From Sphyrna mokarran (taxonomy: Eukaryota): 64,000 bases of DNA. The notes under the pieces were generated by a model, which ran no database searches, was not told the origin of the DNA, and saw only the letters and a list, made by a program, of their open reading frames with translations. How positions within the stretch are numbered: the stretch's first letter is position 1; every line of letters starts with the position of its first letter. The translations under genes were made by a program, and so were the position numbers. The stretch is from contig JAGIQG010000034.1 in assembly GCA_024679065.1 (NCBI GenBank), positions 10,602,001-10,666,000 on the forward strand, read 5' to 3'. Of this stretch, positions 1 to 64,000 are shown one piece after another.

Positions 1-280
1 GAGTCAAAAAACCTTCCTGCATACTTTGTACAAAAACTGACCCCTCTAATGAGCTAGAGCTATAGCTATTCCAATCAATATTAGTAAAGTTAAAGTCCCC
101 CATAACAATTACCCTATTACTTTCACTCCTGTCTAGGATCGACTTTGCAATCCTTTCCTCTACCTCTCTAGAACTTTTAGGAGGTCTATAAAAGACTCCC
201 AACAGGGTGACCTCTCCTCTCCTGTTTCTAATCTTAGCCCATACTACCTCAACAGACAAGTCCTCATCAAAGTTCCTTTC
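1..280 (-). mobile_element. CR1 LINE ORF2 endonuclease fragment
   Basis: Minus strand reads LLGVFYRPP...RVIVMGDFN (AP-endonuclease motifs). Confidence 0.8.
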
Positions 281-950
281 TGAGGGAGAACGTGCCTCTA
301 TCCACATCAATGGGGAAGTAGAAGAAAGGGTTAATAGCTTCAAGTTTTTGAGTGTGTCAGATCACCAACAACCCATCCTGGTCTCACCATGCCGACACTA
401 TAGTTAAGAAAGCCCACTAATGCCTCTACTTTTCAGAAGACGAAGGAACTTCAGCACGTCCAGCTACGACTGTCACCAATCTTTACAGATACAGCATAGA
501 AACGTTCTTTTTGGTTATATCACAGCTTGGTACGGCTCCTGCTCTGCCCAAGACCACAAGGAACTACAGAAGATCATGAATGTAGCCAAATCCATCACGC
601 AAACCAGTCTCCCCATCCATGGGCTATGTTTAGACTTCCCATTGCCTCGGCAAAGCAGCCAGCATAATTAAGGACTCCACCACACACTCTCGACGTTCTC
701 TTTTCCACCTTCTTCCATTAGAAAAATGATACAAGTCCAAGGTCACATACCAACCAAAGAACATCTTTCCTGCTGCTGTCAAACTTTTGAATGGGCTTAC
801 TTTAAATTGATTTTTTTTTATACCCTAGCTATGATTGTAACACTACTATCTGCACACTCGTTTCCTTTTCTATGAATGGTTTGCTTTGTCCAGCGCACAA
901 GAAGCAATACTTTTTGCTATTATGTAAACACATGTGACACTAATAAATCA
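281..950 (+). mobile_element. Rex1/Babar-like LINE 3' fragment, degenerate
   Basis: HINGE.ERVNSFKFL and ITAWYGSCSAQDHKELQKI, followed by a tail ending gtgacactaataaatcaa. Confidence 0.7.
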
Positions 951-969
951 AAACAGTAACGTAGGATAG

Positions 970-1690
970 ATCCCATTCGGCCCAGGAACTGCTTTAAGGT
1001 AGACTCTTTCTCTTGCTATCCTTGTACTCCTAATATATGCATAAAAGACTTTAGATTCTTCTTGACCCTGTTTGCTAAAGACATTTCATGGCCTCTTTTA
1101 GTTCTCCTAATTCCACGTTTAAGTTCCTTCCTAGTTTCACTATACTCAAGGGCTTTGTCAGTTTTTAGATGCCTAGACCTACTGCATGCTTCCTTTTGAC
1201 TAAATTTAGTTTCTCTTGGCATCCCGTGGTTCCTGAATCCTGCCATTTCTATCCTTCATTTTTGCGGGAACAAGCCTGTCTTGCACATCAATCATAGAAT
1301 TCTACAATGCAGAAGGAGGCCATTTTGCCTATCAAGTCTGCACTGACCACAATCCCACCCAGGCCCTAACCCTGTAACCCCATGCATTTACCCTAGCAAG
1401 CCCCTGACACTGAGGAGCAATTTAGCATGGCCAAATCCACACATCTTGGACTGTTGAAGGGAACCGGAGCACCCAGCGAAAACCTATGCGGATACAGGGA
1501 GAACGTGCAAACTCCACAAATAGCATTAGAAATCGGCAGGTCCCTAGCACTGAGGCAGCAATGCTAACCACTGTGCTGGGTTCCACTCTGCCCAATCAAC
1601 TGGCCTTTAAAAGCCTCCCACATGTCAGACATGGATTTTTCCCTCAAATAGCCACTCCCAATCCACATTCCTCAGTTCCTATCTAAACCC
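970..1690 (-). mobile_element. CR1 ORF2 fragment interrupted by an HE1-like SINE (about 1293-1575)
   Basis: ELKRGIRRTKRGHEMSLANRVKKNLKSF matches CR1 ORF2 (compare 50270 ORF). The SINE core ccggagcacccagcgaaaacc...gtgcaaactccaca is nested inside. Confidence 0.75.
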
Positions 1691-3799
1691 TCCAGTTCCT
1701 GTCTAAAATCAATTTGTATTTATGCTAATTCACCTTGTTTCTTTTGATTTAGGATTTATCCAGCAATTGGATTATACTTGATACATACTCTCCAAATTCA
1801 CAAAATTCGAATGGAAAAAAAAAAATCAGTAATACAAGAGTATAGAGACTTTGATTAACAGAATTTAGGTACATAATTTAGTTCTACCTGAGCCACTGCA
1901 CACTATATTGCTGCCATCCACATAAAATAGTTGTGACACAGCCGTGTGGCTAAGTTTCCTGTATTTGGATGATCAGATAATGAACCTGGATCTGACTGGC
2001 ATCCCATTCAGATTAAAACCTGGATCTGATGGTTGTACTGTAGGTAGTCGCATTGCTATAAAACACATTGCAAACCGTGCCAAGAACTGGTTTGCTCGTT
2101 CCTCAGATGGGAACAGCAGGCCAGTCACAAAACAAAAATCAGTACAAGAGCTGTTAAACCCTTTTGAGTATTTTAATATCCTTTAAATACACATCACAAC
2201 ATTTTCAAAAAAGACTCCGCCATTTTAGAGCTGCATACTATAAAGTAGAATCAGAAAAGTACAAACCACTTACAGTATTTTCAATAAACAAAACATTTGT
2301 AATCTTAATCTCTGCCCTCTCCACATCAGAGACCATGGGATCCAGGTGTTTTCCAAGTCAGCAATTAAATGTATAACATGATATAGGGAGCCATGCTTCA
2401 ATGGAGGGCTTTATTAATGATGGTGGGATGTACCTTCAATTAACATGGCAATCAGATTACTGGAAATATAGTCATTGAATCCCTACAGTGCAGAAGGAGA
2501 CCATTTGGCCCATTGAATCTGCACCAATCACAATCCCACCCACATCCTATTCCTGTAAACCCTTTTATCGTGAATCCCCCCGACACTAGGGTTAATTTTA
2601 GCATGGCCAAACAACCTAACCTGCACACCTTTGGGCATTTAGAGAGGTCAGGGCCTGTGGAAATATGATTGTCTGCATCCTACTAAAAACAACAGTTTGG
2701 CAAACAAAGCTCAAATAGCACTCCCTTTTTATTTGTTGGTCGACTTGTCAAGAATGCAGCTGGTTTCGAATAGATTGTCCATAAAAATTTACTGCTACTG
2801 TAGAGTGGGGTTATTAGGACAAGAAAAATAAATGAAATCAAGAACACAGCTTTCTTAAAACATATATTTGATATTCCAGTTTGAAATGTTTTTACATCTT
2901 GGTCGTGCCAAAACATTTTGGCAAAAGAGACATCATACACAATATCCCCCTCCATTTCCATAACTGAAGTGATTCAATGTTAAATTTACAAATCCTATCG
3001 ATAATATTTGGTCAATAAAGTTTGTTGCATCAGAGAGACAATGCTAAGTGTTGGCTTAATCACAGGAGGAGGGGGATAATAGTACACCAGCATCATCCAG
3101 CACACCAGAGTAACTCTATAAGTAATCTACACGATCCATCTTTCTCAGCAAAATCAAATAAATCACAATGCAATGCTGTTAAAGCAGCCAGCCAGATTTT
3201 ACATTTGGTTAAAATAAATGACACTCTTCCCACCAACATGATCCCACTATACTGAAGTGGATGGGGGGTGGCCACAGTGTTCCATATCACACTTTAGTTT
3301 CCAATGTCAAAATACTCTGGCCTATTGTAAACATTGGACACAAGTCTACAACAGAACTTCTGTAATTTATTTGTGGGCATGTTTTCCTGTATTGAGATGT
3401 GAGCATGATGCACAGGTCCCTATTATATGACTGACACATTCTGAAATAGGATGACAAAGCATCCCGATACCCATTACGTACACAAAACGTATGGTTAAAA
3501 TGTAGAACAGAATTCAGATGGGAACTGCAACTTCCCAGATTCCCATTACAACTTTCAGCAGTTTAATTTGTAGGAATTCTTTTGTATTCAAAATATCCAA
3601 ATCAGATGGCTGATAGCACCAACCCAGCTGTTAAAATTCCAAAACACAGAAAAATCCTACTAAGGAGTTAGTTCTATAATATTTTTCTGTTCTCTGCCCA
3701 GTAAAATTTCAGTGACACAATTTGTCCTGTGATACTTTGCCAAGGTGGCCCTTCTTTATACAGTGAGCCCAGACAGTGAACATACAGCTAGCTAAAGTT

Positions 3800-4075
3800 T
3801 AAAGTTTATTTATTAGCCACAAGTAAGGCTTACATTAACACTGCAATGATGTTACTGTGAAATTCCAAGTCACCACACTCCAGCGCCTGTTCAGGTCAAT
3901 GCACCTAATCAGCATGTCTTTCAGACTGTGGGAAGAAACTGGAGCACCCGGAAGAAGCTCACGCAGACACAGGGAGAACATGCAAACTCCACAGATAGAG
4001 AGTCAAGCCAGGAATCAAACCTTGGTTCCTGTTGCTGAGACAGCCATGGGCTGCCCAAACTATCACTGTTGGCCA
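3800..4075 (-). mobile_element. HE1-like SINE variant
   Basis: SINE core gtgggaagaaactggagcacccgg, with an end (cacaagtaaggcttacattaacactgcaatg) shared with the copies at about 40545 and 44725. Confidence 0.7.
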
Positions 4076-4439
4076 GGAGGAAAATCACAGCCTAGTCCAA
4101 TGCTGGCCACACGTATGCACCCCTCAGCTGTAACTACCAGAAGTCCAGCAATTTGCAGCCACCTTAACCAATTGTCTCCCCTCCCTATCCTAAGGCTGGA
4201 ATGGTGAATCTCCACTTAGTACATGCTGATTGGTTGACAACCTGTTAAATACAGCAGAACCTGGTATTTAAAGCATGAGGCTTTCCGCGTAGCAGCCAGG
4301 ATTTCAACATATTTGCTGTTAAATATTAAAGCTATTTAACTGAATCACTTTGTTTCATTATGTATTCTGAGCAGAGAACTGTGCAGCAAACCAGATAGAT
4401 GAGGAGATGGATTGTTGAAAACCAAATTCCAAGATCCAT

Positions 4440-7374
4440 TTTATTTATACGCAAGAGAGGAATAAAATCGATAGGATCTTTATTTTCAAACTATAAACTT
4501 CAGATTTTAGTGAACAAAATATCACTTAGTTTTCAGGGCAACACAGAATGACGCCACATTTCTGAAATACAACATTAGCACATTTAACTTGCAATTGACG
4601 GTATACTACTTTTAACAAATGAAAAATAAAAAACAAATTTAAAAAGGCAATACTTAATTACATTCAACCTGTTCCAGCATTTCAGTGTTTAATTCCTCCC
4701 TGGGAGAGAGAGATTGTTCTTAGTATTTATTACAAATAGGTTTATCATAATTTATTATTGTACCCTGTGGCTAAAAGCCCGCATGGATGAGTAAATGTAA
4801 AATACAGAGTTACAATTTGCTTTTCCGGGTGACAAGACACAGACAAGTGTCACCTTTCACAATTGCACAAGTTGGAGGTTACTGACTCCTTCCTCGTAAC
4901 TTACAGTGCAATATCCATTTGTCTGCAATGATGGCACCATCTATCTCCCAAGCCTCTCAGCACTGTTTCCCCATGTACCACAGAACATGGCATACATTCC
5001 CTGGTGCTAGACAGTGCTCTTGCACAAAACCACGCCGCACCTAAGCCTTTTCCAAGGAGCAGAAAGTCTTTTCTCCCTCCAGCCTCCCCAGAATGTGCCA
5101 GAAGGCTTTAACTTCAATTCCCATTCCCTCACCTCCTCTCTAAACATGACACTGCAAAATGTCACCAAATATATTGGATATTTTCTTCCACCAATACTGA
5201 ATTTAACTAAGGGGATACAAAGGTTGACAAGAATATTTTGGCTGTAAATGACTGCAAGAACAACTTGCACAAAAGCCCTCACTTTTTGCCATGCTCTTGC
5301 TAAATTTCAGTAATATTTGGGCAAATATTTTGCTGGTACAGCCCCATTTACCCCAAAAGATTTGGGCACGGATTTACCTCTTGTTCCATGTCATAATAGC
5401 TGATTGACAGATTGCCATTTTTGAAGACTTTTTTAAGGAATCAATAGTTAAACTAGAAAACAAGTCTCTGGCTTCACGTTAGCTCCTGGTCCCATCCAGA
5501 GATTTTGTTTTAAAAAGCCATGGTCATTCAGAAGTCACTTGGGGAGCAGTGATCATTTAGCTGGCACCATGCTACTCAGGAACTCTGTCTTAAAACGGAA
5601 ACATCACGTCGCTCAAGTTATCAATTGCATCGTGAATTGAAATCACCTTGTAGTTAAACAGATGTAAAGTGCTTTGTTTTATTTATTAATGATTTGAGTT
5701 ACAATAATTCCTGATTTTATGGTGAAAGAGTGCAGCGATTGGTAAATGTATTGAGAACGGTTTGTCTTATGAGTTACCATCCCTTGCATGCGCCTGTACC
5801 TGAGGCAATGCACACATACATATCATGCCAATAACTGTCACCATTCAACACTAAACGTATCACTTTTGCAAAGGGAATTGTATTTGCCTGGTCTCTGTTT
5901 AGAAAAATAGCTCTGTCACGTCAGATAGCCGATTGGGAGCTCAGAATGGTTTTCAATGGTGAAGTTGGCTGAACAGCACTGGTTGCCAACGTGCAAGCAT
6001 AAAAGCACAGCTATCAGTTTGAAGCCAGAAGTGGAACCGTCCAATAGCGGCTGTTCAAAACTGCTGCAGGAAGTAATTAGTAAGGGAAGGAAGAGTTTGA
6101 GGAGAAAATAGCATGTGAACAAACTGCAGGTCATTTAAGGAAAAAGCACCTTATTTCTGCTCATGCTGAGTGACCTGTCGCAGCCCTTCCTAGGATAAGC
6201 AGGTCCAGCTGCATGCTCCTGAAACCCGACTCATTTCAACATGCACACTTGATGAGTGGATTTTTGTTTTGTGCTTGCTGATTACGCCAGGAAATGAAAG
6301 ATTTGTTGCTTGCAAGCAAGCATATATACAACATAGTGGCTTTAATGGGAGAGCAGGTTTGAGATTTATATATATATATATATAATATATTTTTTTTAAA
6401 AAAATTCATTAGACCAGAAAAGTGGTACTGATGAAAAGGGCTTTCTCAAAGTATCAGACTCACTGTCCAGCGACCACATCATGAAGTACTTCTTGCACAC
6501 TGATTAAAAATATATTTTAGAGAATTTTATCTGTCTCTGGAGTGCACAGATTACTCTGATAACACACTTAACAAAAAAGCTTTTGGCAAAAAAAACATAG
6601 AATCTGCTTTTATTCACCTCCCACCTCCTCAACACAGAAAAGTATCTCATTTTAAAAACTTACAGTTTCAGTGATCTTACTGGATGTGAAATGATGAATG
6701 AAGGCGTGTCTGATTTCTTCGATGAGGCCCACACAGTCGATTACAATGTCTCTAATAATCAAGTATGCAGTCCATTGCAAGTTGCATTTATTTCAGGAGT
6801 ATTTCAGACAATGCGGTAAAACCCATTATCCTATACAGTCACTGCTGATCCAACTTTCACTGCTTTTTATTTTGAAGTGATAGCTAAAGTCGCAGCAAGA
6901 CCAGTTTTAAAAAAAAATAATAAGATAATACATGTATGAATTATCACCTTTTAACGGTCCATAGCACGCATCACATTTGGGAATGTTATTCTTTAAAACC
7001 CAACCCAACTGATGACCATAGAATAAACAAAATATGCCGCTTGGTGCTGCTATTTCACCAGTGACTTGATCGCATCAAACACTGCCAGATCAAATCAGGT
7101 CTACGGTGATAAGAGAAACAACTTAGTTGTGGCAGCAGTAATGCAACACCACATGGTGCAACATTCTGTCTTTATCTTGCTGCAGTTCAGCGCTGCCTAA
7201 TTTATACATGACCCTCTTGTATATATGCAGTGTAGTGTACACAGATACCAAGTGAGTCAGACATCTATAGAAAAACTACAACACATCATGCATGATGTAA
7301 GAAAAGAAATGAAAAAATATCATTTTGAGTTTTGTGGTTCTTTTTTTTTTTGTCTTGATTTTTTTTTTGTTGAA
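4440..7374 (-). other. ATF7IP: Probable ATF7IP 3' UTR
   Basis: About 3 kb with no recognisable repeats, AT-rich, directly downstream of the stop. Several minus-strand AATAAA hexamers (near 6870, 6790, 6610, 5680, 4750, 4725, 4440). True end unknown. Confidence 0.55.
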
Positions 7375-7791
7375 TTAATTACCCTGAGTCGACATCACAT
7401 CTGTCGACTGTGGATCACAGAATGCCCCATATCGGCCATAAATGTCCTTTGCTCGGACTGCAAAGTAGTACTTGCTTCCGGACACAAACTGAGTGAGGGT
7501 GCAGGCCATGGGAAGCGGCAATGCCTTCACTTCGCCAATCTTCTTCCACTGGGAAGGGGTTGTGGTAGCAGGATCTTCATGGTAGGCGTAGAGGTGATAG
7601 CTGTCCACAAGCGCACAAGAGCGGTCTACTTCCAGGACACTCCAGGACAGGACTATTCCATTCTGACTCTGGACGCGGGCGAGCTTGAGGTGAGGCTTCT
7701 GAGGTGGAGAAGTATTAGCAGCCTCTGGAGGTAACCGCTGTGGTGGCTGGGCCTCAGGGAGTGGTGCCGGGTGGATGGGTCGAGGTGGCTC
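7375..7791 (-). CDS. ATF7IP: ATF7IP terminal coding exon (C-terminal fibronectin type III domain)
   Basis: [14 protein letters not shown]...[30 protein letters not shown]...[39 protein letters not shown] is near-identical to the vertebrate ATF7IP C-terminus. Acceptor tcaatacag|GAG, phase 0; stop TAA. Confidence 0.97.
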
Positions 7792-8069
7792 CTGTATTGA
7801 AACAGACAATGCAGAAAGTCATTTTCAAACTCGAACGCTGAGAAATTCTATGACATGACTCTGCAAAAAAAAAAAGCAATTAGTGTAACATTTATGAAGA
7901 AGCGAGGCTCCAAGAAATCTGACAAAGTGAGGCTCTGGAGAATCTAAATAAGTTCCATAAGTAGCGAAGGAATAAAGAAAGAAAAAGATATGCATGGGAG
8001 TGAAGAAGTAGAACGGGAGGAGGATTATGACGATCATAAATAATAAATTAGTGAGGTTGCTAGGTGAGA

Positions 8070-8362
8070 TATAGTGGCATAATGATTAGCACTGCTGTAT
8101 CACAACGCCAGAGTCTCAGTTCAATTCAAGCCTCTCTCTGTGTGGAGTTTACATATTCTCCCCGTGTCTGGGTTTCCTCTAGATGCTCCTGTTTCCTCCA
8201 AAGATGTGCAGGTTAGGTTGATTGGCCGTGCCAAATTGCTCCTTCGAGTCCAGGGGGCTGACAGGATAAATAAGTGGGGTTACGGGTATAGGGCTTGGAT
8301 AGGATTGTGATCTGCGCAGACCCGATAGGCCAAATGGCCTCTTCTGCACTTTAGATTTTCTA
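8070..8362 (+). mobile_element. HE1-like tRNA-derived SINE
   Basis: A/B-box-like head, core tgtggagttt...ctccccgtgtctg and CR1-type tail ggccaaatggcctcttctgcact. Confidence 0.75.
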
Positions 8363-9208
8363 CACTAATGTGCTGTAAACTCCATGTAAAATCTTACAAT
8401 ACTGATAAAAGTCACAGGATCCACAGGAATTATTTTTACGGCAAAGATTTGCAACTATAGAAGGAGTAATGCTTCAGTTCTATAGAGTCTTGATCAAATC
8501 TCATTTAAAGTACTACGTTCAGTTCAGGGCACTGCACCTCAAGAAGGATACATGAGCGTTGGAGTTTGCATAGAGCACAGTCACTAGAATGAAAACGGGA
8601 CTTAAAGGGTTAAATTATGAGGGCGTGTTGAATAAACCTAACTTGTATTCCCCCGAGTTTAGGGAAAAGATAACATTAAAAATAACTTGTTTGTATTACA
8701 ATCAAGAGTGCCAGCTAAAACATTTAATTCATTGATTGAGAATAGTCTTGAAACCAATCTCAAATGGAAGAATTCTGCAGAGAATCTACTATCAGAAGAT
8801 TCCACTGGTGGTGAGCAGAAGGGGAATGAACAAGAGTTTAAATGTTATTTTTGATAAAGTAAGACGTGGAATTTTGTAATCGCTTTTTCTCTATTGGTGT
8901 TTATATAATGCCTTGTGGCATTCACAGCTCTCAAGTGTTTTAAATTACTTCCCAACTTTAAGAAAATTAAATTAAAAAATAGGAGAAAGAGGTTTAGATC
9001 ATGATTTGAAGCAGCAGGTTGTACAAGTAAATAATAGAACTGTTAAAGTAGCAAGATTTCTGACCAAAACACCAGCTTTACAACTGCATACCCTGGCAAC
9101 TGTGAACATATTTTTATTATGCAGCTTAATAGAAGACATACTTTATTTTCCATGTCCATCATTACAATGGTGAAATTCCAAACAAGAAAGCCTTCTGCAC
9201 ATCAGGAC

Positions 9209-9438
9209 TCTGCCAGACAAGGGGCAGATATACCACTGTACACAGATCTCCTTCAGGAAGGTGCAGATAAACCATTGCATATAGGTTTCTGTCAGGAAGG
9301 TGCGGATACACTACTGTATACAGGTCGCTGCAGGCAAGGGGCAGATAACCATTATACACAAGTCACTGCCAGGCAAGGGGCAGATACATGACTGTACTTA
9401 GGTGTCTGCCAGATAAGGGGTGGATACACTATCTGTAC
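9209..9438. repeat. Degenerate minisatellite, about 39-40 bp x 6
   Basis: Unit approximately tgccaggcaaggggcagatacaccactgtayacaggtc. Confidence 0.85.
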
Positions 9439-9814
9439 CAGTCATCAGGCTGCAGAGTAGTTGGGACAGTTGCAAGGTTGCTTATCTCATTCCTGGACAC
9501 GTGTAGAAATGACTGCCCTCACTCATCACCGCTTTCCTGATAGAACGATCAAGCTCTTGGGGTCTATGCAGGGTTACCAACTGAGATCAGCTAGCTTAGC
9601 AAGATCTGTTCATCATCAACATCACATTACTACTGAATTTCATAACAAACTTTCTTGAAGCTGGGATTCTACCTACAAATTCAAACGATCCTGGCTGAAA
9701 CAGGTGGCAGAAAGCCTCCCCTCAAAGCTGGATGTCACCTGACTGATTGTGGCTAATGCTCTATTATTGTAAAGATTGCAGTGTGTGTATACATTGACAC
9801 TTAGCATGTCTTAC

Positions 9815-9921
9815 CTGTGTAGGCCGATGATGTACTGTGAACTGAGGCATATTGGGCATCACAGGAATGGAGATTACATTGTTCACAATGTAAGATGTTT
9901 GAGGCAGCCGGACTGACATAC
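9815..9921 (-). CDS. ATF7IP: ATF7IP penultimate coding exon
   Basis: (G)MSVRLPQTSYIVNNVISIPVMPNMPQFTVHHRPTQ resembles the mammalian VRVPQTTTYVVNN...LTVHHRPPQ segment. Acceptor tagcag| (tandem NAGNAG), donor CAG|gtaaga, phase 1 to 0. Confidence 0.92.
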
Positions 9922-10714
9922 CTGCTACGTAAAAGGCAATGATTTATTTCGGAGGATTGCACATCCCATCTTGCATCTGGGCAAGAGGGTGAGTTACTAC
10001 CAGAATATGTCTTTGTCTAGGTATCATAAAAAGGCACTTTAGTTGAAAAGCTTAAACTTCTTGTAACATTTTATTGCAGCCCATGAAAGATGATGTTGTT
10101 CAGATTAATGATTATAGCATTCCAAAATAAAACACCCAAAGAATTACCTTGGTCAGCAGTGAGCAGTTTGGTCAGGCAAACTGAAGGATGCAGTGACCTT
10201 ACACTTAATCAGTAGTTACATTACGCCCACTGAAGTAATATTCCAAAGAATAATTGTGAAGAATTTTTCATTAGGCATGTGAAAATAAGGGAGTAGAGAT
10301 CTTGTCCTGTCCAACAAATCAGCCACGGGTTCCCAGCCAACTGCCCCATCCTATTTAAATAATGAATACCTATAAATTTGTCAAAAAGTCATTATCACTG
10401 GTAAAATTCTTTACATCCTAGTAGTATTATCCAATTATTTAACAGTAGCCATGCTAACTGAGAACCTGAGTACATTATTATTGCAGAACAGCATACCTGT
10501 AAAAGGCCAGCCACTATAGGACAACTGGGATTTGTTCTTTGTGCTCAAAATCAAACCAAGACACAAAATCAGTCAAATAACAAAAATCCAGCTAGTCTAT
10601 TCCAGCCTGACTTGTAGTGCTGCGATGCCATAAGCATCAGGTTAAAAATGTTAGCCTACATTCAGAGGACCTGGATATCCTGGTGTATAAATCACAGGAA
10701 GGTAACATTCAGAT

Positions 10715-10965
10715 ACCAAAGGAAAAAATGCTGGAAAATCTCAGCAGGTCTGGCAGCATCTGTAAGGAGAGAGAAGGGCTGACGTTTTGAGTCGAGATAA
10801 CCCTTTCACAAAGCTTCAATGTCTGCCAATGCAGCTTTGACAAAGGGTCATCTGGACTCGAAATGTCAGCCCTTCTCTCTCCTTACAGATGCTGCCAGAC
10901 CTGCTGGGATTTTCCAGCATTTCCTCTTCTGGTTTTAGATTCTTCATCTGCAGTAATTTGCTTTT
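10715..10965. mobile_element. Palindromic element, probably Penelope-like terminal repeat derived, inserted in an old CR1 remnant
   Basis: Inverted arms of about 90 bp (atgctggaaaatctcagcaggtctggcagcatctgtaaggagagagaagggctgac / gtcagcccttctctctccttacagatgctgccagacctgctgggattttccagcat). Confidence 0.7.
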
Positions 10966-11275
10966 AGCATCCAGGTACAGTGAGCAACTAGGAAGGCAAA
11001 TGGTATTGTGAGTTCTTGCTACAAAGGGATCGAGTATAAGAATGAATAAGTCTTAGCAAAATTATACTCTATAATTATGGCTGTGTGGGGAGAGTTTCCA
11101 AATTCTTGTTCCCAGCACAACTCCAGCTTGATCAATAAGAAGGATCCAACTGCTGACTGTGTACCACAGGCCATTTACTAGCTTGTTTAAGTAATAATGC
11201 ACAAACAGATTAGAGATATACTGTTCAAGACTGATCTTTCCCTTACAGTAGGCTAAACTTAAACAGTATCCTTAC

Positions 11276-11497
11276 CACTAACAGGTGGCTGAGGGCTGGG
11301 TTGTCGCATAGCTTGGCTTTGCGTTGTGACAGCACGCACTGGATTGTGACTTTGGTATGGAGGGGGTGTTGTAAAAACTGTTGGGTTCGTACTTCCTCTT
11401 TGAAGAGTGGGGAGTGGTGGTCTCACAGGGGCCTGTGACGTTGGTGGTGGTGGCATCGGCGGACGTTGATGCTGAAGCATGTTTGTACTCGTTTGCC
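11276..11497 (-). CDS. ATF7IP: ATF7IP internal Pro/Gln/Thr-rich exon
   Basis: Acceptor ttctttttgtag|GG, donor AGTG|gtaagg, phase 1 to 1. Encodes QTSTNMLQHQRPPMPPPP...RPPLPTLQR. Confidence 0.88.
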
Positions 11498-12534
11498 CTA
11501 CAAAAAGAACACTTTGAACATTTTGTCATGACTGCTCCACATTTTTAATGAGGTCTTTTTAAAATGAGAAATGCAATTATTAAATCTTTCATGATCTGAA
11601 TGTCCGAAAGCATTTTCCAGCCAATTAAGTTGTTAAAATTATTACACATAATCAATGTAAAAAAAAAACCCAGCTAATTTGCGCACAGCAAATATCCACA
11701 CACATTAATGTGACACCATTATTGGCCTCTCTTAACATTCTGAAAAATCAGTGCTAACATAAACACGCCAAGGTACTTAATGTAATATTCCGAGAAGCAA
11801 AACAGAATTATTTCATAAAGTCTGTCAACTCCAGCTACTGAAAATGGTGGTAATGGTTATACATCTCATTTTTTCCTAATTTCTACTTGAAAACAGAGAG
11901 AAAAATCGCTCGGAAAACTCAACCTGTAATGTCCAGTGTAATAAAGCCAGCCAGTTCATGAAGGTTAAGTTGATCTTTCTCTACACTCAAGTTATGGCTG
12001 TTAACACTACAATCTGCACTCTCTCCTTCATTATGAATGGGATGCTTCGTCTGTGTAGCACGCAAAAAGCAACGCTTTTCACTGTATACTAATACGTGTG
12101 ACAATAATAAATCAAGATTAAGGAAATAAAGGGCTCGCATTGCTATACTGCCTTTCACGGATTCAAAACACCCCAAAGCATTTCACAGTCAATGAATGGA
12201 GCAGCCAATTTGCACATAGCGAGCTTCTGCAAACAGCAATATGACAAAGGTGTTACAATCTGTTTTCGTGAGGGATAAATATCGGCCAGGACATTGGGAA
12301 AGCTTCCCCCCAGTTCTCTTGGGTTCTTTTATGTCCACTGCCATGGTTTACTACTTAATCCAAAAGATTTCTTTTGAATGGTGTAACATTCCCCTCAGTA
12401 CTGCATTGAAGTGCCAGCTCAGATCTTCCTCAAGTTTCGAAAGGGTAACTATTACTAACTCTCACCCCTCCTCAACCCTATCACTACTGCTGGATATGAT
12501 CTGAAAATCCGACCATTAACTTTGGTTCCAATAC

Positions 12535-12765
12535 CTGTTAGTACTCTACCTGCAGACACACTATGCACGTTGGTCGTCTGTATGGTTAACCCAACCGTAC
12601 CCGGGCTGTTCTGGGGCGCTGGCAAGTGGGGCTGTGTCGGTGTCTGCTGCGGAGAAATTCCCTGGGGAGCTGCAGGGGGTCTGACCTGCGGCTGGGTAAC
12701 AGTGGGTGAAGATACTGGAAGCTGAGTTGCTCCTTGGTTAACAGCCTGGTTCTGTTTCTTGGCTT
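12535..12765 (-). CDS. ATF7IP: ATF7IP internal Pro/Gln-rich exon
   Basis: Acceptor tattttcttgcccag|AA, phase 1. Two in-phase candidate donors (exon end 12550 gtagag or 12535 gtattg). Encodes AKKQNQAVNQGATQLPVSSP...TIQTT. Confidence 0.85.
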
Positions 12766-13879
12766 CTGGGCAAGAAAATAGCACATCAAACTTTTGCAAA
12801 CATTCATAGTACAATACCACCCTAAATAGAAGGACAGAACATTTATACATACAAATACTTATACAGTCACTGTTCTGCAGATTTAGTCTAACCAGTGTTT
12901 TGTAAGTGGAGCACCCCTTCTACTAACTTGTGTTCCAATCCTCTAGATGGCAATATCTGCACTCCATTAGTCTTTGATTATTTTCATATAATTGTTAGGG
13001 TGCAGTAGGAGGCCATTCGGCCCATTAAGCCTGCATCGACAACAATCCCAGCCAGACCCTATTCTGTATCCCCTGCTAATTCCCCTGACACCAAGTGGCA
13101 ATTTAGTGTGGCCAATCCGCCTAACCCACACATTCTTGGATTTTCTGTCCTTGTGCATGATATTTCAATGATCTATGTACCAGGAGCTCCAAGTCACTTT
13201 GAACCTCCATTGCTTTTCACTTTTCATCATTCATAAAGAACCATGTTGTATCCTTTTTTCTATCCAAACTAACACTTGACGCTTGCTTATATTGAAATCT
13301 ATTCACTAACATATCCATCATCTTCACTGCTTGCAATGCTGCTCATCTTTGTGACATTGGCAAATGTGGATTATAGCTTTCTATCCCATGATTTTAGTCA
13401 TTAACAAATATGGTGGAAGCGAGAACCCAACACAATTGCAGGAAAATGCTAGTCACCTACTTTTAATTTGAGTACCAGACCATTACTTCTACTCAGTCTC
13501 TTGCCATCAGTCAATTTTCTATCTAGATCAATAAGCTGCCTTCAATTTCATGGATTTTAGCTTTAGGCAGCAGTCTTTTTTATCAAATGTCTCTGGAAGT
13601 CCATATAAATAACATCCATAGATATTCACCTGTTGACTTAAGTTGTTCTTCGAGAAATTCAAATTATTCACATCAGATGCGAGCTGCCCTTTAGAACCCA
13701 TGCTAGTTCCCTCGGATCAGCTGAAATTTGAGGTATTCAGCCTAACAACGACAGACTGCAGCAATTTCCCAAGACACTGGCTTCTAATTTTCCCCTCACC
13801 TTCTTTAAATAGCAGAGTTACATGCATCATTTTCAATTTTAAAGTATGGCTTAAAAATAGAGAATACTTTGGAAGACTA

Positions 13880-14150
13880 CTGGTTAGCATTGCTGCCTCA
13901 GTGCCAGGTGCTCATTTCTGGCCTTGGGTGCCTGTATGTGTAGAGTTTGCACGTTCTCCCGTCTCTGCATGGGTTTCCTCCAATTTCCTCTCAGTCCAAA
14001 GATGCATAGCTCAGGCAGATTAGCCAAGGTAAAAGCAAGGAATTACAGGGATAGGGCAAGTGGGTTTGGGCCTGGGTAAAATGCTTTTTTTGAAAAGTTG
14101 GTGAAACTCGATGGCCCAAAAGGCCTCTTTTTGTACTGTAAAGATTCTAC
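13880..14150 (+). mobile_element. HE1-like SINE
   Basis: tggttagcattgctgcctca head; gagtttgcacgttctccccgt core. Confidence 0.72.
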
Positions 14151-14329
14151 GACAGTCCCTTGTTGATTCTAGGGCAATTCTAGGTTGTTGCAAAAACATC
14201 GTTGCATGCTTATCTAATCTCAGAATTTATGTAATTTACCCATTACATAGCGGCAGACAGAAGGTACACAACTTCCATTAGATCTTAAATGCTCTCCTAT
14301 TTCCTAGTTCTACCTATTAGTTACCTCTT

Positions 14330-14810
14330 AGTGGAGGCTTTGGAGAGGGTACACAGGAGGTTTACCAGGATGTTGCCTGGTATGGAAGGCAGGTCTTATG
14401 AAGAGAGGCTGAGGGATTTGAGGTTGCTTTTGTTAGAAAGAAGGCGGCTAAGAGGAGACCTTATTGAAACATATAAGATGATTAGAGGTTTAGATAGGGT
14501 GGACAGTGATAGCCTTTTTCCAAGGATGGAGAAAGCTAGCACGAGGGGACATAGCTTTAAATTAAGGGGTGGTGGTTTTAGGACAGATGTCAGAGGTAGG
14601 TTCTTTACCCAGAGGGTGGTAAGGGTATGGAATGCCTTGCCTGCGTCAGTTGTAGATGTGCCAAGTTTGGTGGCTTTTAAGAGGTTAGTAGATAAGTTTA
14701 TGGATGAAAAGGGAATGGTTTAGGTTAGAGGGTCACTGCTTGTTCCTAATTGGTCGGTGCAACATCGAGGGCCGAAGGGCCTGTTCTGCGCTGTAATGTT
14801 CTATGTTCTT
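14330..14810 (+). mobile_element. Young CR1 LINE 3' end, 5'-truncated
   Basis: VEALERVHRRFTRMLPGMEGRSYEERL...FFTQRVVRVWNALP and a gttctat tail. Same family as 50236-52341. Confidence 0.92.
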
Positions 14811-15190
14811 GTTACATACTTTTATCACTGACATGATTTAATCCTTAAACACCAAGGCTGCTACTACTCCTCCAAACAGCTGCACTGAAGCTAGGGGTTG
14901 AATAGATAAGAGAATGGCTGAAATGCAATTCTGCGATATGACCTCCTTGCAGCAGTTTACTGAATACAGGAATTAAAAATTAAACTTTGAGAAGGCAAAT
15001 TCATAAGATGATACAAATACTTATCCCTCTTGAGACAATATTCTGCACTGATACCAGGTGAACTTCTAAGCAAGTTGGCCAGAAATACATAACAATTGCA
15101 GACAATGTTTGCAGATTTGACTAGAGTGGTCTTGTATCACATACTAAGTATAGGAAGTATGAAAAGCTGTAGGATCACCAAGTTTCATAC

Positions 15191-15269
15191 CTTGTGCAGA
15201 GACATCATCTTCATCATCACCCGTCAGGTCAATAACCGCTCCCATGTCACTTCCTCCTGTCTTTGCACT
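15191..15269 (-). CDS. ATF7IP: ATF7IP exon with SUMO-interacting motif (VIDLT plus acidic patch)
   Basis: ttttctttcag|AGT...CAAG|gtatga, 79 nt, phase 0 to 1. SAKTGGSDMGAVIDLTGDDEDDVSAQ matches the MCAF1 SIM. Not in the ORF track. Confidence 0.93.
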
Positions 15270-15929
15270 CTGAAAGAAAAAACTGCTGTGTTTTGCAATG
15301 GTATTCCTCTAGTCAAGATGGGCTACAACAACAACTTGTGGTCACGTCTTTATATACAGACCTGTGATTGGTATGAATCGTGCTGTGGCTTCTCACCATC
15401 TTCTACTGGTCCGTTTTATAGGTCCAGTTAGTGACTTTTTCATAAACTTTAGTATTGATTCAAAAAATCTCTAACCATTTGCAGTTGCAAGTGCCTAGAA
15501 TTCTACCCATTTTCCCTGTTGATTGTTGGGGAAATGATGATTGAAGTGTAATCAAGGATTAAGCAGGGTATTGGGGCACGTCTGCAGCTGTGGGATTGGG
15601 ACAGTTTTACGATTTTTTTTGATTTATCACCAATCACTAGAATGGGAGCACCAACTCTTTCCTGGAGTTTTAGCATCTGCAATTAAGGGCGAAGTCTGAA
15701 ACTCCCACACTGAAATCCTGATGAGGCAAGTCAAAGCCTCACTGACCCCACAAGTAGTGGATTGGAAGTGACATGGAAATCTTGTGCAGTGACTTGAATA
15801 GGCAGATATTACAGTTAGATTTTAAAATGGAATCACAAATGAACAACACTCATGTGCAATTACAGCAGGCACTCAAGACAAAAATGTAAATTTTGTCAGT
15901 GTAAATACCCAAGAATTAAGGGTAGTAAG

Positions 15930-17880
15930 CAATTCAGCCCTCAAGCAGTCAACACAATTATAGTTTATCTTATCTCAGTCTCAACTCCCACTGTACTGCC
16001 CATAAGCCTTCAACTCATCATTAATTAAAAATCTGTTTAGCTCCTTCTTAAATTTACTCAACGAACCAGCATCCACCACTCTTTGGGATAGTAAATTCCA
16101 CAGATTCACAACTCTGAGAGAAATCATTTCTCCTCATCTGTTTTAAATCTGCTGCCCCTTATCCTAAAACTGACCTGGTGTTCTAGATTGCCCCACAAGG
16201 ACCCTTTCTCTCTCTACTCTGTCAATCCCCTTTAACATTTTACACATCTGAATTAGATCTTTCCTCATTCTTCTAAACTTTATCTCAACCTTATCTCTGG
16301 ATTAGTATACCTCCACTGAACTATCTCCAATACAACCACATCTTTCCTCAAGTAAGGGGACCAAAAGCTTGCACAATATTCCACGTAAAGTCCCATTAAT
16401 GCCTTGTACAGTTACAGAAACACTTCCCTACTTTTATTCCTTGAATAATAATGCCAAAATTCCATTTGCCTCACTTAATACTCGTTGTACCCACATACTA
16501 GCTTTTTGTGATTCATACTCAAGGACATCCAGATCCCTCTGCAACAAAGCATTCTAAAATTTCTCCCTATTTAAACAATAATTTGGCTTTCTATTTTTCT
16601 TACCAAAATGATAACCTCACACTTATCTAGTTAAACGCTATCTGCCAAATTTTGGCCAATTTACCTAATCTATCCATTCCCATTTGTAATTCTTTACCAT
16701 AACTTATTATACCATCTATTTTAGTGCCATTTACAAATTTGGCTAGATTACCTTCTATCTTAGCAGGCAGGATAATAATATAGATTGTAAATAATTGGAG
16801 CCCAAGGACAGAACTCTATAGCATGTAACTAGCTCCATCTTGCCAGCCAGAAAAAAATTCATTTATCCCATCTTTGCTTTCTGTCAGTCCTCTATCCAAG
16901 CTAATAAATTACCTCTAGTCCCATGTGATCCTACCTTGTGTATTAATGTTTGGTGCATCACCTTTTCTCATGCCGTCCAGAAGTCCAGATATACAACATC
17001 TACTGGATCCCCATCATCCACTTTTTTACATCTTTGAAGAACTCTAGTAAATTTGCCAAACACTATTTACCCTTCATAAAACCATGCCGACTCTGACTGC
17101 ATTTTGACTTTCTAAATGTACAGTTATCTCAACTGGTCATAGTTTCCTATTTTCTATCTCCCTCCCTTTTTGAGCAAGGATATTATATTAGAAATTTTCC
17201 AATCCATTGGAATCTTTCTGGTATTTAAGAAAATTTGGAATACTCTAACCAATGGATTCACTATATTCACAGCCACTTTCTTCAAGATCTAAGATGTAAG
17301 CCATCAGGCCCTGGGGACTTGTCTCCCTTCAATCCCAATAATTAGCTCAGCACATTTTCCTACTGATGATTATTCTAAGTTGCTTCCTTTTAATTATCTC
17401 CCAATAATAGTGTTTGTAAGAACTGAGGCAAAATACTGATATAGAGTCTCTGTCATTTCTGTACTCTCCATTATTAACTCCATAATCTCATTCTCCAAGA
17501 ATCCAACATTCACTTTAGCTACACTCTTCTCTTTTATATACTTAGAAGATTTTGCTTTCTTTTTTCATATTTTGTGCTTGTTTTCTTTCATAATTGACCT
17601 TTGCTCTTATTAATTCTTTCATAACCTTTTGTTAATCTTTAAAAGTTTCCCAATCTTCCAGTCTGCCACTGACCTTTGCAATATGGAATGCCTAGCCTTA
17701 TCCTTGTGTTATCTTTAACTTCCTTGCTAAATCATGGATATTTCTTTCCCCTCACACAATTTTCCTTCCTCTCTGGGGTGTATATTAGTTCAGAGAAATT
17801 GACCATCTCCTTAAACATGTGCTACTGATCATCAACTGTCTCACATTTAAACTTCCTACCCAATCCACTAGGGGTAAATC
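15930..17880 (-). mobile_element. Old degenerate CR1 LINE
   Basis: Reverse-complement CR1 ORF2 remnants (e.g. ataaaaccatgccgact, caggccctggggacttgtc) with many stops. Confidence 0.7.
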
Positions 17881-17882
17881 TG

Positions 17883-18212
17883 TCATAGAATCATAGAATC
17901 CTACAATGCAGAAAGAGGCTATTCAGTCCAGCGAGCTGCACCAATCAAAATCCCATTCAGCCCCTATCCACATATTCCTATTTTACCCACTAATCCCTCT
18001 AACCTATACATCCCGGGACGCTAAGGGGCAATTTTTAGAATGGTCAATCAGCCCGCATATCTTTGGACTGTGGCAGGAAACCAGAGCACGCCGAGGAAAC
18101 TCACGCAGACACAGGGAGAATGCGCAAACTCCACACAGACAGTGACTTGAGCCAGGGTTCGAACCCAGGTCCCTGGAGCTGCAAAGCGGCAGTGCTAACC
18201 ACTGTGCAGCCC
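17883..18212 (-). mobile_element. HE1-like SINE, near full length
   Basis: catagaatcatagaatc tail; tRNA-like head with B-box (gggttcgaaccc) and A-box (gcacagtggttagc). Confidence 0.85.
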
Positions 18213-18489
18213 ATGTCCATCGTGCCGTCCTCATGTCTATATAATTAACTAACTTTAGTTAGTTAATAACTAATTAACTAACTAACTCTTCCTCAAAGAA
18301 TTCTTAACTAGAGGAACATTAATCCCTCTTATTATACACCACCAAATCTACTTCCTGGTTGGTTCCACAACATCAGCAGCAGCGTTAATCACATGATGCA
18401 AAATTTTAAGGAATGTAATGTATTTTGCTCAGGTGGATCTTCATCTCTTTTGTACCCTAAAAATGTATGAATAAAATTAGCTTCACTCA

Positions 18490-21400
18490 CTCAGTCAAAT
18501 AGTTAGAGACTGAATTAATATGGAAAGATTGGTAAGTAATTACAGAATAGAGATTAACAAAAGAACCAGACATGGCAAGAAATTATTTTTTTCTTTAAAT
18601 GTAGCGATTCGCAATCTGGAATGCAGTATTTGAAAAGATGAAGAAAGAAACTCAATAGCAACTCTCAAAAAGGAACTAGATAAAATATTTGATCAGGAAA
18701 AAATTGTCAAGCCTATGAAAGAAAAGTACAGGAAAATGGAACTAGTTGGACAACTCTTTCAAAGAGGGCACTGGCACAATGGTCTGAAAGTCTTCCTTCT
18801 GTATTGCAATGTTGTGATTCTGATTGATCAAGTGATATTATGTAAATGTATTTAAGAGTTTCCAGAGGTTTAAGTGGAAATCAAATTGTTGCTTTTCATT
18901 GGTAAAATATATATTTTATTCATGTCTAAACGAATTGATGCATGATGTGTGTTGAGTTAGTAAATATCAACTGGGAAACTATAGGAGGGTACTGTAACTT
19001 TTCCCTGTGGCTCTAAATTGGGGAGAGATGAGGTGGGGTAACTACCAAAGATTCCTAATCACTATTTATCAAGTCAAACAGAAAAACATTTCCGTGCAAA
19101 CACTGGATGATAATAGGATTGTGACCCAGAGTTTCATAACCTCTTGTCAATTGAGGGGGCTACTTCATATTAAAATTCATAGAACAAAGGACAAAACAAC
19201 ACGGGAAACAGGGCCTTAGGCCCAAAGAGCCCGCGCCGTCACCTCAATGTTCCCACTTCTACCTGAGATCCCTGTCTATGTTTATAGATCGATGCATTGA
19301 AACCAAATTTGAGACAATTTAGGGAGAATTTGTTCTGCCAATCAGCCTAAGAGCACATCCTTGGGATGTGGGAGGAAACCGGAGCACCCGGAGAAAACCC
19401 ACGCAAGCATGGGGAGAATGCGCAAACTCCCACAGACACAGGCCCAAATCCATGTATCTGCACAGCACAGCGACAGTCACTGAGCTGTCGTGTTGCCCAT
19501 CAAATGGTCCAGGTCAAGCGTACACTAACGACGTGAAGCACGAGCATACTCTCGAAAAATATCCAAGAGCAGCCCTCTCACGACCCATCACGTGTATGCC
19601 CCTTGTTAGACAACAAGGCGGACCGAAGTACCTGTAGGATAAAACAAATACATCAATATCATTGACTATTTACACACTTCCCAGGGAACTCCCAAGACTC
19701 ATGATCCCTACTTTAAATCAGTTTTCTATATTCCTCCATTCCCATTCTGTTCATGTGCCCATCTAAGTATCTTTTAAATAACTCCAGAGTACCTGCCTCC
19801 ACCACTTGGCAGTGCATTCCATACCCCCACCACCCTCTGTGTGAAAAAACTCCCTCTAGCATCTAAATTATACCTTACCCCCCTCACCCTAAGCCCGTGA
19901 TCCCTCGTGCTATTTGAATCCATCCTAGGTAAAAACTTAACCCTGTTTACTCTATCTATACCCCTCATAATCTTGTACACCTCTATTAGATCTCCTCTAA
20001 GTCTACGTCTTTCTAAGAAAAACAGCCCCAATTTGCCTAACTTCTCCTTGTAACTCAGACCTTCCATACCAGGCAGCATCCTGGTAAACCTCCTCTGCAC
20101 TCACTCCAGAGTCTCCATGTCCTTCCGGTAGTAAGGCGACCAGAACTGGATGCAATATTCCAAATGAGGTCTAACCAATGTTTTATACAACTGCAATATT
20201 AAAGGCCAGCTCTTGTACTCTATACTCCTTCTTATAAAGGTAGCATACCATATGCTTTCCTCACAACCTTCTCCACCTGCTCTGCCACCTTCAGAGACTT
20301 GTGCATCTGCACCCCCAGGTCCCTCTACGTTTCTATACTCTTAATAGGTCTACCCTTTATCATATACCTCCCCCCTACATTCTTTCTCCTGAAATGCATC
20401 ACCTTGCATTCATCAGGATTGAATTTCATCTGCCATCTATGTATTAATACTTCTCAGAAACATAAAGCATCATTAGCAAAGAAGATAAAATAAATAGGGA
20501 GGATGGCTGTTAGAGAAGGAAATATATGCAAGCTGATGCTAACCATTAGAAGTGGCTTCAACTTGTAAATTAAAATGCAAACAAGCTGTTAGCAATCGCT
20601 GCAATTAGGAGTTTGTCAATTAAGCACATCCGGAACCAACATCTAGGGAATAATTAGTCACAGATGCAGTCAGACAAGCTGAGATTTTCTAGAATTTTCT
20701 GTTTCAGATTTTAGAATCCACAGTAATTTGCTTCTATTTAAAGGCTATAGCATCCTCATCAATTCCAGGTTGCAGATCAGGAATATCCAACAGGTTTTGT
20801 AACAAAGGCATGCACATTTTCTATGAATTCTATGCAGGCACTGCATTTTTCAATGTAACATTTAAACTTGTGGTAGATGTATAAGTTTCAAATAGATTAA
20901 CCGCAGGTCTTATTTGGCTGATCACTAGTCAAGGAAAAGTCTAATGGTAATGTTGCTATTCGTTTAACAGTACTTCACTCAACTAAATTAGACTCATCTA
21001 ATCATGACCATTGTTGAACAGCTTGTGATGTGGTCAGGTCCTAGGAAATCAGGACTCAGTAACCAACACCACACCCCTCATCCCTTTTGCAAATTCTGTC
21101 TCAGTGCGAGCTGAGCTGCACTGCACTATCAATGGTAATTGATCATTATACACCACAATACTAATGTATCCATAGTTAGCAGGCAGTGTGCCCAAACTTC
21201 CACAAGTAGTGCCACATATTGGTGGGATGAGGATTGAGAACTAGAGTCCATCTACATGGATCAGTTTTCAACATTGTCATCAGAAGCAGGGGGAAACCTT
21301 GAGGCAGCCAGGAACGGCTGTGGAGAGAGACATGTTGTATGCTCAAATCCACTACTATACCCAGCAGTTCTGTTCACTTAGCTTCAACTGTTTATTTGTG

Positions 21401-22390
21401 GGGAAGGGGGGGAAAAAAAAAGATAAGAGGAGCAACTGTAGCCTCTAGTTTCAGGTTATTAAATGGATTTAAAAAAAAAATCCTGTGAAACATAAGTTAA
21501 AATGCAAATCACTCATCAATTGTGTATTCAGAAATGTGAAGGGTTTTGATGGAATTCATTAGGAAAAACAGTTTTCTAAATGAAATTGGTAAGTAATTAG
21601 AGAACAGGGATTGTCAAAATTGGCAAAAGAGACATGAGAAATTATATTTCTCTTTTAATTGCAGCAAGTTGCAAGCTGGAATGCGGTATTTGAAAAGGCG
21701 AAAGAACAATCTCAACAGCAACTTTCAAAAAGGCACTAGATAAAATATTTGAAAAGAAAAAGATTTGTCAAACCTATGAAAAAAAGTACAGGAAAATGGA
21801 ACTAATTGGATAGCTCTTTCAAAGAGCTGGTATCGTGCTCCAAAAGGTTTCCTTCTCTAATTCTGAACTGATCAATATTGATACTGTGGAATCATTTTTA
21901 AGAGAGTTTCTACAGATTGAAGTAGAAGATTAAAATGTTGCTTTTCATTGGTGAAATATATATTTTATTCATGTCTAAACAAATTGATTTGTATTGAGTC
22001 AGTAAATCTCCCTGGGAAGTTGTAGAGAGGGTATACTATAACTTGCCCTTGTGTCCTGAAATTGGAGAGGGGTGAGCTGGAATAAGCCCTATTAATTACT
22101 ATTGATTAAATCTTACAGAAAAATGTTTGGGTGTGGACATTGGATGAGGATAGGATTCCCAGAATTTCATAACATGTAGTTAATTGAGGAGGTTACCTCA
22201 TATTAAACAGAATCCCAGAAAGATACAGCACCATTAGCAAAGGGAGGAAAGGATGGCTGGTATAGAAGGGAAAAATATATACAAGCTGATGCTAGCCGTC
22301 AGAAGTGACTTCACCATGTAAATTCAACTGCAAATAAGTTGCCACCATTTGCTGCAATTAGGAGTTTATCTATCAATTAAGCACATCTAG
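18490..22390. repeat. Diverged local duplication: 18490-19172 plus 20440-20645 versus 21500-22390
   Basis: Shared blocks ttggtaagtaatta, gcttttcattggt.aaatatatattttattcatgtctaaac, caagctgatgcta and gctgcaattaggagttt. Confidence 0.85.
19178..20435 (-). mobile_element. CR1 3' end with a SINE-containing extended 3' region (copy 1)
   Basis: QRRFTRMLPGMEGLSYKEKLGKLGLF...WNALP followed by unique sequence, SINE core and CR1 tail. Colinear with 58790-60085. Confidence 0.88.
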
Positions 22391-25300
22391 AACTATAGAA
22401 TCCTGCAGTGCAGGAGGCCATTTGGCCCACTGAGTATACACCAATTCATACCCAAGCCTACCCCAGAACATCACATATTTATCCCAACCCATATATCTTG
22501 GGATACTAAGGGGCAATTTAGCATAGCCAATTCCAATAACCTGCACATCTTCGGACTGACAACGAGGGAACAATTAATTGCTTTGAAAATAAACAGTTGA
22601 AAAATCCACAGAGGGTTATAACTTCATTTATTTGAACAGAGATATTCTGCAATTCCATTTATCATTCCAATGAGGCTACAGTGTTGACTGGATTTACACT
22701 GAATAGAGATCACTGAAGAGGTGACAGCTAAGCACTGCAGTAGACAGGCTTCAGCTCTCTGGGTCTACATGATGTATGATGGATCACAATCAATGCAGAG
22801 AAAAGATGGAGAGTGAAATGGAGCATGACAATACAATGCCACGCATCACACACCACACTCTGAGGCTTAGTTTATCATGGATATGCAGCACTTTTACTGA
22901 AATAGTGACAAAGCAGCCAATTTGTGACAAAGAGCACTAATTAGATTGCAGGACAAACTTGGCGACAGACTGCACTGGGATACAGAAGGCTAAAGCAGGA
23001 AATGATAGCCACACACAGTACAACTAGCTGGATAGAACACAGGTTAAAGCAGATTAAAGTGCAAGTGATGTGCTAAACATAGACAATACTGAGTCTCTAG
23101 TGCAACAATGCAGTCTGCACTGGAAGTAAAGCAAGAAGGGACAATTAAACACAATACACTAGGCAGCTCTCTCACTGGGGCCATTTACAGGAAATACGTC
23201 AATATTTCCCACTGATCAGTCAACTGAGTATCATTTTAGTCAAAGTTTTCAATGCAACACATCAACTAGAAGTGAATGACTTTCAGTTGAATTTGATATT
23301 CAAACTATATCAGATATCAAGGATTGAGTCAATAATCTGCCTTGGAGTAGGGAGACAAATGAATTATGGGCCTTGTCAAGTCAAAAACAAGTGAAAATAC
23401 TTTGTTGAGAAACACCAAGTTTAGGTTATATTATCAGAAAGCTTCACACAATTTTCCATTCTGGCATTCAATTCAGCCAGTGAACACTTTACTCTGATTC
23501 ACTGCTCAAAGCAAATTATAAGTTAGTATCAGACAGTGGGGTAGGGGAGGAGGGGGGGGCATGGAAGGAGGAGGAGGAGAATTTGGGAACTTCTAACGAT
23601 TTTACGTAAATGGCCCCATGGAAGTACAATTTATCAGTGAATATGATGTACACGATAGAAGACAAAAGAGCTGGTCAAAGCACAAGATGGAACATAGAAC
23701 ACAGCATTCACAGCAAAACCAAAATGTACAGTAAACTCTACCACAGACTGGGGGAACGAATGCTGATCAAAAGATGAGTCAGTAGCCAACTCGGTCCCTA
23801 GTTCCACAGTAGGAGCTACTCAACCACACACTATTGGCCAAAGTGTTTGGTTTAGGCTCAACACACTCAAGATAATTTTTATTGAAAACAATTTGGTATT
23901 TTGTGAACTGGTGAAGGGCGTCGAGCACAAAGTCTCAGTACCCAAGAGGAATTGCACATTGCAGATTAGCCAAAATGAAAGCCGTGTACTTTATTCCATC
24001 ACCTGATGCTGCCTTGCAACATTTAATGTTAATTGGCAGAATATAATCATATGTTACTGATTTAGACAAGCAAGAAGGGAGATAATTGAAGAGCTATCAG
24101 CCCTCCACATATAGTGTTGAAGCTCATTTTTTTCCCAACAAGATCCACATTTCAGTTTGAAAGTCAGTTTCACTGTAAAGCATTATATTGCAGCTCATAT
24201 TTCACTACAAAACACTTATTATTATTTGTGGTTTTCATACAAAGGCAACCGATCAGCTGGTAAAGCTCATGTTTCTGTTCGCAAAAACACATTGAATATG
24301 ATTACCATATTTATTATATAACGCCATGGTCACAAGTGCAAAATCTGAATGATTAGAATCTATGCATTATTCATAATAATGCAATGTTCCTTCACCTTCA
24401 TTTTAAAACAAGCGCCACCTGCTGAATTCATTTCAGTAACACTATACCAAAAAAGTACAAGAAAAAGTTTACAATAAAATCACACTGGTTTTAAACTCTG
24501 CCAGTATTCTAGCTTCACAATGTGCGATAACCCCAAATTGGTATGTTAATCATGAATAATATCAAACAAACAAATTTAAAAAAAAAATACACTGGTGATA
24601 AATTAGAGATTACTGGGCATCACTTGCCCAGTTCACTGCCAAATATATCACAGATTTGCATGAAACTTCTCAGTAAAGAATACAGGTAACAATAACAAAA
24701 GTACAACAGATGCTCCTAGGCGTTATATAATAGCAATAATGAACCGGAAGGTGTATATTGTTTAAAAACAAACTTTCTTTGCTTCCATTTCCCCACTGAT
24801 TTTAAACTAATTTAAAATGTCAAAATTCAAAATTGTTAAAGTGCTATAGATATTTAATATTGCAATATTTTTTCCCTCTTGCGCATGAAGGACTGTTGAA
24901 GCCCAGTAACTTAGAATGAAAATAAAAACTTGCACATTGGTTTAATCAATCTTGAAAACTCCATCAATATGAACTTAAATCTTTTTGGTATTGATTGGTA
25001 GCTAGGAATACATGTCCAAAGGTGGAAGATTTCACCTGCTTTCCAACTTCATCCCGACAAGGAGCATCAACTTAAATTTTACCAGAGTCGTGAAGTCAGG
25101 GGTAGAAATAACTAATGGTAAGAGATACATCATGGGACTTTCCTTCAATCCCATTACCAAGAAGCAGCATAAATGAACAGGCAGACATTCAAACCTTCAA
25201 AATGGGAGGTGGTCTTTTAAGTTCATGAGTTTGAAAATAGAATCAGTGCTTAACCCTTTCCAAAAGAAAGGCTTCAATTTAATACTCTACAAGTTGCTGC

Positions 25301-28143
25301 ATATATTAAAATCAAACTAATACTATTTAATTGGAGGTTTTGTTCAAGATATGGAGGATCTTGTACAATTGAAGACTGTTTATCCAGAAGGAAAATTGTC
25401 AGAGAACCAATTCCAATCCTTTGATACTTCTGAGGGTAATTTCCAATTGTGTTTCATAACATGGGGATTATTCAGATTTGATTTTTTGACAGTTTTTAAC
25501 TTTAGCTTAGCTCAGTTCATGATAACAAATTTCTTCCTTTTAACAACAACATTTTACAGTAAGTGTGTAATGTTACAGTACAAGGATATTGACCTATTCA
25601 GGAAGCTCCTGAGGAAGAATTGTACGGCATGGCATTATTTATGACACGAGAAGTTCACAAAACTAATCTTAAGATTTGTGGTTTGCTCTTGTTTATTAAT
25701 AGAGCACACTACCATTCACTTCAACAATACCTTTACTCAGCATGAGTTCCTTCACTTAACAGGCACAAAATTGCTTTATTGCGTGGTCATAACTGTAAAG
25801 TATGGAATTTATTTGTAAGGAAATTAACACCTTTAATGTCTTGCTCAGGTCAATAATCCTTCTCAAGCACAGATACTATTAATCCATAGTTAGCCATTGT
25901 CCAAGAGGCGTTATAGGCATCTCTACCTACTAATCAGAAAGTGCACTGCATGGGACATCCCAAAAGTCACAGCTAGGGCATGTTGCTCTACTGAACATGC
26001 ACCTTATTTACAAACATACACCTTCTTACTCATTATTAATTTGGGTAGGAAAATATTGTTACAATACACAACTTGAGTTGACAATTGAAAACACTGGCAA
26101 CAAATCACTAAAACATCATTTTGAGGATGGAATAAATTACTTTCACATTCTATCATGTTTTGAGCTTTTGATGACTGAGGTAGCATTTCTCAGATTAAAA
26201 ATTGAAAATTCTAAGCCTGTATCCAGGACCAGAGATGAGTGGACAAATTAAGTTACTGGTCCTACAATGGACTGTAGGACCAGTAAATTAGCCAGCTGGA
26301 TTGACTCAATGGTTTGCTGCTACCTACTTATGACTGGCAATAGACTGTAGCACAATACCTGCATAATGTAAATTCCTCATTACTCTGGTTACATAATATT
26401 CAAATCTCTCACATTTTGGATTGTGGCAGATCCTGAAATGTCAGCTTTTTTTGCTCTCCACAGTCGCTCCCTGACCTACTGTGTTTTATCAGCACTTTCC
26501 TCTTTTGGTTAAGGTTTAATGAATCAGTAGCAACTAGTGCAGCTAAGTAATTTCATGCCTGGAACAACACTTTCAGAACTGAACGCTGGTAGTGCACAAT
26601 AGGAGCACTCTGGAGTGATTGTGAACTTCAGTTAGGGAAAATATGTTACAGTGCAGTGCTGTGGTGGTCATGGCATTGTTTAGCAACCCAGAGCTTGGGC
26701 GGTTAAACTCCATCATGGCAAGGTGCAAAAATGAAACAGAGCTGACAGCTGCCGGACTTGTCAAAAAGATGTCCTCTAGAGTATTTTTGCCACTCTACTT
26801 GGTCTGGCTCCAGTACCCAAATTACATGATTGGCTTGCTAACGTCTCATTCAGTTATAGAAACAAGTGATATGCTGCCACCACTTTCTTAGGGCAATAAA
26901 TGAGACCTCGTTAGTATCCTCTTACCAGAAAGAAAATTAAACAAAAAAACATTCAAGCTGAGTTACCATTTTCATAGCAGCTACTCCCCCAAAAGAAATC
27001 CAAAAGAAACCTTGCTTATTACAATTATCTCTTTACTGTATTTGATTAGCCAGCTGCTTACTAAAAAGGACATTTAATTTTGTCCCTGCTACAGCAACAA
27101 AGTTTATTACTAAAAATCTCTCAGCTATATGCATTTCCTGTCTACCAGTCCTTGCTTCTAATTGTCAAGTTTCTGTTAGTTTTGTATCAAGTTTTCCATT
27201 ACGTTTTTATGTCAGCATTTAGACTAAAAGCTGAGGACGTAAATGCATCACACTGTAATTATGTACTCTCATCAATGATGGTGCTGCAGCACCTCAATTT
27301 TATATCTCCCGATTCCTACATTAGAGAAACCTCCACACCTGAAACAACTCTACTTTCTAAATAGCCTATTTAACTGTAAATATTAAATCAAAATGTCATA
27401 TATAAATAAAAAAGGACAGAACGTATAACTTTTCAAAATGGTGACTAAATTAGTTCTGCAATGATCCCCACTCTCTCATTACTTCACTTGAATATTACAA
27501 CTATTTTATGCTCCCAGGGAAGCCAGAGAACTAGTTAAAACATTTAATTTTGTCCCTGCTACAGCAACGAAGTATAATTACTATTATACTATTCTCATTA
27601 GCACCAGTTCTAAAACACATCATTCAATAAGCACCATGTGCTTATTTATTGCACATTCTCCCATAACAAGCTGGATTATAAAACTGCCAAGAAAATTGGG
27701 CTAATCAGTCAGGCTCCTTCAGTACAGAAAGACCTTTAATTATTTTAAAATGCACACATTTGGAAGAAAATCAAGAGAATTTAATGATGAGTTTTACATG
27801 CCAACTAATAATCCAAGAATGGTTTCCGGACAGTAAAATACGTGCATTAAACTGCTTTCAGCTGTCTCTAAAGGGGAAATAGCTGAGGTTCATTTCTAAG
27901 TGGGAGAAAGATAGGACACACAAAGCCAAGGTTCTCTGGACAATAAAAGAAATAGGAAGCAAGAAATGGGGGCACATGGCACAGATGGCAACTGTGTGCA
28001 AAGAAACATGGTGCAGACCAGGTGGCAACTGCGTGCAGAAAAACAGAACTGATGTTTCACATCTAGACGACTTTTCATCAGAATATTCATTTAATCTGAA
28101 ACATAACTCAATTGCTTCTTGACCTGCTTAATATTGGGTTGCA

Positions 28144-28401
28144 NNNNNNNNNNNNNNNNNNNNNNNNNNNNNNNNNNNNNNNNNNNNNNNNNNNNNNNNN
28201 NNNNNNNNNNNNNNNNNNNNNNNNNNNNNNNNNNNNNNNNNNNNNNNNNNNNNNNNNNNNNNNNNNNNNNNNNNNNNNNNNNNNNNNNNNNNNNNNNNNN
28301 NNNNNNNNNNNNNNNNNNNNNNNNNNNNNNNNNNNNNNNNNNNNNNNNNNNNNNNNNNNNNNNNNNNNNNNNNNNNNNNNNNNNNNNNNNNNNNNNNNNN
28401 N
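28144..28401. other. Assembly gap (258 N)
   Basis: Run of N. Confidence 1.
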
Positions 28402-30544
28402 ATAAGAAAAACCAAGTCAGTCCAGAAGGCAGAGCAAAAATAGACATGTTAAGGCATAAGGGCAAGGCTGGATGGCATTTATTTTCATTAAGGAGTCTTT
28501 TGGTCAAGGCTGATGAACTTAGGGTGTTGACTAACACATGGAAGTACGATATTATTGCTACTTCAGACATGATTGAGGAAGGGGCAGGATAGGCAGTTCA
28601 ATACCCCAGGATATAGAATCTTCAGGCAAGACAAAGCAGGGTGAGGTGCGCGTTAAGAGGTGGTAGTGTCGTAATACCAATGAAGGAGTCAATTACTGTA
28701 GAAAAGGAGGGATGACATCTTAGCAAGTTCCTCAATGGATAAATCCTATTTTGGGAAATGCTATAGCTACATTGCAACTTACATATGCCTCAAAATCAAC
28801 CAAATCTCAATGTCATTGTACTTTAAAAAAATGACTGGTTTACTGCAGACATCCAATTTATTTTGACTACAGGCTTGATTCCTTAGTGTCTATTTAAGGA
28901 GGGAGCACGGAAAAGTGATTTGAGTAACAGCTTCTGCAAGGTCATGCCCACACATAAAAAAAACACTAACTGAGGTTACATTCTATTAAATTGGAAAATA
29001 GCTTCTAATGTTCTATTACTGTGCTGCATTTATCTGGTTTGGATGGTAGACATATGGCACCTCACTGCCATAATTTACTGCACTGTTTTACGCTTTGGTG
29101 TAGCTGCTGCAATACAAAAACGTACAATACAAATGTGCAAGAATATATTTACAATTCTACACTGATACTATTCACTTAATTTCACAGATTTAAGTCTGTC
29201 TGTATAAAATAACACCATTTAATTTTGCTCAGTTAGCCGCACACCAAGATTGGTATTTACATTCAAGCCAGTATCTATTCATTGAGCTTCCTAAGATTGA
29301 AAGCAGAATTTGATAATGTAGAAACACAACTCCTTGCAGCAGTGCAACCAACTGTTGTAATTTTTAAAGCACTGAACATATTCTCCAATCTTGACAAAGT
29401 ACTTTTGCACAGATAATTAGATTCTGAATGTCACAAATTAATAACTGAAAGAGTGGAAATGCTTCTGAGTGGCTAAGGAAATGAACTTGAGTTGGGCAAG
29501 AGAAAAAGGGTAATGGCAGGGGAGATGTTACCAGTCTTCAAAAAGGCTAGTGGCCATTATTTTTCAAAATAGAACGCGGGATAATGATTAATTGTTGCCA
29601 GCTTAAAAATAATACATATCTGAGAAGTAACTATAAAACATTATAGGCAGCATACAGTGAAACCTGCAAGTGAGCAATGGTATTCTCGTATCGCAAACTA
29701 CCACCCGTACTTACATTAGTTAACCATTTCCCTGATTCTGATTACAGCTAAACAACTGCGGGTGCTGACTAGTGCCCAATTTACAGGTTCATACTATGAC
29801 AAGCCATTTAGATCTGAGCCAGTATAGCCTTTGATTCAGAATTAGGTCAGAAGACAAAACACTAATATTTTAATTGTGATTCAAAATAAGTTTGTATTAT
29901 TTTACACATTAGTTAACTAAGATACTATAGAATTGTGACTTTTTACTGCATTAAAGGCACAAGTTGTCACAATCTCAGAAGATGAACTTTATAAAGACAT
30001 TATAAAGTTCATAACTTAATATTTTAATTCAGCTAATTAGTCAATTTTTTTTTAAAAACAGGGTTACTTCTGGGTACAAAAGTGCATCATTCTTGCTCTC
30101 TCAACGGTCATTGTTAACGTACGAGATTGTGGCATTGGAGTAACATGTAATATCCAATACTCTACCTAATGCAGCTAGAATTTCAGGTTACACCTCAGTA
30201 GAGAAATCTCAAAGCTTAGTCACAGTTTTTCCAAATTTTGATCCTTCTCCTCCCACAGCCTTGCAACTTTTCTCTTTTCAAATATTTATCCAATTGTCTT
30301 TTGAAAATTGCTATGGAATATACTGCCACATCCTTTTAGGTCATGCTTTCCAGATCATTTTAACTCACCAAGTTTTAAAAAAAGTATCCTCATCTCCGTT
30401 TTGCTACTTTTGCTAATTATCTTACATTGTTGGCTGCTGACCCTCCCACCAGTAGAAACAATTTATCTTTACTTATTTCATCCAGACCCCTCAATTTTGA
30501 GCACCTAAACTCCCTTTAACTCTCTTTGGTGTAGCAGTGTGCGT

Positions 30545-31260
30545 CAGTGGTGGCTCAGAGGTAGCACACTCACCCTGTGAATCGTAAAGTTTTGGGTTTA
30601 AATCCCAGGGCTTGGACACAAAAATAAAATTAAGGCTGAAACCTCATTGCAGTCCTGAGGGAGATGAACACTGTCAGTGTTGCTGTCTTTCAGACGGAGC
30701 ACTGGGTGGATACAGAAGATCCCATGGCATTACTTTGAAGAGGAGCAAGGGAGTTAACCTCTGGTGTCCTGGGCAATACTTATCATAGAAATCATAAAAA
30801 CCCTACAGCACAGAAGAAGGCCATTCAGCCTATCGAGTCTGCACTGACCACAAATACACCCAGGTCCTACCACAACATCTCTACATATTTTACCCACTAA
30901 TCCCTCTAACCTGCGCATCTCAGGACACTAAGAGGCAATTTTACATGGCCAATCAACCTAACCTGCGCATCTTTGGACCATGGGAGGAAACTGGAGCACC
31001 CGGAGAAAACTCACCCAGGCACGAGGAGGAAGTGCAAACTCTACACAGGCCAGGAATCGAACCCAGGTCCCTGGAGCTGTGAAGCAGCAGTACTAACCAC
31101 TGTGTTACTGTGCTGCCCAATAAAATATCAACAGAAAAAAATAATTACTTTGCTGATTGCAAGTTAGTTGCCACATTTCCTACATTATAACAGTGACAAT
31201 ATTTCACTGGCTGTAAAGTGCTCAGTGGTCATGAAAAGTGCTGTTATAAAAGCAAGGTCT
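30545..31260 (+). mobile_element. Old tRNA-derived SINE (possibly Deu/SacSINE-like) interrupted by a minus-strand HE1-like SINE (30783-31118)
   Basis: Head gtggctcagaggtagcacactc...gggtttaaatccca and body tgctgtctttcagacg...gatcccatggc. The nested SINE has a catagaaatcata tail. Confidence 0.6.
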
Positions 31261-32684
31261 TTAAAGCTAAAGAGAAAATCCCAGCTACTCCAATCTTTCA
31301 GCCCCAGGTACAATTCTAGCAAATCCCTTCCTCACCCTCTCCTTGGCTTTAAAAATTTTTCTTAATGATGCCCAGAATTGGATAATACTTAAGAGACTTC
31401 TAAAAGCTTTTTTTTAAATAACTCCCTTTCATCACTTTAGGGTGCTATTTATACAGCCAAGATGCTCGAGGGTTAAAAGAAAATTATATAGGCTTGCTCT
31501 GTCACCTTCAAAAGATTCTCATACACAATGGTACATGAACTCATGTGTTTTTCTACTCTTGCATCCCTTTACTTTAAAGATTGTACTCTTTAATTTATAT
31601 TAGTTTATAAATAATTTTGATAAGTTAAAATATGAATTCTATGAATCTTTGTAGAGTATTAAATATTATTGCAATATAAAGTTCATCTTATTTGTGCAAA
31701 TGAAATGCCTCCATTGTCCTGGTGATTGAAATTGCTAAAGGAGCAAAGTAAATGCACATGGGAATATGGGTACATTTTATGTATTGAACAAACTGTCTTC
31801 CATCTCTCAAAACGCTGGAAGTGACTTCAGATATTCTTTGCTCCCATTATGTGCAGGTTTTTGACCCTCCATATGTGGTATGCTCAAGTACCAAACACCA
31901 ATGTCATTCAACATCCATGTCCAAGAGGGACTGCAATTTAACTCCGGCCCTTGTTGAAAAAGCAGCATTGCATGTACTTGAAATCAGTTTGTTTTCTGTC
32001 ACAGGTTCCTGTATACAACTGACATTATTAAACTAGCACCGTCAAGAGACTAGTGTGGCACTATTATATTCAAACCAATGCAATGCTTGGGGGGTGGAAG
32101 GGAGGGGCTCCATAAATTTACTGCCTGATCTAGTTTTTCTTTCCAGCTCTATAATTAAAATGCAGGTTTCACTGTAACTGCATCTATTCTGAATTGATAT
32201 TTGCAAAATTCATGCATTTTGTTAAGGACACAACAAAGGTTCAGCAAGTCAATAGCACTGGTAGGACAGCAAAGTTTGTGTGCTGCTTTTCCAGGTACTG
32301 GCCTTCAACTCTGTAGATGTGAATCCATTGTCAACTCCAAAACAGGTTCCCTGCTTCATCAACTTTGCTGTCCCCCTTTTAACCAAGCAAATTTAAATGG
32401 CAAGCAAAATATATCTGAGCCAAGCAGATAAAGCAGGGAACCATTACAACACTGATCAAAAAAAATTAAAGGTTGATCTTTATAAAGTTAGCCAACCTCT
32501 ATTGATCAAAAGCTCAATTTAAAGAAACAAAACTGACCCAGAGTCATGTTCAAATTTAACACTGAAACTGCAATGTTATCATACTTTACAGCTGTTCATT
32601 TCAGAACTATATATTTTCTTTTAATACATTATTCATTTTTAAATTTTATGTAGCTTATTGAGTTTTGTTCACAACACTTTAAGT

Positions 32685-33929
32685 TCATTTTAGTCGTTCC
32701 TGCTTTATGACATAGTTCTGCAAGATGATCCCAGTATTTTTTCTGGAGACAGTATTGGGATTTAAAGTCACTGTAGAAGAAGTTGTTCCTGCTTGTGGGT
32801 CACGTGCTACAGAACTTGGAGCTGTGTAAATATAGTTGAACCCTACATTGTCTAACATGTCTGACCAAGCCCGGTACTGAAATTCTGCAGCTCCCCAGTA
32901 GTTTCTAATACTGGATTCTGAACGGTGGCCAGTAAGTGCCATGATCTCCCGTGCTCCAAGGCCAGCGTCACAGAGGAGACGAACAGTTGTAGTTCTGAGG
33001 GAATGGTTGGTGTACCTCTGGGAGAGTCTGGCAGCAATACTGATTCTAGGCATCATGCTTCCAAGATAGTTTACTCCCATTGGCTCCCTTTTATACCACA
33101 CAGATTGTTCTCGTAACTGCTCTGGTGTTAATTTTAGAGGGTGAAGGTAGAATGCAGGAGGGTCTGGTGGCAGTTTTGATATATAAAGTTCAAGCGAAGT
33201 GACTGGGCAGTTTACATCTCCTGGCATATCGTACATCCGGCCCAATTTCAATGGGTCCTCCTGGCTTTTACTTTTCCCAGTATACTTCAGCATTGCATAG
33301 CGTCGTCCATTGGGATCTCGCTTAATGACAAAAGCATCTGGAGGAAGGTCCCGAAGGATTTCCCGCCCACGCTTTGCAAAATGTAACTGCAGATCAAACC
33401 AGACTTTGTTCACAAGTGCAAGGGGTGTGTGAAGTCCCAGGACACCAGATGTCCTGATCTTTCGAAGATCGGCTGCATTAATAGGGGGATGATGATTTGT
33501 TTCATCCTTTCCTTGCTTTCTGAGTATCTTCAGCACTCCTAGGAACACATTATTGGCACTACTGAATTCCTTGTCTTGCATTAGGCAGATCTGTCGGCTG
33601 TGAGGAGGCATTTTAAGGTGCCTGTTTAAGCCTGCCCGGATAGATTTGTAACTGGAAATGCTATAGGTGTTACCATCGTGATTCCTTACAGTTCCATAAA
33701 ATTCTCTCAAAATACTGTTGAGTTCTTCCACTGACATAGTTTCAAATTTTTCATCTTTGCCCTTTTCAATAAGCCACTGTTTAAGAATATTTACAGCCCA
33801 GTCTGTCTGCTTACGGGTATTCTTCTCATTGCGTTCTTCCTCAAGTCCAATGAGATCTTCTTCAGTCACACTAACATGCCGCCTGGCTCCATCTAAAAGT
33901 TCGTTGCTGGCAATTTGTTCTTCTGTCAT
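32685..33929 (-). CDS. YR1: Crypton-type (DUF3504, KCTD1-N-like) tyrosine recombinase-fold protein nested in an ATF7IP intron
   Basis: Uninterrupted 414-aa ORF. N-terminal NTRKQTDWAVNIL...LREFYGTVRNHDGNTYSISSYKSIRAGLNRHL; catalytic boxes FAKRGRE (R187), TNHSLRTT (H309/R312), TGHRSESSIRNY (H335/Y344). Frame stays open upstream to about 34055. Confidence 0.92.
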   Translation of the reverse strand: MTEEQIASNELLDGARRHVSVTEEDLIGLEEERNEKNTRKQTDWAVNILKQWLIEKGKDEKFETMSVEELNSILREFYGTVRNHDGNTYSISSYKSIRAGLNRHLKMPPHSRQICLMQDKEFSSANNVFLGVLKILRKQGKDETNHHPPINAADLRKIRTSGVLGLHTPLALVNKVWFDLQLHFAKRGREILRDLPPDAFVIKRDPNGRRYAMLKYTGKSKSQEDPLKLGRMYDMPGDVNCPVTSLELYISKLPPDPPAFYLHPLKLTPEQLREQSVWYKREPMGVNYLGSMMPRISIAARLSQRYTNHSLRTTTVRLLCDAGLGAREIMALTGHRSESSIRNYWGAAEFQYRAWSDMLDNVGFNYIYTAPSSVARDPQAGTTSSTVTLNPNTVSRKNTGIILQNYVIKQERLK

Positions 33930-35298
33930 TTGGTCCTCAAAACTGAGCAGTGTGTTGCCATCGAAAATGCCATAGGTGTAGAGTGGGGGGTGAGACGCTG
34001 TTTTTTCGGACAGCTGTGAATTGCGGAGTAATACGTAATGTTTTGATATAATTCTTTAAATTAAAAAAGCTACACAAAATAATTCAGCAGGTGGCACTCG
34101 TTAAGGTTTCTTAGCAGAGGTGTGCCAACATTCAATAGCGCACACCCTATCAACCCATCTCTTTTACACATTACAAACCATGGCATTACATGTTGTCATA
34201 CAATGAACAGCAGAAGGGCTTGAGTTTGCTTTCAGTTCGACTAAAATGATGCTAAATCTCTTTTGTAACTGCTGGACCTTTTAGCTATTGAGATATTTGA
34301 TGAAGGAAAAGAAAATCAAATGGGGGGGAAAACACACTGATTTTATATATGTATTCTCTAGAAGAACTGGAAAAGTTTCAGTACCGCAACAAGAAAATCT
34401 GCATCAGAAATTTGAAATGGCTTACGAGTTCTACAAATGAACCTTGACTGACTGAACAGCTTCCACTTCTGCACTGTGACACGCTGAGCAACGAGTTACC
34501 CGAATTTAAGGCTGTTACAAATGTGTGGCACGGCTGTATCCCAATCAGAATGCGTCACTCAGTTGAAGGTTTCTGAAAACTTTTGACAGCATCTTGGAGG
34601 ATTGAATCCAGCTGTGCTGACGAGTGCTGTTTTGTTTAGAGAATCTTTCCAGTTTATGTAGAGAATGCACAACATAATTACCTTTTCCCTCTTGCCACCC
34701 AAATGATTTTTTTTTGTTTTAAACACGAGCACTCACCAGGATGCTTTCCACCACTCTCTTCTTTCTGGTGAGGCTAAAGACGTGAATGTACAACATAGTA
34801 CAGATATGACAACCACCTCCCCCGCTCCATCCCATTACACCTCTCTGGGTATTTGTGGAAGGGCTTGTCACATTTATTGTCTCAATATACTTATTCTGAC
34901 CACTAAGAAATCAAAAAAATTCCCCAAAACATAAAAATCAAATGTTGTGGCTTTAATTCTGCCAAGGTTGTCTGTAGATTTTGCAGAAAGGTGGATTTGA
35001 AAACAAAAGAGTTGGTTATATTTAAGTAGAAAAAATGTTAACTTACAGAACAACAATATTACCCCTTAGAACTTTACTGGGCAAACGTAACAAGCTGATC
35101 CATGGTGGATTACTGAGAAAGGAACAATGTGACAATTGGGTTCGTTTGTACAGATTCTTCTGTACAAACAGCAACCACATTTTACCCAAAGGGATAACTA
35201 TATTATATCAACTGGCTTGGCCAGGAAAGACAATGAGAGAGACTGCTGCCGAACATAACCGGTGGTCTGATCTGCATTGATAAATGTACTATACCCAC

Positions 35299-35390
35299 CT
35301 GATTGCCACTGGGTACTGGTTTTTTAGCAGCTGGTGACTCTGTTGGAACAGCTGTAGAATGTCTCTGGGTGGCCTGGCTGAAGCTGCTCT
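35299..35390 (-). CDS. ATF7IP: ATF7IP internal exon
   Basis: ccattaacag|AG...AATCAG|gtgggt, 92 nt, phase 1 to 0, bridging the flanking exons in frame. Encodes SSFSQATQRHSTAVPTESPAAKKPVPSGNQ. Confidence 0.85.
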
Positions 35391-35554
35391 CTGTTAATGG
35401 AATAGAAGCAAAGGAATTCATTTAATATCCATGTACTATATAAAGATGTTGACAGAGAAACACTCCAAAGCTTCTTCCCATCAGATCTTCCCAAACATTA
35501 CTGTAACTTTAATCTATATGCATCAGAAGTCAGTGACATATCTAGAGATTGACA

Positions 35555-36197
35555 GTGACACAGTGGTTAGCAAAGCTGGCTCACGCTGCCAGGGAGCTGG
35601 GTTCGATTCCTGGCTCAGATCACTTGTCTTTGCAAAGTCTGCACACTCTCCCAGTGTCTGTGCAGGTTTCTGAGTGAGTGCTCTCGTTTCCTCCTACAGT
35701 CCAGAGATGTGTGGGTTAGGCTGTTTGGCCATGCTAAATTGCCCCTTAGGTGTCATGGGAATTAGCAGGGTAAATGCATGGGGTTACAGGGATAGGGTCT
35801 GGTAGGATTGTGATTAGTGCAGACTTGATGGACCAAATGCCCTCCATCTGCATAGTAAGAAGTCTCATAACACCAAGTTGAAGTCCAACAGATTTATTCG
35901 GCAGTACTAGTTTTCGGAGTCTCCTTCATCAGGTAAGTGAAGAGCTGTGTTCACAAACAAGGCATAGGCAGATACAAACTCAATTTACAAGATAATGGTT
36001 GGAATGCAAGTCTTTACAGTTAATTACGTCTTAAAGGAACAAACAATGTGAGTGAAGAGAAGGCCATGTGCAGGTTAAAAAAGTATGTATTATCTCCAGC
36101 ATGATTTTAACCTAGTGTTGAGACCCCTTTTATTCTGCTTATCCCAGTCCAACGCCAGCATCTTCACGTCACTCATTCTGCACTGCACGGATTCTAT
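35555..36197 (+). mobile_element. HE1-like SINE with a Penelope-like fragment (about 35856-36170) inserted in its tail
   Basis: The SINE tail breaks at tctgcatagt and resumes at tctgcactgcacggattctat. The insert carries ctgatgaaggag...ctccgaaa on the minus strand. Confidence 0.65.
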
Positions 36198-39159
36198 AAC
36201 ATTTTAAGAGCATTAAACTAACATGGCTGCTCGCTTTACCTTCTCAAGTTTGCATGATAGATGAAAAGGCAACCTGTAGATACAGATTGTAATTTCAAAA
36301 GCTTCATAACTCTGCAGAGTTTCTATTTTGATTTATACATGCAGACAGATCATGTATTCATACATATTAAAAATTTATTACAAGAATGGAGAAGCAAAAA
36401 TAATTAAAATATAAATTAGTTACATTGATTGCATTCTCAAATAAGTAATTCCACACAGGAAATTCTTGCAAATAAACGTGATAACAGGAGGGTTTGTATT
36501 ATGAAGTATTACGTTGTCTGGACTATTGCAAACTGCAGAAGCTGTTTTAATATCACTATGCTCATTATGCTTAGCTGCTTTCGGCATTTATATGATTCTT
36601 CTTTGAAAGCCGTGGATATTAAGAACAGAACCTATAATCAGTTGCAGCTCTTTGTAATACTCTCAAAGCTAAAAGATACATTGCTAAGAATAGGAATATA
36701 TTCCCACATACTGCAGGAGTATCATTCTGCTGCTAAAATGTGGCATAAAGGCTACAAGATTGAATTGTTCTGCATTCTTAGACTTGATGGTTGGAATCAA
36801 CTATATCCCCTGTGAATGTGGAAGTCATCAAGAGTTACATATTTACATTCTTATGCCAGGTATTTTCACTTGATGACTTTGTTTCTCTAATCTGAATAGT
36901 TGGCTTTCTTTTAGTCAATACTGTGAGTAGTTCCCTCAAGTCAGGTACTGTTCCCCTGTCTTCCAAATACACTATCACTGCATCAAGAAGTCCAAACATG
37001 GTTGGTTACATCAGCTTCCCCCCTGCCATTCTTGCAATATCCAGCAGAATGTGGCTTGGATTCAACTAGTTCCTACCTACTGAGTAGCAGCCAAAGAATC
37101 TCCTGCAATGATTTACCTTCCTGCTGTTATATCTTAACATGCCCATGGATTCAATTTTAACCTCTCCAATTTCTTATTTGCATGTCATCTCTCAGCAATA
37201 TAATCTGAAAACACATGGTCTAATTCTGCATGTACGCTGACAACACCAGACTCTAATTCACCACCACTGCACTGCTTCTGATTTGTCACAATGTTGTCAA
37301 GCGTCCAACATCAATTCATACCAAGTCCCACTCACCCACACTTGCTACACAGCACTGGCCCCCCAAACTGGAAATAATTCTCACCCTTGATTGCGAATTC
37401 CTCCTCGGTCTTGTTCCTCTCTAACATGCTCCAGCCCTATAACCATCCAAGATATCTACATTTCTTCAAGTCTGCCTCTTGCACATTCTTTATTTGAATA
37501 GCACTACCACTAGCAGCCATACACTAAGTTCAGGAATTTCCTCTCTAAACATCACTGCTCCTTTTTCTAGGCAACATTTTCTTGAAGATTTTCCATTTTA
37601 CCAAATAACAAAACAAATCTCAAAAATCCACAGAATAATCATCACTCCAGATGTAGAAATAGAAAAGAACAGCAAATATAATAATTGGTTTGTGTTATCA
37701 ATAACAATTCATTGAAACTGGCACCTCCTTCTGCGTGGATAATGAAAGGATGGGCGGTATCAGGATAGAGCCATGAGCACATGACACAAAGATGCACACT
37801 CTCGCTCACAGAGTACCAAGGACCAAGCTACATAGTTGCATTTGACCCCACAGGAGCTAAAGCCTAAAACAGCATCTCAAGATCACCGAACAATGGAAGG
37901 ATATCCCAGAAAGAGGGAACATCAAGATATAACCCCAAACCCAAGACCTAGCATGACAATGCACATTCTCACATACAGGATAACAGAGCTGCACAGTCTC
38001 ACGTGAAGACTGCAGATGAAAGAAAACCCAAGTATCCAAATCACTGTTGGGTCCCACAATCTTCTGCTGGAGTAAATCTTCACACATTCAAATACCATAC
38101 AACCATCACTGCATACTTCCCAATAGAACAAAGAAGATTCATTATCAATCCACAAGCAAACAAACTATTTCCAAATTACCAGTGCAAGACAATTGGAATT
38201 TGTCAGAGCTAGAAATAGGGCAGACTTTACTCAGCCCACTTCTCTGGTACTACATGGAAAGACGAAGAATTAAAAATCCACCGTAACACGCTTTAAACTA
38301 AGGTCTTTCTGTTCCACTGCCAGAGTATATTGAGTAAATAAATGGACATTCTGGCTTTCAAAGAATGATATATGCCACAGTACATGTATATTAAACACCC
38401 ATGTCAGGATAAAAGGCAACATCACGAAATCATGATTATAATCACAAGGGAACAAATTTCAGGATTAAATGATGAACTGCAGGACAATATAGCCATCCAT
38501 AGAACTTGAAAAGGCCAAAGCCTTGATAGGACTGTTGACCAACATCAAAGATCTATCCATAATTTCATCGAGGTCTCTAGCATTGCCGTTGTGCCGCTCA
38601 GAAGTCCCAGCAGAGAGATACCCAGGGTCCTGCAGGTGGAAAGATCCCATTATTTCAGTTGCCTCCATCCCTGCTTGACCAACACCTAGGTCAAAACAAA
38701 GCGATTGGGGTATATAACTGACACCAGATATTGAAGACTGGATACAGCATGCCTCTTCAAAATGCTCAGACTTCAAACAGAGATTATGAAAGCATTACAG
38801 GCACTTCTCAAATTCAGCTGGGAATTTATCTTCAGCTCTCCTTGGGAGATCAGGTGCATGGATACTCCTTTTCTGGCCCCATCTTCCTGAATTAATCAGG
38901 ATGTCCGATTTCCAAGGACTGAAGGTTAGCCTCCACTGAGAAAACTGCCTTCTTGATTGACAGAATTTTTACCTTCACTTCATCCAGTTTCTTTTGGATA
39001 TTTTGCAGTTCCAAGTGACAACCTCCCCTCCATTTGTAAATTGGATCAAATTTTGTTCATTAATTCCCGTTATGAAGTGTCTTGGGTTATTTTATTATGT
39101 TAAATAATATTGTATATAAACAGTGAAATTATTCTACTGCTATGATGGAGTTGAGATGA

Positions 39160-39405
39160 AGACCATTTGGCCATTCTGGCTAATCCAACCTAACACACAT
39201 ATCTTTGGACACTAAAGGGCAATTTAGTATGAACAATGTACCTAACCTTCACAGCTTTGGACTTTGGAATGAAACCGAAGCACCCAGAAGAAATGCACAC
39301 AGACACTGGGATAATGCGCAACTCCAAAAAGACAGTAACTGAAGGTTGGAATCAAACCCAGGTCTATGGAGCTGTGGGGCAAAAGTGCTAACCACTGCGC
39401 CACTC
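39160..39405 (-). mobile_element. HE1-like SINE
   Basis: SINE core and reversed tRNA-like head gtgctaaccactgcgccac. Confidence 0.72.
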
Positions 39406-40544
39406 GTACCAATGTCAGGGAATCTAAATAAACACAGGCTGAACTCACTGACTTTAAATTACTATAAACAGATATTGCAAACTGGAGTAAAAACCAATCC
39501 CCTGCTATACTATTCTGAATATATAACAGTGCATTTCTGATAGTATTGGTCACAGTCAGTGAGAAAACATATGGTTTTAACAGGATAGGAGTTTGATTTC
39601 ATGTAAAGTGAAACATATTATTCTGGTAAAATTGTGTGTTCTTTAAGGGATCCAATTGTTAAGAAGGTACAATTTCAGGTTATTCAGTTCAGGTTGGAAA
39701 CTTTGTGAATTTTAAAGCACAGTTCAATGTCAGCTTTGCACCCAAAATACTCAGAATTAATTTGCACTGGCAACAAAGTGGCATGTGAACATGCTAACAT
39801 ACATATCTTTAAAATGACAGAGATATGTATTTTTAAAATTATTTTTACATGTACTTTTATTTATACATCTATTACTTTCCTCCTGTATTTCCAAATATAT
39901 CATCCGCAAACTTTTAAATTATTGTATATGGAAGCTGTGACCTTGGGACACCAGTGCATTTTCTAACTAATGTGTCAGTACCTCATATTTGAATGCGTTT
40001 GCTTTTTTATTCACTCATGGGAAATGTCTAGCAGGTCCATTCCTAATTGCCTTTAAGGTGGAGGGGTATCAACTTTATAAACTGCTGTAAGCAATGTGGT
40101 GTAGGTACACCCATGGTGGCAGGGAGTTCCAGGATGTTGACCCAGTGATGAAGGAATTGTAATTTTTCTTCAATTAATTATTCTTAATCTTTTCTCTCTA
40201 AAGAAACCATTGTACCGTCTCCAGTTTCTCCACATTACTGAAAGCCTCTGAAATATTTAAACAGATTTTTTTCTGTTGAGATATAATCCATTGCAACAAG
40301 CTTGGTAAAGGAGGGGGCCACCTGGTGCTTATACAAATCCATATCAGGGCTATCCCATTTTCCTTATATCCTTTAATACTTTTCCTCAAAACAATTCAAT
40401 TGGAGTTTAATCAACCATTATAGTAAGATATTTCAAATTCTAACTACCCAATCTACTTAAATAGCATGTGCTAATGAAGCTAGATGTATAGATAAACATT
40501 TGTTCCTGAACTGTGGACCAGACCAAACAGCACCTTTTTGTTTA

Positions 40545-40838
40545 TTTATTTATTGCTGTCACAAGTAGGCTTACATTAACATCGCAATGAAGTTACCACA
40601 AAAATTACCCGATCCCCACATTTCGGCGTCTGTTTCTGATACACTGAGGGAGAATTTAGCAGGGCCAGTGCATCTAACCAGCATGTCTTTTGGACTGTGG
40701 GAAGAAACCAGAGCACCTGGAGGAAATGCATAAAGACATAGGGATGACGGGCAGACTCCGCAGACAGTGACCCAAGCCGGAAATCAAGCCCGGGTCCCTG
40801 GCGCTGAGAGGCAGCAGTGTTAACTACTATGCCACCAA
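40545..40838 (-). mobile_element. HE1-like SINE variant
   Basis: Same structure as 3800-4075 and 44725-45005. Confidence 0.72.
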
Positions 40839-41520
40839 GGGGAATGCTTGCTGCTCAATTTCTACCCACAAAAAGTATCACAGTGACATTAGATGCTATT
40901 TTTATATAAAAGGATTCCCATTTTCTATAATGGAAACCCACTAAGTAGCAGCTATAGGAGCCTTACAGTCATAATAAACTCTTAAAATACACAAACTCAA
41001 TTGTTTAAACCATGTAAGGATTTCACGTATCTTTTAGGACAAATGGATATTTTTCATTTGCGATGATGAGTTAACCACATTTTCTTAATTCAAACTTTAA
41101 CCATTAATATTACAAAATGCAACAAAACTAAGGTAGTGCTACAGGCAACAGCATTCAAACTTGCAAGAAGAGGGATTTTATTTCACACTCTTTCCAGACA
41201 CTGGTATGTTGGTTTATTGCAGCTCCATTAATATCTTTAACTGTGAAGTAACTGTACTCTAGTAGAAGATGCTGGTTTTTATTTTGAAGTGAAAATGTGG
41301 ACCTTGAAATATTTCAATAAACCTCTGGGTAAACTGCTTTTCATAGCTCAATCCCATGCCTCAATCAACATTTACAGATGCACTGATGGCAAAAGGTAGC
41401 CAACATAACACTAGCATAATAAATCTCAACTATGTAATGATTTAATTACATGCACAAACATGTTGAACAAATAAACGTTCAGTTTCAATGCACACAGTTG
41501 CATCCTGATTATCCACTCAC

Positions 41521-42198
41521 CTACTCTGGAGGCTCCTGTATTGGTGCTGTCTGAACTGACAGTTAATGGCTGACTTGATGATCCAGAAACTTGCCCCTGG
41601 CTGCAAGTCTGTGAAGGCCTAGGTTGTACTGGTGCTCTAGTATTAGAAGGGCTAAAATGTCCCGGGGAACCCAAAGATGGTTGCACTGTTCGAGTAGTCT
41701 GAGGTGAAAGAATAGATTGGGTACTGGTCACAGAAGCAGTCTGACCTGAAGCAACATTACTTATCTGCATTGGCCCCATATTTCCAGGGGATTTCCTTTG
41801 GATTCCTGGGCTTGGCAACGAAGGACTAGCACCATTTGCTTTTGCTACATTTGTTGATATCTGCGATGCCAGTGGCTTGGACAGGTTGTTTAACGTGGGC
41901 TGGGACTGAACAGGTAAAAACTCAATTCCAGGTTGCTGGTTCGTCATCAAGGTATTTGCCGAGGGCTGCAGAAGCTGAGGTTGGGAAGACATTGCCACTG
42001 GAACTGTAAGCAATACTGGCACTGACTGGAGAGATACTGGCATAGGCTGGTTACTACCGGAGGTCGACAGCGACTGATTGTTTCCTACTACTGCTGCAGT
42101 TGCTGGGAGCACAGGAGTGACCACAGCACCAGATGTCCCTGCATTCTGAGGCTTAGACTGTCCGCCAACTACCTGAGGTGGTGTGAAGTTTGTAATAC
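41521..42198 (-). CDS. ATF7IP: ATF7IP large Ser/Pro/Gln-rich exon
   Basis: ttgctgttgcag|GT...GTAG|gtgagt, 678 nt, phase 1 to 1. Contains ATF7IP-like segments QPMPVSLQSVPVLLTVPVAMSSQPQLLQ, IEFLPVQS and PSPGIQRKSP. Confidence 0.92.
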
Positions 42199-43259
42199 CT
42201 GCAACAGCAAAACATTCTCCAATTAGAATCTGCAAATAGAATTTTTTTTTTGCACTCCCGAACCAGCCCAAACTTCTGCTTTGGGATCCCAATCATGCTC
42301 ACACAATGGGAATCGGTCAAAAGGATTGGACAAGTCCTATATGCAGACTACACTGCGACTGCCTTCAATATGACTAAAATTAAGGTGGTGTAATAGAAGT
42401 GGGTCAAGTGATCCCTGTAGTACATCATGTTGCATGAAAGAGCAAGTCAGATGGATGATGCACCAATGCACTGAGGTTCCACTAGGCATCAGTAGATGCT
42501 GATACGTTCCTGGCAAGTAGAAAGAGCAAGGCAAGCTATATCACTATTCCACACCAGCTAGGAACTGGTTCACAGCAACACTGGCAAAATAAATGTTTTA
42601 AAAAGTTGATATTTTTGGTGCATGAATATATACACATATCACACATGCACACAACTCTCTGGTAATGCTACATTACTTTTTGATAAGCTTGCAGCAACAA
42701 CAGCCTAATCTCTTGACTGGGCACCTTCCTACAGCAATATGGGATGTATAGGCTATTAAATGGGAGTAGAAAAAAAATACTTCAAGTTTACACAATCCTC
42801 AAATAAGCAAACAAAAAGAAAATGGTAGTTTATAATGTTTTAAAGTAAAATTCTGTGGCTTTCTATTCTCCCTTCCTCTCCCCGTCTCAGGATAGTATAT
42901 CTGCTACTTGTAAAACCAAATTGAACTAGATGGATAGCAAACACCGCTAGGACTCAAGCAACTGGTTCAAAAATGAGGGAAGACGAAAGTTTAAAATTCT
43001 GCCGTTCCAAAGGAATTTCAAAGCTTTGAGAACTTTCTTGAGAACAACAGAATTTCAATCCTCCCCCACCCTAATTAATCAGTAACAGAACTGAATGCCT
43101 ATAAACCAAATATTTCAGATGTGACATTGGTAGGTGGGGGCTGTGGGAAGAAATTACAGGCACTTTCTGGATTTTCAATCATTGAGAAATTGATTTCTCA
43201 ATGGAGTTAGAAGTACTATTGAATCTCATTAAAAATTCCCATTTTTTTCTTGTAAGTAC

Positions 43260-43348
43260 CTGTATTATTGGAGTTTGCAGAGTGCTGGGCTGATGCTACA
43301 CTGTCTGCCATATTTCTTCTCAAGTCCAGCATCTGCCTTACTGTTCCA
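43260..43348 (-). CDS. ATF7IP: ATF7IP internal exon
   Basis: ttttcccttccag|T...ACAG|gtactt, phase 2 to 1. GTVRQMLDLRRN matches mammalian GTVRQMLESKRN. Confidence 0.9.
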
Positions 43349-44724
43349 CTGGAAGGGAAAAACAAAATGGAAACTGAAATCGTACACAAGAATCTACCCA
43401 TTGTCAGACAACTAAAATTGATATATCTTTGTCTTTCCTCAATTGATTTTCTCAAATAAACTTTATCCCATAAGAAATTCAGCATGGACAGTTCCGAGGA
43501 ACAGAGCACAAGAAGGGACCTGCATTCTTAGAACTACAAATTAAAATGAAAACCATTACAAAGGAGAGAAGTTTTTTTTAGGCAAGCAGGAATAGAACAA
43601 AGAACCTAAATTGACTTTAAAATCAGTCTATCATTCCGTTGTTCAGTCAACCAGCAACAGGGAGGAACAAATTAAGGATTAATGCTAGAAGCGGAAAGAG
43701 AGAAATTAAAATGGAAGGCTTTATCAATTGGTGCCTACATTGAATAGATTATCAAATTAAATTAAAAGGAAGCTACTGAAATAAATGCAGGCAAACAGGA
43801 GAAGGTAGAGATAACTTTGTTGACAAAGTTGGCACCAGGATAACTGTCTCCTCTGTCCATAAATTCCCAAGCTCTAAGGTAATCTCGAGATTCAGTTAGC
43901 AGTCATTGAAATGTACCTGCTCCACTCTTGTGATTTAAATCAGTAGCCTTCTAGGTTAATACCATTATTTGTCATAATCAAGGTTTATATTTTATTATTA
44001 GATCAACCATTTTCAAATTACAATGAGTCTGTTTGCTCCTTTATGAAGCAACCTTTATTACAATGGGGATAAAATAAACTGAATGATGGTAGGACAGGTA
44101 CAGCTGTTACAAAACAGCCAACCTCATGACCAACTTTGTGTCAGATCTTGAATCTTACCAGTTTTCAGGTTGGATGTGTGGAATGTTTATGGTATGTTTT
44201 CTAAATAAGGAATGCAAAGGCAAGTTTTGAAAGTAAGAGGCGATGCTGCAATATAAGCCATGAAATTCTTCAGAGCTATTTCAGACCCAGTGTTACTTTT
44301 ACTTTGCCATGCCGAAGTATTGCACAGACTAGGCTTGTGGACCTAAATAGGTCTCTCGCTGTATTTAGTGTTGGTAGTGGACTGGAACTAACTCCAAAGA
44401 ATCGTATAGCCATATAGAAAGACAAAGATGTCAGTGAAGTGGGAAATGTGGGTGATGACAGCCTGAAGAAATGTCTGGTTTTCAGACATGACAGCCAAAA
44501 TTTCCAACTGTTAACGCCAGAGAGATTCTCTCATCCTGTTGCTGAGTGCCAGATTCTCCATCCTTGTTTGCAGTGATGGTGGGGCGTGAATGGCCAGAAA
44601 ATTCCAGCTACCTGTTCCTGGACAATCAGATCTGAGACATTGTTTCAGCAGGTACATTGCTTCTTTTTAAAATACGAGGTTTTACAATTTCTTCAATGCC
44701 TTGGTCCATGAATTGGAAATTTAT

Positions 44725-45005
44725 GTTTAATTTAATGTCACAAGTAGGCTTACATTAACACTGCAATGAAATTGCTGTGAAAATTCCCCACTTGCCACAT
44801 TTCAGTGCCTATTCGGATATACTGAGGGAGAATTTAGCATGGCCAACTAACCAGCACATCTTTCGGACTGTGGGAAGAAACTGTAGCACCAGGAGGAAAC
44901 CCAAAGATGGGGAAGAACGTGCAGACTCCACACGTTAACCTAAATTGGGAATTAAACCCGAGTCCCTGATGCTGAGGGGTAGCAATGTTAGCTACCATAC
45001 CACCC
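44725..45005 (-). mobile_element. HE1-like SINE variant
   Basis: Same structure as 40545-40838. Confidence 0.72.
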
Positions 45006-46049
45006 ATATTTATTCTGCATTTTGAGTAAATTTAACCAATATTGTTGTTTCAATTATTTCAAATGCAGGTGAGACACAAGATGAAAATTGTATTCTGGAT
45101 TTGTAAATAACTCAACTTTGACATATAATAAAGAATGCATCACGCTGCAATACCTTACTATGCAGCACACCCTACTGAGGAGGTAAACAAGGCTATAAAA
45201 TACAACAGGTAGGTCATCCTGAAATACAGATTTGGAAGATTTCATGCTCTTTTTAAGTATCTGACACAGCTTTACTATAAGACTTCATTTGTCATCACAC
45301 TAGCAATGTGCAATGATCAGATTCTGGCCTTTTGAATTTTACATTCTCCTCAGATTCTGGATACAGAATTTTTTTCATACTCCAATATCTCTTAATTTTG
45401 AGAGAATAGCTTTGCTGCAGCTTTTTTGACTTTTCTCAAGCTTCAAGGTGTTCTGAATCTTGTTGATGAGCAGTCCAGCGGCATTGTCTGAAACAAGGCG
45501 CTGCAAAGGCGGCTTGGTTCGTGTGTGCAAATTTACACTTTGAAATGACATTACAGCAGCTGGCAAAAATGTTCTCACTGCACCTATATTAATGAACTGT
45601 CACGAACCACCACTTTGACATTTTCTAGCGCTGACCTTTTAGTGAATCATTCTTTAATTTACACTTTCAGAAGTTCCTTTTTCTCACTTTAGTTTGTACA
45701 GCTGTCAGGTATTCAAAATTTCTATTTTAATTGGCACCAGAGGCCTGTGCCAACTGGGATTATGCAATGAAGCAACCAAAAGCAGAGGAAGACGGAGCAG
45801 AACCCAGACTCCTCCTACTCTTGTCCTTTCTATCCAAAGATTTCTGGTTACAGGATGTTGAGTCGTCTAAGCATAGACAAATTACAGAAGTCTTCCTCCT
45901 TTCAAAGGGCTGTGACTTTTCTGGATAAAGACTATGGACTACCACTTATCCAGACTATTTCATTTGTCCAACAAAATGAATTCTTGTGCCCATAAACATG
46001 TGGATACTCTTAAACAAAGCTTTCTGAATAAAGTTAACAGTCTTCTTAC

Positions 46050-46162
46050 CTGCGACACTGCACGCTACCAGAAGCGCTAGAAGGGTTATAGGTTTTGCTG
46101 GGAGAGACAGGTTGCGTAGATTGGAGCCCAGATGGTTGCTGAGGTGTGGAGGTGACTGGATT
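46050..46162 (-). CDS. ATF7IP: ATF7IP internal exon (most 5' canonical exon found in window)
   Basis: ttcatttaatccag|AAT...CGCAG|gtaaga, 113 nt, phase 0 to 2. NPVTSTPQQPSGLQSTQPVSPSKTYN...QCR, where PVSPSKT resembles mammalian PVSPGKT. Not in the ORF track. Confidence 0.85.
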
Positions 46163-46499
46163 CTGGATTAAATGAAAAAATTATGTAAGGATGGTTGCGT
46201 CAAAAGGAAAAGTACTTCTGAATTTTTTCAGCATCACAATACCCCATAAAAAGTGAAACCTAGCAGCTTCTGGCTCATGAGGTTAGTTCATTTTCTAAAA
46301 AAATGTATTCTATTTGGCTTGAAACACAGTCCATATAAATGGTGCACACAGCTATCGCTCAGCTGACCACGTGTTGCTCAAATTGCACATGAGCAATCTG
46401 AGTACAACTAAGCTTCAATGACAGCTGATTTTATATTTGCAGTCCTGATCTTCTTTACTTCAGTCACCTTTCATCTGTCAGGTTTCCAAATTTGATAGA

Positions 46500-48930
46500 A
46501 ACACAGAAAATAGGAGGAGGCCATTCAGCCGACCCTCCAACTTAACATCACAAGTGTGGAAATTTATTTCCTTTTTAAATATATTCAGTGACTTGGCCTC
46601 CAGTCTCTTCAGTGATTGCTTCCACAGAGTTTTGTGCTGGAGAGTTCCATAGGTTGACCAGCCTGAGTGAAGAAGTTTCTCCTCATCTCAGTTCTAAATG
46701 GCCTACCCTGTATCCTGTGACAGTAAACCCATTGTTCTAGATTAATCCACCCACACATGCCAGAGGATACATCACCCTTACATTCAGTCTGCCAGCCCTA
46801 TCAGAATTTTGAGTTACAATAAGATCCTCTCTCATTCTTCAAAGTGAATACAGGCCTAGTTGACTCATGACACTCCTGCTATCCCAATGTGGTAAACCTT
46901 CACTGCAAATTTTCTTGCAATGAAGACCGACATACTATTTCCCTTCTTAACTACTTGCCGCATCTGCTTCCAGTGACTGGTGAATTAGGGCACCCAGGTC
47001 CTTTTTGTATATCAACATTTTCCAGTCTATTACCAACTTTTCCCATTGAAAAGGAGATAACTTAACACTTATCCACCTTATTCCGCATTTTTGTCCACTT
47101 ACTCAACTTGTCTAAACTTCCTCGAAGACTCATAACATCCTCATCACCCATTCCTACCAATTTTGTGCTGTCAGCAAATTTAGAAATATTACATTTGGGC
47201 CCCTTATCCAAACTGAGAGTGTTACCATTGAATAGCTGGGGCCCAAGCACTGATCTCTACTATAGCCCACTAGTCACTACCTGCCACTTTGAAAAAACAT
47301 TTATTCCTGTTTCCCTACTACTGATGTTAGGCTAGCTGCTGCATAATTCTTTACTTTTTCCTTCCCTCCTTTTTTTCAAAATAGTGGAGATATGCTTACC
47401 ACTCTCCAGTCTGCTGGAACTGTTCTAGAACTCTATGGCCACCTTTATACCCTTGAATGTAAACGATTAGGCCCTGGGGATTTATCAGCTTTCAGTCTCA
47501 TTAATTCCTCGAACACTATTTCCTTCATTTCCTCCATCTCACTAGAAACTTGGTTCCGTAGAAATGGCACAGAAGGTTGCCCCTCCTGTTTATGCAGATC
47601 CAAAGACATCCAGGTACCCTTTTTAATGCCTTCTTCCCACACACAATCCTGCAGTTTACAGCACTTTAGGTGCAGATCCAGGTAAGAGTTTAGGGTCTCT
47701 GCCTCCACCACCAACTCAAGTGGCAAATTCCACAGCCTCTGATTAAAAATATTTCCCCTCATGTCTCCTCTAATCCTATGACCTGTGGTTTAACTTGAAT
47801 CAAAGACTCCTGGTTTTTGAGCTCTCTAAAAGAAAATAGGTTCCTTCTGTCTATTTCAACTCCATCCCTCACAATTTTGTATACCTCAATCATGTCACTC
47901 CTCAGCCTTCTCTGCTCCAAGGAAAACAACCCCAACCCCTCTAATCTCTCTTTATAGCCACAATTCTTCAGCCCTTGCAACATTTGAGTAAATCTTCTTT
48001 GCACGCTTCTCAGAGCAATTACATCCTTCCTCTAATGTGGTGACCAGAACTGCGCACACAATAGTCCAGTTGTGGCTTGTGTCTTACAGTTCCATCATTA
48101 CATTTCTGCTTTAATATTCTATACTCTGCCAATGGAGAGAATTCCATATGCCTTCTTTACAACCTTATCTATTCTGTACTGCTCCCTTTAGAGATCTGTG
48201 CACCTACACACCAAGATCTCTCACTTTAATTGACCGCCTTAGTATATCCCCATTTATTGTGTATTCGCTTTTACTGTTTGACCTCCCTAAATGCATGACC
48301 TCACACTTCAAGTTAAACTTTGTCTGCCATTTTCCTGCTCTCTCCACCAATCCATCTATCATTGTGGAGCTTATTCTTCTATACTATCCACTACATAGCC
48401 AGCTTTTGTGTGGTTTGCAAATTTCATAATCGTTCTCTCCCTACACCCCCCCAATGTTCAAGTCTAAATTGTTAGCATACAAAAGAAACAGAAGAAATCC
48501 CAAAGTCTAATAGAACACCATTTGAAACAGCTTTCCATTCACACGGGCAACTATCAACTATTACCCTTTTCTCTTGTTACTAATCCTGTTACTAAGCCAA
48601 CTTTGAATCCAATTTGCCCATCACCTGTATTCCATGGACTTTTATTTTTTTGACCAGTCTGCCACATACGGCCTTGTTAAATACCTTACTGAAATCCATG
48701 TAGACAACATCCATTGCACTATCCTTACTGATCCTCTTTGTCACTTCCTCAAAGAATTCAATCAAATTTGCAAAACATGACCTTCCCTTCAAGCCATGCT
48801 GACTATCCCTAATTAGTCCATTTCTTTTTAAGTGACAGTTTATCTCACCTCTTGGGATTGATTTTAACAATTTGTCCACCACCGAAGCAAGCCTAACAGG
48901 CCTATAAGTGTTTGGCATTTTCCTAGCAAT
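46500..48930 (-). mobile_element. Two adjacent or nested degenerate CR1 LINE fragments
   Basis: ISKFADSTKL, DKSPGP, QRRFTQMLQGL, YRPVRLASVV and DVVYMDFSK in broken ORFs. Confidence 0.85.
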
Positions 48931-50235
48931 GTTTTCTTTCTACATATTTGTTGTTAATTGACACCAAAGGCTACACTTAAAGAAAGGTTTTCCTTGCTTG
49001 TATCACATATGCAAGAATACAAATCTCAGGGGAAAGTGGTAATTGTCATAATTGCCATACTTAATGCATTCAGTTGCAAAATACTACTGTCACGATAAAG
49101 ACACTTGCCAATGCCAATTGCAATATCTGATGAAATAAAATAAGGAACAAGGAGCGAGTATGAGGGAAGCAGGTATGAGGGGGAAAAAAAAACAGTAGGA
49201 TTGCTATAAATAGACATACATGCAAACCAACAGTTCTATGTAATGTCTCAAAAAAAAACTTGCCAAGTGGCAAATTAATTGTTTTACACAGCGTTTATCC
49301 AAATTCAACTGAAAATGAGGCGAGTTTTGTTAACACGAAAACAAAAGCGCAACACAAAAGTGATGAAGTGAGTGAAAAACGTGCAGACTCTGCACAGTGA
49401 CCCAAGCCAGGAATCGAACCCAGATCCTGGTACCGAAAGGCAGCAGTACAAACCACTGTACCATCCATAAACAAATTGTTTGATGAGCAGTTAATGTATA
49501 GGATCAAAACTTCAAACAAATTGTCACTGAATTAATTTCTACCCAATCTTTATCAGATATGGTGTAAATAAAATGTTGAGAGATGGTTATATAATTTTCC
49601 CTGGCTTCACTTAGATTAATCTCATGTAACAGGGGTGAATAAATAACTGCTAAATATGTGTAATATCTAAGAGACACATCAATAAATATGTCTACACAGT
49701 GCATTAAAGGACAAACATAGGGTACCAGATCATTCAAACAAATGTCTATTGGTATAAATTTACGTCAAAGCCAAGTCCTTCAGTAACATAGTTGCTTTCT
49801 CATCTTCTACTTCACATTTGTATTTGACATAAAACAGCAATTTTTTTTTTACAAAACCATATCGATTTTGCACATGTATTGTTCTTCAGCATTATTATGC
49901 TGACTGTATTTCATGGCCTTCTACACAAAATGCTATAAGTATGATCAACTTCCAGTATTTTGACCAGAAACTTAACTGGATCATCCACACAAATACACGG
50001 ATTATAAAAGCAGCGTCAGAGGCAGGGTGCAACTCACTTCCTGACTCATGCCTTCTACAAGGTGGACAAGTTAGTAGTGTGGTGCAGTATTGCCCAGTTG
50101 CCTGGATGAGTGCATCTCCAATAATGTTCAAGTTCAACATCATCTTAAACAAAGTTGCCTGTTTTCCTTCTTGTAACCTTCTTAAACATTCATGCCCTTC
50201 ACCAATGGTTTACATCAGTGAGATGAGAGTGATTG

Positions 50236-52341
50236 GACTAGGGAACTACAGGGACTGGGAACATCTGGAATGTGGTGCTTATTCAAGGAGCAGCTGCTGC
50301 GAGTCCTTGAGAAGTATGTCCCTGTCAGGCAGGGAGGAAATGGACGAGTAAGAGAGCCTTGGTGTACGAAAAAAGTTGATTTGCTGGTTAAGAAGAAAAA
50401 GGAGGCTTATGTCAGGATGAGGCTTGAAGGCTCAGATAGGGCAATGGATAGCTATAGATTAGCCAGGAAGGAGGTAAAAAGTGAATTGAGGAGAGCTAAG
50501 ATGGGACACGAGAAGATGTTGGCTGATAGGATTAAGGAGAATCCTAAAGCTTTCTTTCGATATGTTAAGAATAGAAGATTGGTTAGGGCAAGATTAGGGC
50601 CAGTCATAGACAGGAGTGGGAAGTTGTGCGTGGAGCCTGAAGAGATTGGAGAGGCACTGAATAAATATTTCTCTTCGGTATTCACGCAGGGTGATGTAAA
50701 TGTAGTTATGGAGAGCACTGAGGTACAGGGTAGCAAACTGGAAAGTATTGAAGTAGATAGGGAGGATGTGCTAGATATTCTCGAGGTTTGAAGTTGGATA
50801 AGTCCCCTGGGCCGGACGGGATTTACCCTAGGATTCTCTGGGAGGCAAGAGAGGAGATTGCAGAGCCTCTGGCTCTGATCTTCAGGTCCTCGTTGGTTAG
50901 GGGTGTGGTTCCGGAGGACTGGAGGATAGCGAATGTGGTCCCATTGTTTAAGAAGGGGAAGAGAGACCTTCCAGGGAATTATAGGCCAGTGAGTCTTACT
51001 TCTGTTGTGGGCAAGGTATTGGAGAGAATTATTAAGGATAGGATTTATAGTTATTTAGAGAGAAATGAATTGATTGGGGATAGTCAGCATGGTTTCGTGA
51101 AGGGTAGGTCATGCCTTACTAACCTCATTGAGTTTTTGAGAAAGTGACCAGAGAGGTGGATGGGGGTAAGGCGGTTGATGTAGTATATATGGACTTTAGT
51201 AAGGCTTTTGATAAGGGGGCCCATGGAAGACTTCTACAGAAAATGCAGATGTGTGGAATAGAGGGTGATTTAGCTAATTGGATTAGAAAGTGGCTGGCAG
51301 ATAGAAGACAGAGGGTGGTGGTTGATGGGAGATATTCATCGTGGAGTTCGGTGACGAGTGGTGTGCCTCAGGGGTCTGTTTTGGGGCCCCTGCTGTTTGT
51401 AATTTATATAAATGATCTGGATGAGGGTATTGAAGGATGGATTAGTAAATTTGCAGATGACACTAAAGTCGGTGGAGTGGTAGATAGTGAAGAGGGGTGT
51501 TATAGTTTACAGAGTGACTTGGACAAGTTGCAGAGCTGGGCCGAGAGGTGGCAAATGGAGTTAATGTGGAAAAGTGTGAGGTAATGCACTTTGGCAGGAA
51601 CAATAAATGTGTAGAGTATAGGGCTAATGGTAGGGCTCTTAATAGTGTTGAGGAACAGAAGGATCTTGGTGTATGTGTAATAGATCCCTGAAAGTAGGCA
51701 GTCAAGTGGATAAAGTTGTTAAGAAGGCTTATGGAGTCTTAGCTTTTATTGGTAGGGGGATTGAATGTAGGAGCCGCAGCATAATGTTGCAGCTGTACAA
51801 AACTCTAGTGCGGCCGCACTTGGAGTATTGTGTGCAGTTCTGGTCGCCACATTATAAGAAAGATGTGGAGGCATTGGAGAGGGTACAGAGGAGGTTTACC
51901 AGGATGTTGCCTGGTATGGAGGGCAGGTCTTATGAGGAGAGGCTGAGGGATTTGAGGTTGTTTTCGTTAGAAAGGAAGAGGCTAAGAGGGGACCTGATCG
52001 AAACATATAAGATGATTAGAGGTTTAGATAGGGTGGACAGTGATAGCCTTTTTCCTAGGATGGAGAAGCTAGCACGAGGGGACACAGCTTTAAATTAAGG
52101 GGTATGAGTTATAGGACGGATATCAGAGGTAGGTTCTTTACTCAAAGAGTGATTAGGGAGTGGAATGCCCTGCCTGCAGCTGTTGTAGATGCGCCAAGTT
52201 TGGTGGCGTTAAGAGGTTAGTTGATAAGTATATGGATGAGAAGGGAATGGTTTAGTTAGGAGGGGCATTGCTTTTTATTTTGGTCGGCACAACATCGAAG
52301 GCCGAAGGGCCTGTTCTGTGCTGTATTGTTCTATGTTCTAT
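50236..52341 (+). mobile_element. Young 5'-truncated CR1 LINE with reverse transcriptase (frameshifted ORF2)
   Basis: [37 protein letters not shown] and FADD motifs over four ORFs; gttctat tail. Confidence 0.95.
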
Positions 52342-53480
52342 GACTGCCCTTGACATCAAGGCAGAATTTGACCAACTGCAGCATAAAGGATTCCTAGCAT
52401 AACTGGAGTCAATGGGATATCAGGGGGAAAAATTCTCCAATGGTTGCAGTCATACCTAGCAGAAAGGAAGATGACTATACTTGTTAATCATTTGAATCCC
52501 AGGATGTTACCGCAGGAGTTTCTCAGGACATGTCTAACTATCTTAGCTGCTTGATCAATGACCTTTCCTGGATCAACAGGTCAGAAGTGGGGATGTTTGC
52601 TGATGATTGCGCAGTGTTCAGCACCATGTGCAACTCCTCACATATCAAAGCAAAATGCAACAAGGCCTGGACAACATTCACATTAGGCTATTTCACACCA
52701 CATAAAAGTGTCCAGCAATGACCATCTCTAATAAGGGAGAACACAATCATTTTCCTTTGATATTCAACAGTCTTACGATTGCCAAACCCCTCACCAACAT
52801 CCTGGGTGGTTACCATTTATCAGAAATGAACTGATAGCCATATAAATGTTAAGCAATTCCACAATGCTTAACTCACATCTAGACTCTACAGAATCTGTCC
52901 ACCATCTACAAGACACAAATAGGGAATGTGATGCGATGTTTCCCAGTTGCAGCTACAATGCCCAAGATTTGACACCACCCAGAATAAAGCAGCCCACTTC
53001 AATGGCACCTCACCCACAATCTTCAACATTCAGTCTCTCCACCACTGACAGGCAATAGCAGCATGTTCAACGTAGAAAAATGCATCGCAGTAACTCACTC
53101 ACCAAGCCTCCTTAGCACTTTCCAAACACACGACCTCTACCATCTAGAAGGTCAAGGGCAGTGGATGCACGAGAGCACCATCCCTCTATGTCAAGCTCCC
53201 CTCAAAAATCATGCAGCATGACTTGCATTATTGCTGGGTCAAAATCATGAACACCTGTCCCAACAACCACTGTACCATCCATGAACAAATTGTTTGATGA
53301 GCAGTTAATGTATAGGATCAAAACTGCAAACAAATTGTCACTGAATTAATTTCTACCCAATCTTTATCAGATATGGTGTAAATAAAATGTTGAGAGATGG
53401 TTATATAATTTTCCCTGCGGCTGGTCCTACGCCATATGGACCACAGCAGTACACAGCAGCAGTTCACTGCCAAATTCACA
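52342..53480 (+). mobile_element. Old LINE (CR1/L2 group) RT remnant that hosts the young CR1
   Basis: GMFADDC motif. gagagtgattg (about 50225) continues as gactgcccttgacatcaaggcag. A related copy lies at about 54680-55860. Confidence 0.65.
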
Positions 53481-54679
53481 AGGAACATGCACCCCATCTA
53501 TTAATTTAAAAAAAAACTTTGAAAAAATTAGCTGTTTCAACTGCATTTGTCATAAGAAATAGTTCATTCTGAAGCAACTAAATTAAGAATAAATTTGGGG
53601 AATGAATAAATGAAAGGAAGAGAAAATCACTTCTAGTTATCTCATAAACCATTCAAAATGCAAGTCACCTGGATCAGTCATTTCTGACTTGAAAACCTAT
53701 TTCATGCATCAGTGGCAATTACCAACTCACCACTTGATGGCACTCTTGAGTTTTCAAAAAAAAAAGTGATAGACATTGTTATGCAAGGTGGTTAATTGTC
53801 CAGGGATAATTACAAATGCTAAGGTTAAATTTACTTTAGTTTAATAATCTTGGAACTGGTACCATTTAATGAGCGGCACAACTAATACTTTTTTTTGCTA
53901 ACTTAAACAGCTTGAATTTCCAGCTGTTTCTGCTGCTCAGCATTGGTGAAAGCCTTTACTTGGGAATATGAATTCAATTCTGGACACCAGTCTTCCTTCT
54001 TTCCAATGCACAATTTTGAGTTGGCATGGAAACAAACATGGAGCACAGTTTATCAAGTGGGAAATTGTCCTCCAAATTGTACCAGCACACAGGGAAATCA
54101 AATATCACTGTATAGTACCATTTAATGCAATGCTCTTAAATTTTCAGCAGTGTTAAGTAACAAGCAGTATTCTGATGATTTATGGCATAATCTTATTTGG
54201 TGTTAGAAGTTGCAGTGTTCCAGATACTGCACACAGAAGTTATTCAATCGCAGAACATAAATAGGAACAGCATTGTAAACAGTGTTTCCTGCACATTCTA
54301 AAGCAGCTTACGCTTTCTTGCCACATAATAAGTATCAATTTTTGTAACAATTTTCCCATCCTGCCCACCAAGGGAATCCTCGTGGGTGGGAGACAGGGAC
54401 ACCATGCAAAAGATCCATTGACAATGGGTGGGATTTTCTGGTTTTGGGACAAATGTGGCCAGAAAGTTCTGCTCTTAATAGCCACTGATTTAGCATATGC
54501 TTTCCTTAATACAGATTAAAGTCAAAACCAAATGCAGCTCCAAGCAAAAATGAACTTTATGCAGTTTTTTTGCAGAAACATTACAAATGACAATGCGATG
54601 TAATCTGTGATCCCATAATAAGTCTCTCCATAAAGAGCACAACCCAAAGAGCCAGACCTCTAGTCAAGTTTGGTGTCTA

Positions 54680-55860
54680 CTAAACAACATGGAAAATTGC
54701 CCAGTAATGTCCTCATCACAAAAAGGACAAATCCAATCCAATTACCACCTCAGCAGCCTCCGATCAGTGATGCAAGATGTTGCTGATGTTCCTATCAAGC
54801 GGCACCTACTCAACACTAACCAGTTCACCAATGCTCAATTTGGTTCCGCAAATACACAAAGGAACTGAACTCAAGAGGTGAAGTGAGAGTGTCTGTCCTT
54901 CACACCAAAGGAGACAGAGTGTAATGTCAAGGAGTATTAGTAAAACTGAAGTCAATGGGAAAAAACTTTCCACAACTTGACTTTGGAATCAAACCTAATA
55001 AAGGGAAACGGTTGTGGTTGTTGGAGGCAATCATCTTAGCCCTATGATATTGCCACAGGAGCCCCTCAGGGTAACGTTCAAGACCCAGTCATCTGAAGCA
55101 GTTTCACAATAATGAGAGGTGGGGACATTCATCAACGATTGCACAATGTTCAGCACCATTCAGAACTTTTCAAATGTTGAAGCAGTCCATGTCCGTATGT
55201 AGCAAGATCTCGATAACATTCAGGTTTGGACAGATAAGTATCAGGCAATGGCCATTTCTCCAACAGAGAGAATCTAACAATTCCCCCTTTAAAATTTAAT
55301 GGTATTACTCTTGTTAATCCCCCACGATCAATATTCTGTAGTTTACCATCATTACTGTGGCTACAAGAGGTCAGAATGTGAGTATTCTGCAATAGGTAAC
55401 TCTCTCCCCATCTACAAAGCACAAGTCAGGACTGTGATGGAATCCTCTAGCTGAGTGCAACTGCAACAACCCTCGAAGTCTGACACTATCCAGCACTCCA
55501 TAATCAGCACATCAAAATATTCACTCCCTTTGCTAATGCACACCTGGCTGAATTTACTATACAGCAGCAACTTGCCAAGGTAACTTCCTTACTGGAGTAC
55601 TTTACCACCTAAAGACAGCCAGCACAATGGAACACCACCGCTTATTGCGAGTTCCCTTCAGATCACACATCGTATTGACTTGAAAATATTCTACCATTGC
55701 CTAAATCGCAACTGGATCAAAATCACAGAATTCTCTACCTAAAAGCATTATGATTGCACCTATACCATATGGACTATAATGGTTCATGAAGACTACCCCT
55801 TGCCATCACCACCTTAAAAAGCAATTGGTGATGTGGAACAAATGCTGGCCAGCAAGGCGC
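54680..55860 (+). mobile_element. Old LINE remnant, same family as 52342-53480
   Basis: Shared degenerate blocks (gtcaatggga, gattgcacaatgttcagcaccat, atctacaa.gcacaa). Confidence 0.55.
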
Positions 55861-56418
55861 ATAACTCGGACACTGACCGAAAAAAAGCATTTGATTTTTT
55901 TAGTTAATATTTGCACTTAATTCCATCAAGTAGGTGACTAACCTTTTCTCATAACCCCCCAATGCGATAAGAGAAATGATGAAAATTAAGAGATAGTAAT
56001 TTTGCTCAGCAAATCAGAATAAAATCCAATGGGCCATATGTATAGGCTTAAATAATTTTTAATAATGAGACAACATGGTAACAATTTTGTTACTAAAGTT
56101 TAGTTGCTTATTGCACGTGAAATCTCCAAAAGCTAAAAGGTTAAGTATTACTGACAACCATACACAATAAATCCATTTATAGCATAAACAGAAAGTGCTT
56201 TGAAAGAACCAGCTCATAAATTTAAACATCTTATATGATGGGAAGTAATACTAACACTTTTGCCCCTCGTCAATTTGTTTCACAACCTTACAATCTCGTA
56301 AGTCATTTTTACACTACTGTTAAGATTTTAGCAGCATAATAGGTTGATGTTGACGTTACTGCAACTTTGACAGTAGACATTGGTAATGTTGAAGGTGTAC
56401 TATGAGGCAGTTCAACCT

Positions 56419-56685
56419 TCAATTCTTCTTGGTTTGTAACTTCAGCTTCCGTCTGGAGGCTATAGTCACTGCTTTGTGCACACAAACACTCTGCTGTCTC
56501 AAGGAAGAAGATGATCGTGAACAAGTGGCATTCTTCTTCAAAGGATTTGGAGGCTGCAAACAGTCAGATACTGCTTTCATTTCAGTCTTTTTGTAGGACA
56601 TCATTGCATTACTGCCATTTCCCATTCGCTCCTTAATTAGCTCTTCATCAAAGCCACGATTGTGAAGAGCAGCTACACTGCTGAC
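56419..56685 (-). CDS. YR2 exon B: C-terminal recombinase box II region and stop
   Basis: Acceptor tgtttgttgtag|GTC, phase 0. VSSVAALHNRGFDEELIKERMGNGSNAMMSYKK supplies the YR C-terminus (L..G..E..I.ERxGH.S...Y pattern) missing from exon A. 88 aa then stop. Confidence 0.85.
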   Translation of the reverse strand, partial: VSSVAALHNRGFDEELIKERMGNGSNAMMSYKKTEMKAVSDCLQPPNPLKKNATCSRSSSSLRQQSVCVHKAVTIASRRKLKLQTKKN

Positions 56686-58789
56686 CTACAACAAACATAC
56701 AGAAAAAGTAAAAAAAAAAATAAGCCTGTGCAGATGAAAAATCACTGGGGTTGTGCAGACAGGCTGGATTTTGGATGTTGGTAGATTTTTTTGTTTGATG
56801 ACTATTGAGGCGTTGCTTGCTGTGTCAAAACGGCTTTTCTCCTTACAGTTTTGGCATTTGGAATTGGGGTGAATTCAATTAATATTTACAAGATACATAG
56901 TATCACTACTTGTTTGTAAGAATAACTAATGCCTCACTGTCTGCTGCATCATAAGCTGAAAAACCACCAAGGAAATCCAAACCTTTAATACAACCTCCAA
57001 TACAAAGGGTTTATAAAATGCAACAGCAAAAGGGTTTCCAAATATTTGCAATTAAACTAGAAAGGTAACACAAATGCAACAGTGTAAAATGGTAATAATA
57101 GAATTCTACAGATATAACAAGATTTCACTCAGGGAAGATGCATTCAACACATTCTAAAATCACTGAACACCCATTCGGATCACTTTTGCAATGGCGATCA
57201 TTTCAATTTGGTGGGGATTAGGTTGTCATCTGGCACCCATAAACACTTGTAAATAATTAATTTGACAAAAAACCTAAAAGTGTATGAAAACTGCATAAAA
57301 ATTATGAGTGGGATTGAACCAACTAAACCAGACAGTAAACAGAATTTAGGTGAAGGACCAGACGGCCACGATGAAGGCTTTATTCTGGGTAACACTAGGG
57401 CATATTTATTTTTCCATTCTGAATTTTGTAACAGCAAGATCCAAAAAATCTGCCATGACATCACATCACTGATTTTGGAGTTGGCCAATTCAAATGCCGT
57501 AATAACAGCATTGCATCTTAGTTAATTACATCATATTGTACCTTCATGTGCATTGAGCAACAGTGAATCTGGACATATAAATTGAGTCAATTTTCAATAG
57601 CAAGGCAATCTGCGAACTGCACATCCATCCGGCAAGTTCAATTGTTCAACCGAAGACAGCTCCGATGGACTTCTACAGCACAAGTCAATTTTTTTCTTGG
57701 CCATTCTAATTTGACCAGTTTTTGTTTTATTAAACACAAATTATTTTGTAAATTGACAATCACATCAGCATTTCCATAAAACCTAAGTGAAAGCCATATT
57801 ATGCATTCAAAAATCACAATTTTGAAAAAAAATAGGAAATCTGCAGAATTTACTAATACTTAAATCTCTCCAGTAGTCCTGGATACTCAAAATCTAACAA
57901 CAAAAAGGAGGAGTCCCTCTCCTGACCAACAACACTCCCCCCATCCCAAACCGCTCCCCATCAAACAAAGGAAAAACACTTGTTGAAGTGATCTATCTTC
58001 CCAACTCAAATTGTAAGAGTGAATTCTGGGCAACAACATGCTTTACTTTGTTCAATAAAATATTGATATAAAAACATTGAGAAATGTCAGCAATTTCTGT
58101 TATTGTGTTTTGGATTAAAGGAAAATAAATTATTTTTCCAACAAATATACAATAAGCCTCCTCTATACTATTGGATAAAAAAAGTACAATAATTAATGTG
58201 TTACCCAATATACTGATGCCAACAAAAACTCTGTCCCTGTGGGATCATGGGTATGCTAAAATGGTTTTGCTTTCATAAACATAATTTCAGTTTATGAAAT
58301 TATGATCTCAGCCACTTGGACAAATCCTGCTATTTACCGATGTTATGGCAGCTTAGCAATTAGATCAGCAAAGTTGATCAACACTGATTAGCTGGCTTGC
58401 TGGTGCCAATAAATAAAAAGTCAGCTAGTTATAACGATGGCTGCTCAGAAAATAGCTTAGTCATGTGCAATGTTTGACGTCAGAATTAATTCACTGCCAA
58501 GGCAGTTTCATCATTGTGTTGGGGAAGCAAAGGGTGCACAAATACAGAGATGGTGGTTTTCAACATTACTGACAGGAGTAATCAATATAAAAAGGATTGG
58601 GTTCTGTCACATGAAGGCTTATTTTATATATAATACACACACACACATATATACACACAGTTATAATGGGCAATTTATCAGAAGACAGATTAGCACTACA
58701 GCACACCTTGCGTTTTTTAAATTCAACAGCAACAACCTAGGCATCAGATCAACTTTATTGAAATCTCAATACTACGATCAAAATTTTCT

Positions 58790-60085
58790 GCAGGACATAG
58801 GTAGATTGGACAGATATGGCAGATGGAATTTAATCTTGATAAATGCGAGGTGATGCATTTTGGGAGAAAGAATGTAGGGGGAAGTTATATGATAAAGGTA
58901 GACCTATTAAGAGTACAGAAAAACAGAGGGACCTGGGGGTGCAGATGCACAAGTCTTTGAAGGTGGCAGAAAAGATGGAGAAAGTTGTGAAAAAAGCTTA
59001 TGGTATGCTAGTCTTTATAGGAAGGGGTGTAGAATACAACAGCTGGCGTCTAATGTTGCAGTTGTGTAGAACGTTGGTTAGACCTCATTTGGAATACTGC
59101 GTCCAGTTCTGGTCACCTTACTACCGGAAGGACATGGAGACCCTGTAGAGAGTGCAGAGGAGGTTTACCAGGATGCTGCCTGGTATGGAAGGTCTGGGTC
59201 GCGAGGAAAAGTTAGGCAAATTGGGGCTGTTTTCTTTAGAAAGACAGAGACTGAGAGAAGATCTATTAGAAGTTTACAAGATTCTGAAGGGTATAGATAA
59301 ACAGTGGTAAGCTTTTTCCTAGGTTGGAATCAAATATCACGAGGGGTCACGGGCTTAGGATGAGAGGGGCAAGGTGTCATTTGGGTGTTAGAGGGAGGTT
59401 TTTCACATGGAGGGTTGTAGGGGTTTGGAACGCACTGCCAAGTAAGGTGGAGGAGGCAGGCACGCTGGAAATACTTAAGAGATTTAAGAGGTACTTAGAG
59501 AGGCACATGAGCAGAATAGGGATGGAGGGATATAGAAGACTGATTTAAATAGAGATCATGAGCCTTGGGGCGTTTCTGGGAATTGCATAAGTTGTGCATA
59601 TTATTGATGTATTTCTCTTTTATCCTACAGGTACTTCAGTCCACTCTGTTGTCCAACAAGGGGCATACACACGATGGGTCATGAGAGGAATGCTTTTGGA
59701 TTTTGAGAGTAGCCTGGTGCTTCACATTGTTAGCGTACGCTTAAACTGGACCAGTTGATGGGCAACACGACAGCTCAGTGACCATCACTGTTGCTGTGCA
59801 GGTACAGGGATTTGGGCCGGTATCTGTGGGAGTTTGCGCATTCTCCCCGTGCTTGTGTGGGTTGTCTCCGGGTGCTCCAGTTTCCTCCCACACTCCAAAG
59901 ATGTGCTTTAAGGCTGATTGGCAGAACAAATTGTTCCTAAATTGTCTCCCCAATTTGGTTCCAATGCAGATTTCCATAAACATGGACAAGGGTCATGGGT
60001 GAAAGTTGGAAAGTTAAAATGGCAGCACAGGCTTGTTGGGCCGAAGGGCTTGTTTCCTGTACTGTGTTGTTCTTTGTTCTTTTGC
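58790..60085 (+). mobile_element. CR1 3' end with a SINE-containing extended 3' region (copy 2)
   Basis: LVRPHLEYCVQFWSPYYRKD...WNALP, then the same unique segment, SINE core and tail as 19178-20435. Confidence 0.88.
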
Positions 60086-60589
60086 ACTTCAGAATATAAC
60101 TTCATTATTTTAATATAGTTAAACAAGGGCAGGGGGTATACTTGTAATTTACATGTTGATCTGTTCCAAGGTTCTGCGATATTAACATCAATCAGCCACT
60201 AGTACCAATACTTGAAGTTTACAATTTTTTTAAGGTCAAATGACAAAGTTTTTTCAATTTCTGAGTAGAATGTTAATTATTATGAATAACATACAAATAC
60301 AAATTCAAAAACTTAATGGCATGTTTTTAATTTTATCCTGCATAGATAAGCAATTTAAGTCTGGGGATATTAAACTGAAAATTGAGGTAATAACCAGGAA
60401 GGATGTTGACATATAAACTGCACAGTCAGATTGGGATGAAAATTTAGTTAACTGCTTTCACCGAAAAAAAGCATCCTCAGGCTCACTGCAATGCCAGAGA
60501 CTGGCAACACTGTTGGAATAAGATTCTCAAACGTTCCATTTATAATTTGGATAAATTGAGGCAGAAACATAAAAGCAGATTACCTGAAT

Positions 60590-60940
60590 GGCTGTAAGTT
60601 GGGAGAGGGGAGTGTGCAATGAGATCTGGGTGCCATTGTGCACCAGTCACTGAAGGTAAGCATGCTAGTGCAATAGGTGATAAAGGCAGCAAATGGTATG
60701 TTAGCCTTCATTGCAAGAGGTTGAGAGTACAGGAGAGGGATGTGTTGCTGCAAATTATACAGGGCCTTGGTAAGGCAACACCTGGAGTATTGTGTGCAGT
60801 ATTGGTTTCCTTCTCCAAGGAAGAAAGTTCTTACTCTCTAGGAAACGTAGCGAAGCTTTATTAGACTGACTGCAGGGATGGCGGGACTGATATATAGAGA
60901 GAGATTGACTAGGTTGGGATTGTTTTTGCTGGAGTTCAGG
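60590..60940 (+). mobile_element. Degenerate CR1 3' fragment ending at a poly-G run
   Basis: cacctggagtattgtgtgcagtattggt (HLEYCVQ.W). Confidence 0.7.
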
Positions 60941-62465
60941 GGGGAAGGGGGGGGGGGGGGGGGGGTTTGTCATATCAAATAATTATAGCAAAGATGATAA
61001 ATTAATGGACCAAAACTCATCTCTAACAACCAAGCCAGTCTTTCCTGTTGCATTTGTGGACAGCCCTTTCTGCTGCCCCAACCTGCAACCCCCCCAACCC
61101 CAGCACTTTATCCTAGAATTTATCACCCTTTATGAACTAGTTTTCAATATCAATTTTAAAATTAACCGGGCCCATTTAAGCTCATTCCTCTGGTCTGATA
61201 CAAAATAATTAAAACAAAGTTTAATATTTTTACATAGCGAGGTTCCATCAAACCTCTGGAGATTTTTACGAGAATAATTCAAAATCCAAATTTTAACTGA
61301 CTGAAAATATAGTGCAAGAAATGTAATCTAAATAGAACCCACTTTTAACCCTAATTCAATATATTTTGTTACTAGGAAGTGGCAGCTATACATAGCACGT
61401 GTACATAATGTTTATTGCAACGATCTTAGGTAATCAATGTCAATTGTGAATTAATCTAGCTGCCCTGTCAGTGCTCTCACCAATAAAATTTCAGTAATTG
61501 GAAACAAGCTACAGCAGTAACAGACGCAAATCGATGGACGGATTACAACATCTGTGTAAATCACTGCCTACTGAAAAGTAAACATCTGAAAAAGCTCTGT
61601 GGGTTGAAATATGATAGTGTTTCTATTCTGACTGGTTATATTTGGTCTTAGGATTACAACACTGGAAGTCAGTTGATTTAAGTGGCATCATAGACTTAAA
61701 TAAGCTCATATTTCCACTGAAACAACAGTAAAATCTCAAGCTGGCGGAAATAATCTCAGAAATCTGGCTACCAGACTGCATTGAGAAAATATTTATCTTC
61801 TCATACTGGGTGCAGGTAGGTGTAATCATGACCAACCATGCCTGCTATTGCAGCAAATTTACTTCTGGGAGGACAAAAGCTCCACCATCAATTTCAAAAG
61901 GATCGTAACCATATGAAGCTGTCTCTTAATGGATCCCAATTTAAAACTCAGTTAACATATGGAATCAGATCCTTTTGGTGGCAAGCTAACAAATGCATAT
62001 AGTAGAATTTTTGTTTATTAGTTACAATTCAAGCTCCAGGTCTGCCTGCCATTAATCATGTGGCAAGTGGATGATGTTCTGGAATTACTGGATCAATGTA
62101 CAGAAATTAGCAGAAACCTACAGGAAAGAGGAGTGTGAGGGAATGGGGTCTCTTAAGCAAGTAGCAAAAGCAAGCCGCAGAACCAGTGTTGGTGGTTAAA
62201 ATGGGCAAAACATAAAGCAGAGCAATTAAACTTAAACTATATGCAATTTAAGTTTCCTTCCAGTTCACAATTGTCTAAAAAAATTAGGCTTTGTCACTTG
62301 ACCTTACGCATTCTGTACTTTAAAGCAATATGACTAATAAAAAACAATCCTATGATGGGTGAACTTTTACAGACTGGCTAGATTGTATTAAAATGCATAT
62401 AATAGTACGAGGCAATAAAATCCCTGCTTTTGCAACATTGATAACAAAATACTTTTTATGCTTAC

Positions 62466-64000
62466 CCTTCCAGATTGGCCAGTATGTCGCCCCGAAATGC
62501 CACCCGCCTCACAGATTTCTTTGGAGTAATGCTCCAGAGTGTGAACTCCAATAGCTTGCAGGCAGAACTCCAGCCGCCCAGGAAGAGGGCGCCGGTAAAA
62601 TGGACCATCTCTTGGAACCATGCTGAGGTAGCGACGAAAGAGAGAAACAATGCATCTTGGGTTGGATAAGTCTGCGTACTGCCGGATATGTCCTTTTGTT
62701 CTTTGGATTCCATCTCTGTAAGGCTTTGCCACAAATTCCAAATATTCTCCAATTTCATCAGCTCCAAAGCTGAACTGATCAACCATCAATTTATTGTGTT
62801 CTGCTGCTGCATGTACACCAAAGACTTTACAGAGGTAGAAATAGACAGCATAACTGTAACTTCTTGCATCTTGAAGTTGAAAAACTATTTGCCACAGTTT
62901 TTCTTCTTCTTTCTCAGAGTAAGGCTGTGCTTGTTTCCTTACTATACCAATCCCCTGTTGTTTAAGTTTTCTCATTTGCCTGTTGAGGATAGACCGAAAT
63001 GCAGCATATTCTGTGTTATATTCATTAAAGAAATCAATGTCCAGTCGCTGGCAGGTTTCACGCAAGTATCGCAAAATGGAGCAGCACAGGAGTCGGAGAG
63101 AATTAGGCGGATAAAATGATCCATCACGCCGACGCACTTCCTCCACAAACTGGCACAACCAGAAATTCAGTTGGTTGTGAGTTATTTCATGAGACAGTTC
63201 CGGCACATAAAGGGATGGCTTGCATAATTCCACGCTATTTTCCATAAAGTAATTATTTCGATTCCTAGCCCACTCATCCCAAGCTCGAATGCCCCAGGCG
63301 GTGGCTCTCCTTGTATTGTATGGCATTGTGTTATCTGGAATAATTATCTGCTTTTTGTCTGGTGCAGGTTCATAATTGCCTTTGGGAGTTCTATCATCCT
63401 GCAGCTTCATAGAAGGTTCAGCACACGTATTAAAGAGAACTCTACTCGCTAGCAATACTGTACGTTGATTTCCTGAAATTCTTTTGTTGTATCTAATCTT
63501 ATTCTTTTGTAATATTACATGTGGCTTACTTAAATCAGGCTCATCAAGGACACAGGGAATCCTCTTCTCAAGTAGTACTGTGTGTTGTTGGTCTGTGTAA
63601 GATTTTCCTAAGATACTACAAGGACCATTATGCTCTAGTGAAAGTAGCGACCTTTGCTGGACAAGAATATTATCAACCTGTGGTTTCTCTGTAGTTAAGT
63701 GGACAAAAGTACTCTTGGAAGTTCTACTAATTTTTAACGCAGTCTCATGCTCCTTCATTATAATGTCTCTGAATGAGTTATAATGACCTTGATTATTTAT
63801 TAAAACAGCCTGCTGTTTATCTGTAATGAGTTTCTGTTTAATACTTAAAGGTATATTATGCTGTAATAGAGCCTGTTGTTCTAATGTAACAGCTTTGCCC
63901 AATTCAGCAGAAATCCTACAATCTGGCAGTGGAACTTTCTGCTTTATTAAAGGCTCACCAGATCTATTATCTTGTAATGCAATTTGTCGATTGTATAATG
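62466..64000 (-). CDS. YR2 exon A: Crypton/DUF3504-type recombinase-fold protein, 5' end beyond the window
   Basis: Frame open from the window edge (LYNRQIALQDN...). Contains NTRRATAWGIRAWDEW, LNFWLCQFVEEVRRRDGSFYPPNSL, EEEKLW, FGVHAAAEH and HTGQSGR. Ends at consensus donor AGG|gtaagc, phase 0. Confidence 0.88.

Follow-up and report, generated by a model that had tools for sequence, protein, structure and literature searches.

The closest described system is an intronic Crypton within ATF7IP itself, for which the available sections of Kojima and Jurka 2011 (PMC3212892) and Frith 2022 (PMC9004415) report an intact frame in birds, alligator and chimaera, a frameshift in chicken and a gnathostome age. 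According to the same sections of the 2011 paper (PMC3212892), a catalytically active ATF7IP-Crypton fusion had already been proposed, and the domesticated DUF3504 genes of its list have all lost the catalytic Tyr. KIAA1958 is likewise one gene with two isoforms carrying divergent Crypton-derived alternative DUF3504 exons, both domains being single exons without the catalytic Tyr, on a host part without known function. KRABINER-type fusions (Cosby et al., bioRxiv 10.1101/2020.05.07.082677) also arise by alternative-splicing capture onto a silencing domain and yield a predicted DNA-targeted repressor; they join transposases to host genes of tetrapods, with KRAB as the most frequent partner, and the main text of that study contains no mention of Crypton, ATF7 or recombinase. 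QRICH1 in Zincore (PDB 9HJT) and ZMYM2/3/4 have the same DUF3504 fold (HMM E 1.9e-23; Z 12.6 and 13.5) in a non-catalytic role within a DNA-bound coregulator complex, but they represent a separate, older domestication that has many introns and acts in trans.

The window analysed here, a 64,000-nt stretch of the Sphyrna mokarran genome, contains two recombinase modules, YR1 and YR2, within ATF7IP. The published ATF7IP Crypton is the same element as YR1, so that YR2, its two-exon build, the separate origin and the breadth of the fusion models are what is additional here; YR2 was not found in print, the available sections of the ATF7IP Crypton papers describing one element. The possible novelty that the first-pass annotation saw in a two-module arrangement stands for YR2 but not for the published YR1, and KIAA1958 also has two DUF3504 exons. 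The Crypton mentioned there for a non-therian ATF7IP intron proved to be YR1, although degraded remnants of it are reported in human, horse and kangaroo as well as platypus. Unlike KIAA1958, ATF7IP has one intact and one intron-split head, the ancestral FN3 tail as a third option and a SETDB1 cofactor as host; unlike KRABINER-type fusions, its modules have no known cognate repeat ends as targets; and unlike active CryptonA, with which they have the recombinase fold in common, they are single copy, at a fixed locus and without convincing terminal repeats. The nearest intact relatives of YR2 in our tree are invertebrate elements with the full motif set (e.g., Ptychodera P0130/P0356). The idea that such fusions achieve in cis what mammals do in trans is doubtful, since ZMYM2 was domesticated separately and five multi-exon ZMYM/QRICH1-like loci are present in this shark genome as well.

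Layout of the ATF7IP locus

ATF7IP occupies the minus strand, and both recombinase frames lie on the same strand (Table 1). The two stop-free DUF3504 frames first noticed there were recovered where they had been placed, and both exceed the Pfam PF12012 (DUF3504) curated cut-off of 29.7 bits: YR1 (34055-32688, 456 aa) with 48.8 bits, and YR2 (63998-62391, 536 aa in the window and 648 aa with flank) with 30.7 bits, the latter also matching the QRICH1 domain (E 1.4e-15). In line with the decay noted for the surrounding transposons, no frame of the CR1-like LINE fragments in the window exceeds 189 aa. Five ATF7IP coding exons found upstream at 69.8-83.9 kb (window-extended coordinates) bear out the presumed intronic position of YR2. 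Its description as a single unit needed correction, because it comprises two exons, the second having been overlooked, and the last 25 codons of the original ORF, beyond the donor at 62466, are intron read-through. Exon a encodes a fast-evolving linker of ~280 aa, then the core-binding domain and the larger part of the catalytic one. A search of ATF7IP2 on contig C749, over 190 kb from exon 1 through FN3, showed no YR module at E 0.5.

Table 1. Features of the ATF7IP locus and its recombinase modules in window coordinates.
Feature	Position	Strand	Remarks
YR2 exon a	62466..64166 (62466..64000 in window; start 166 nt outside)	-	567 codons
YR2 exon b	56419..56685	-	88 codons + stop; final helices of recombinase fold
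ATTAAA poly(A) signal 3' of YR2	56058..56063	-	X1 contig end ~10 nt beyond, judged by length
ATF7IP coding exon 6	46050..46162	-	usual partner of exon 5
ATF7IP coding exon 7	43260..43348	-	
ATF7IP coding exon 8	41521..42198	-	S/P/Q/T-rich
ATF7IP coding exon 9	35299..35390	-	phase-0 donor common to YR1 and SIM exon
YR1	32685..34013	-	single terminal exon, 442 codons + stop; CryptonA tyrosine recombinase
ATTAAA poly(A) signal 3' of YR1	32620..32625	-	X3 contig ends at 32614
ATF7IP exon 10	15191..15269	-	contains VIDLT motif, presumably SUMO-interacting
ATF7IP exon 11	12550..12765	-	boundaries taken from sequence
ATF7IP exon 12	11276..11497	-	boundaries taken from sequence
ATF7IP exon 13	9815..9921	-	
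ATF7IP last exon, FN3 domain	7375..7791	-	PF16794, E 1.5e-41

The donors of ATF7IP exons 5 and 9 are in phase 0, as are the acceptors at 64166 and 56685 and the YR1 acceptor at 34013, which provides in-frame splice sites between host and modules. YR2 follows shortly after exon 5, which closes the SETDB1-binding coil. The minimal SETDB1-binding fragment of ATF7IP is human 574-666 (PMC12167477), and its equivalent, by alignment to the C631-equivalent residue, stops 4-5 residues ahead of the exon-5 junction, in line with the earlier placement of this region upstream of the modules. The coil appears to be kept upstream of both the YR2 and the YR1 junction, and the fusions are predicted to bind SETDB1. 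That one module is intact and the other degenerate was also borne out. The catalytic set of YR1 is whole (R215, H337, R340, H363, Y372), whereas YR2 lacks three residues of the R-H-R-H-Y set, with the first Arg replaced by His and the HxxR His by Gln in exon a, and the second His by Asn in exon b; its Tyr is present here and is Cys in two lamniform sharks (P0131, P0155). YR2 is predicted to be a non-catalytic binder; for YR1, too, binding would be the main role, with an active site that may have remained functional.

Origin, conservation and predicted fold

YR1 and YR2 are real, domesticated, single-copy, conserved modules from two separate CryptonA lineages. Each has one locus in the genome, where DUF3504 matches occupy at least 11 loci (counts being lower bounds), and the intron stretches upstream of both are unique; terminal repeats of a mobile Crypton were sought around the modules, with only short two-copy repeats at chance level found. 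In a tree built by a quick method, with KCTD1-like and KIAA1958-like rows on long branches, the two modules fall in different Crypton clades that each track host relationships. The phylogeny suggested at the outset was obtained for YR1 and YR2, ZMYM and QRICH1 being covered by listed exon matches and not by full DUF3504 domains in the tree.

Among the best 120 of 132 YR1 matches, 107 are ATF7IP-YR1 gene models with the SETDB1-binding Pfam domain, from sharks, one ray, ~65 birds (counted by hand), turtles and one frog, with 64-95% identity to YR1. Core identity between shark and bird, turtle or frog is 70-82%, compared to 26-46% for host exons 1 and 8. No tetrapod or teleost orthologue of YR2 was recognised in length-limited or clustered searches, 11 of 150 matches of one search being named. 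Silent changes account for 16 of the 26 differences listed for the YR2 core, in which silent positions make up 22% of sites (p 1e-5), and silent sites are saturated between YR2 and a conserved sister gene on contig C113 (pS 0.83, pN 0.19). Both transposon-derived frames appear to be under purifying selection. Near the sister gene, 80 of 231 frames were scanned and one Pfam match was obtained, a kinase exon that we take to resemble BMPR2; the gene does not lie at ATF7IP2.

Structure models of YR1 and YR2, the latter represented by the Cetorhinus orthologue P0155, resemble Cre, Xer and QRICH1 as it occurs in DNA-bound Zincore, with Z 10-16 (YR2 against Cre: Z 16.4, rmsd 6.5, 280 aligned; YR1 against QRICH1: Z 12.6, rmsd 14.1, 247 aligned), which points to a two-domain tyrosine-recombinase fold in both. 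A sequence search of solved structures gave nothing useful for YR1 alone or P0001.

Probable alternative last exons and competing readings

The reading we favour, and hold to be rather probable, is that these two conserved modules from separate Cryptons likely serve as alternative last exons that swap FN3 for a predicted DNA-binding head, with YR2 being partly a nested gene. ATF7IP would keep its SETDB1-binding coil, and in place of the FN3 adaptor it would carry a head with a recombinase fold, predicted to hold on to DNA and to direct where H3K9 is methylated. The candidate products are an exon 9-YR1 protein of ~1280 aa and an exon 5-YR2a-YR2b protein of ~1160 aa, both known from database gene models, and, from presumed RNA contigs, a free protein of ~650 aa that YR2 would give when spliced from a non-coding intronic exon and a short exon 5-YR2b form with ~88 recombinase residues. 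The YR fusions would bind SETDB1. Since two ATF7IP chains assemble with SETDB1, FN3 and a YR head might be combined in a single complex, or each chain might bring a YR head. The earlier proposal of alternative terminal exons agrees with the phase-0 sites, the poly(A) signals and the gene models of Heterodontus, in which ATF7IP-YR1 and ATF7IP-YR2 are both annotated, have 507 identical residues in common and diverge at the exon-5 junction; a full exon 5-YR2a join was absent from the best 15 of 16 contig matches in four presumed RNA runs.

Six runs were taken to be RNA by guess, none of those listed being recorded as RNA, and five of the six (X1-X4 and X6) were used. YR2 exon a is covered by one contig in four of four presumed RNA runs, and the exon 5-exon 6 join is seen in X2 (30 of 30 letters) and X6 (26 of 30). 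YR1 is represented in X3 by one 1449-nt contig (32614-34061) that reaches 48 nt beyond the acceptor into the intron, while another X3 contig terminates precisely at 35299, the end of exon 9; an exon 9-YR1 join was not present in the best 15 of 201 contig matches, which are repeat-dominated. In X2, a run near-identical to this genome, YR1 occurs in fragments only, at a depth of ~3, the same as introns. The junction check originally suggested thus returned exon 5-YR2b in one of four presumed RNA runs, the exon 5-YR2a and exon 9-YR1 joins being unseen among the matches listed.

Several of these observations could also be accommodated if YR2 were for the most part a gene in its own right, nested in ATF7IP intron 5 and starting there, the fusion being a minor by-product and YR1 the sole true alternative tail, which we consider possible, though less probable. 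In X1 and X2, YR2a is spliced across a 777-nt GT-AG intron from an intronic exon that has its end at 64944, this exon has no in-frame Met while YR2a has one at codon 9, and the X3 and X6 contigs extend unspliced upstream of the YR2 acceptor. The C113 sister gene is free-standing, with stops directly ahead of the ATG, and belongs to a cluster of 20 members from sharks and rays; YR2 is annotated without ATF7IP in four other species (P0002, P0003, P0131, P0155). However, ATF7IP-YR2 gene models exist in five cartilaginous fishes (four of six matches of one search, plus Scyliorhinus canicula), four of them using the same junction, the exon-5 frame continues across the acceptor, and one X3 contig joins exon 5 to YR2b only (24 of 26 letters). 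The X1 intron is moreover covered at a depth of 5-9 throughout from exon 5 onward, so that incompletely processed ATF7IP RNA, rather than a new start, may account for the upstream exon.

It is doubtful that YR1 functions in site-specific recombination, or in nicking of the topoisomerase kind, as an enzyme brought to heterochromatin via ATF7IP-SETDB1 for programmed DNA cutting or rejoining. Its R-H-R-H-Y set is nearly universal among the ATF7IP-YR1 models spanning each site (Arg 107/107, His 106/106, Arg 106/106, His 99/99, Tyr 98/99), and the Tyr is missing from other domesticated DUF3504 genes, as it is from 12 of the 13 related fusions that come from fish or are unnamed; yet 221 of 324 core columns are near-invariant in a set made up chiefly of birds, giving a background chance of ~15% that all five sites are invariant. 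The C-terminus is cut off in chicken, two other galliforms and hoatzin, one pigeon model has Cys for the Tyr, mammals have lost the gene, and the YR1 structure model is unreliable from residue 346 on (pLDDT under 50), the active-site Tyr region included. Quite unlikely is the wider reading that ATF7IP is a recurrent trap for transposon heads in non-mammalian vertebrates, a mix of heads in the SETDB1 complex with its two ATF7IP chains aiming H3K9 methylation at DNA sequences without KRAB proteins and YR1 being a recombinase active since the first jawed vertebrates that cuts heterochromatin targets; the captured heads would be YR1, YR2, a third Crypton in a teleost and a pogo domain in a ray. 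Were the modules instead truncation switches, giving forms that lack FN3 and retain SETDB1 in the nucleus but recruit no FN3 partners, the fold of the recombinase would be secondary, which we judge improbable: nuclear retention of SETDB1 does not need FN3, according to the available sections of PMC7706265, and the X3 exon 5-YR2b form would hold few recombinase residues, but mere truncation requires neither the strong conservation of both cores nor the YR1 catalytic residues. Finally, automatic gene models join unrelated fish genes to transposon frames, and they also join ATF7IP to young elements, the exon-9 donor leading into a pogo-type domain in Narcine, so that a gene model alone proves little. 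It is nevertheless very improbable that the modules are recent or neutral insertions and the fusions annotation artefacts, as the single copies, unique flanks, vertical descent, silent-change excess and saturated silent sites contradict the multi-copy, neutrally evolving elements that the first-pass annotation had named as its refuter.

Significance of the ATF7IP modules

The gene list of 2011 does not include the Crypton domestication represented by YR2 and its sister gene, which belongs to cartilaginous fishes and has a relative in the coelacanth. Should YR1 be catalytic, a domesticated tyrosine recombinase would still be active in vertebrates, in contrast to the Tyr-less domesticated genes of that list. 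For the targeting of SETDB1 to DNA independently of the KRAB system, a conserved ATF7IP-YR isoform with its built-in recombinase-fold head is a direct candidate, and YR fusions, if true, would equip the silencing complex with DNA-gripping heads of its own.

Structure of the ATF7IP locus and copy number of the modules

When related proteins were mapped onto the window and 200 kb of flanking sequence, ATF7IP resolved into 14 coding exons; the nearest named protein to coding exon 1 comes from the shark Mustelus asterias (96% identity over that exon). Both DUF3504 frames claimed by the first-pass annotation are present, each above the DUF3504 cut-off, and the YR2 coding unit is real, although only part of the first of its two exons (YR2a and YR2b) had been recognised. 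Every relevant splice site is canonical and in phase 0, and for each module one contig terminates about 10 nt beyond the ATTAAA.

Coordinates of ATF7IP features (window-extended numbering, except for the first row)
Feature	Position	Strand	Remark
Window	G000:C927:10602001-10666000	minus (ATF7IP)	carries 3' two thirds of ATF7IP
ATF7IP exons 1-5	83.9-69.8 kb	minus	protein mapping
ATF7IP exons 6-14	within window	minus	protein mapping
YR2	64166-62466 + 56685-56419	minus	two exons
ATTAAA after YR2	56063	minus	
YR1	acceptor 34013	minus	single exon, 442 codons
ATTAAA after YR1	32625	minus	
Masked stretch	28144-28401		in intron 3' of YR1; uninformative

Genome searches, whose counts are lower bounds, found a single locus each for YR1 and YR2, and at least 23 DUF3504 matches in at least 11 loci, namely YR1, YR2, two on contig C1215, single loci on C1326 and C113, and a further five with multiple exons. 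The remaining loci are presumably KIAA1958-like, KCTD1-like and ZMYM/QRICH1-like, labels based on architecture. The two C1215 exons (L004 and L005, G000:C1215:123380058-123411355) lie 30 kb apart and are likely KIAA1958 a and b; isoform b was reported absent from chimaera in 2011 (PMC3212892). Decayed CR1-like LINE fragments occupy window positions 1-958, 14331-14816 and 50231-53203, and repeat matches cover about 31% of the window when compared within 654 kb of sequence.

Conservation and catalytic residues

YR1 matched 132 longer proteins; among the 120 listed, 107 are ATF7IP-YR1 models with the SETDB1-binding domain PF16788 (sharks, a ray, birds, turtles and the frog Ascaphus), and the remaining 13, at 45-50%, are unnamed or belong to teleosts. 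In models covering each site, the catalytic residues are retained in 107/107, 106/106, 106/106, 99/99 and 98/99; since near-invariance extends to 221 of the 324 core columns (99 full models), background alone would give such a pattern with a probability of about 15%. Eight YR1 models terminate early: six belong to three galliform species, one to hoatzin, and one is partial. Teleost models P0114-P0126 join YR1-like recombinases to MORC3, ZMYM4, A2ML1, zinc-finger and SET/hAT genes, and 12 of these 13 miss the catalytic Tyr.

ATF7IP-YR2 models occur in four of six longer YR2 matches (Mustelus, Heterodontus, Heptranchias and Rhinoraja), with a fifth in Scyliorhinus canicula, while YR2 appears without ATF7IP in models of four other species; the Heterodontus YR1 and YR2 fusions have 507 residues in common and diverge at exon 5. 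Catalytic correspondences were set by profile alignment, in which the first Arg of YR2 is replaced by His, two His by Gln and Asn, and the Tyr position holds Tyr, but Cys in two sharks. Because these residues are substituted, YR2 is, judged from its sequence, not a working recombinase. The YR2 core is under constraint by its substitution pattern, 16 of 26 differences being silent against 22% expected (40 of 637 rows listed). A model of the Cetorhinus orthologue has pLDDT mostly >90 across about residues 300-640, with a disordered linker ahead of this part; its structural matches include Cre and Xer (Z 16.4) and QRICH1 (Z 13.5). The frame of the YR2b tail (window 56321-56480) agrees with Mustelus, Scyliorhinus and Cetorhinus and differs from that of Heptranchias and Pristiophorus, an old frame that stays open here to about 56315.

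Origins and prior descriptions

YR2 has a free-standing, Crypton-derived sister gene of two exons on C113 (G000:C113:7263338-7267997; L027, L039 and L040), with 66% identity to YR2 and an intron in common. A sawfish protein with 93% identity to it belongs to a 20-member cluster (90% identity level) that spans sharks and rays, and the sister's nearest relative outside them is coelacanth LOC102346282. A quick tree of 72 rows, built with ZMYM and QRICH1 left out, united YR2 and the C113 sister (support 98), with the coelacanth gene as their next neighbour (96) followed by invertebrate Cryptons, distant from YR1, which grouped with fish CryptonA elements (98). This separation indicates that YR1 and YR2 were captured independently of each other. 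P0118, an ATF7IP model of the teleost Cololabis saira in which another, degenerate CryptonA recombinase is joined on 3' of the SIM exon, also grouped with fish elements, and is thus likely a third capture, or else an annotation artefact. Pogo/Tigger DNA-binding domains occur in the ATF7IP models P0329 (Narcine, isoform X8) and P0042 (Catharus), the former using the exon-9 donor common to YR1.

The Crypton already described in an ATF7IP intron is YR1 (PMC3212892, PMC9004415): Kojima and Jurka described it as intact in zebra finch and chimaera, possibly translated within ATF7IP and possibly still active (PMC3212892), and Frith dated it to the gnathostome ancestor (PMC9004415). YR1 is thus published, and the architecture varies a theme known from KIAA1958 and from host-transposase fusion; the ATF7IP-YR fusions already stand in RefSeq as automatic models. 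YR2 and the C113 sister are apparently undescribed so far. No description of a second ATF7IP module was found in the accessible literature on vertebrate Cryptons, DUF3504, transposase capture and ATF7IP isoforms, which includes few subscription papers, nor in the accessible text of PMC13465315, PMC5753468, PMC12129022 and PMC10380595. The sister is absent from the 2011 DUF3504 gene list (PMC3212892), and two unplaced chimaera fossils given in that paper could be YR2 or the sister.

RNA contigs and proposed function

All sequencing runs (X1-X4, X6) were available as assembled contigs, presumed RNA. YR2a has single-contig coverage in four of four presumed-RNA runs, with its 3' end spliced; upstream, it is spliced from an intronic exon ending at 64944, without in-frame Met, in X1 and X2, and continues unspliced in X3 and X6. 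The exon 5-exon 6 join is present in X2 and X6, no exon 5-YR2a join appeared in the 15 of 16 joint rows listed, and one X3 contig joins exon 5 directly to YR2b, skipping YR2a (24 of the 26 loose letters agree with 56658-56683). For YR1, where repeats dominated the joint table, a 1449-nt X3 contig spans the exon and reaches 48 nt into the intron, an X3 exon-9 contig terminates exactly at the donor, and X1, X2 and X4 cover the module by fragments only. The proposed headline ATF7IP-to-YR fusions were thus not directly seen in these contigs, an absence that is weak evidence because contigs lose rare forms. A unique intronic stretch 5' of YR1 (window 34556-34803), covered by an X4 contig at depth 22, is a possible promoter or additional exon.

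Human ATF7IP residues 574-666 form the minimal SETDB1-binding piece, with SETDB1 engaging two ATF7IP chains (PMC12167477). The aligned shark stretch ends 4-5 residues upstream of the exon-5 junction, so that YR1 and YR2 fusions would both retain this piece. FN3, the last-exon adaptor domain, docks ZMYM2 and MGA and is not needed for nuclear holding of SETDB1 (PMC7706265), and a change of targeting head has been shown for KRAB-transposase fusions (bioRxiv 2020.05.07.082677). With the SETDB1-binding piece retained and FN3 dispensable for SETDB1 retention, a switch of targeting head would be the likeliest function of the YR fusions. Since the solved DUF3504 relative QRICH1 is part of the DNA-bound Zincore complex together with a zinc-finger protein (PDB 9HJT; Zincore is cited in PMC13538652), the YR heads may also bind DNA with the help of a partner protein.

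Follow-up and report, generated by a model that had tools for sequence, protein, structure and literature searches.

Kojima and Jurka (2011, PMC3212892) described a tyrosine recombinase (YR) ORF in an intron of ATF7IP and predicted, without mRNA support, that alternative splicing fuses it to the host protein. This Crypton-derived ORF is intact in zebra finch, alligator and chimaera, carries a frameshift in chicken and turkey, and has decayed in mammals (PMC3212892, PMC9004415), and the insertion has been dated to the gnathostome ancestor (Frith 2022, PMC9004415). A comparable arrangement is CSB-PGBD3 (PMC2268245), where an intronic DNA-transposon enzyme forms an in-frame alternative 3' terminal exon behind the N-terminus of a chromatin protein. 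Crypton YR-derived domains also occur in other vertebrate transcriptional regulators, namely KIAA1958 (isoforms a and b), KCTD1b, ZMYM2/3/4 and QRICH1.

The host protein acts with SETDB1 as a core transposon silencer whose targeting is partly known, mostly from mammalian studies. The SETDB1-binding region of ATF7IP is essential, and its FN3 domain is a hub for ZMYM2 and MGA (PMC7706265); ZMYM2 is itself a DUF3504 protein (PMC3212892). The SIM of ATF7IP binds SUMO2/3 (PMC3728336), and SETDB1 and ATF7IP associate 1:2 by way of a coil some 93 residues long (PMC12167477). Further background is given in PMC13108219 and PMC10380595.

The window analyzed here, 64,000 nucleotides of a Sphyrna mokarran contig, covers the 3' portion of ATF7IP, which is encoded on the minus strand, and the exons for the first ~510 residues lie outside it. 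One 20-kb intron harbors an ORF that we call YR1. By its host intron and its orthology to the bird and chimaera ORFs, YR1 is the same element as the ATF7IP-intron Crypton of the two earlier papers. Since the element and its predicted fusion have already been published, and public gene models contain the junction, the finding is largely known. In their available portions, PMC3212892 and PMC9004415 report neither the junction nor the conserved extension, and the tandem acceptors, the loss of SIM and FN3, and a second domain, YR2, are likewise absent from those portions; all five are described below. Our literature search, which covered subscription journals thinly, found no experimental study of an ATF7IP-Crypton fusion.

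The first-pass annotation had claimed an in-frame splice from ATF7IP into YR1, and both of its splice sites were verified. An ATF7IP coding exon (35299 to 35390, minus strand, as are all exons given below) ends in phase 0 at 35299 with the donor AATCAG/gtgggt, which the YR1 route and the canonical SIM/FN3 route both use. The acceptor, ...ctccgcaattcacag/CTG, opens the YR1 exon in phase 0 at 34013. The GT-AG intron between them (34014 to 35298, acceptor CAG at 34016-34014) measures 1285 nt, in agreement with the claimed spacing of about 1.3 kb. YR1 would then form an alternative last exon of 442 codons (32685 to 34013) encoding a Crypton tyrosine recombinase/DUF3504 domain. A candidate polyadenylation signal, ATTAAA, is found on the same strand at 32620 to 32625, 60 nt past the stop; AATAAA is absent within 3.7 kb.

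Three further upstream exons (46162-46050, 43348-43260 and 42198-41521) are common to both isoforms and carry the second half of Pfam ATF7IP_BD together with a low-complexity region. Splicing the four upstream exons to the YR exon in silico gave 766 codons whose sole stop is terminal, and joining the same four to the SIM exon gave zero stops; both paths are therefore in phase 0. The canonical next exon, with the SIM-like motif VIDLT (15191 to 15269), and the canonical last exon, encoding FN3 (7375 to 7791; Pfam fn3_4, E 1.5e-41), both lie downstream of the YR stop and would be skipped in the YR1 isoform.

Judged by sequence alone, the acceptor at 34013 is mediocre. Its pyrimidine content is 0.60 over -23 to -4, which bears out the earlier description of the tract as moderate and falls inside the range of nine other ATF7IP acceptors (0.50-0.90); a 38-nt AG-free zone precedes it. 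The same loose filter lets through 90 yAG sites in the 20-kb intron, of which the YR1 acceptor is the ninth from the donor and the sole one to open more than 60 codons (442). As the acceptor is not special as sequence, the case for the fusion rests on orthologues. A rival acceptor, AAG at 34053 (placed earlier at about 34055), is out of phase, and the out-of-frame path was used in none of the 107 fusion models listed below. An internal cassette use of YR1 was also considered: the one phase-0 donor in the window past the catalytic tyrosine (32847) is weak, its codon differs in other sharks, and such an exon was found in a single listed model (1/107), Willisornis X1, where the YR exon is internal and SIM and FN3 are retained.

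The introns also contain fragments of LINE reverse-transcriptase ORFs (14289-14723, 19774-20100, 47445-47789, 48592-48939, 50222-52098 and 58843-59148), which we take by motif to be CR1-like. The 20-kb intron includes a 258-base run of N (28144-28401), and a late ATF7IP intron has a 39/78-bp tandem repeat at 9210-9397. We found no tandem repeats of relevance in the window, and no Rfam match.

A search for relatives longer than the 442-aa exon gave 122 matches, and the counts reported here are drawn from the 120 listed. Among these, 107 predicted proteins fuse ATF7IP_BD to YR1. Their names point to about 67 species of bird, 4 of turtle, 1 of frog and 3 of cartilaginous fish; by the same reading, 99 of the models belong to birds or other close relatives and are non-independent. 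The four chondrichthyan models link the two exons at exactly the codon proposed for the window: the NCBI predicted isoforms Heterodontus X3 and Chiloscyllium X3 read PSGNQ/LSEKT, Narcine X2 reads PSGNQ/PSEKT, and the predicted Callorhinchus protein in UniRef reads GGGSQ/LSEKT. The proposal that YR1 is an alternative last exon that drops SIM and FN3 likewise agrees with these predicted proteins, both being absent from 106 of the 107. No fusion model from a mammal, lizard or crocodilian was found among the 120 matches listed.

Three acceptors are used by the listed models: 27 take the long one, 39 give a QQLK junction and 41 a QLK junction. The long acceptor is used in all four chondrichthyan models, and its homolog in 24 further tetrapod models among the matches listed. 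Bird, turtle and frog models use this homologous acceptor or tandem ones 28-29 codons downstream; the tandem acceptors of birds and turtles leave out the extension and correspond to 33935-33929 in the window. The shark sequence there, CAA ATG, could not serve as a bird-type tandem acceptor, and we rejected the in-frame GAG at 33935 as a start of the exon because the shark has CAA where birds require CAG and because the chondrichthyan models all take the long acceptor. The mallard models show all three variants, which suggests that they derive from transcripts.

It could be argued that the fusion reflects an artefact of annotation, or noisy splicing at an intronic fossil that has been conserved. 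The fusion proteins are indeed predicted models, models can propagate between species, and no mRNA or EST was known in 2011 (PMC3212892). However, the frame is open, protein identity is 73-98% across jawed vertebrates, the exon starts at the same place in chimaera, sharks, ray, frog, turtles and birds, and alternative tandem acceptors are annotated inside single species. We therefore regard an artefact as highly improbable, and the comparison of gene models indicates that the fusion isoform very probably exists.

The first 28 codons of the YR1 exon (33930 to 34013) form an in-frame extension ahead of the first methionine that is conserved from chimaera to birds. Among cartilaginous fish 22-26 of its 28 residues are identical, and 15/28 are shared with duck and with green turtle. 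Conservation in orthologues had been set beforehand as the test of the extension, and it was borne out, none of 2000 shuffles reaching the observed score in each of 10 comparisons. A transposon origin of the extension was also considered. It resembles the N-terminal motif of teleost Cryptons at one offset, in a comparison with a profile of 4 rows chosen by motif out of 19, but 59-88 of 1000 shuffles score equally or higher, so the likeness is not significant.

These data bear on the possibility that YR1 is chiefly a nested gene in its own right, with a separate promoter and a start at Met 33929, the upstream AG being 5' UTR or a minor acceptor. One such model exists, in the bird Pseudopipra, where the YR is annotated as a separate gene (LOC135414436, 378 aa). 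The first-pass annotation had cited two out-of-frame ATGs as a weak argument against a plain 5' UTR. Both are present, at 33973 and 33961, but their contexts are weak and they do not exclude a UTR; the stop of their ORF overlaps the main ATG. A 15-codon out-of-frame ORF runs from 33973 to 33926 on the minus strand, its TGA overlapping the ATG at 33929 (ATGA). On the other hand, Met 33929 is replaced by Leu in 103 of the 107 listed models, the first methionine of birds and turtles lies 103 codons further in, within the core-binding domain, the ATG in the window is flanked by C (-3) and A (+4), and the extension is conserved as protein. A stand-alone gene is thus very unlikely as the main product.

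The YR1 protein passes the gathering score of Pfam DUF3504 (48.8 bits against a cut-off of 29.7, E 1e-12) and comprises core-binding and catalytic domains at residues about 60-390. Its predicted structure is of moderate confidence (mean pLDDT 66, pTM 0.52), with most of the 60-390 core at 70-90. The model matched Cre (Foldseek E 7.4e-08; VIA Z 16.8, rmsd 6.6, 290 aligned), XerA (Z 15.8, rmsd 3.4, 178 aligned), XerH, and the QRICH1 chain of 9hjt, a DNA-bound Zincore entry (Z 13.6, rmsd 15.5, 251 aligned). A sequence search of the PDB with YR1 gave nothing significant (best E 0.13). On this model, QRICH1 would share the YR1 fold. Like Cre, Xer and lambda-Int, and like active CryptonA, YR1 combines a core-binding and catalytic fold with the residues R-E-H-R-H-Y. 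It is only 12-16% identical to Cre and differs from active CryptonA in being a single copy in the window, at one orthologous locus, where flanking or terminal repeats were not convincingly found.

The YR1 exon is 95% identical to that of Heterodontus. Over 326 aa the YR core is 94-98% identical among cartilaginous fish (95% to chimaera) and 73-78% identical to frog, turtle and birds (78% to zebra finch). The SETDB1-binding region is less conserved between sharks and tetrapods, at 47-54%. In a quick tree of 31 rows picked by hand among named matches, the YR1 orthologues of chimaera, sharks, ray, sturgeon, coelacanth, frog, turtles and birds formed one clade (SH-aLRT 96), and the upstream exon junction and the next SIM exon at the locus are the same as in bird models. 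The C-terminus of YR1 reads IKQE (32688-32708, minus strand); [VIL]KQE ends 95 of the 107 listed models, while the tail preceding it diverges between them. This ending presumably fits the SUMO-acceptor consensus. The YR1 isoform may therefore give up a SUMO-binding motif and gain a SUMO site in exchange.

All six catalytic residues are intact in YR1: R215, E218, H337, R340, H363 and Y372, with codons starting at 33371, 33362, 33005, 32996, 32927 and 32900 on the minus strand. They were assigned by motif and by alignment to CryptonA-1_OL from a paper's supplement, not by superposition of side chains. Seven active-site residues are given in PMC13465315, the available part of which does not mention ATF7IP. 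R-E-H-R-H-Y is intact in 98 of the 107 listed fusion models, and all 10 of the deep representatives share it unchanged. In contrast, other domesticated DUF3504 genes of vertebrates no longer have the catalytic tyrosine or the second arginine (PMC3212892), the tyrosine is gone from a saury fusion, and YR2 lost three of the six residues. Seen against these relatives, the retention of R-H-R-Y in YR1 appears unusual.

Could the YR part of the same isoform still be an enzyme, tethered to SETDB1 and acting as a site-specific recombinase or in a nicking/topoisomerase-like way? The intact residues point that way, as does the whole Cre-like fold that the structural model suggests is kept. However, 214 of the 326 core columns (66%) are invariant in the ten deep representatives, so that five given columns would all be invariant with a probability of about 0.12; on this alignment, retention of the catalytic residues is not significant against background. 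The likely catalytic lysine also argues against an enzyme. K249 of the window aligns with the TKNH lysine of medaka CryptonA-1, and in 108 sequences this position is K in 97, R in 10 and P in 1, the R or P occurring in other sharks, ray, chimaera, turtles and frog. The adjacent K247 is K in 106 of the 108 and might substitute for K249; the loop 246-256 is predicted with pLDDT under 50. Finally, flanking repeats that might serve as a substrate were not found around YR1.

Nine listed models lack the complete set of residues: seven are truncated, the pigeon has Y changed to C, and one is partial. The seven, six galliform models and that of the hoatzin, stop ahead of H363 and Y372. Galliformes, hoatzin and pigeon appear to have lost the catalytic end in separate events. 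The mousebird YR1 model has a divergent tail. The galliform YR1 is 95% identical to zebra finch across the preceding 291 aa, while duck and finch are 99% identical; it thus seems still constrained but relaxed. Since the galliform copy is evolving faster than duck against finch, its truncation may be a first stage of decay and not a demonstration that catalysis is dispensable. The truncated models and the pigeon nevertheless count against an active enzyme, which we consider unlikely, and DNA cleavage is probably not the essential function of YR1.

A second Crypton/DUF3504 domain, YR2, lies in an earlier ATF7IP intron, upstream of the exon at 46162. Its first exon runs off the window (62466 to 64000) and ends in a phase-0 donor, AGG/gtaagc; its second (56419 to 56685) adds 88 codons, a stop and the end of the domain. 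YR2 is 22% identical to YR1 and 91% identical to its counterpart in Mustelus asterias. All six longer matches are from elasmobranchs, and four of the six models, from Mustelus, Heterodontus, Heptranchias and Rhinoraja, are predicted to combine ATF7IP_BD with YR2. In three of these YR2 follows directly after the coil exon ending KKAQE or KKVQE, while the skate model uses a later acceptor. The YR2 fusions keep only positions 4-100 of the 219-position ATF7IP_BD profile, a part that is probably the SETDB1-binding coil. YR2 is thus a second alternative 3' end of ATF7IP in the predicted elasmobranch models, which would give the elasmobranch gene what appear to be three alternative 3' ends. KIAA1958, with two DUF3504 exons as alternative ends, offers a parallel to YR1 and YR2.

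The catalytic pattern of YR2 is H-E-Q-R-N-Y, whereas R-E-H-[KR]-H-Y occurs in 20 of its best 60 unnamed relatives, and YR2 is therefore likely inactive. None of the 148 unnamed relatives had a match to the ATF7IP N-terminus; some of them are chains of 1200-1500 aa that hold two or three YR-like stretches. We found no title or abstract on YR2 in a literature search in which subscription journals were thinly covered and the 2011 figures lay outside the scope, and the domain seems to be undescribed.

A further fusion occurs in the saury Cololabis saira, where ATF7IP isoform X2 has a YR joined after the SIM. This YR groups with teleost Cryptons and not with YR1, and the single model is possibly a third independent capture or a recent insertion. 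Related Crypton YRs are fused in fish models to SET/hAT-dimer proteins (percomorphs), ZMYM4 (loach), C2H2 fingers (catfish) and THAP/KRAB (lungfish).

How might the YR1 fusion have arisen, and what might it do? A CryptonA transposon would have inserted into an ATF7IP intron in the jawed-vertebrate ancestor and been captured as an alternative 3'-terminal exon. Splicing from 35299 to 34013 would yield a protein of ~1280 aa that keeps the N-terminal region and the SETDB1-binding coiled coil, loses SIM and FN3, and terminates in a complete tyrosine-recombinase fold. ATF7IP_BD is retained in the YR1 fusion. The partner-recruiting tail, whose partners include the DUF3504 protein ZMYM2, would thereby be swapped for a DUF3504/YR domain of the protein's own. 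We infer that the YR part is a DNA-binding targeting module that brings SETDB1 and H3K9me3, and we put the probability of this reading at roughly 0.55. The built-in module would bind or clamp DNA and direct SETDB1, hence H3K9me3, to sites of its own, independently of the FN3 partners (ZMYM2, MGA and MBD1) and of SUMO binding. As each SETDB1 is bound by two ATF7IP chains, a complex would carry either a pair of YR domains or one YR next to one canonical tail. The ORF was lost in mammals (PMC3212892), and no fusion model from a mammal, lizard or crocodilian is among the matches listed, so the function would not be essential to all amniotes.

Alternatively, the isoform could be a decoy or dosage regulator that binds and stabilizes SETDB1 and diverts it from targets recruited through FN3, the YR serving for protein contacts or multimerization. 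Such a role would be consistent with the effects of deleting FN3, which weakens silencing and leaves some germline genes unsilenced while SETDB1 stays nuclear (PMC7706265), with the self-association of ATF7IP in the 1:2 complex (PMC12167477), and with three unrelated YRs on the same N-terminus in different lineages. However, a decoy would have no need for 73-78% identity over 326 aa between sharks and tetrapods, or for intact phosphate-contacting residues, and we think this role improbable in comparison with a targeting module. It is also doubtful that in non-mammalian jawed vertebrates the isoform tethers a still-active recombinase to SETDB1, coupling programmed DNA nicking or recombination to heterochromatin, and that ATF7IP captured Cryptons independently at least three times. 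Under that joint reading, YR1 would have been captured in the gnathostome ancestor, YR2 in elasmobranchs and a third YR in the lineage of the saury model; if it were true, SETDB1 would have been given interchangeable transposon-derived targeting heads.

The locus resembles CSB-PGBD3 in having an in-frame acceptor upstream of the ORF in a host intron, and in a junction and fused ORF conserved across species, in our case at the protein level only. Like CSB-PGBD3 and other host-transposase fusions (bioRxiv 10.1101/2020.05.07.082677), the predicted YR1 fusion coexists with the parental transcript; the available text of that preprint contains neither "crypton" nor "ATF7IP". On the other hand, CSB-PGBD3 and those other fusions involve DDE transposases, and CSB-PGBD3 is about 43 My old, whereas YR1 is a tyrosine recombinase of gnathostome age, and old host-transposase fusions usually displace the parental isoform while the predicted YR1 fusion still coexists with it. 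Unlike KIAA1958, KCTD1b, ZMYM2/3/4 and QRICH1, YR1 was lost in mammals.

With the exact junctions, a truncation that occurs naturally in chicken, and alleles of duck and finch that are intact, the conjecture of 2011 becomes directly testable. YR1 would be the sole described vertebrate domestication of a Crypton that keeps the catalytic tetrad. Mammals, the main system in which SETDB1 targeting is studied, lost the YR1 exon. If the targeting reading is true, a conserved isoform with a transposon-derived DNA-binding head would constitute a targeting route that is missing from mouse and human.

Follow-up and report, generated by a model that had tools for sequence, protein, structure and literature searches.

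Structure of the YR2 gene

In Sphyrna mokarran, an open reading frame of the tyrosine recombinase (YR) type, here called YR2, loses its similarity to Crypton recombinases at the peptide HTGQSGR. Is it a truncated remnant, or does it continue across a 5.8-kb intron, and if so, what does the resulting gene do? The explanation that we favour, with slightly more than even confidence, is that YR2 is a two-exon gene nested in ATF7IP, endowed with a predicted Cre-like fold, likely descended from a CryptonA element, likely spliced and likely used in some transcripts as an alternative ATF7IP end that would tether SETDB1 to chromatin. ATF7IP is a partner of SETDB1 and silences transposons. All coordinates refer to the window, i.e. 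the whole 64,000-nt stretch that was analysed, and positions beyond its edge are given as window equivalents.

YR2 lies on the minus strand. The in-window part of exon A (62466–64000) ends with the HTGQSGR codons. The exon starts at a phase-0 acceptor located 166 nt past the window edge (window-equivalent 64166), at which contigs of two runs, X1 and X3, are spliced, and thus spans 1701 nt or 567 codons. The frame, first reported as 504 aa long, actually has 536 aa and is 5'-open in the window, and reaches 648 aa from stop to stop in the genome. Exon A encodes a linker of about 280 aa predicted with low confidence, a core-binding domain (Pfam QRICH1) and a catalytic-type domain (DUF3504) that leads to HTGQSGR. 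The linker looks nearly neutral (5 synonymous and 12 non-synonymous among the 17 differences shown).

As the preliminary description had it, the R codon ends at 62466 and is directly followed by the 5' splice site GTAAGC (62460–62465, minus strand), whose six bases are the same in a paralogue. The phase-0 intron (5780 nt, 56686–62465, minus strand) splits box II directly after the H-x-x-R position and ends with a long T-rich polypyrimidine tract and the 3' splice site TGTAG (56686–56730, minus strand). Read in frame 0 from 56685, exon B begins with VSSVAALHNRGFDEELIKERMGNGSNAMMSYKK... and encodes 88 aa until the stop at 56419 (coding part 56419–56685, minus strand). It provides the remainder of the H-x-x-R helix and the helices surrounding the H/W and Tyr residues, followed by a variable tail. 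Exon B had been presented as the missing box II; it supplies the second half of this box, the H-x-x-R half being already in exon A. A tail frameshift due to an assembly error was considered and rejected, the short tail being common to the Mustelus, both Scyliorhinus and the Cetorhinus models. The likely 3' UTR (56039–56418, minus strand) includes an ATTAAA starting at 56063; its end corresponds to the place that the longest of the unaligned contig ends, with 640 letters in run X3, would reach if collinear.

The intron was also said to be full of decayed LINEs. Two decayed LINE 3' pieces were found in it (58800–60082 and 60558–60934, both on the plus strand, detected by tblastn with the RT-bearing LINE of the window and by blastn coverage), but recurring pieces cover 27% of the intron (58800–60082 and 60558–60806) versus 43% of the flank 46200–56000, both values being lower bounds that count pieces recurring in the DNA compared. 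The intron shows no similarity to that of the paralogue, only the exons being alignable. The donor and acceptor contexts are alike at six of seven bases, but an origin of the intron by tandem duplication was rejected, as the ends of the intron showed no repeat longer than this in self-blastn and the acceptor side simply consists of the conserved V-S codons.

Evidence for splicing

The signals of a U2-type spliceosomal intron are present, i.e. a GT donor, a pyrimidine tract, an AG acceptor and a conserved frame, the donor AGG|GTAAGC (62466) and the acceptor TGTAG|GTC (56685) being both in phase 0. The two exons joined score 347.7 bits against a Crypton recombinase HMM, versus 300.5 bits before joining, so that the acceptor proposed in the preliminary description does restore YR similarity. 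This join is the best of the 138 that combine an in-phase AG with an open frame of at least 40 aa between 46200 and 62400 (the runner-up, at 310.5 bits, uses an AG within the same exon; median 297). The paralogue shows the same two-piece layout, and joining raises its score from 332.8 to 387.7 bits (55 bits). The gain that had been expected for Pfam DUF3504 did not appear (30.7 bits unspliced; 28.0 bits for the spliced orthologue P0007), apparently because this profile ends approximately at the splice point; profile positions 3–161 of 162 fall within exon A of the paralogue. A Pfam scan of exon B alone returned no family.

The joined sequence, including the exon B peptide, is found in all nine public orthologue models from sharks and rays. 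Exon B is therefore not hidden from annotation, as had been thought, but already present in RefSeq models, and the splice itself is ordinary. Four sequencing runs from four studies and four organisms (RNA by prediction, not by record, with contigs that show spliced joints) all cover exon A, showing that it is transcribed. In all four, contigs stop aligning at window position 62459, 7 nt inside the intron, which is the last base where the starts of the intron and of exon B agree; the unaligned letters beyond it number 85, 566, 640 and 611, lengths that fit the predicted splice. From these data, splicing of YR2 across the 5.8-kb intron is likely, and we infer 62466 to 56685 as the exact joint.

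Copy number and selection

Genome searches with YR2 retrieved the gene itself, one paralogue at 66% identity and one distant match at 29%, whereas exon B matched only itself and the paralogue; all these counts are lower bounds. No multicopy dispersed Crypton family was found for YR2 in these searches. The paralogue, located elsewhere in the genome, carries the same intron. Compared with it, the exon A core has a dN of 0.22 with a saturated dS, and exon B a dN of 0.31 for a dS of 2.8. YR2 is 77–95% identical across sharks and a skate. It thus has the intact frame under purifying selection of a domesticated DUF3504 gene, and the earlier suggestion of a spliced gene under long selection is borne out by the nine orthologue models, the paralogue intron, the dN/dS of exon B and the contig breaks. 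The preliminary description had mentioned neither the paralogue, nor the location inside ATF7IP, nor that the intron probably stems from a transposon.

Nesting in ATF7IP and the putative fusion isoform

YR2 is nested in ATF7IP on the same strand, after the exons encoding the SETDB1-binding coiled coil (the ATF7IP_BD exon lies upstream) and before the FN3 exon. The canonical ATF7IP splice leaves the upstream exon (window-equivalent 69895–69815) and skips YR2; runs X1, X2 and X5 join 69815 to the next canonical exon (46052–46162, minus strand, from the exon map), whose start is matched by loose contig ends of these runs. Further downstream are YR1 (32685–34013, minus strand, from domain scan and exon map), the published ATF7IP Crypton exon, which keeps R-H-R-H-Y and is a separate insertion, and the last ATF7IP exon with the FN3 domain (7378–7791, minus strand, from domain and exon map), which would be absent from a YR2-ending isoform.

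The host donor CAAGAG|GTAGGT (window-equivalent 69815) and the YR2 acceptor TCTCAG|ATT (64166) are both in phase 0 and would join in frame. Phase-0 ATF7IP::YR2 fusion models exist in five of the nine species (Mustelus, Scyliorhinus canicula, Heterodontus, Heptranchias and Rhinoraja), which implies the same genomic position in these five; the other four orthologue models are not fusions. In Mustelus, an L stands where the first Met is usually found. The coiled coil spans residues 574–666 of human ATF7IP according to PMC12167477; if human C631 corresponds to shark C469, it would lie at about 412–504 of P0007, just before the junction at 508. A Cys at the C631 position is also conserved in duck.

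A serious alternative, to which we give about half the weight of an even chance or somewhat more, is that YR2 is spliced and domesticated but merely nested in ATF7IP, being expressed from its own intronic promoter with a non-coding first exon, like the stand-alone paralogue, the fusions being rare or functionless. Accordingly, X1 and X3 contain contigs in which the 64166 acceptor follows a non-coding exon that ends at window-equivalent 64944 (GT..AG) and has stops in the YR2 frame. The region 64167–69814 is almost repeat-free (2%) and aligns across species, a pattern compatible with a regulatory role. Directly before the ATG of the paralogue there are stops in frame, and all 15 members listed in the paralogue cluster have 504–508 aa; a Met is found 9 codons into exon A in seven of nine species (models read or genome studied here). 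The joint from 69815 to the YR2 acceptor is absent among the joints listed for the four contig sets, contigs being prone to drop rare forms, and run X2 reads through this acceptor unspliced. Against mere nesting, the phase-0 fusion models are spread across sharks and skates, the skate Rhinoraja uses a different in-frame acceptor as a replacement, after which 108 residues contain no Met, and the stretch preceding the first Met (I-L/P-A-P-F/S-Q-P-E) is conserved.

Relatives of YR2 and origin of the intron

YR2 is a DUF3504-type YR devoid of any further C-terminal domain, as expected for CryptonA. Together with its paralogue and a coelacanth gene, it forms a clade of its own (100/100). The careful tree included 42 hand-picked rows, without the long branches P0153, P0175 and P0227, and a quick tree 109/157 rows; the trees included YR1 but no other known domesticated DUF3504 gene. 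Among 146 relatives, 45 predictions are cut C-terminally, and nine of these end directly after the H-S-x-K position (P about 0.002 after correction for 25 windows), the residues at their ends fitting read-through of a GT or GC donor. Five of the nine form a clade (98/92) that adjoins the vertebrate clade (84/79). Since these nine invertebrate-type Crypton predictions break at the intron codon and the paralogue has the intron, the latter was probably inherited from the transposon.

A less likely possibility, which concerns the origin of the intron only, is that it arose once the gene had been domesticated, or through parallel gain at a site prone to it, instead of being inherited. The exon sequence at the site is indeed AG|GT, and the other four breaking predictions are scattered among uninterrupted relatives. 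A metagenome scan for the sub-lineage that breaks here retrieved 13 loci (28–39% identical to the query) but no DNA of such an element; none of these loci shows the intron, including the seven that match past the site. Glomhopper CryptonA copies share no intron positions (PMC13465315). The excess of predictions cut after H-S-x-K and the clade of five next to the vertebrate genes argue against such a gain.

That the unspliced 648-aa frame is the product, or the locus a truncated Crypton fossil with an unrelated exon B, is highly improbable: the frame does stay open past the donor for 25 codons until it meets a stop, and part of the intron is covered in run X3, but the 47-bit gain of the best of 138 joins, the 55-bit gain of the identically arranged paralogue, the 94% identity of exon B to the Mustelus model and the contig breaks in all four runs oppose this.

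Predicted fold and catalytic residues

The AlphaFold model of the basking shark orthologue P0273 has 291 residues with a pLDDT of at least 90, nearly all within 300–630, and the splice junction sits inside its helix 581–592. The top Foldseek matches of this model are QRICH1 (9hjt, E 3.9e-8) and Cre/Tre (E 4e-8), and its alignment with Cre 4crx (VIA) gave a Z of 16.9 with an rmsd of 8.2 over 283 aligned residues. Chain 9hjt_H of QRICH1 is both the top structural and the only sequence match in PDB. A single-sequence AlphaFold model of the paralogue P0001 was unusable (mean pLDDT 37). YR2 is thus predicted to have the core-binding and catalytic fold of tyrosine recombinases, close to that of Cre.

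Joining the exons completes the domain, as announced in the preliminary description, but not an intact recombinase. In place of the R-H-R-(H/W)-Y of active tyrosine recombinases, YR2 has H, Q, R, N and Y, three of the five positions being changed (R>H, H>Q and H/W>N). Recombinase activity of YR2, or membership of a mobile Crypton, is very unlikely, since, despite the full predicted Cre-like fold and the second R and Tyr kept in S. mokarran, 9/9 orthologue models have changes at the first R, at the H/W and at the H that opens H-x-x-R, Tyr is replaced by Cys in two lamniforms, and only one copy and one paralogue were found (lower bounds).

A model for YR2

The favoured reading, that of a two-exon gene providing an alternative ATF7IP end, can be outlined as follows. 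The intron would have arrived with the transposon and been kept through a DNA-level duplication before the split of chimaeras and sharks. An isoform ATF7IP(1-508)::linker::YR2 would keep the SETDB1-binding coiled coil and swap the FN3 partner hub for a dead recombinase clamp, which might bind, without cutting, DNA or a partner such as SEPHS1, by analogy with the related domain of QRICH1 that binds SEPHS1. This isoform would tether SETDB1 to chromatin, YR2 possibly acting as an alternative DNA-gripping tail of ATF7IP. A second class of transcripts would start inside the ATF7IP intron and make YR2 alone.

A broader scenario is put forward tentatively. ATF7IP may have taken two unrelated Cryptons as swappable C-terminal modules, so that in sharks and rays the gene could end in FN3, in the catalytically intact YR1 or in the dead YR2, each aiming H3K9 methylation differently, YR2 belonging to an undescribed family of jawed vertebrates (the ATF7IP-nested copy, a BMPR2-nested paralogue and the coelacanth gene) that retains the intron of its ancestor and was apparently lost in most bony vertebrates. 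YR2 adds an apparently undescribed Crypton domestication, in two copies, to the vertebrate list, and a single silencing cofactor, ATF7IP, hosts two recombinase insertions of independent origin. Should the intron stem from the transposon, it can serve to trace the Crypton lineage that entered early jawed vertebrates. If the fusion isoform exists, the ATF7IP-ZMYM2 pairing has a counterpart within a single chain, and the function of DUF3504 could be tested by domain swap.

Comparison with known systems

No description of YR2 was found in the literature searched, which left out most subscription papers and Repbase Reports. Its nearest precedent is YR1 (Kojima and Jurka 2011, PMC3212892; Frith 2022, PMC9004415), a CryptonA-type YR that sits within an intron of ATF7IP and for which the role of an alternative exon of this gene has been proposed. 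Both share host gene, strand, CryptonA-type YR and fusion models in RefSeq. However, YR1 has a single exon located four ATF7IP exons further downstream and keeps R-H-R-H-Y, whereas YR2 comprises two exons and departs from this catalytic pattern; the two are about 23% identical and far apart in the quick tree. YR1 occurs in birds, turtles, a frog and sharks, while all instances of YR2 that were found come from sharks and rays.

In canonical ATF7IP, FN3 provides the link between SETDB1 and the DUF3504 protein ZMYM2, and FN3-less ATF7IP still binds SETDB1 (Tsusaka 2020, PMC7706265). A YR2-ending ATF7IP would drop FN3 and gain a DUF3504-type domain in the same chain, a parallel with ZMYM2 that we infer.

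Like KCTD1, KIAA1958, ZMYM2/3/4 and QRICH1, YR2 is a domesticated DUF3504 gene with catalytic decay (PMC3212892), and it carries the Pfam QRICH1 and DUF3504 domains, as domesticated DUF3504 genes do. In KCTD1 and KIAA1958, too, the domain entered a host gene in the form of alternative exons (PMC3212892). The second Arg and Tyr are lost in all six human DUF3504 genes (PMC3212892), whereas in YR2 and its paralogue the second Arg is retained, as is, in most cases, the Tyr. Invertebrate CryptonA proteins (amphioxus, limpet, acorn worm and unnamed proteins) are up to about 40–49% identical to YR2 over the matched parts, and some appear to break at the codon of its intron. R, H-S-G-K, G-H-R-S and Y are intact in most of the relatives that are uninterrupted. 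YR2, for its part, is single-copy and conserved.

YR1 and YR2 within ATF7IP

Mapping of public proteins places on the minus strand of the window (G000:C927:10602001-10666000) or its extension a series of ATF7IP exons, the last of them at window-equivalent 69895-69815, then YR2 exon A at 64166-62466 and, between YR2 exon B and YR1, ATF7IP exons at 46162, 43350, 42196 and 35391. YR1 (34013-32685, minus) is followed by further ATF7IP exons, then by the FN3 exon (7405-7707); the ATF7IP_BD exon lies at window-equivalent 72252-72401. YR1 is the Crypton that Kojima and Jurka described (PMC3212892) and for which Frith gave a date (PMC9004415); in their accessible text, both papers mention a single Crypton in ATF7IP. 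R, H-S-L-R, G-H-R-S and Y are all retained in YR1, which shares 91-95% identity with its counterparts from other sharks and rays and roughly 70% with those of birds and turtles. ATF7IP fusion models with YR1 are widespread in public proteins.

YR2, an almost certainly spliced gene

YR2 is real, almost certainly spliced and already present in automated gene models. Exon A ends at 62466 with the R codon of HTGQSGR, followed by GTAAGC, and a T-rich tract ending in TGTAG stands directly before 56685, where the coding part of exon B (88 codons, reading VSSVAALHNRGFDEELIKERMGNGSNAMMSYKK...) begins; it runs to a stop at 56419. The intron is in phase 0 and 5780 nt long. The exon A ORF, previously given as 504 aa, measures 536 aa in the window, where its 5' end is open, and 648 aa from stop to stop in the genome. 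It matches the Pfam families QRICH1 (E 1.4e-15) and DUF3504 (E 3.8e-7), and exon B alone matched no family in the Pfam scan. With an HMM built from those non-shark relatives that cover the splice site (57 of 144), joined YR2 scores 347.7 bits versus 300.5 unspliced and 295.1 for exon A alone; the proposed join ranks best among 138 in-phase joins (runner-up 310.5 bits). The gain anticipated for the spliced translation is thus found with this HMM but not with Pfam DUF3504 (30.7 unspliced; 28.0 for the spliced orthologue P0007), apparently because the latter profile stops at about the splice point. The exon B peptide follows in all nine public orthologue models (Mustelus, two Scyliorhinus, Heterodontus, Pristiophorus, Heptranchias, Rhinoraja, Cetorhinus and Carcharodon), which are mostly named uncharacterised protein. 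Exon B almost certainly completes YR2 over a 5.8-kb intron as proposed in the preliminary description, but it was already annotated rather than hidden.

Among the 22 sequencing runs listed for the locus, none is recorded as RNA. Contigs of four of them (X1, X2, X3 and X5, from four studies and four organisms) were aligned to window-equivalent 62001-70200. In all four, the alignment over exon A ends at 62459, 7 nt inside the intron, the final base at which the starts of the intron (GTAAGCA) and of exon B (GTCAGCA) coincide. The ends left unaligned comprise 85, 566, 640 and 611 letters, and the longest would finish at 56039, 24 nt past 56063, where an ATTAAA begins. These breaks fit the splice closely; the joint itself is inferred from break position and leftover length. 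Taken as a whole, splicing of 62466 to 56685 is almost certain.

YR2 is 95% identical to its Mustelus counterpart, which makes a carcharhiniform shark the likely source of the genome. The exon B tail (56310-56460, minus) is frame-shifted, and the longer tail of Heptranchias, Pristiophorus and Carcharodon is still legible in another frame; the short tail is common to Mustelus, Scyliorhinus and Cetorhinus. The intron carries two LINE 3' pieces (58800-60082 and 60558-60934), but repeated pieces cover 27% of it versus 43% of its flank, so that it cannot be called full of decayed LINEs. Downstream of YR2, the ATF7IP intron holds a decayed LINE (50222-52500, plus strand) that includes part of a reverse transcriptase (Pfam RVT_1, E 2.9e-18).

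Fold and selection

The basking shark orthologue, modelled with AlphaFold from a 92-row alignment, has a pLDDT below 50 for most of the linker and of about 90 or more for most of 300-630. In this model, the splice junction lies inside helix 581-592, exon B supplying the second half of this helix and three more. Foldseek ranks QRICH1 from the Zincore structure (9hjt, E 3.9e-8) and Cre/Tre highest; a VIA comparison to Cre gives Z 16.9 and rmsd 8.2 (283 aligned). At the catalytic positions, YR2 has H, Q, R, N and Y and its relatives R, H, K/R, H and Y; the Tyr position is Cys in two lamniforms.

No multicopy family of YR2 was found in the genome. Comparison with its paralogue gives dN 0.22 with saturated dS for the exon A core and dN 0.31 versus dS 2.8 for exon B, which bears out the suggested long selection on a spliced gene. 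Exon A differences in the contigs (38 shown of 503) are 11 synonymous and 10 non-synonymous in the core, 5 and 12 in the linker. In exon A (62466-64000 in the window) and in orthologues P0009-P0012, this linker, which precedes the YR core, varies from about 200 to >450 aa across species and remains open; the insertion seen in reads within it is 3 nt.

Fusion to ATF7IP or own promoter

The host donor at 69815 and the YR2 acceptor at 64166 are both in phase 0; they are spliced together in the RefSeq models of Mustelus (XP_078093639.1), S. canicula (XP_038639810.1), Heterodontus (XP_067875599-605) and Heptranchias (XP_067830693-695). The fusion of the skate Rhinoraja (XP_078286867.1) goes in frame through another acceptor, followed by 108 residues without Met, and Mustelus has L at the position of the usual first Met. 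Fusion models are thus found in five of nine species; those of the remaining four begin differently. The 69815-64166 joint is absent among the joints listed in the four runs. X1 and X3 join the 64166 acceptor to an exon that ends at 64944 and has in-frame stops, the X2 contig reads through the acceptor, and in X1, X2 and X5 the ATF7IP exon is spliced on to 46162. Fusion and own-promoter YR2 transcripts probably both exist, and we consider it fairly likely that some ATF7IP::YR2 transcript is made. The stretch upstream of YR2 (window-equivalent 64167-69814; L027:2167-7814) is almost free of repeats (2% vs 27-43% nearby) and aligns with contigs of other species; its non-coding exon ending at 64944 has several upstream ATGs.

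Paralogue and origin of the intron

A stand-alone two-exon paralogue, 66% identical to YR2, lies at G000:C113:7263338-7267997 (L022/L023). Its 3145-nt intron interrupts the same codon with the same donor, joining raises its HMM score from 332.8 to 387.7, and in-frame stops precede its ATG. Its cluster comprises 20 orthologues from sharks and rays, at least 90% conserved, and there is also a chimaera orthologue. The paralogue, uncharacterised in RefSeq, is related to coelacanth LOC102346282 and keeps H-S-G-R and Y, with C at the first Arg position. As an Activin_recp exon (Pfam PF01064, E 1.7e-4; L033:8971-9561 = G000:C113:7243971-7244561, plus strand), which we take to be BMPR2-like, lies about 19 kb away on the other strand, the paralogue may sit within that gene in antisense orientation. 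A DUF3504 census of the genome gives 23 matches: five loci with several exons each, a pair of single-exon matches 30 kb apart on C1215 (presumably KIAA1958-like), one on C1326, YR1, YR2 and the paralogue.

In a careful tree of the exon A core alone, built from 42 chosen rows, the ATF7IP-nested copies form one clade and the paralogues, which include the chimaera gene, its sister, and the coelacanth gene falls outside both (100/100). This topology and the shared intron indicate that the duplication kept the intron and is older than the divergence of chimaeras and sharks some 400 million years ago. Table 3 of PMC3212892 includes two more chimaera accessions, one of which could be the paralogue.

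Forty-five of 146 further relatives end shortly after homology stops, nine of them right after H-S-x-K (corrected P about 0.002, for a window picked after looking), and the terminal residues of these nine (VS, VR, VC, VN, AS etc.) are compatible with a GT or GC donor having been read through. Five of the nine, including a limpet protein, group together (98/92) next to the vertebrate genes (84/79; 93 in a quick tree); four are scattered. The YR2 intron was likely inherited from the Crypton transposon. Three other Crypton-like predictions (P0189, P0248 and P0185) break a little beyond G-H-R-S, which may point to a second intron site in another sub-lineage. The closest non-vertebrate matches include unnamed proteins that carry two or three decayed Crypton YR domains in tandem (P0124, P0125 and P0155).

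Possible function and comparison with known systems

In mouse ES cells, ATF7IP without FN3 still binds SETDB1, and FN3 partners include ZMYM2 (PMC7706265). The human coiled coil 574-666 is sufficient for a 2:1 complex with SETDB1 (PMC12167477), and QRICH1 DUF3504 binds SEPHS1 (bioRxiv 10.64898/2026.10.26.761783). If human C631 corresponds to shark C469, a Cys conserved in duck ATF7IP, the shark coiled coil would end some four residues ahead of the point of fusion. On these grounds, a tether model is proposed, in which ATF7IP::YR2 would keep SETDB1 binding, YR2 would replace FN3 as a non-cutting recombinase clamp holding DNA or a partner, and a second promoter would make YR2 alone. Such a tethering function is tentative and somewhat improbable in our estimate; the fusion hypothesis is testable.

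Neither YR2 nor its paralogue nor their shared intron is described in the literature searched, which covers few subscription papers. Domesticated Crypton recombinases, including YR1, are already known (PMC3212892, in its accessible text), as are CryptonA copies with introns in fungi (PMC13465315, likewise).
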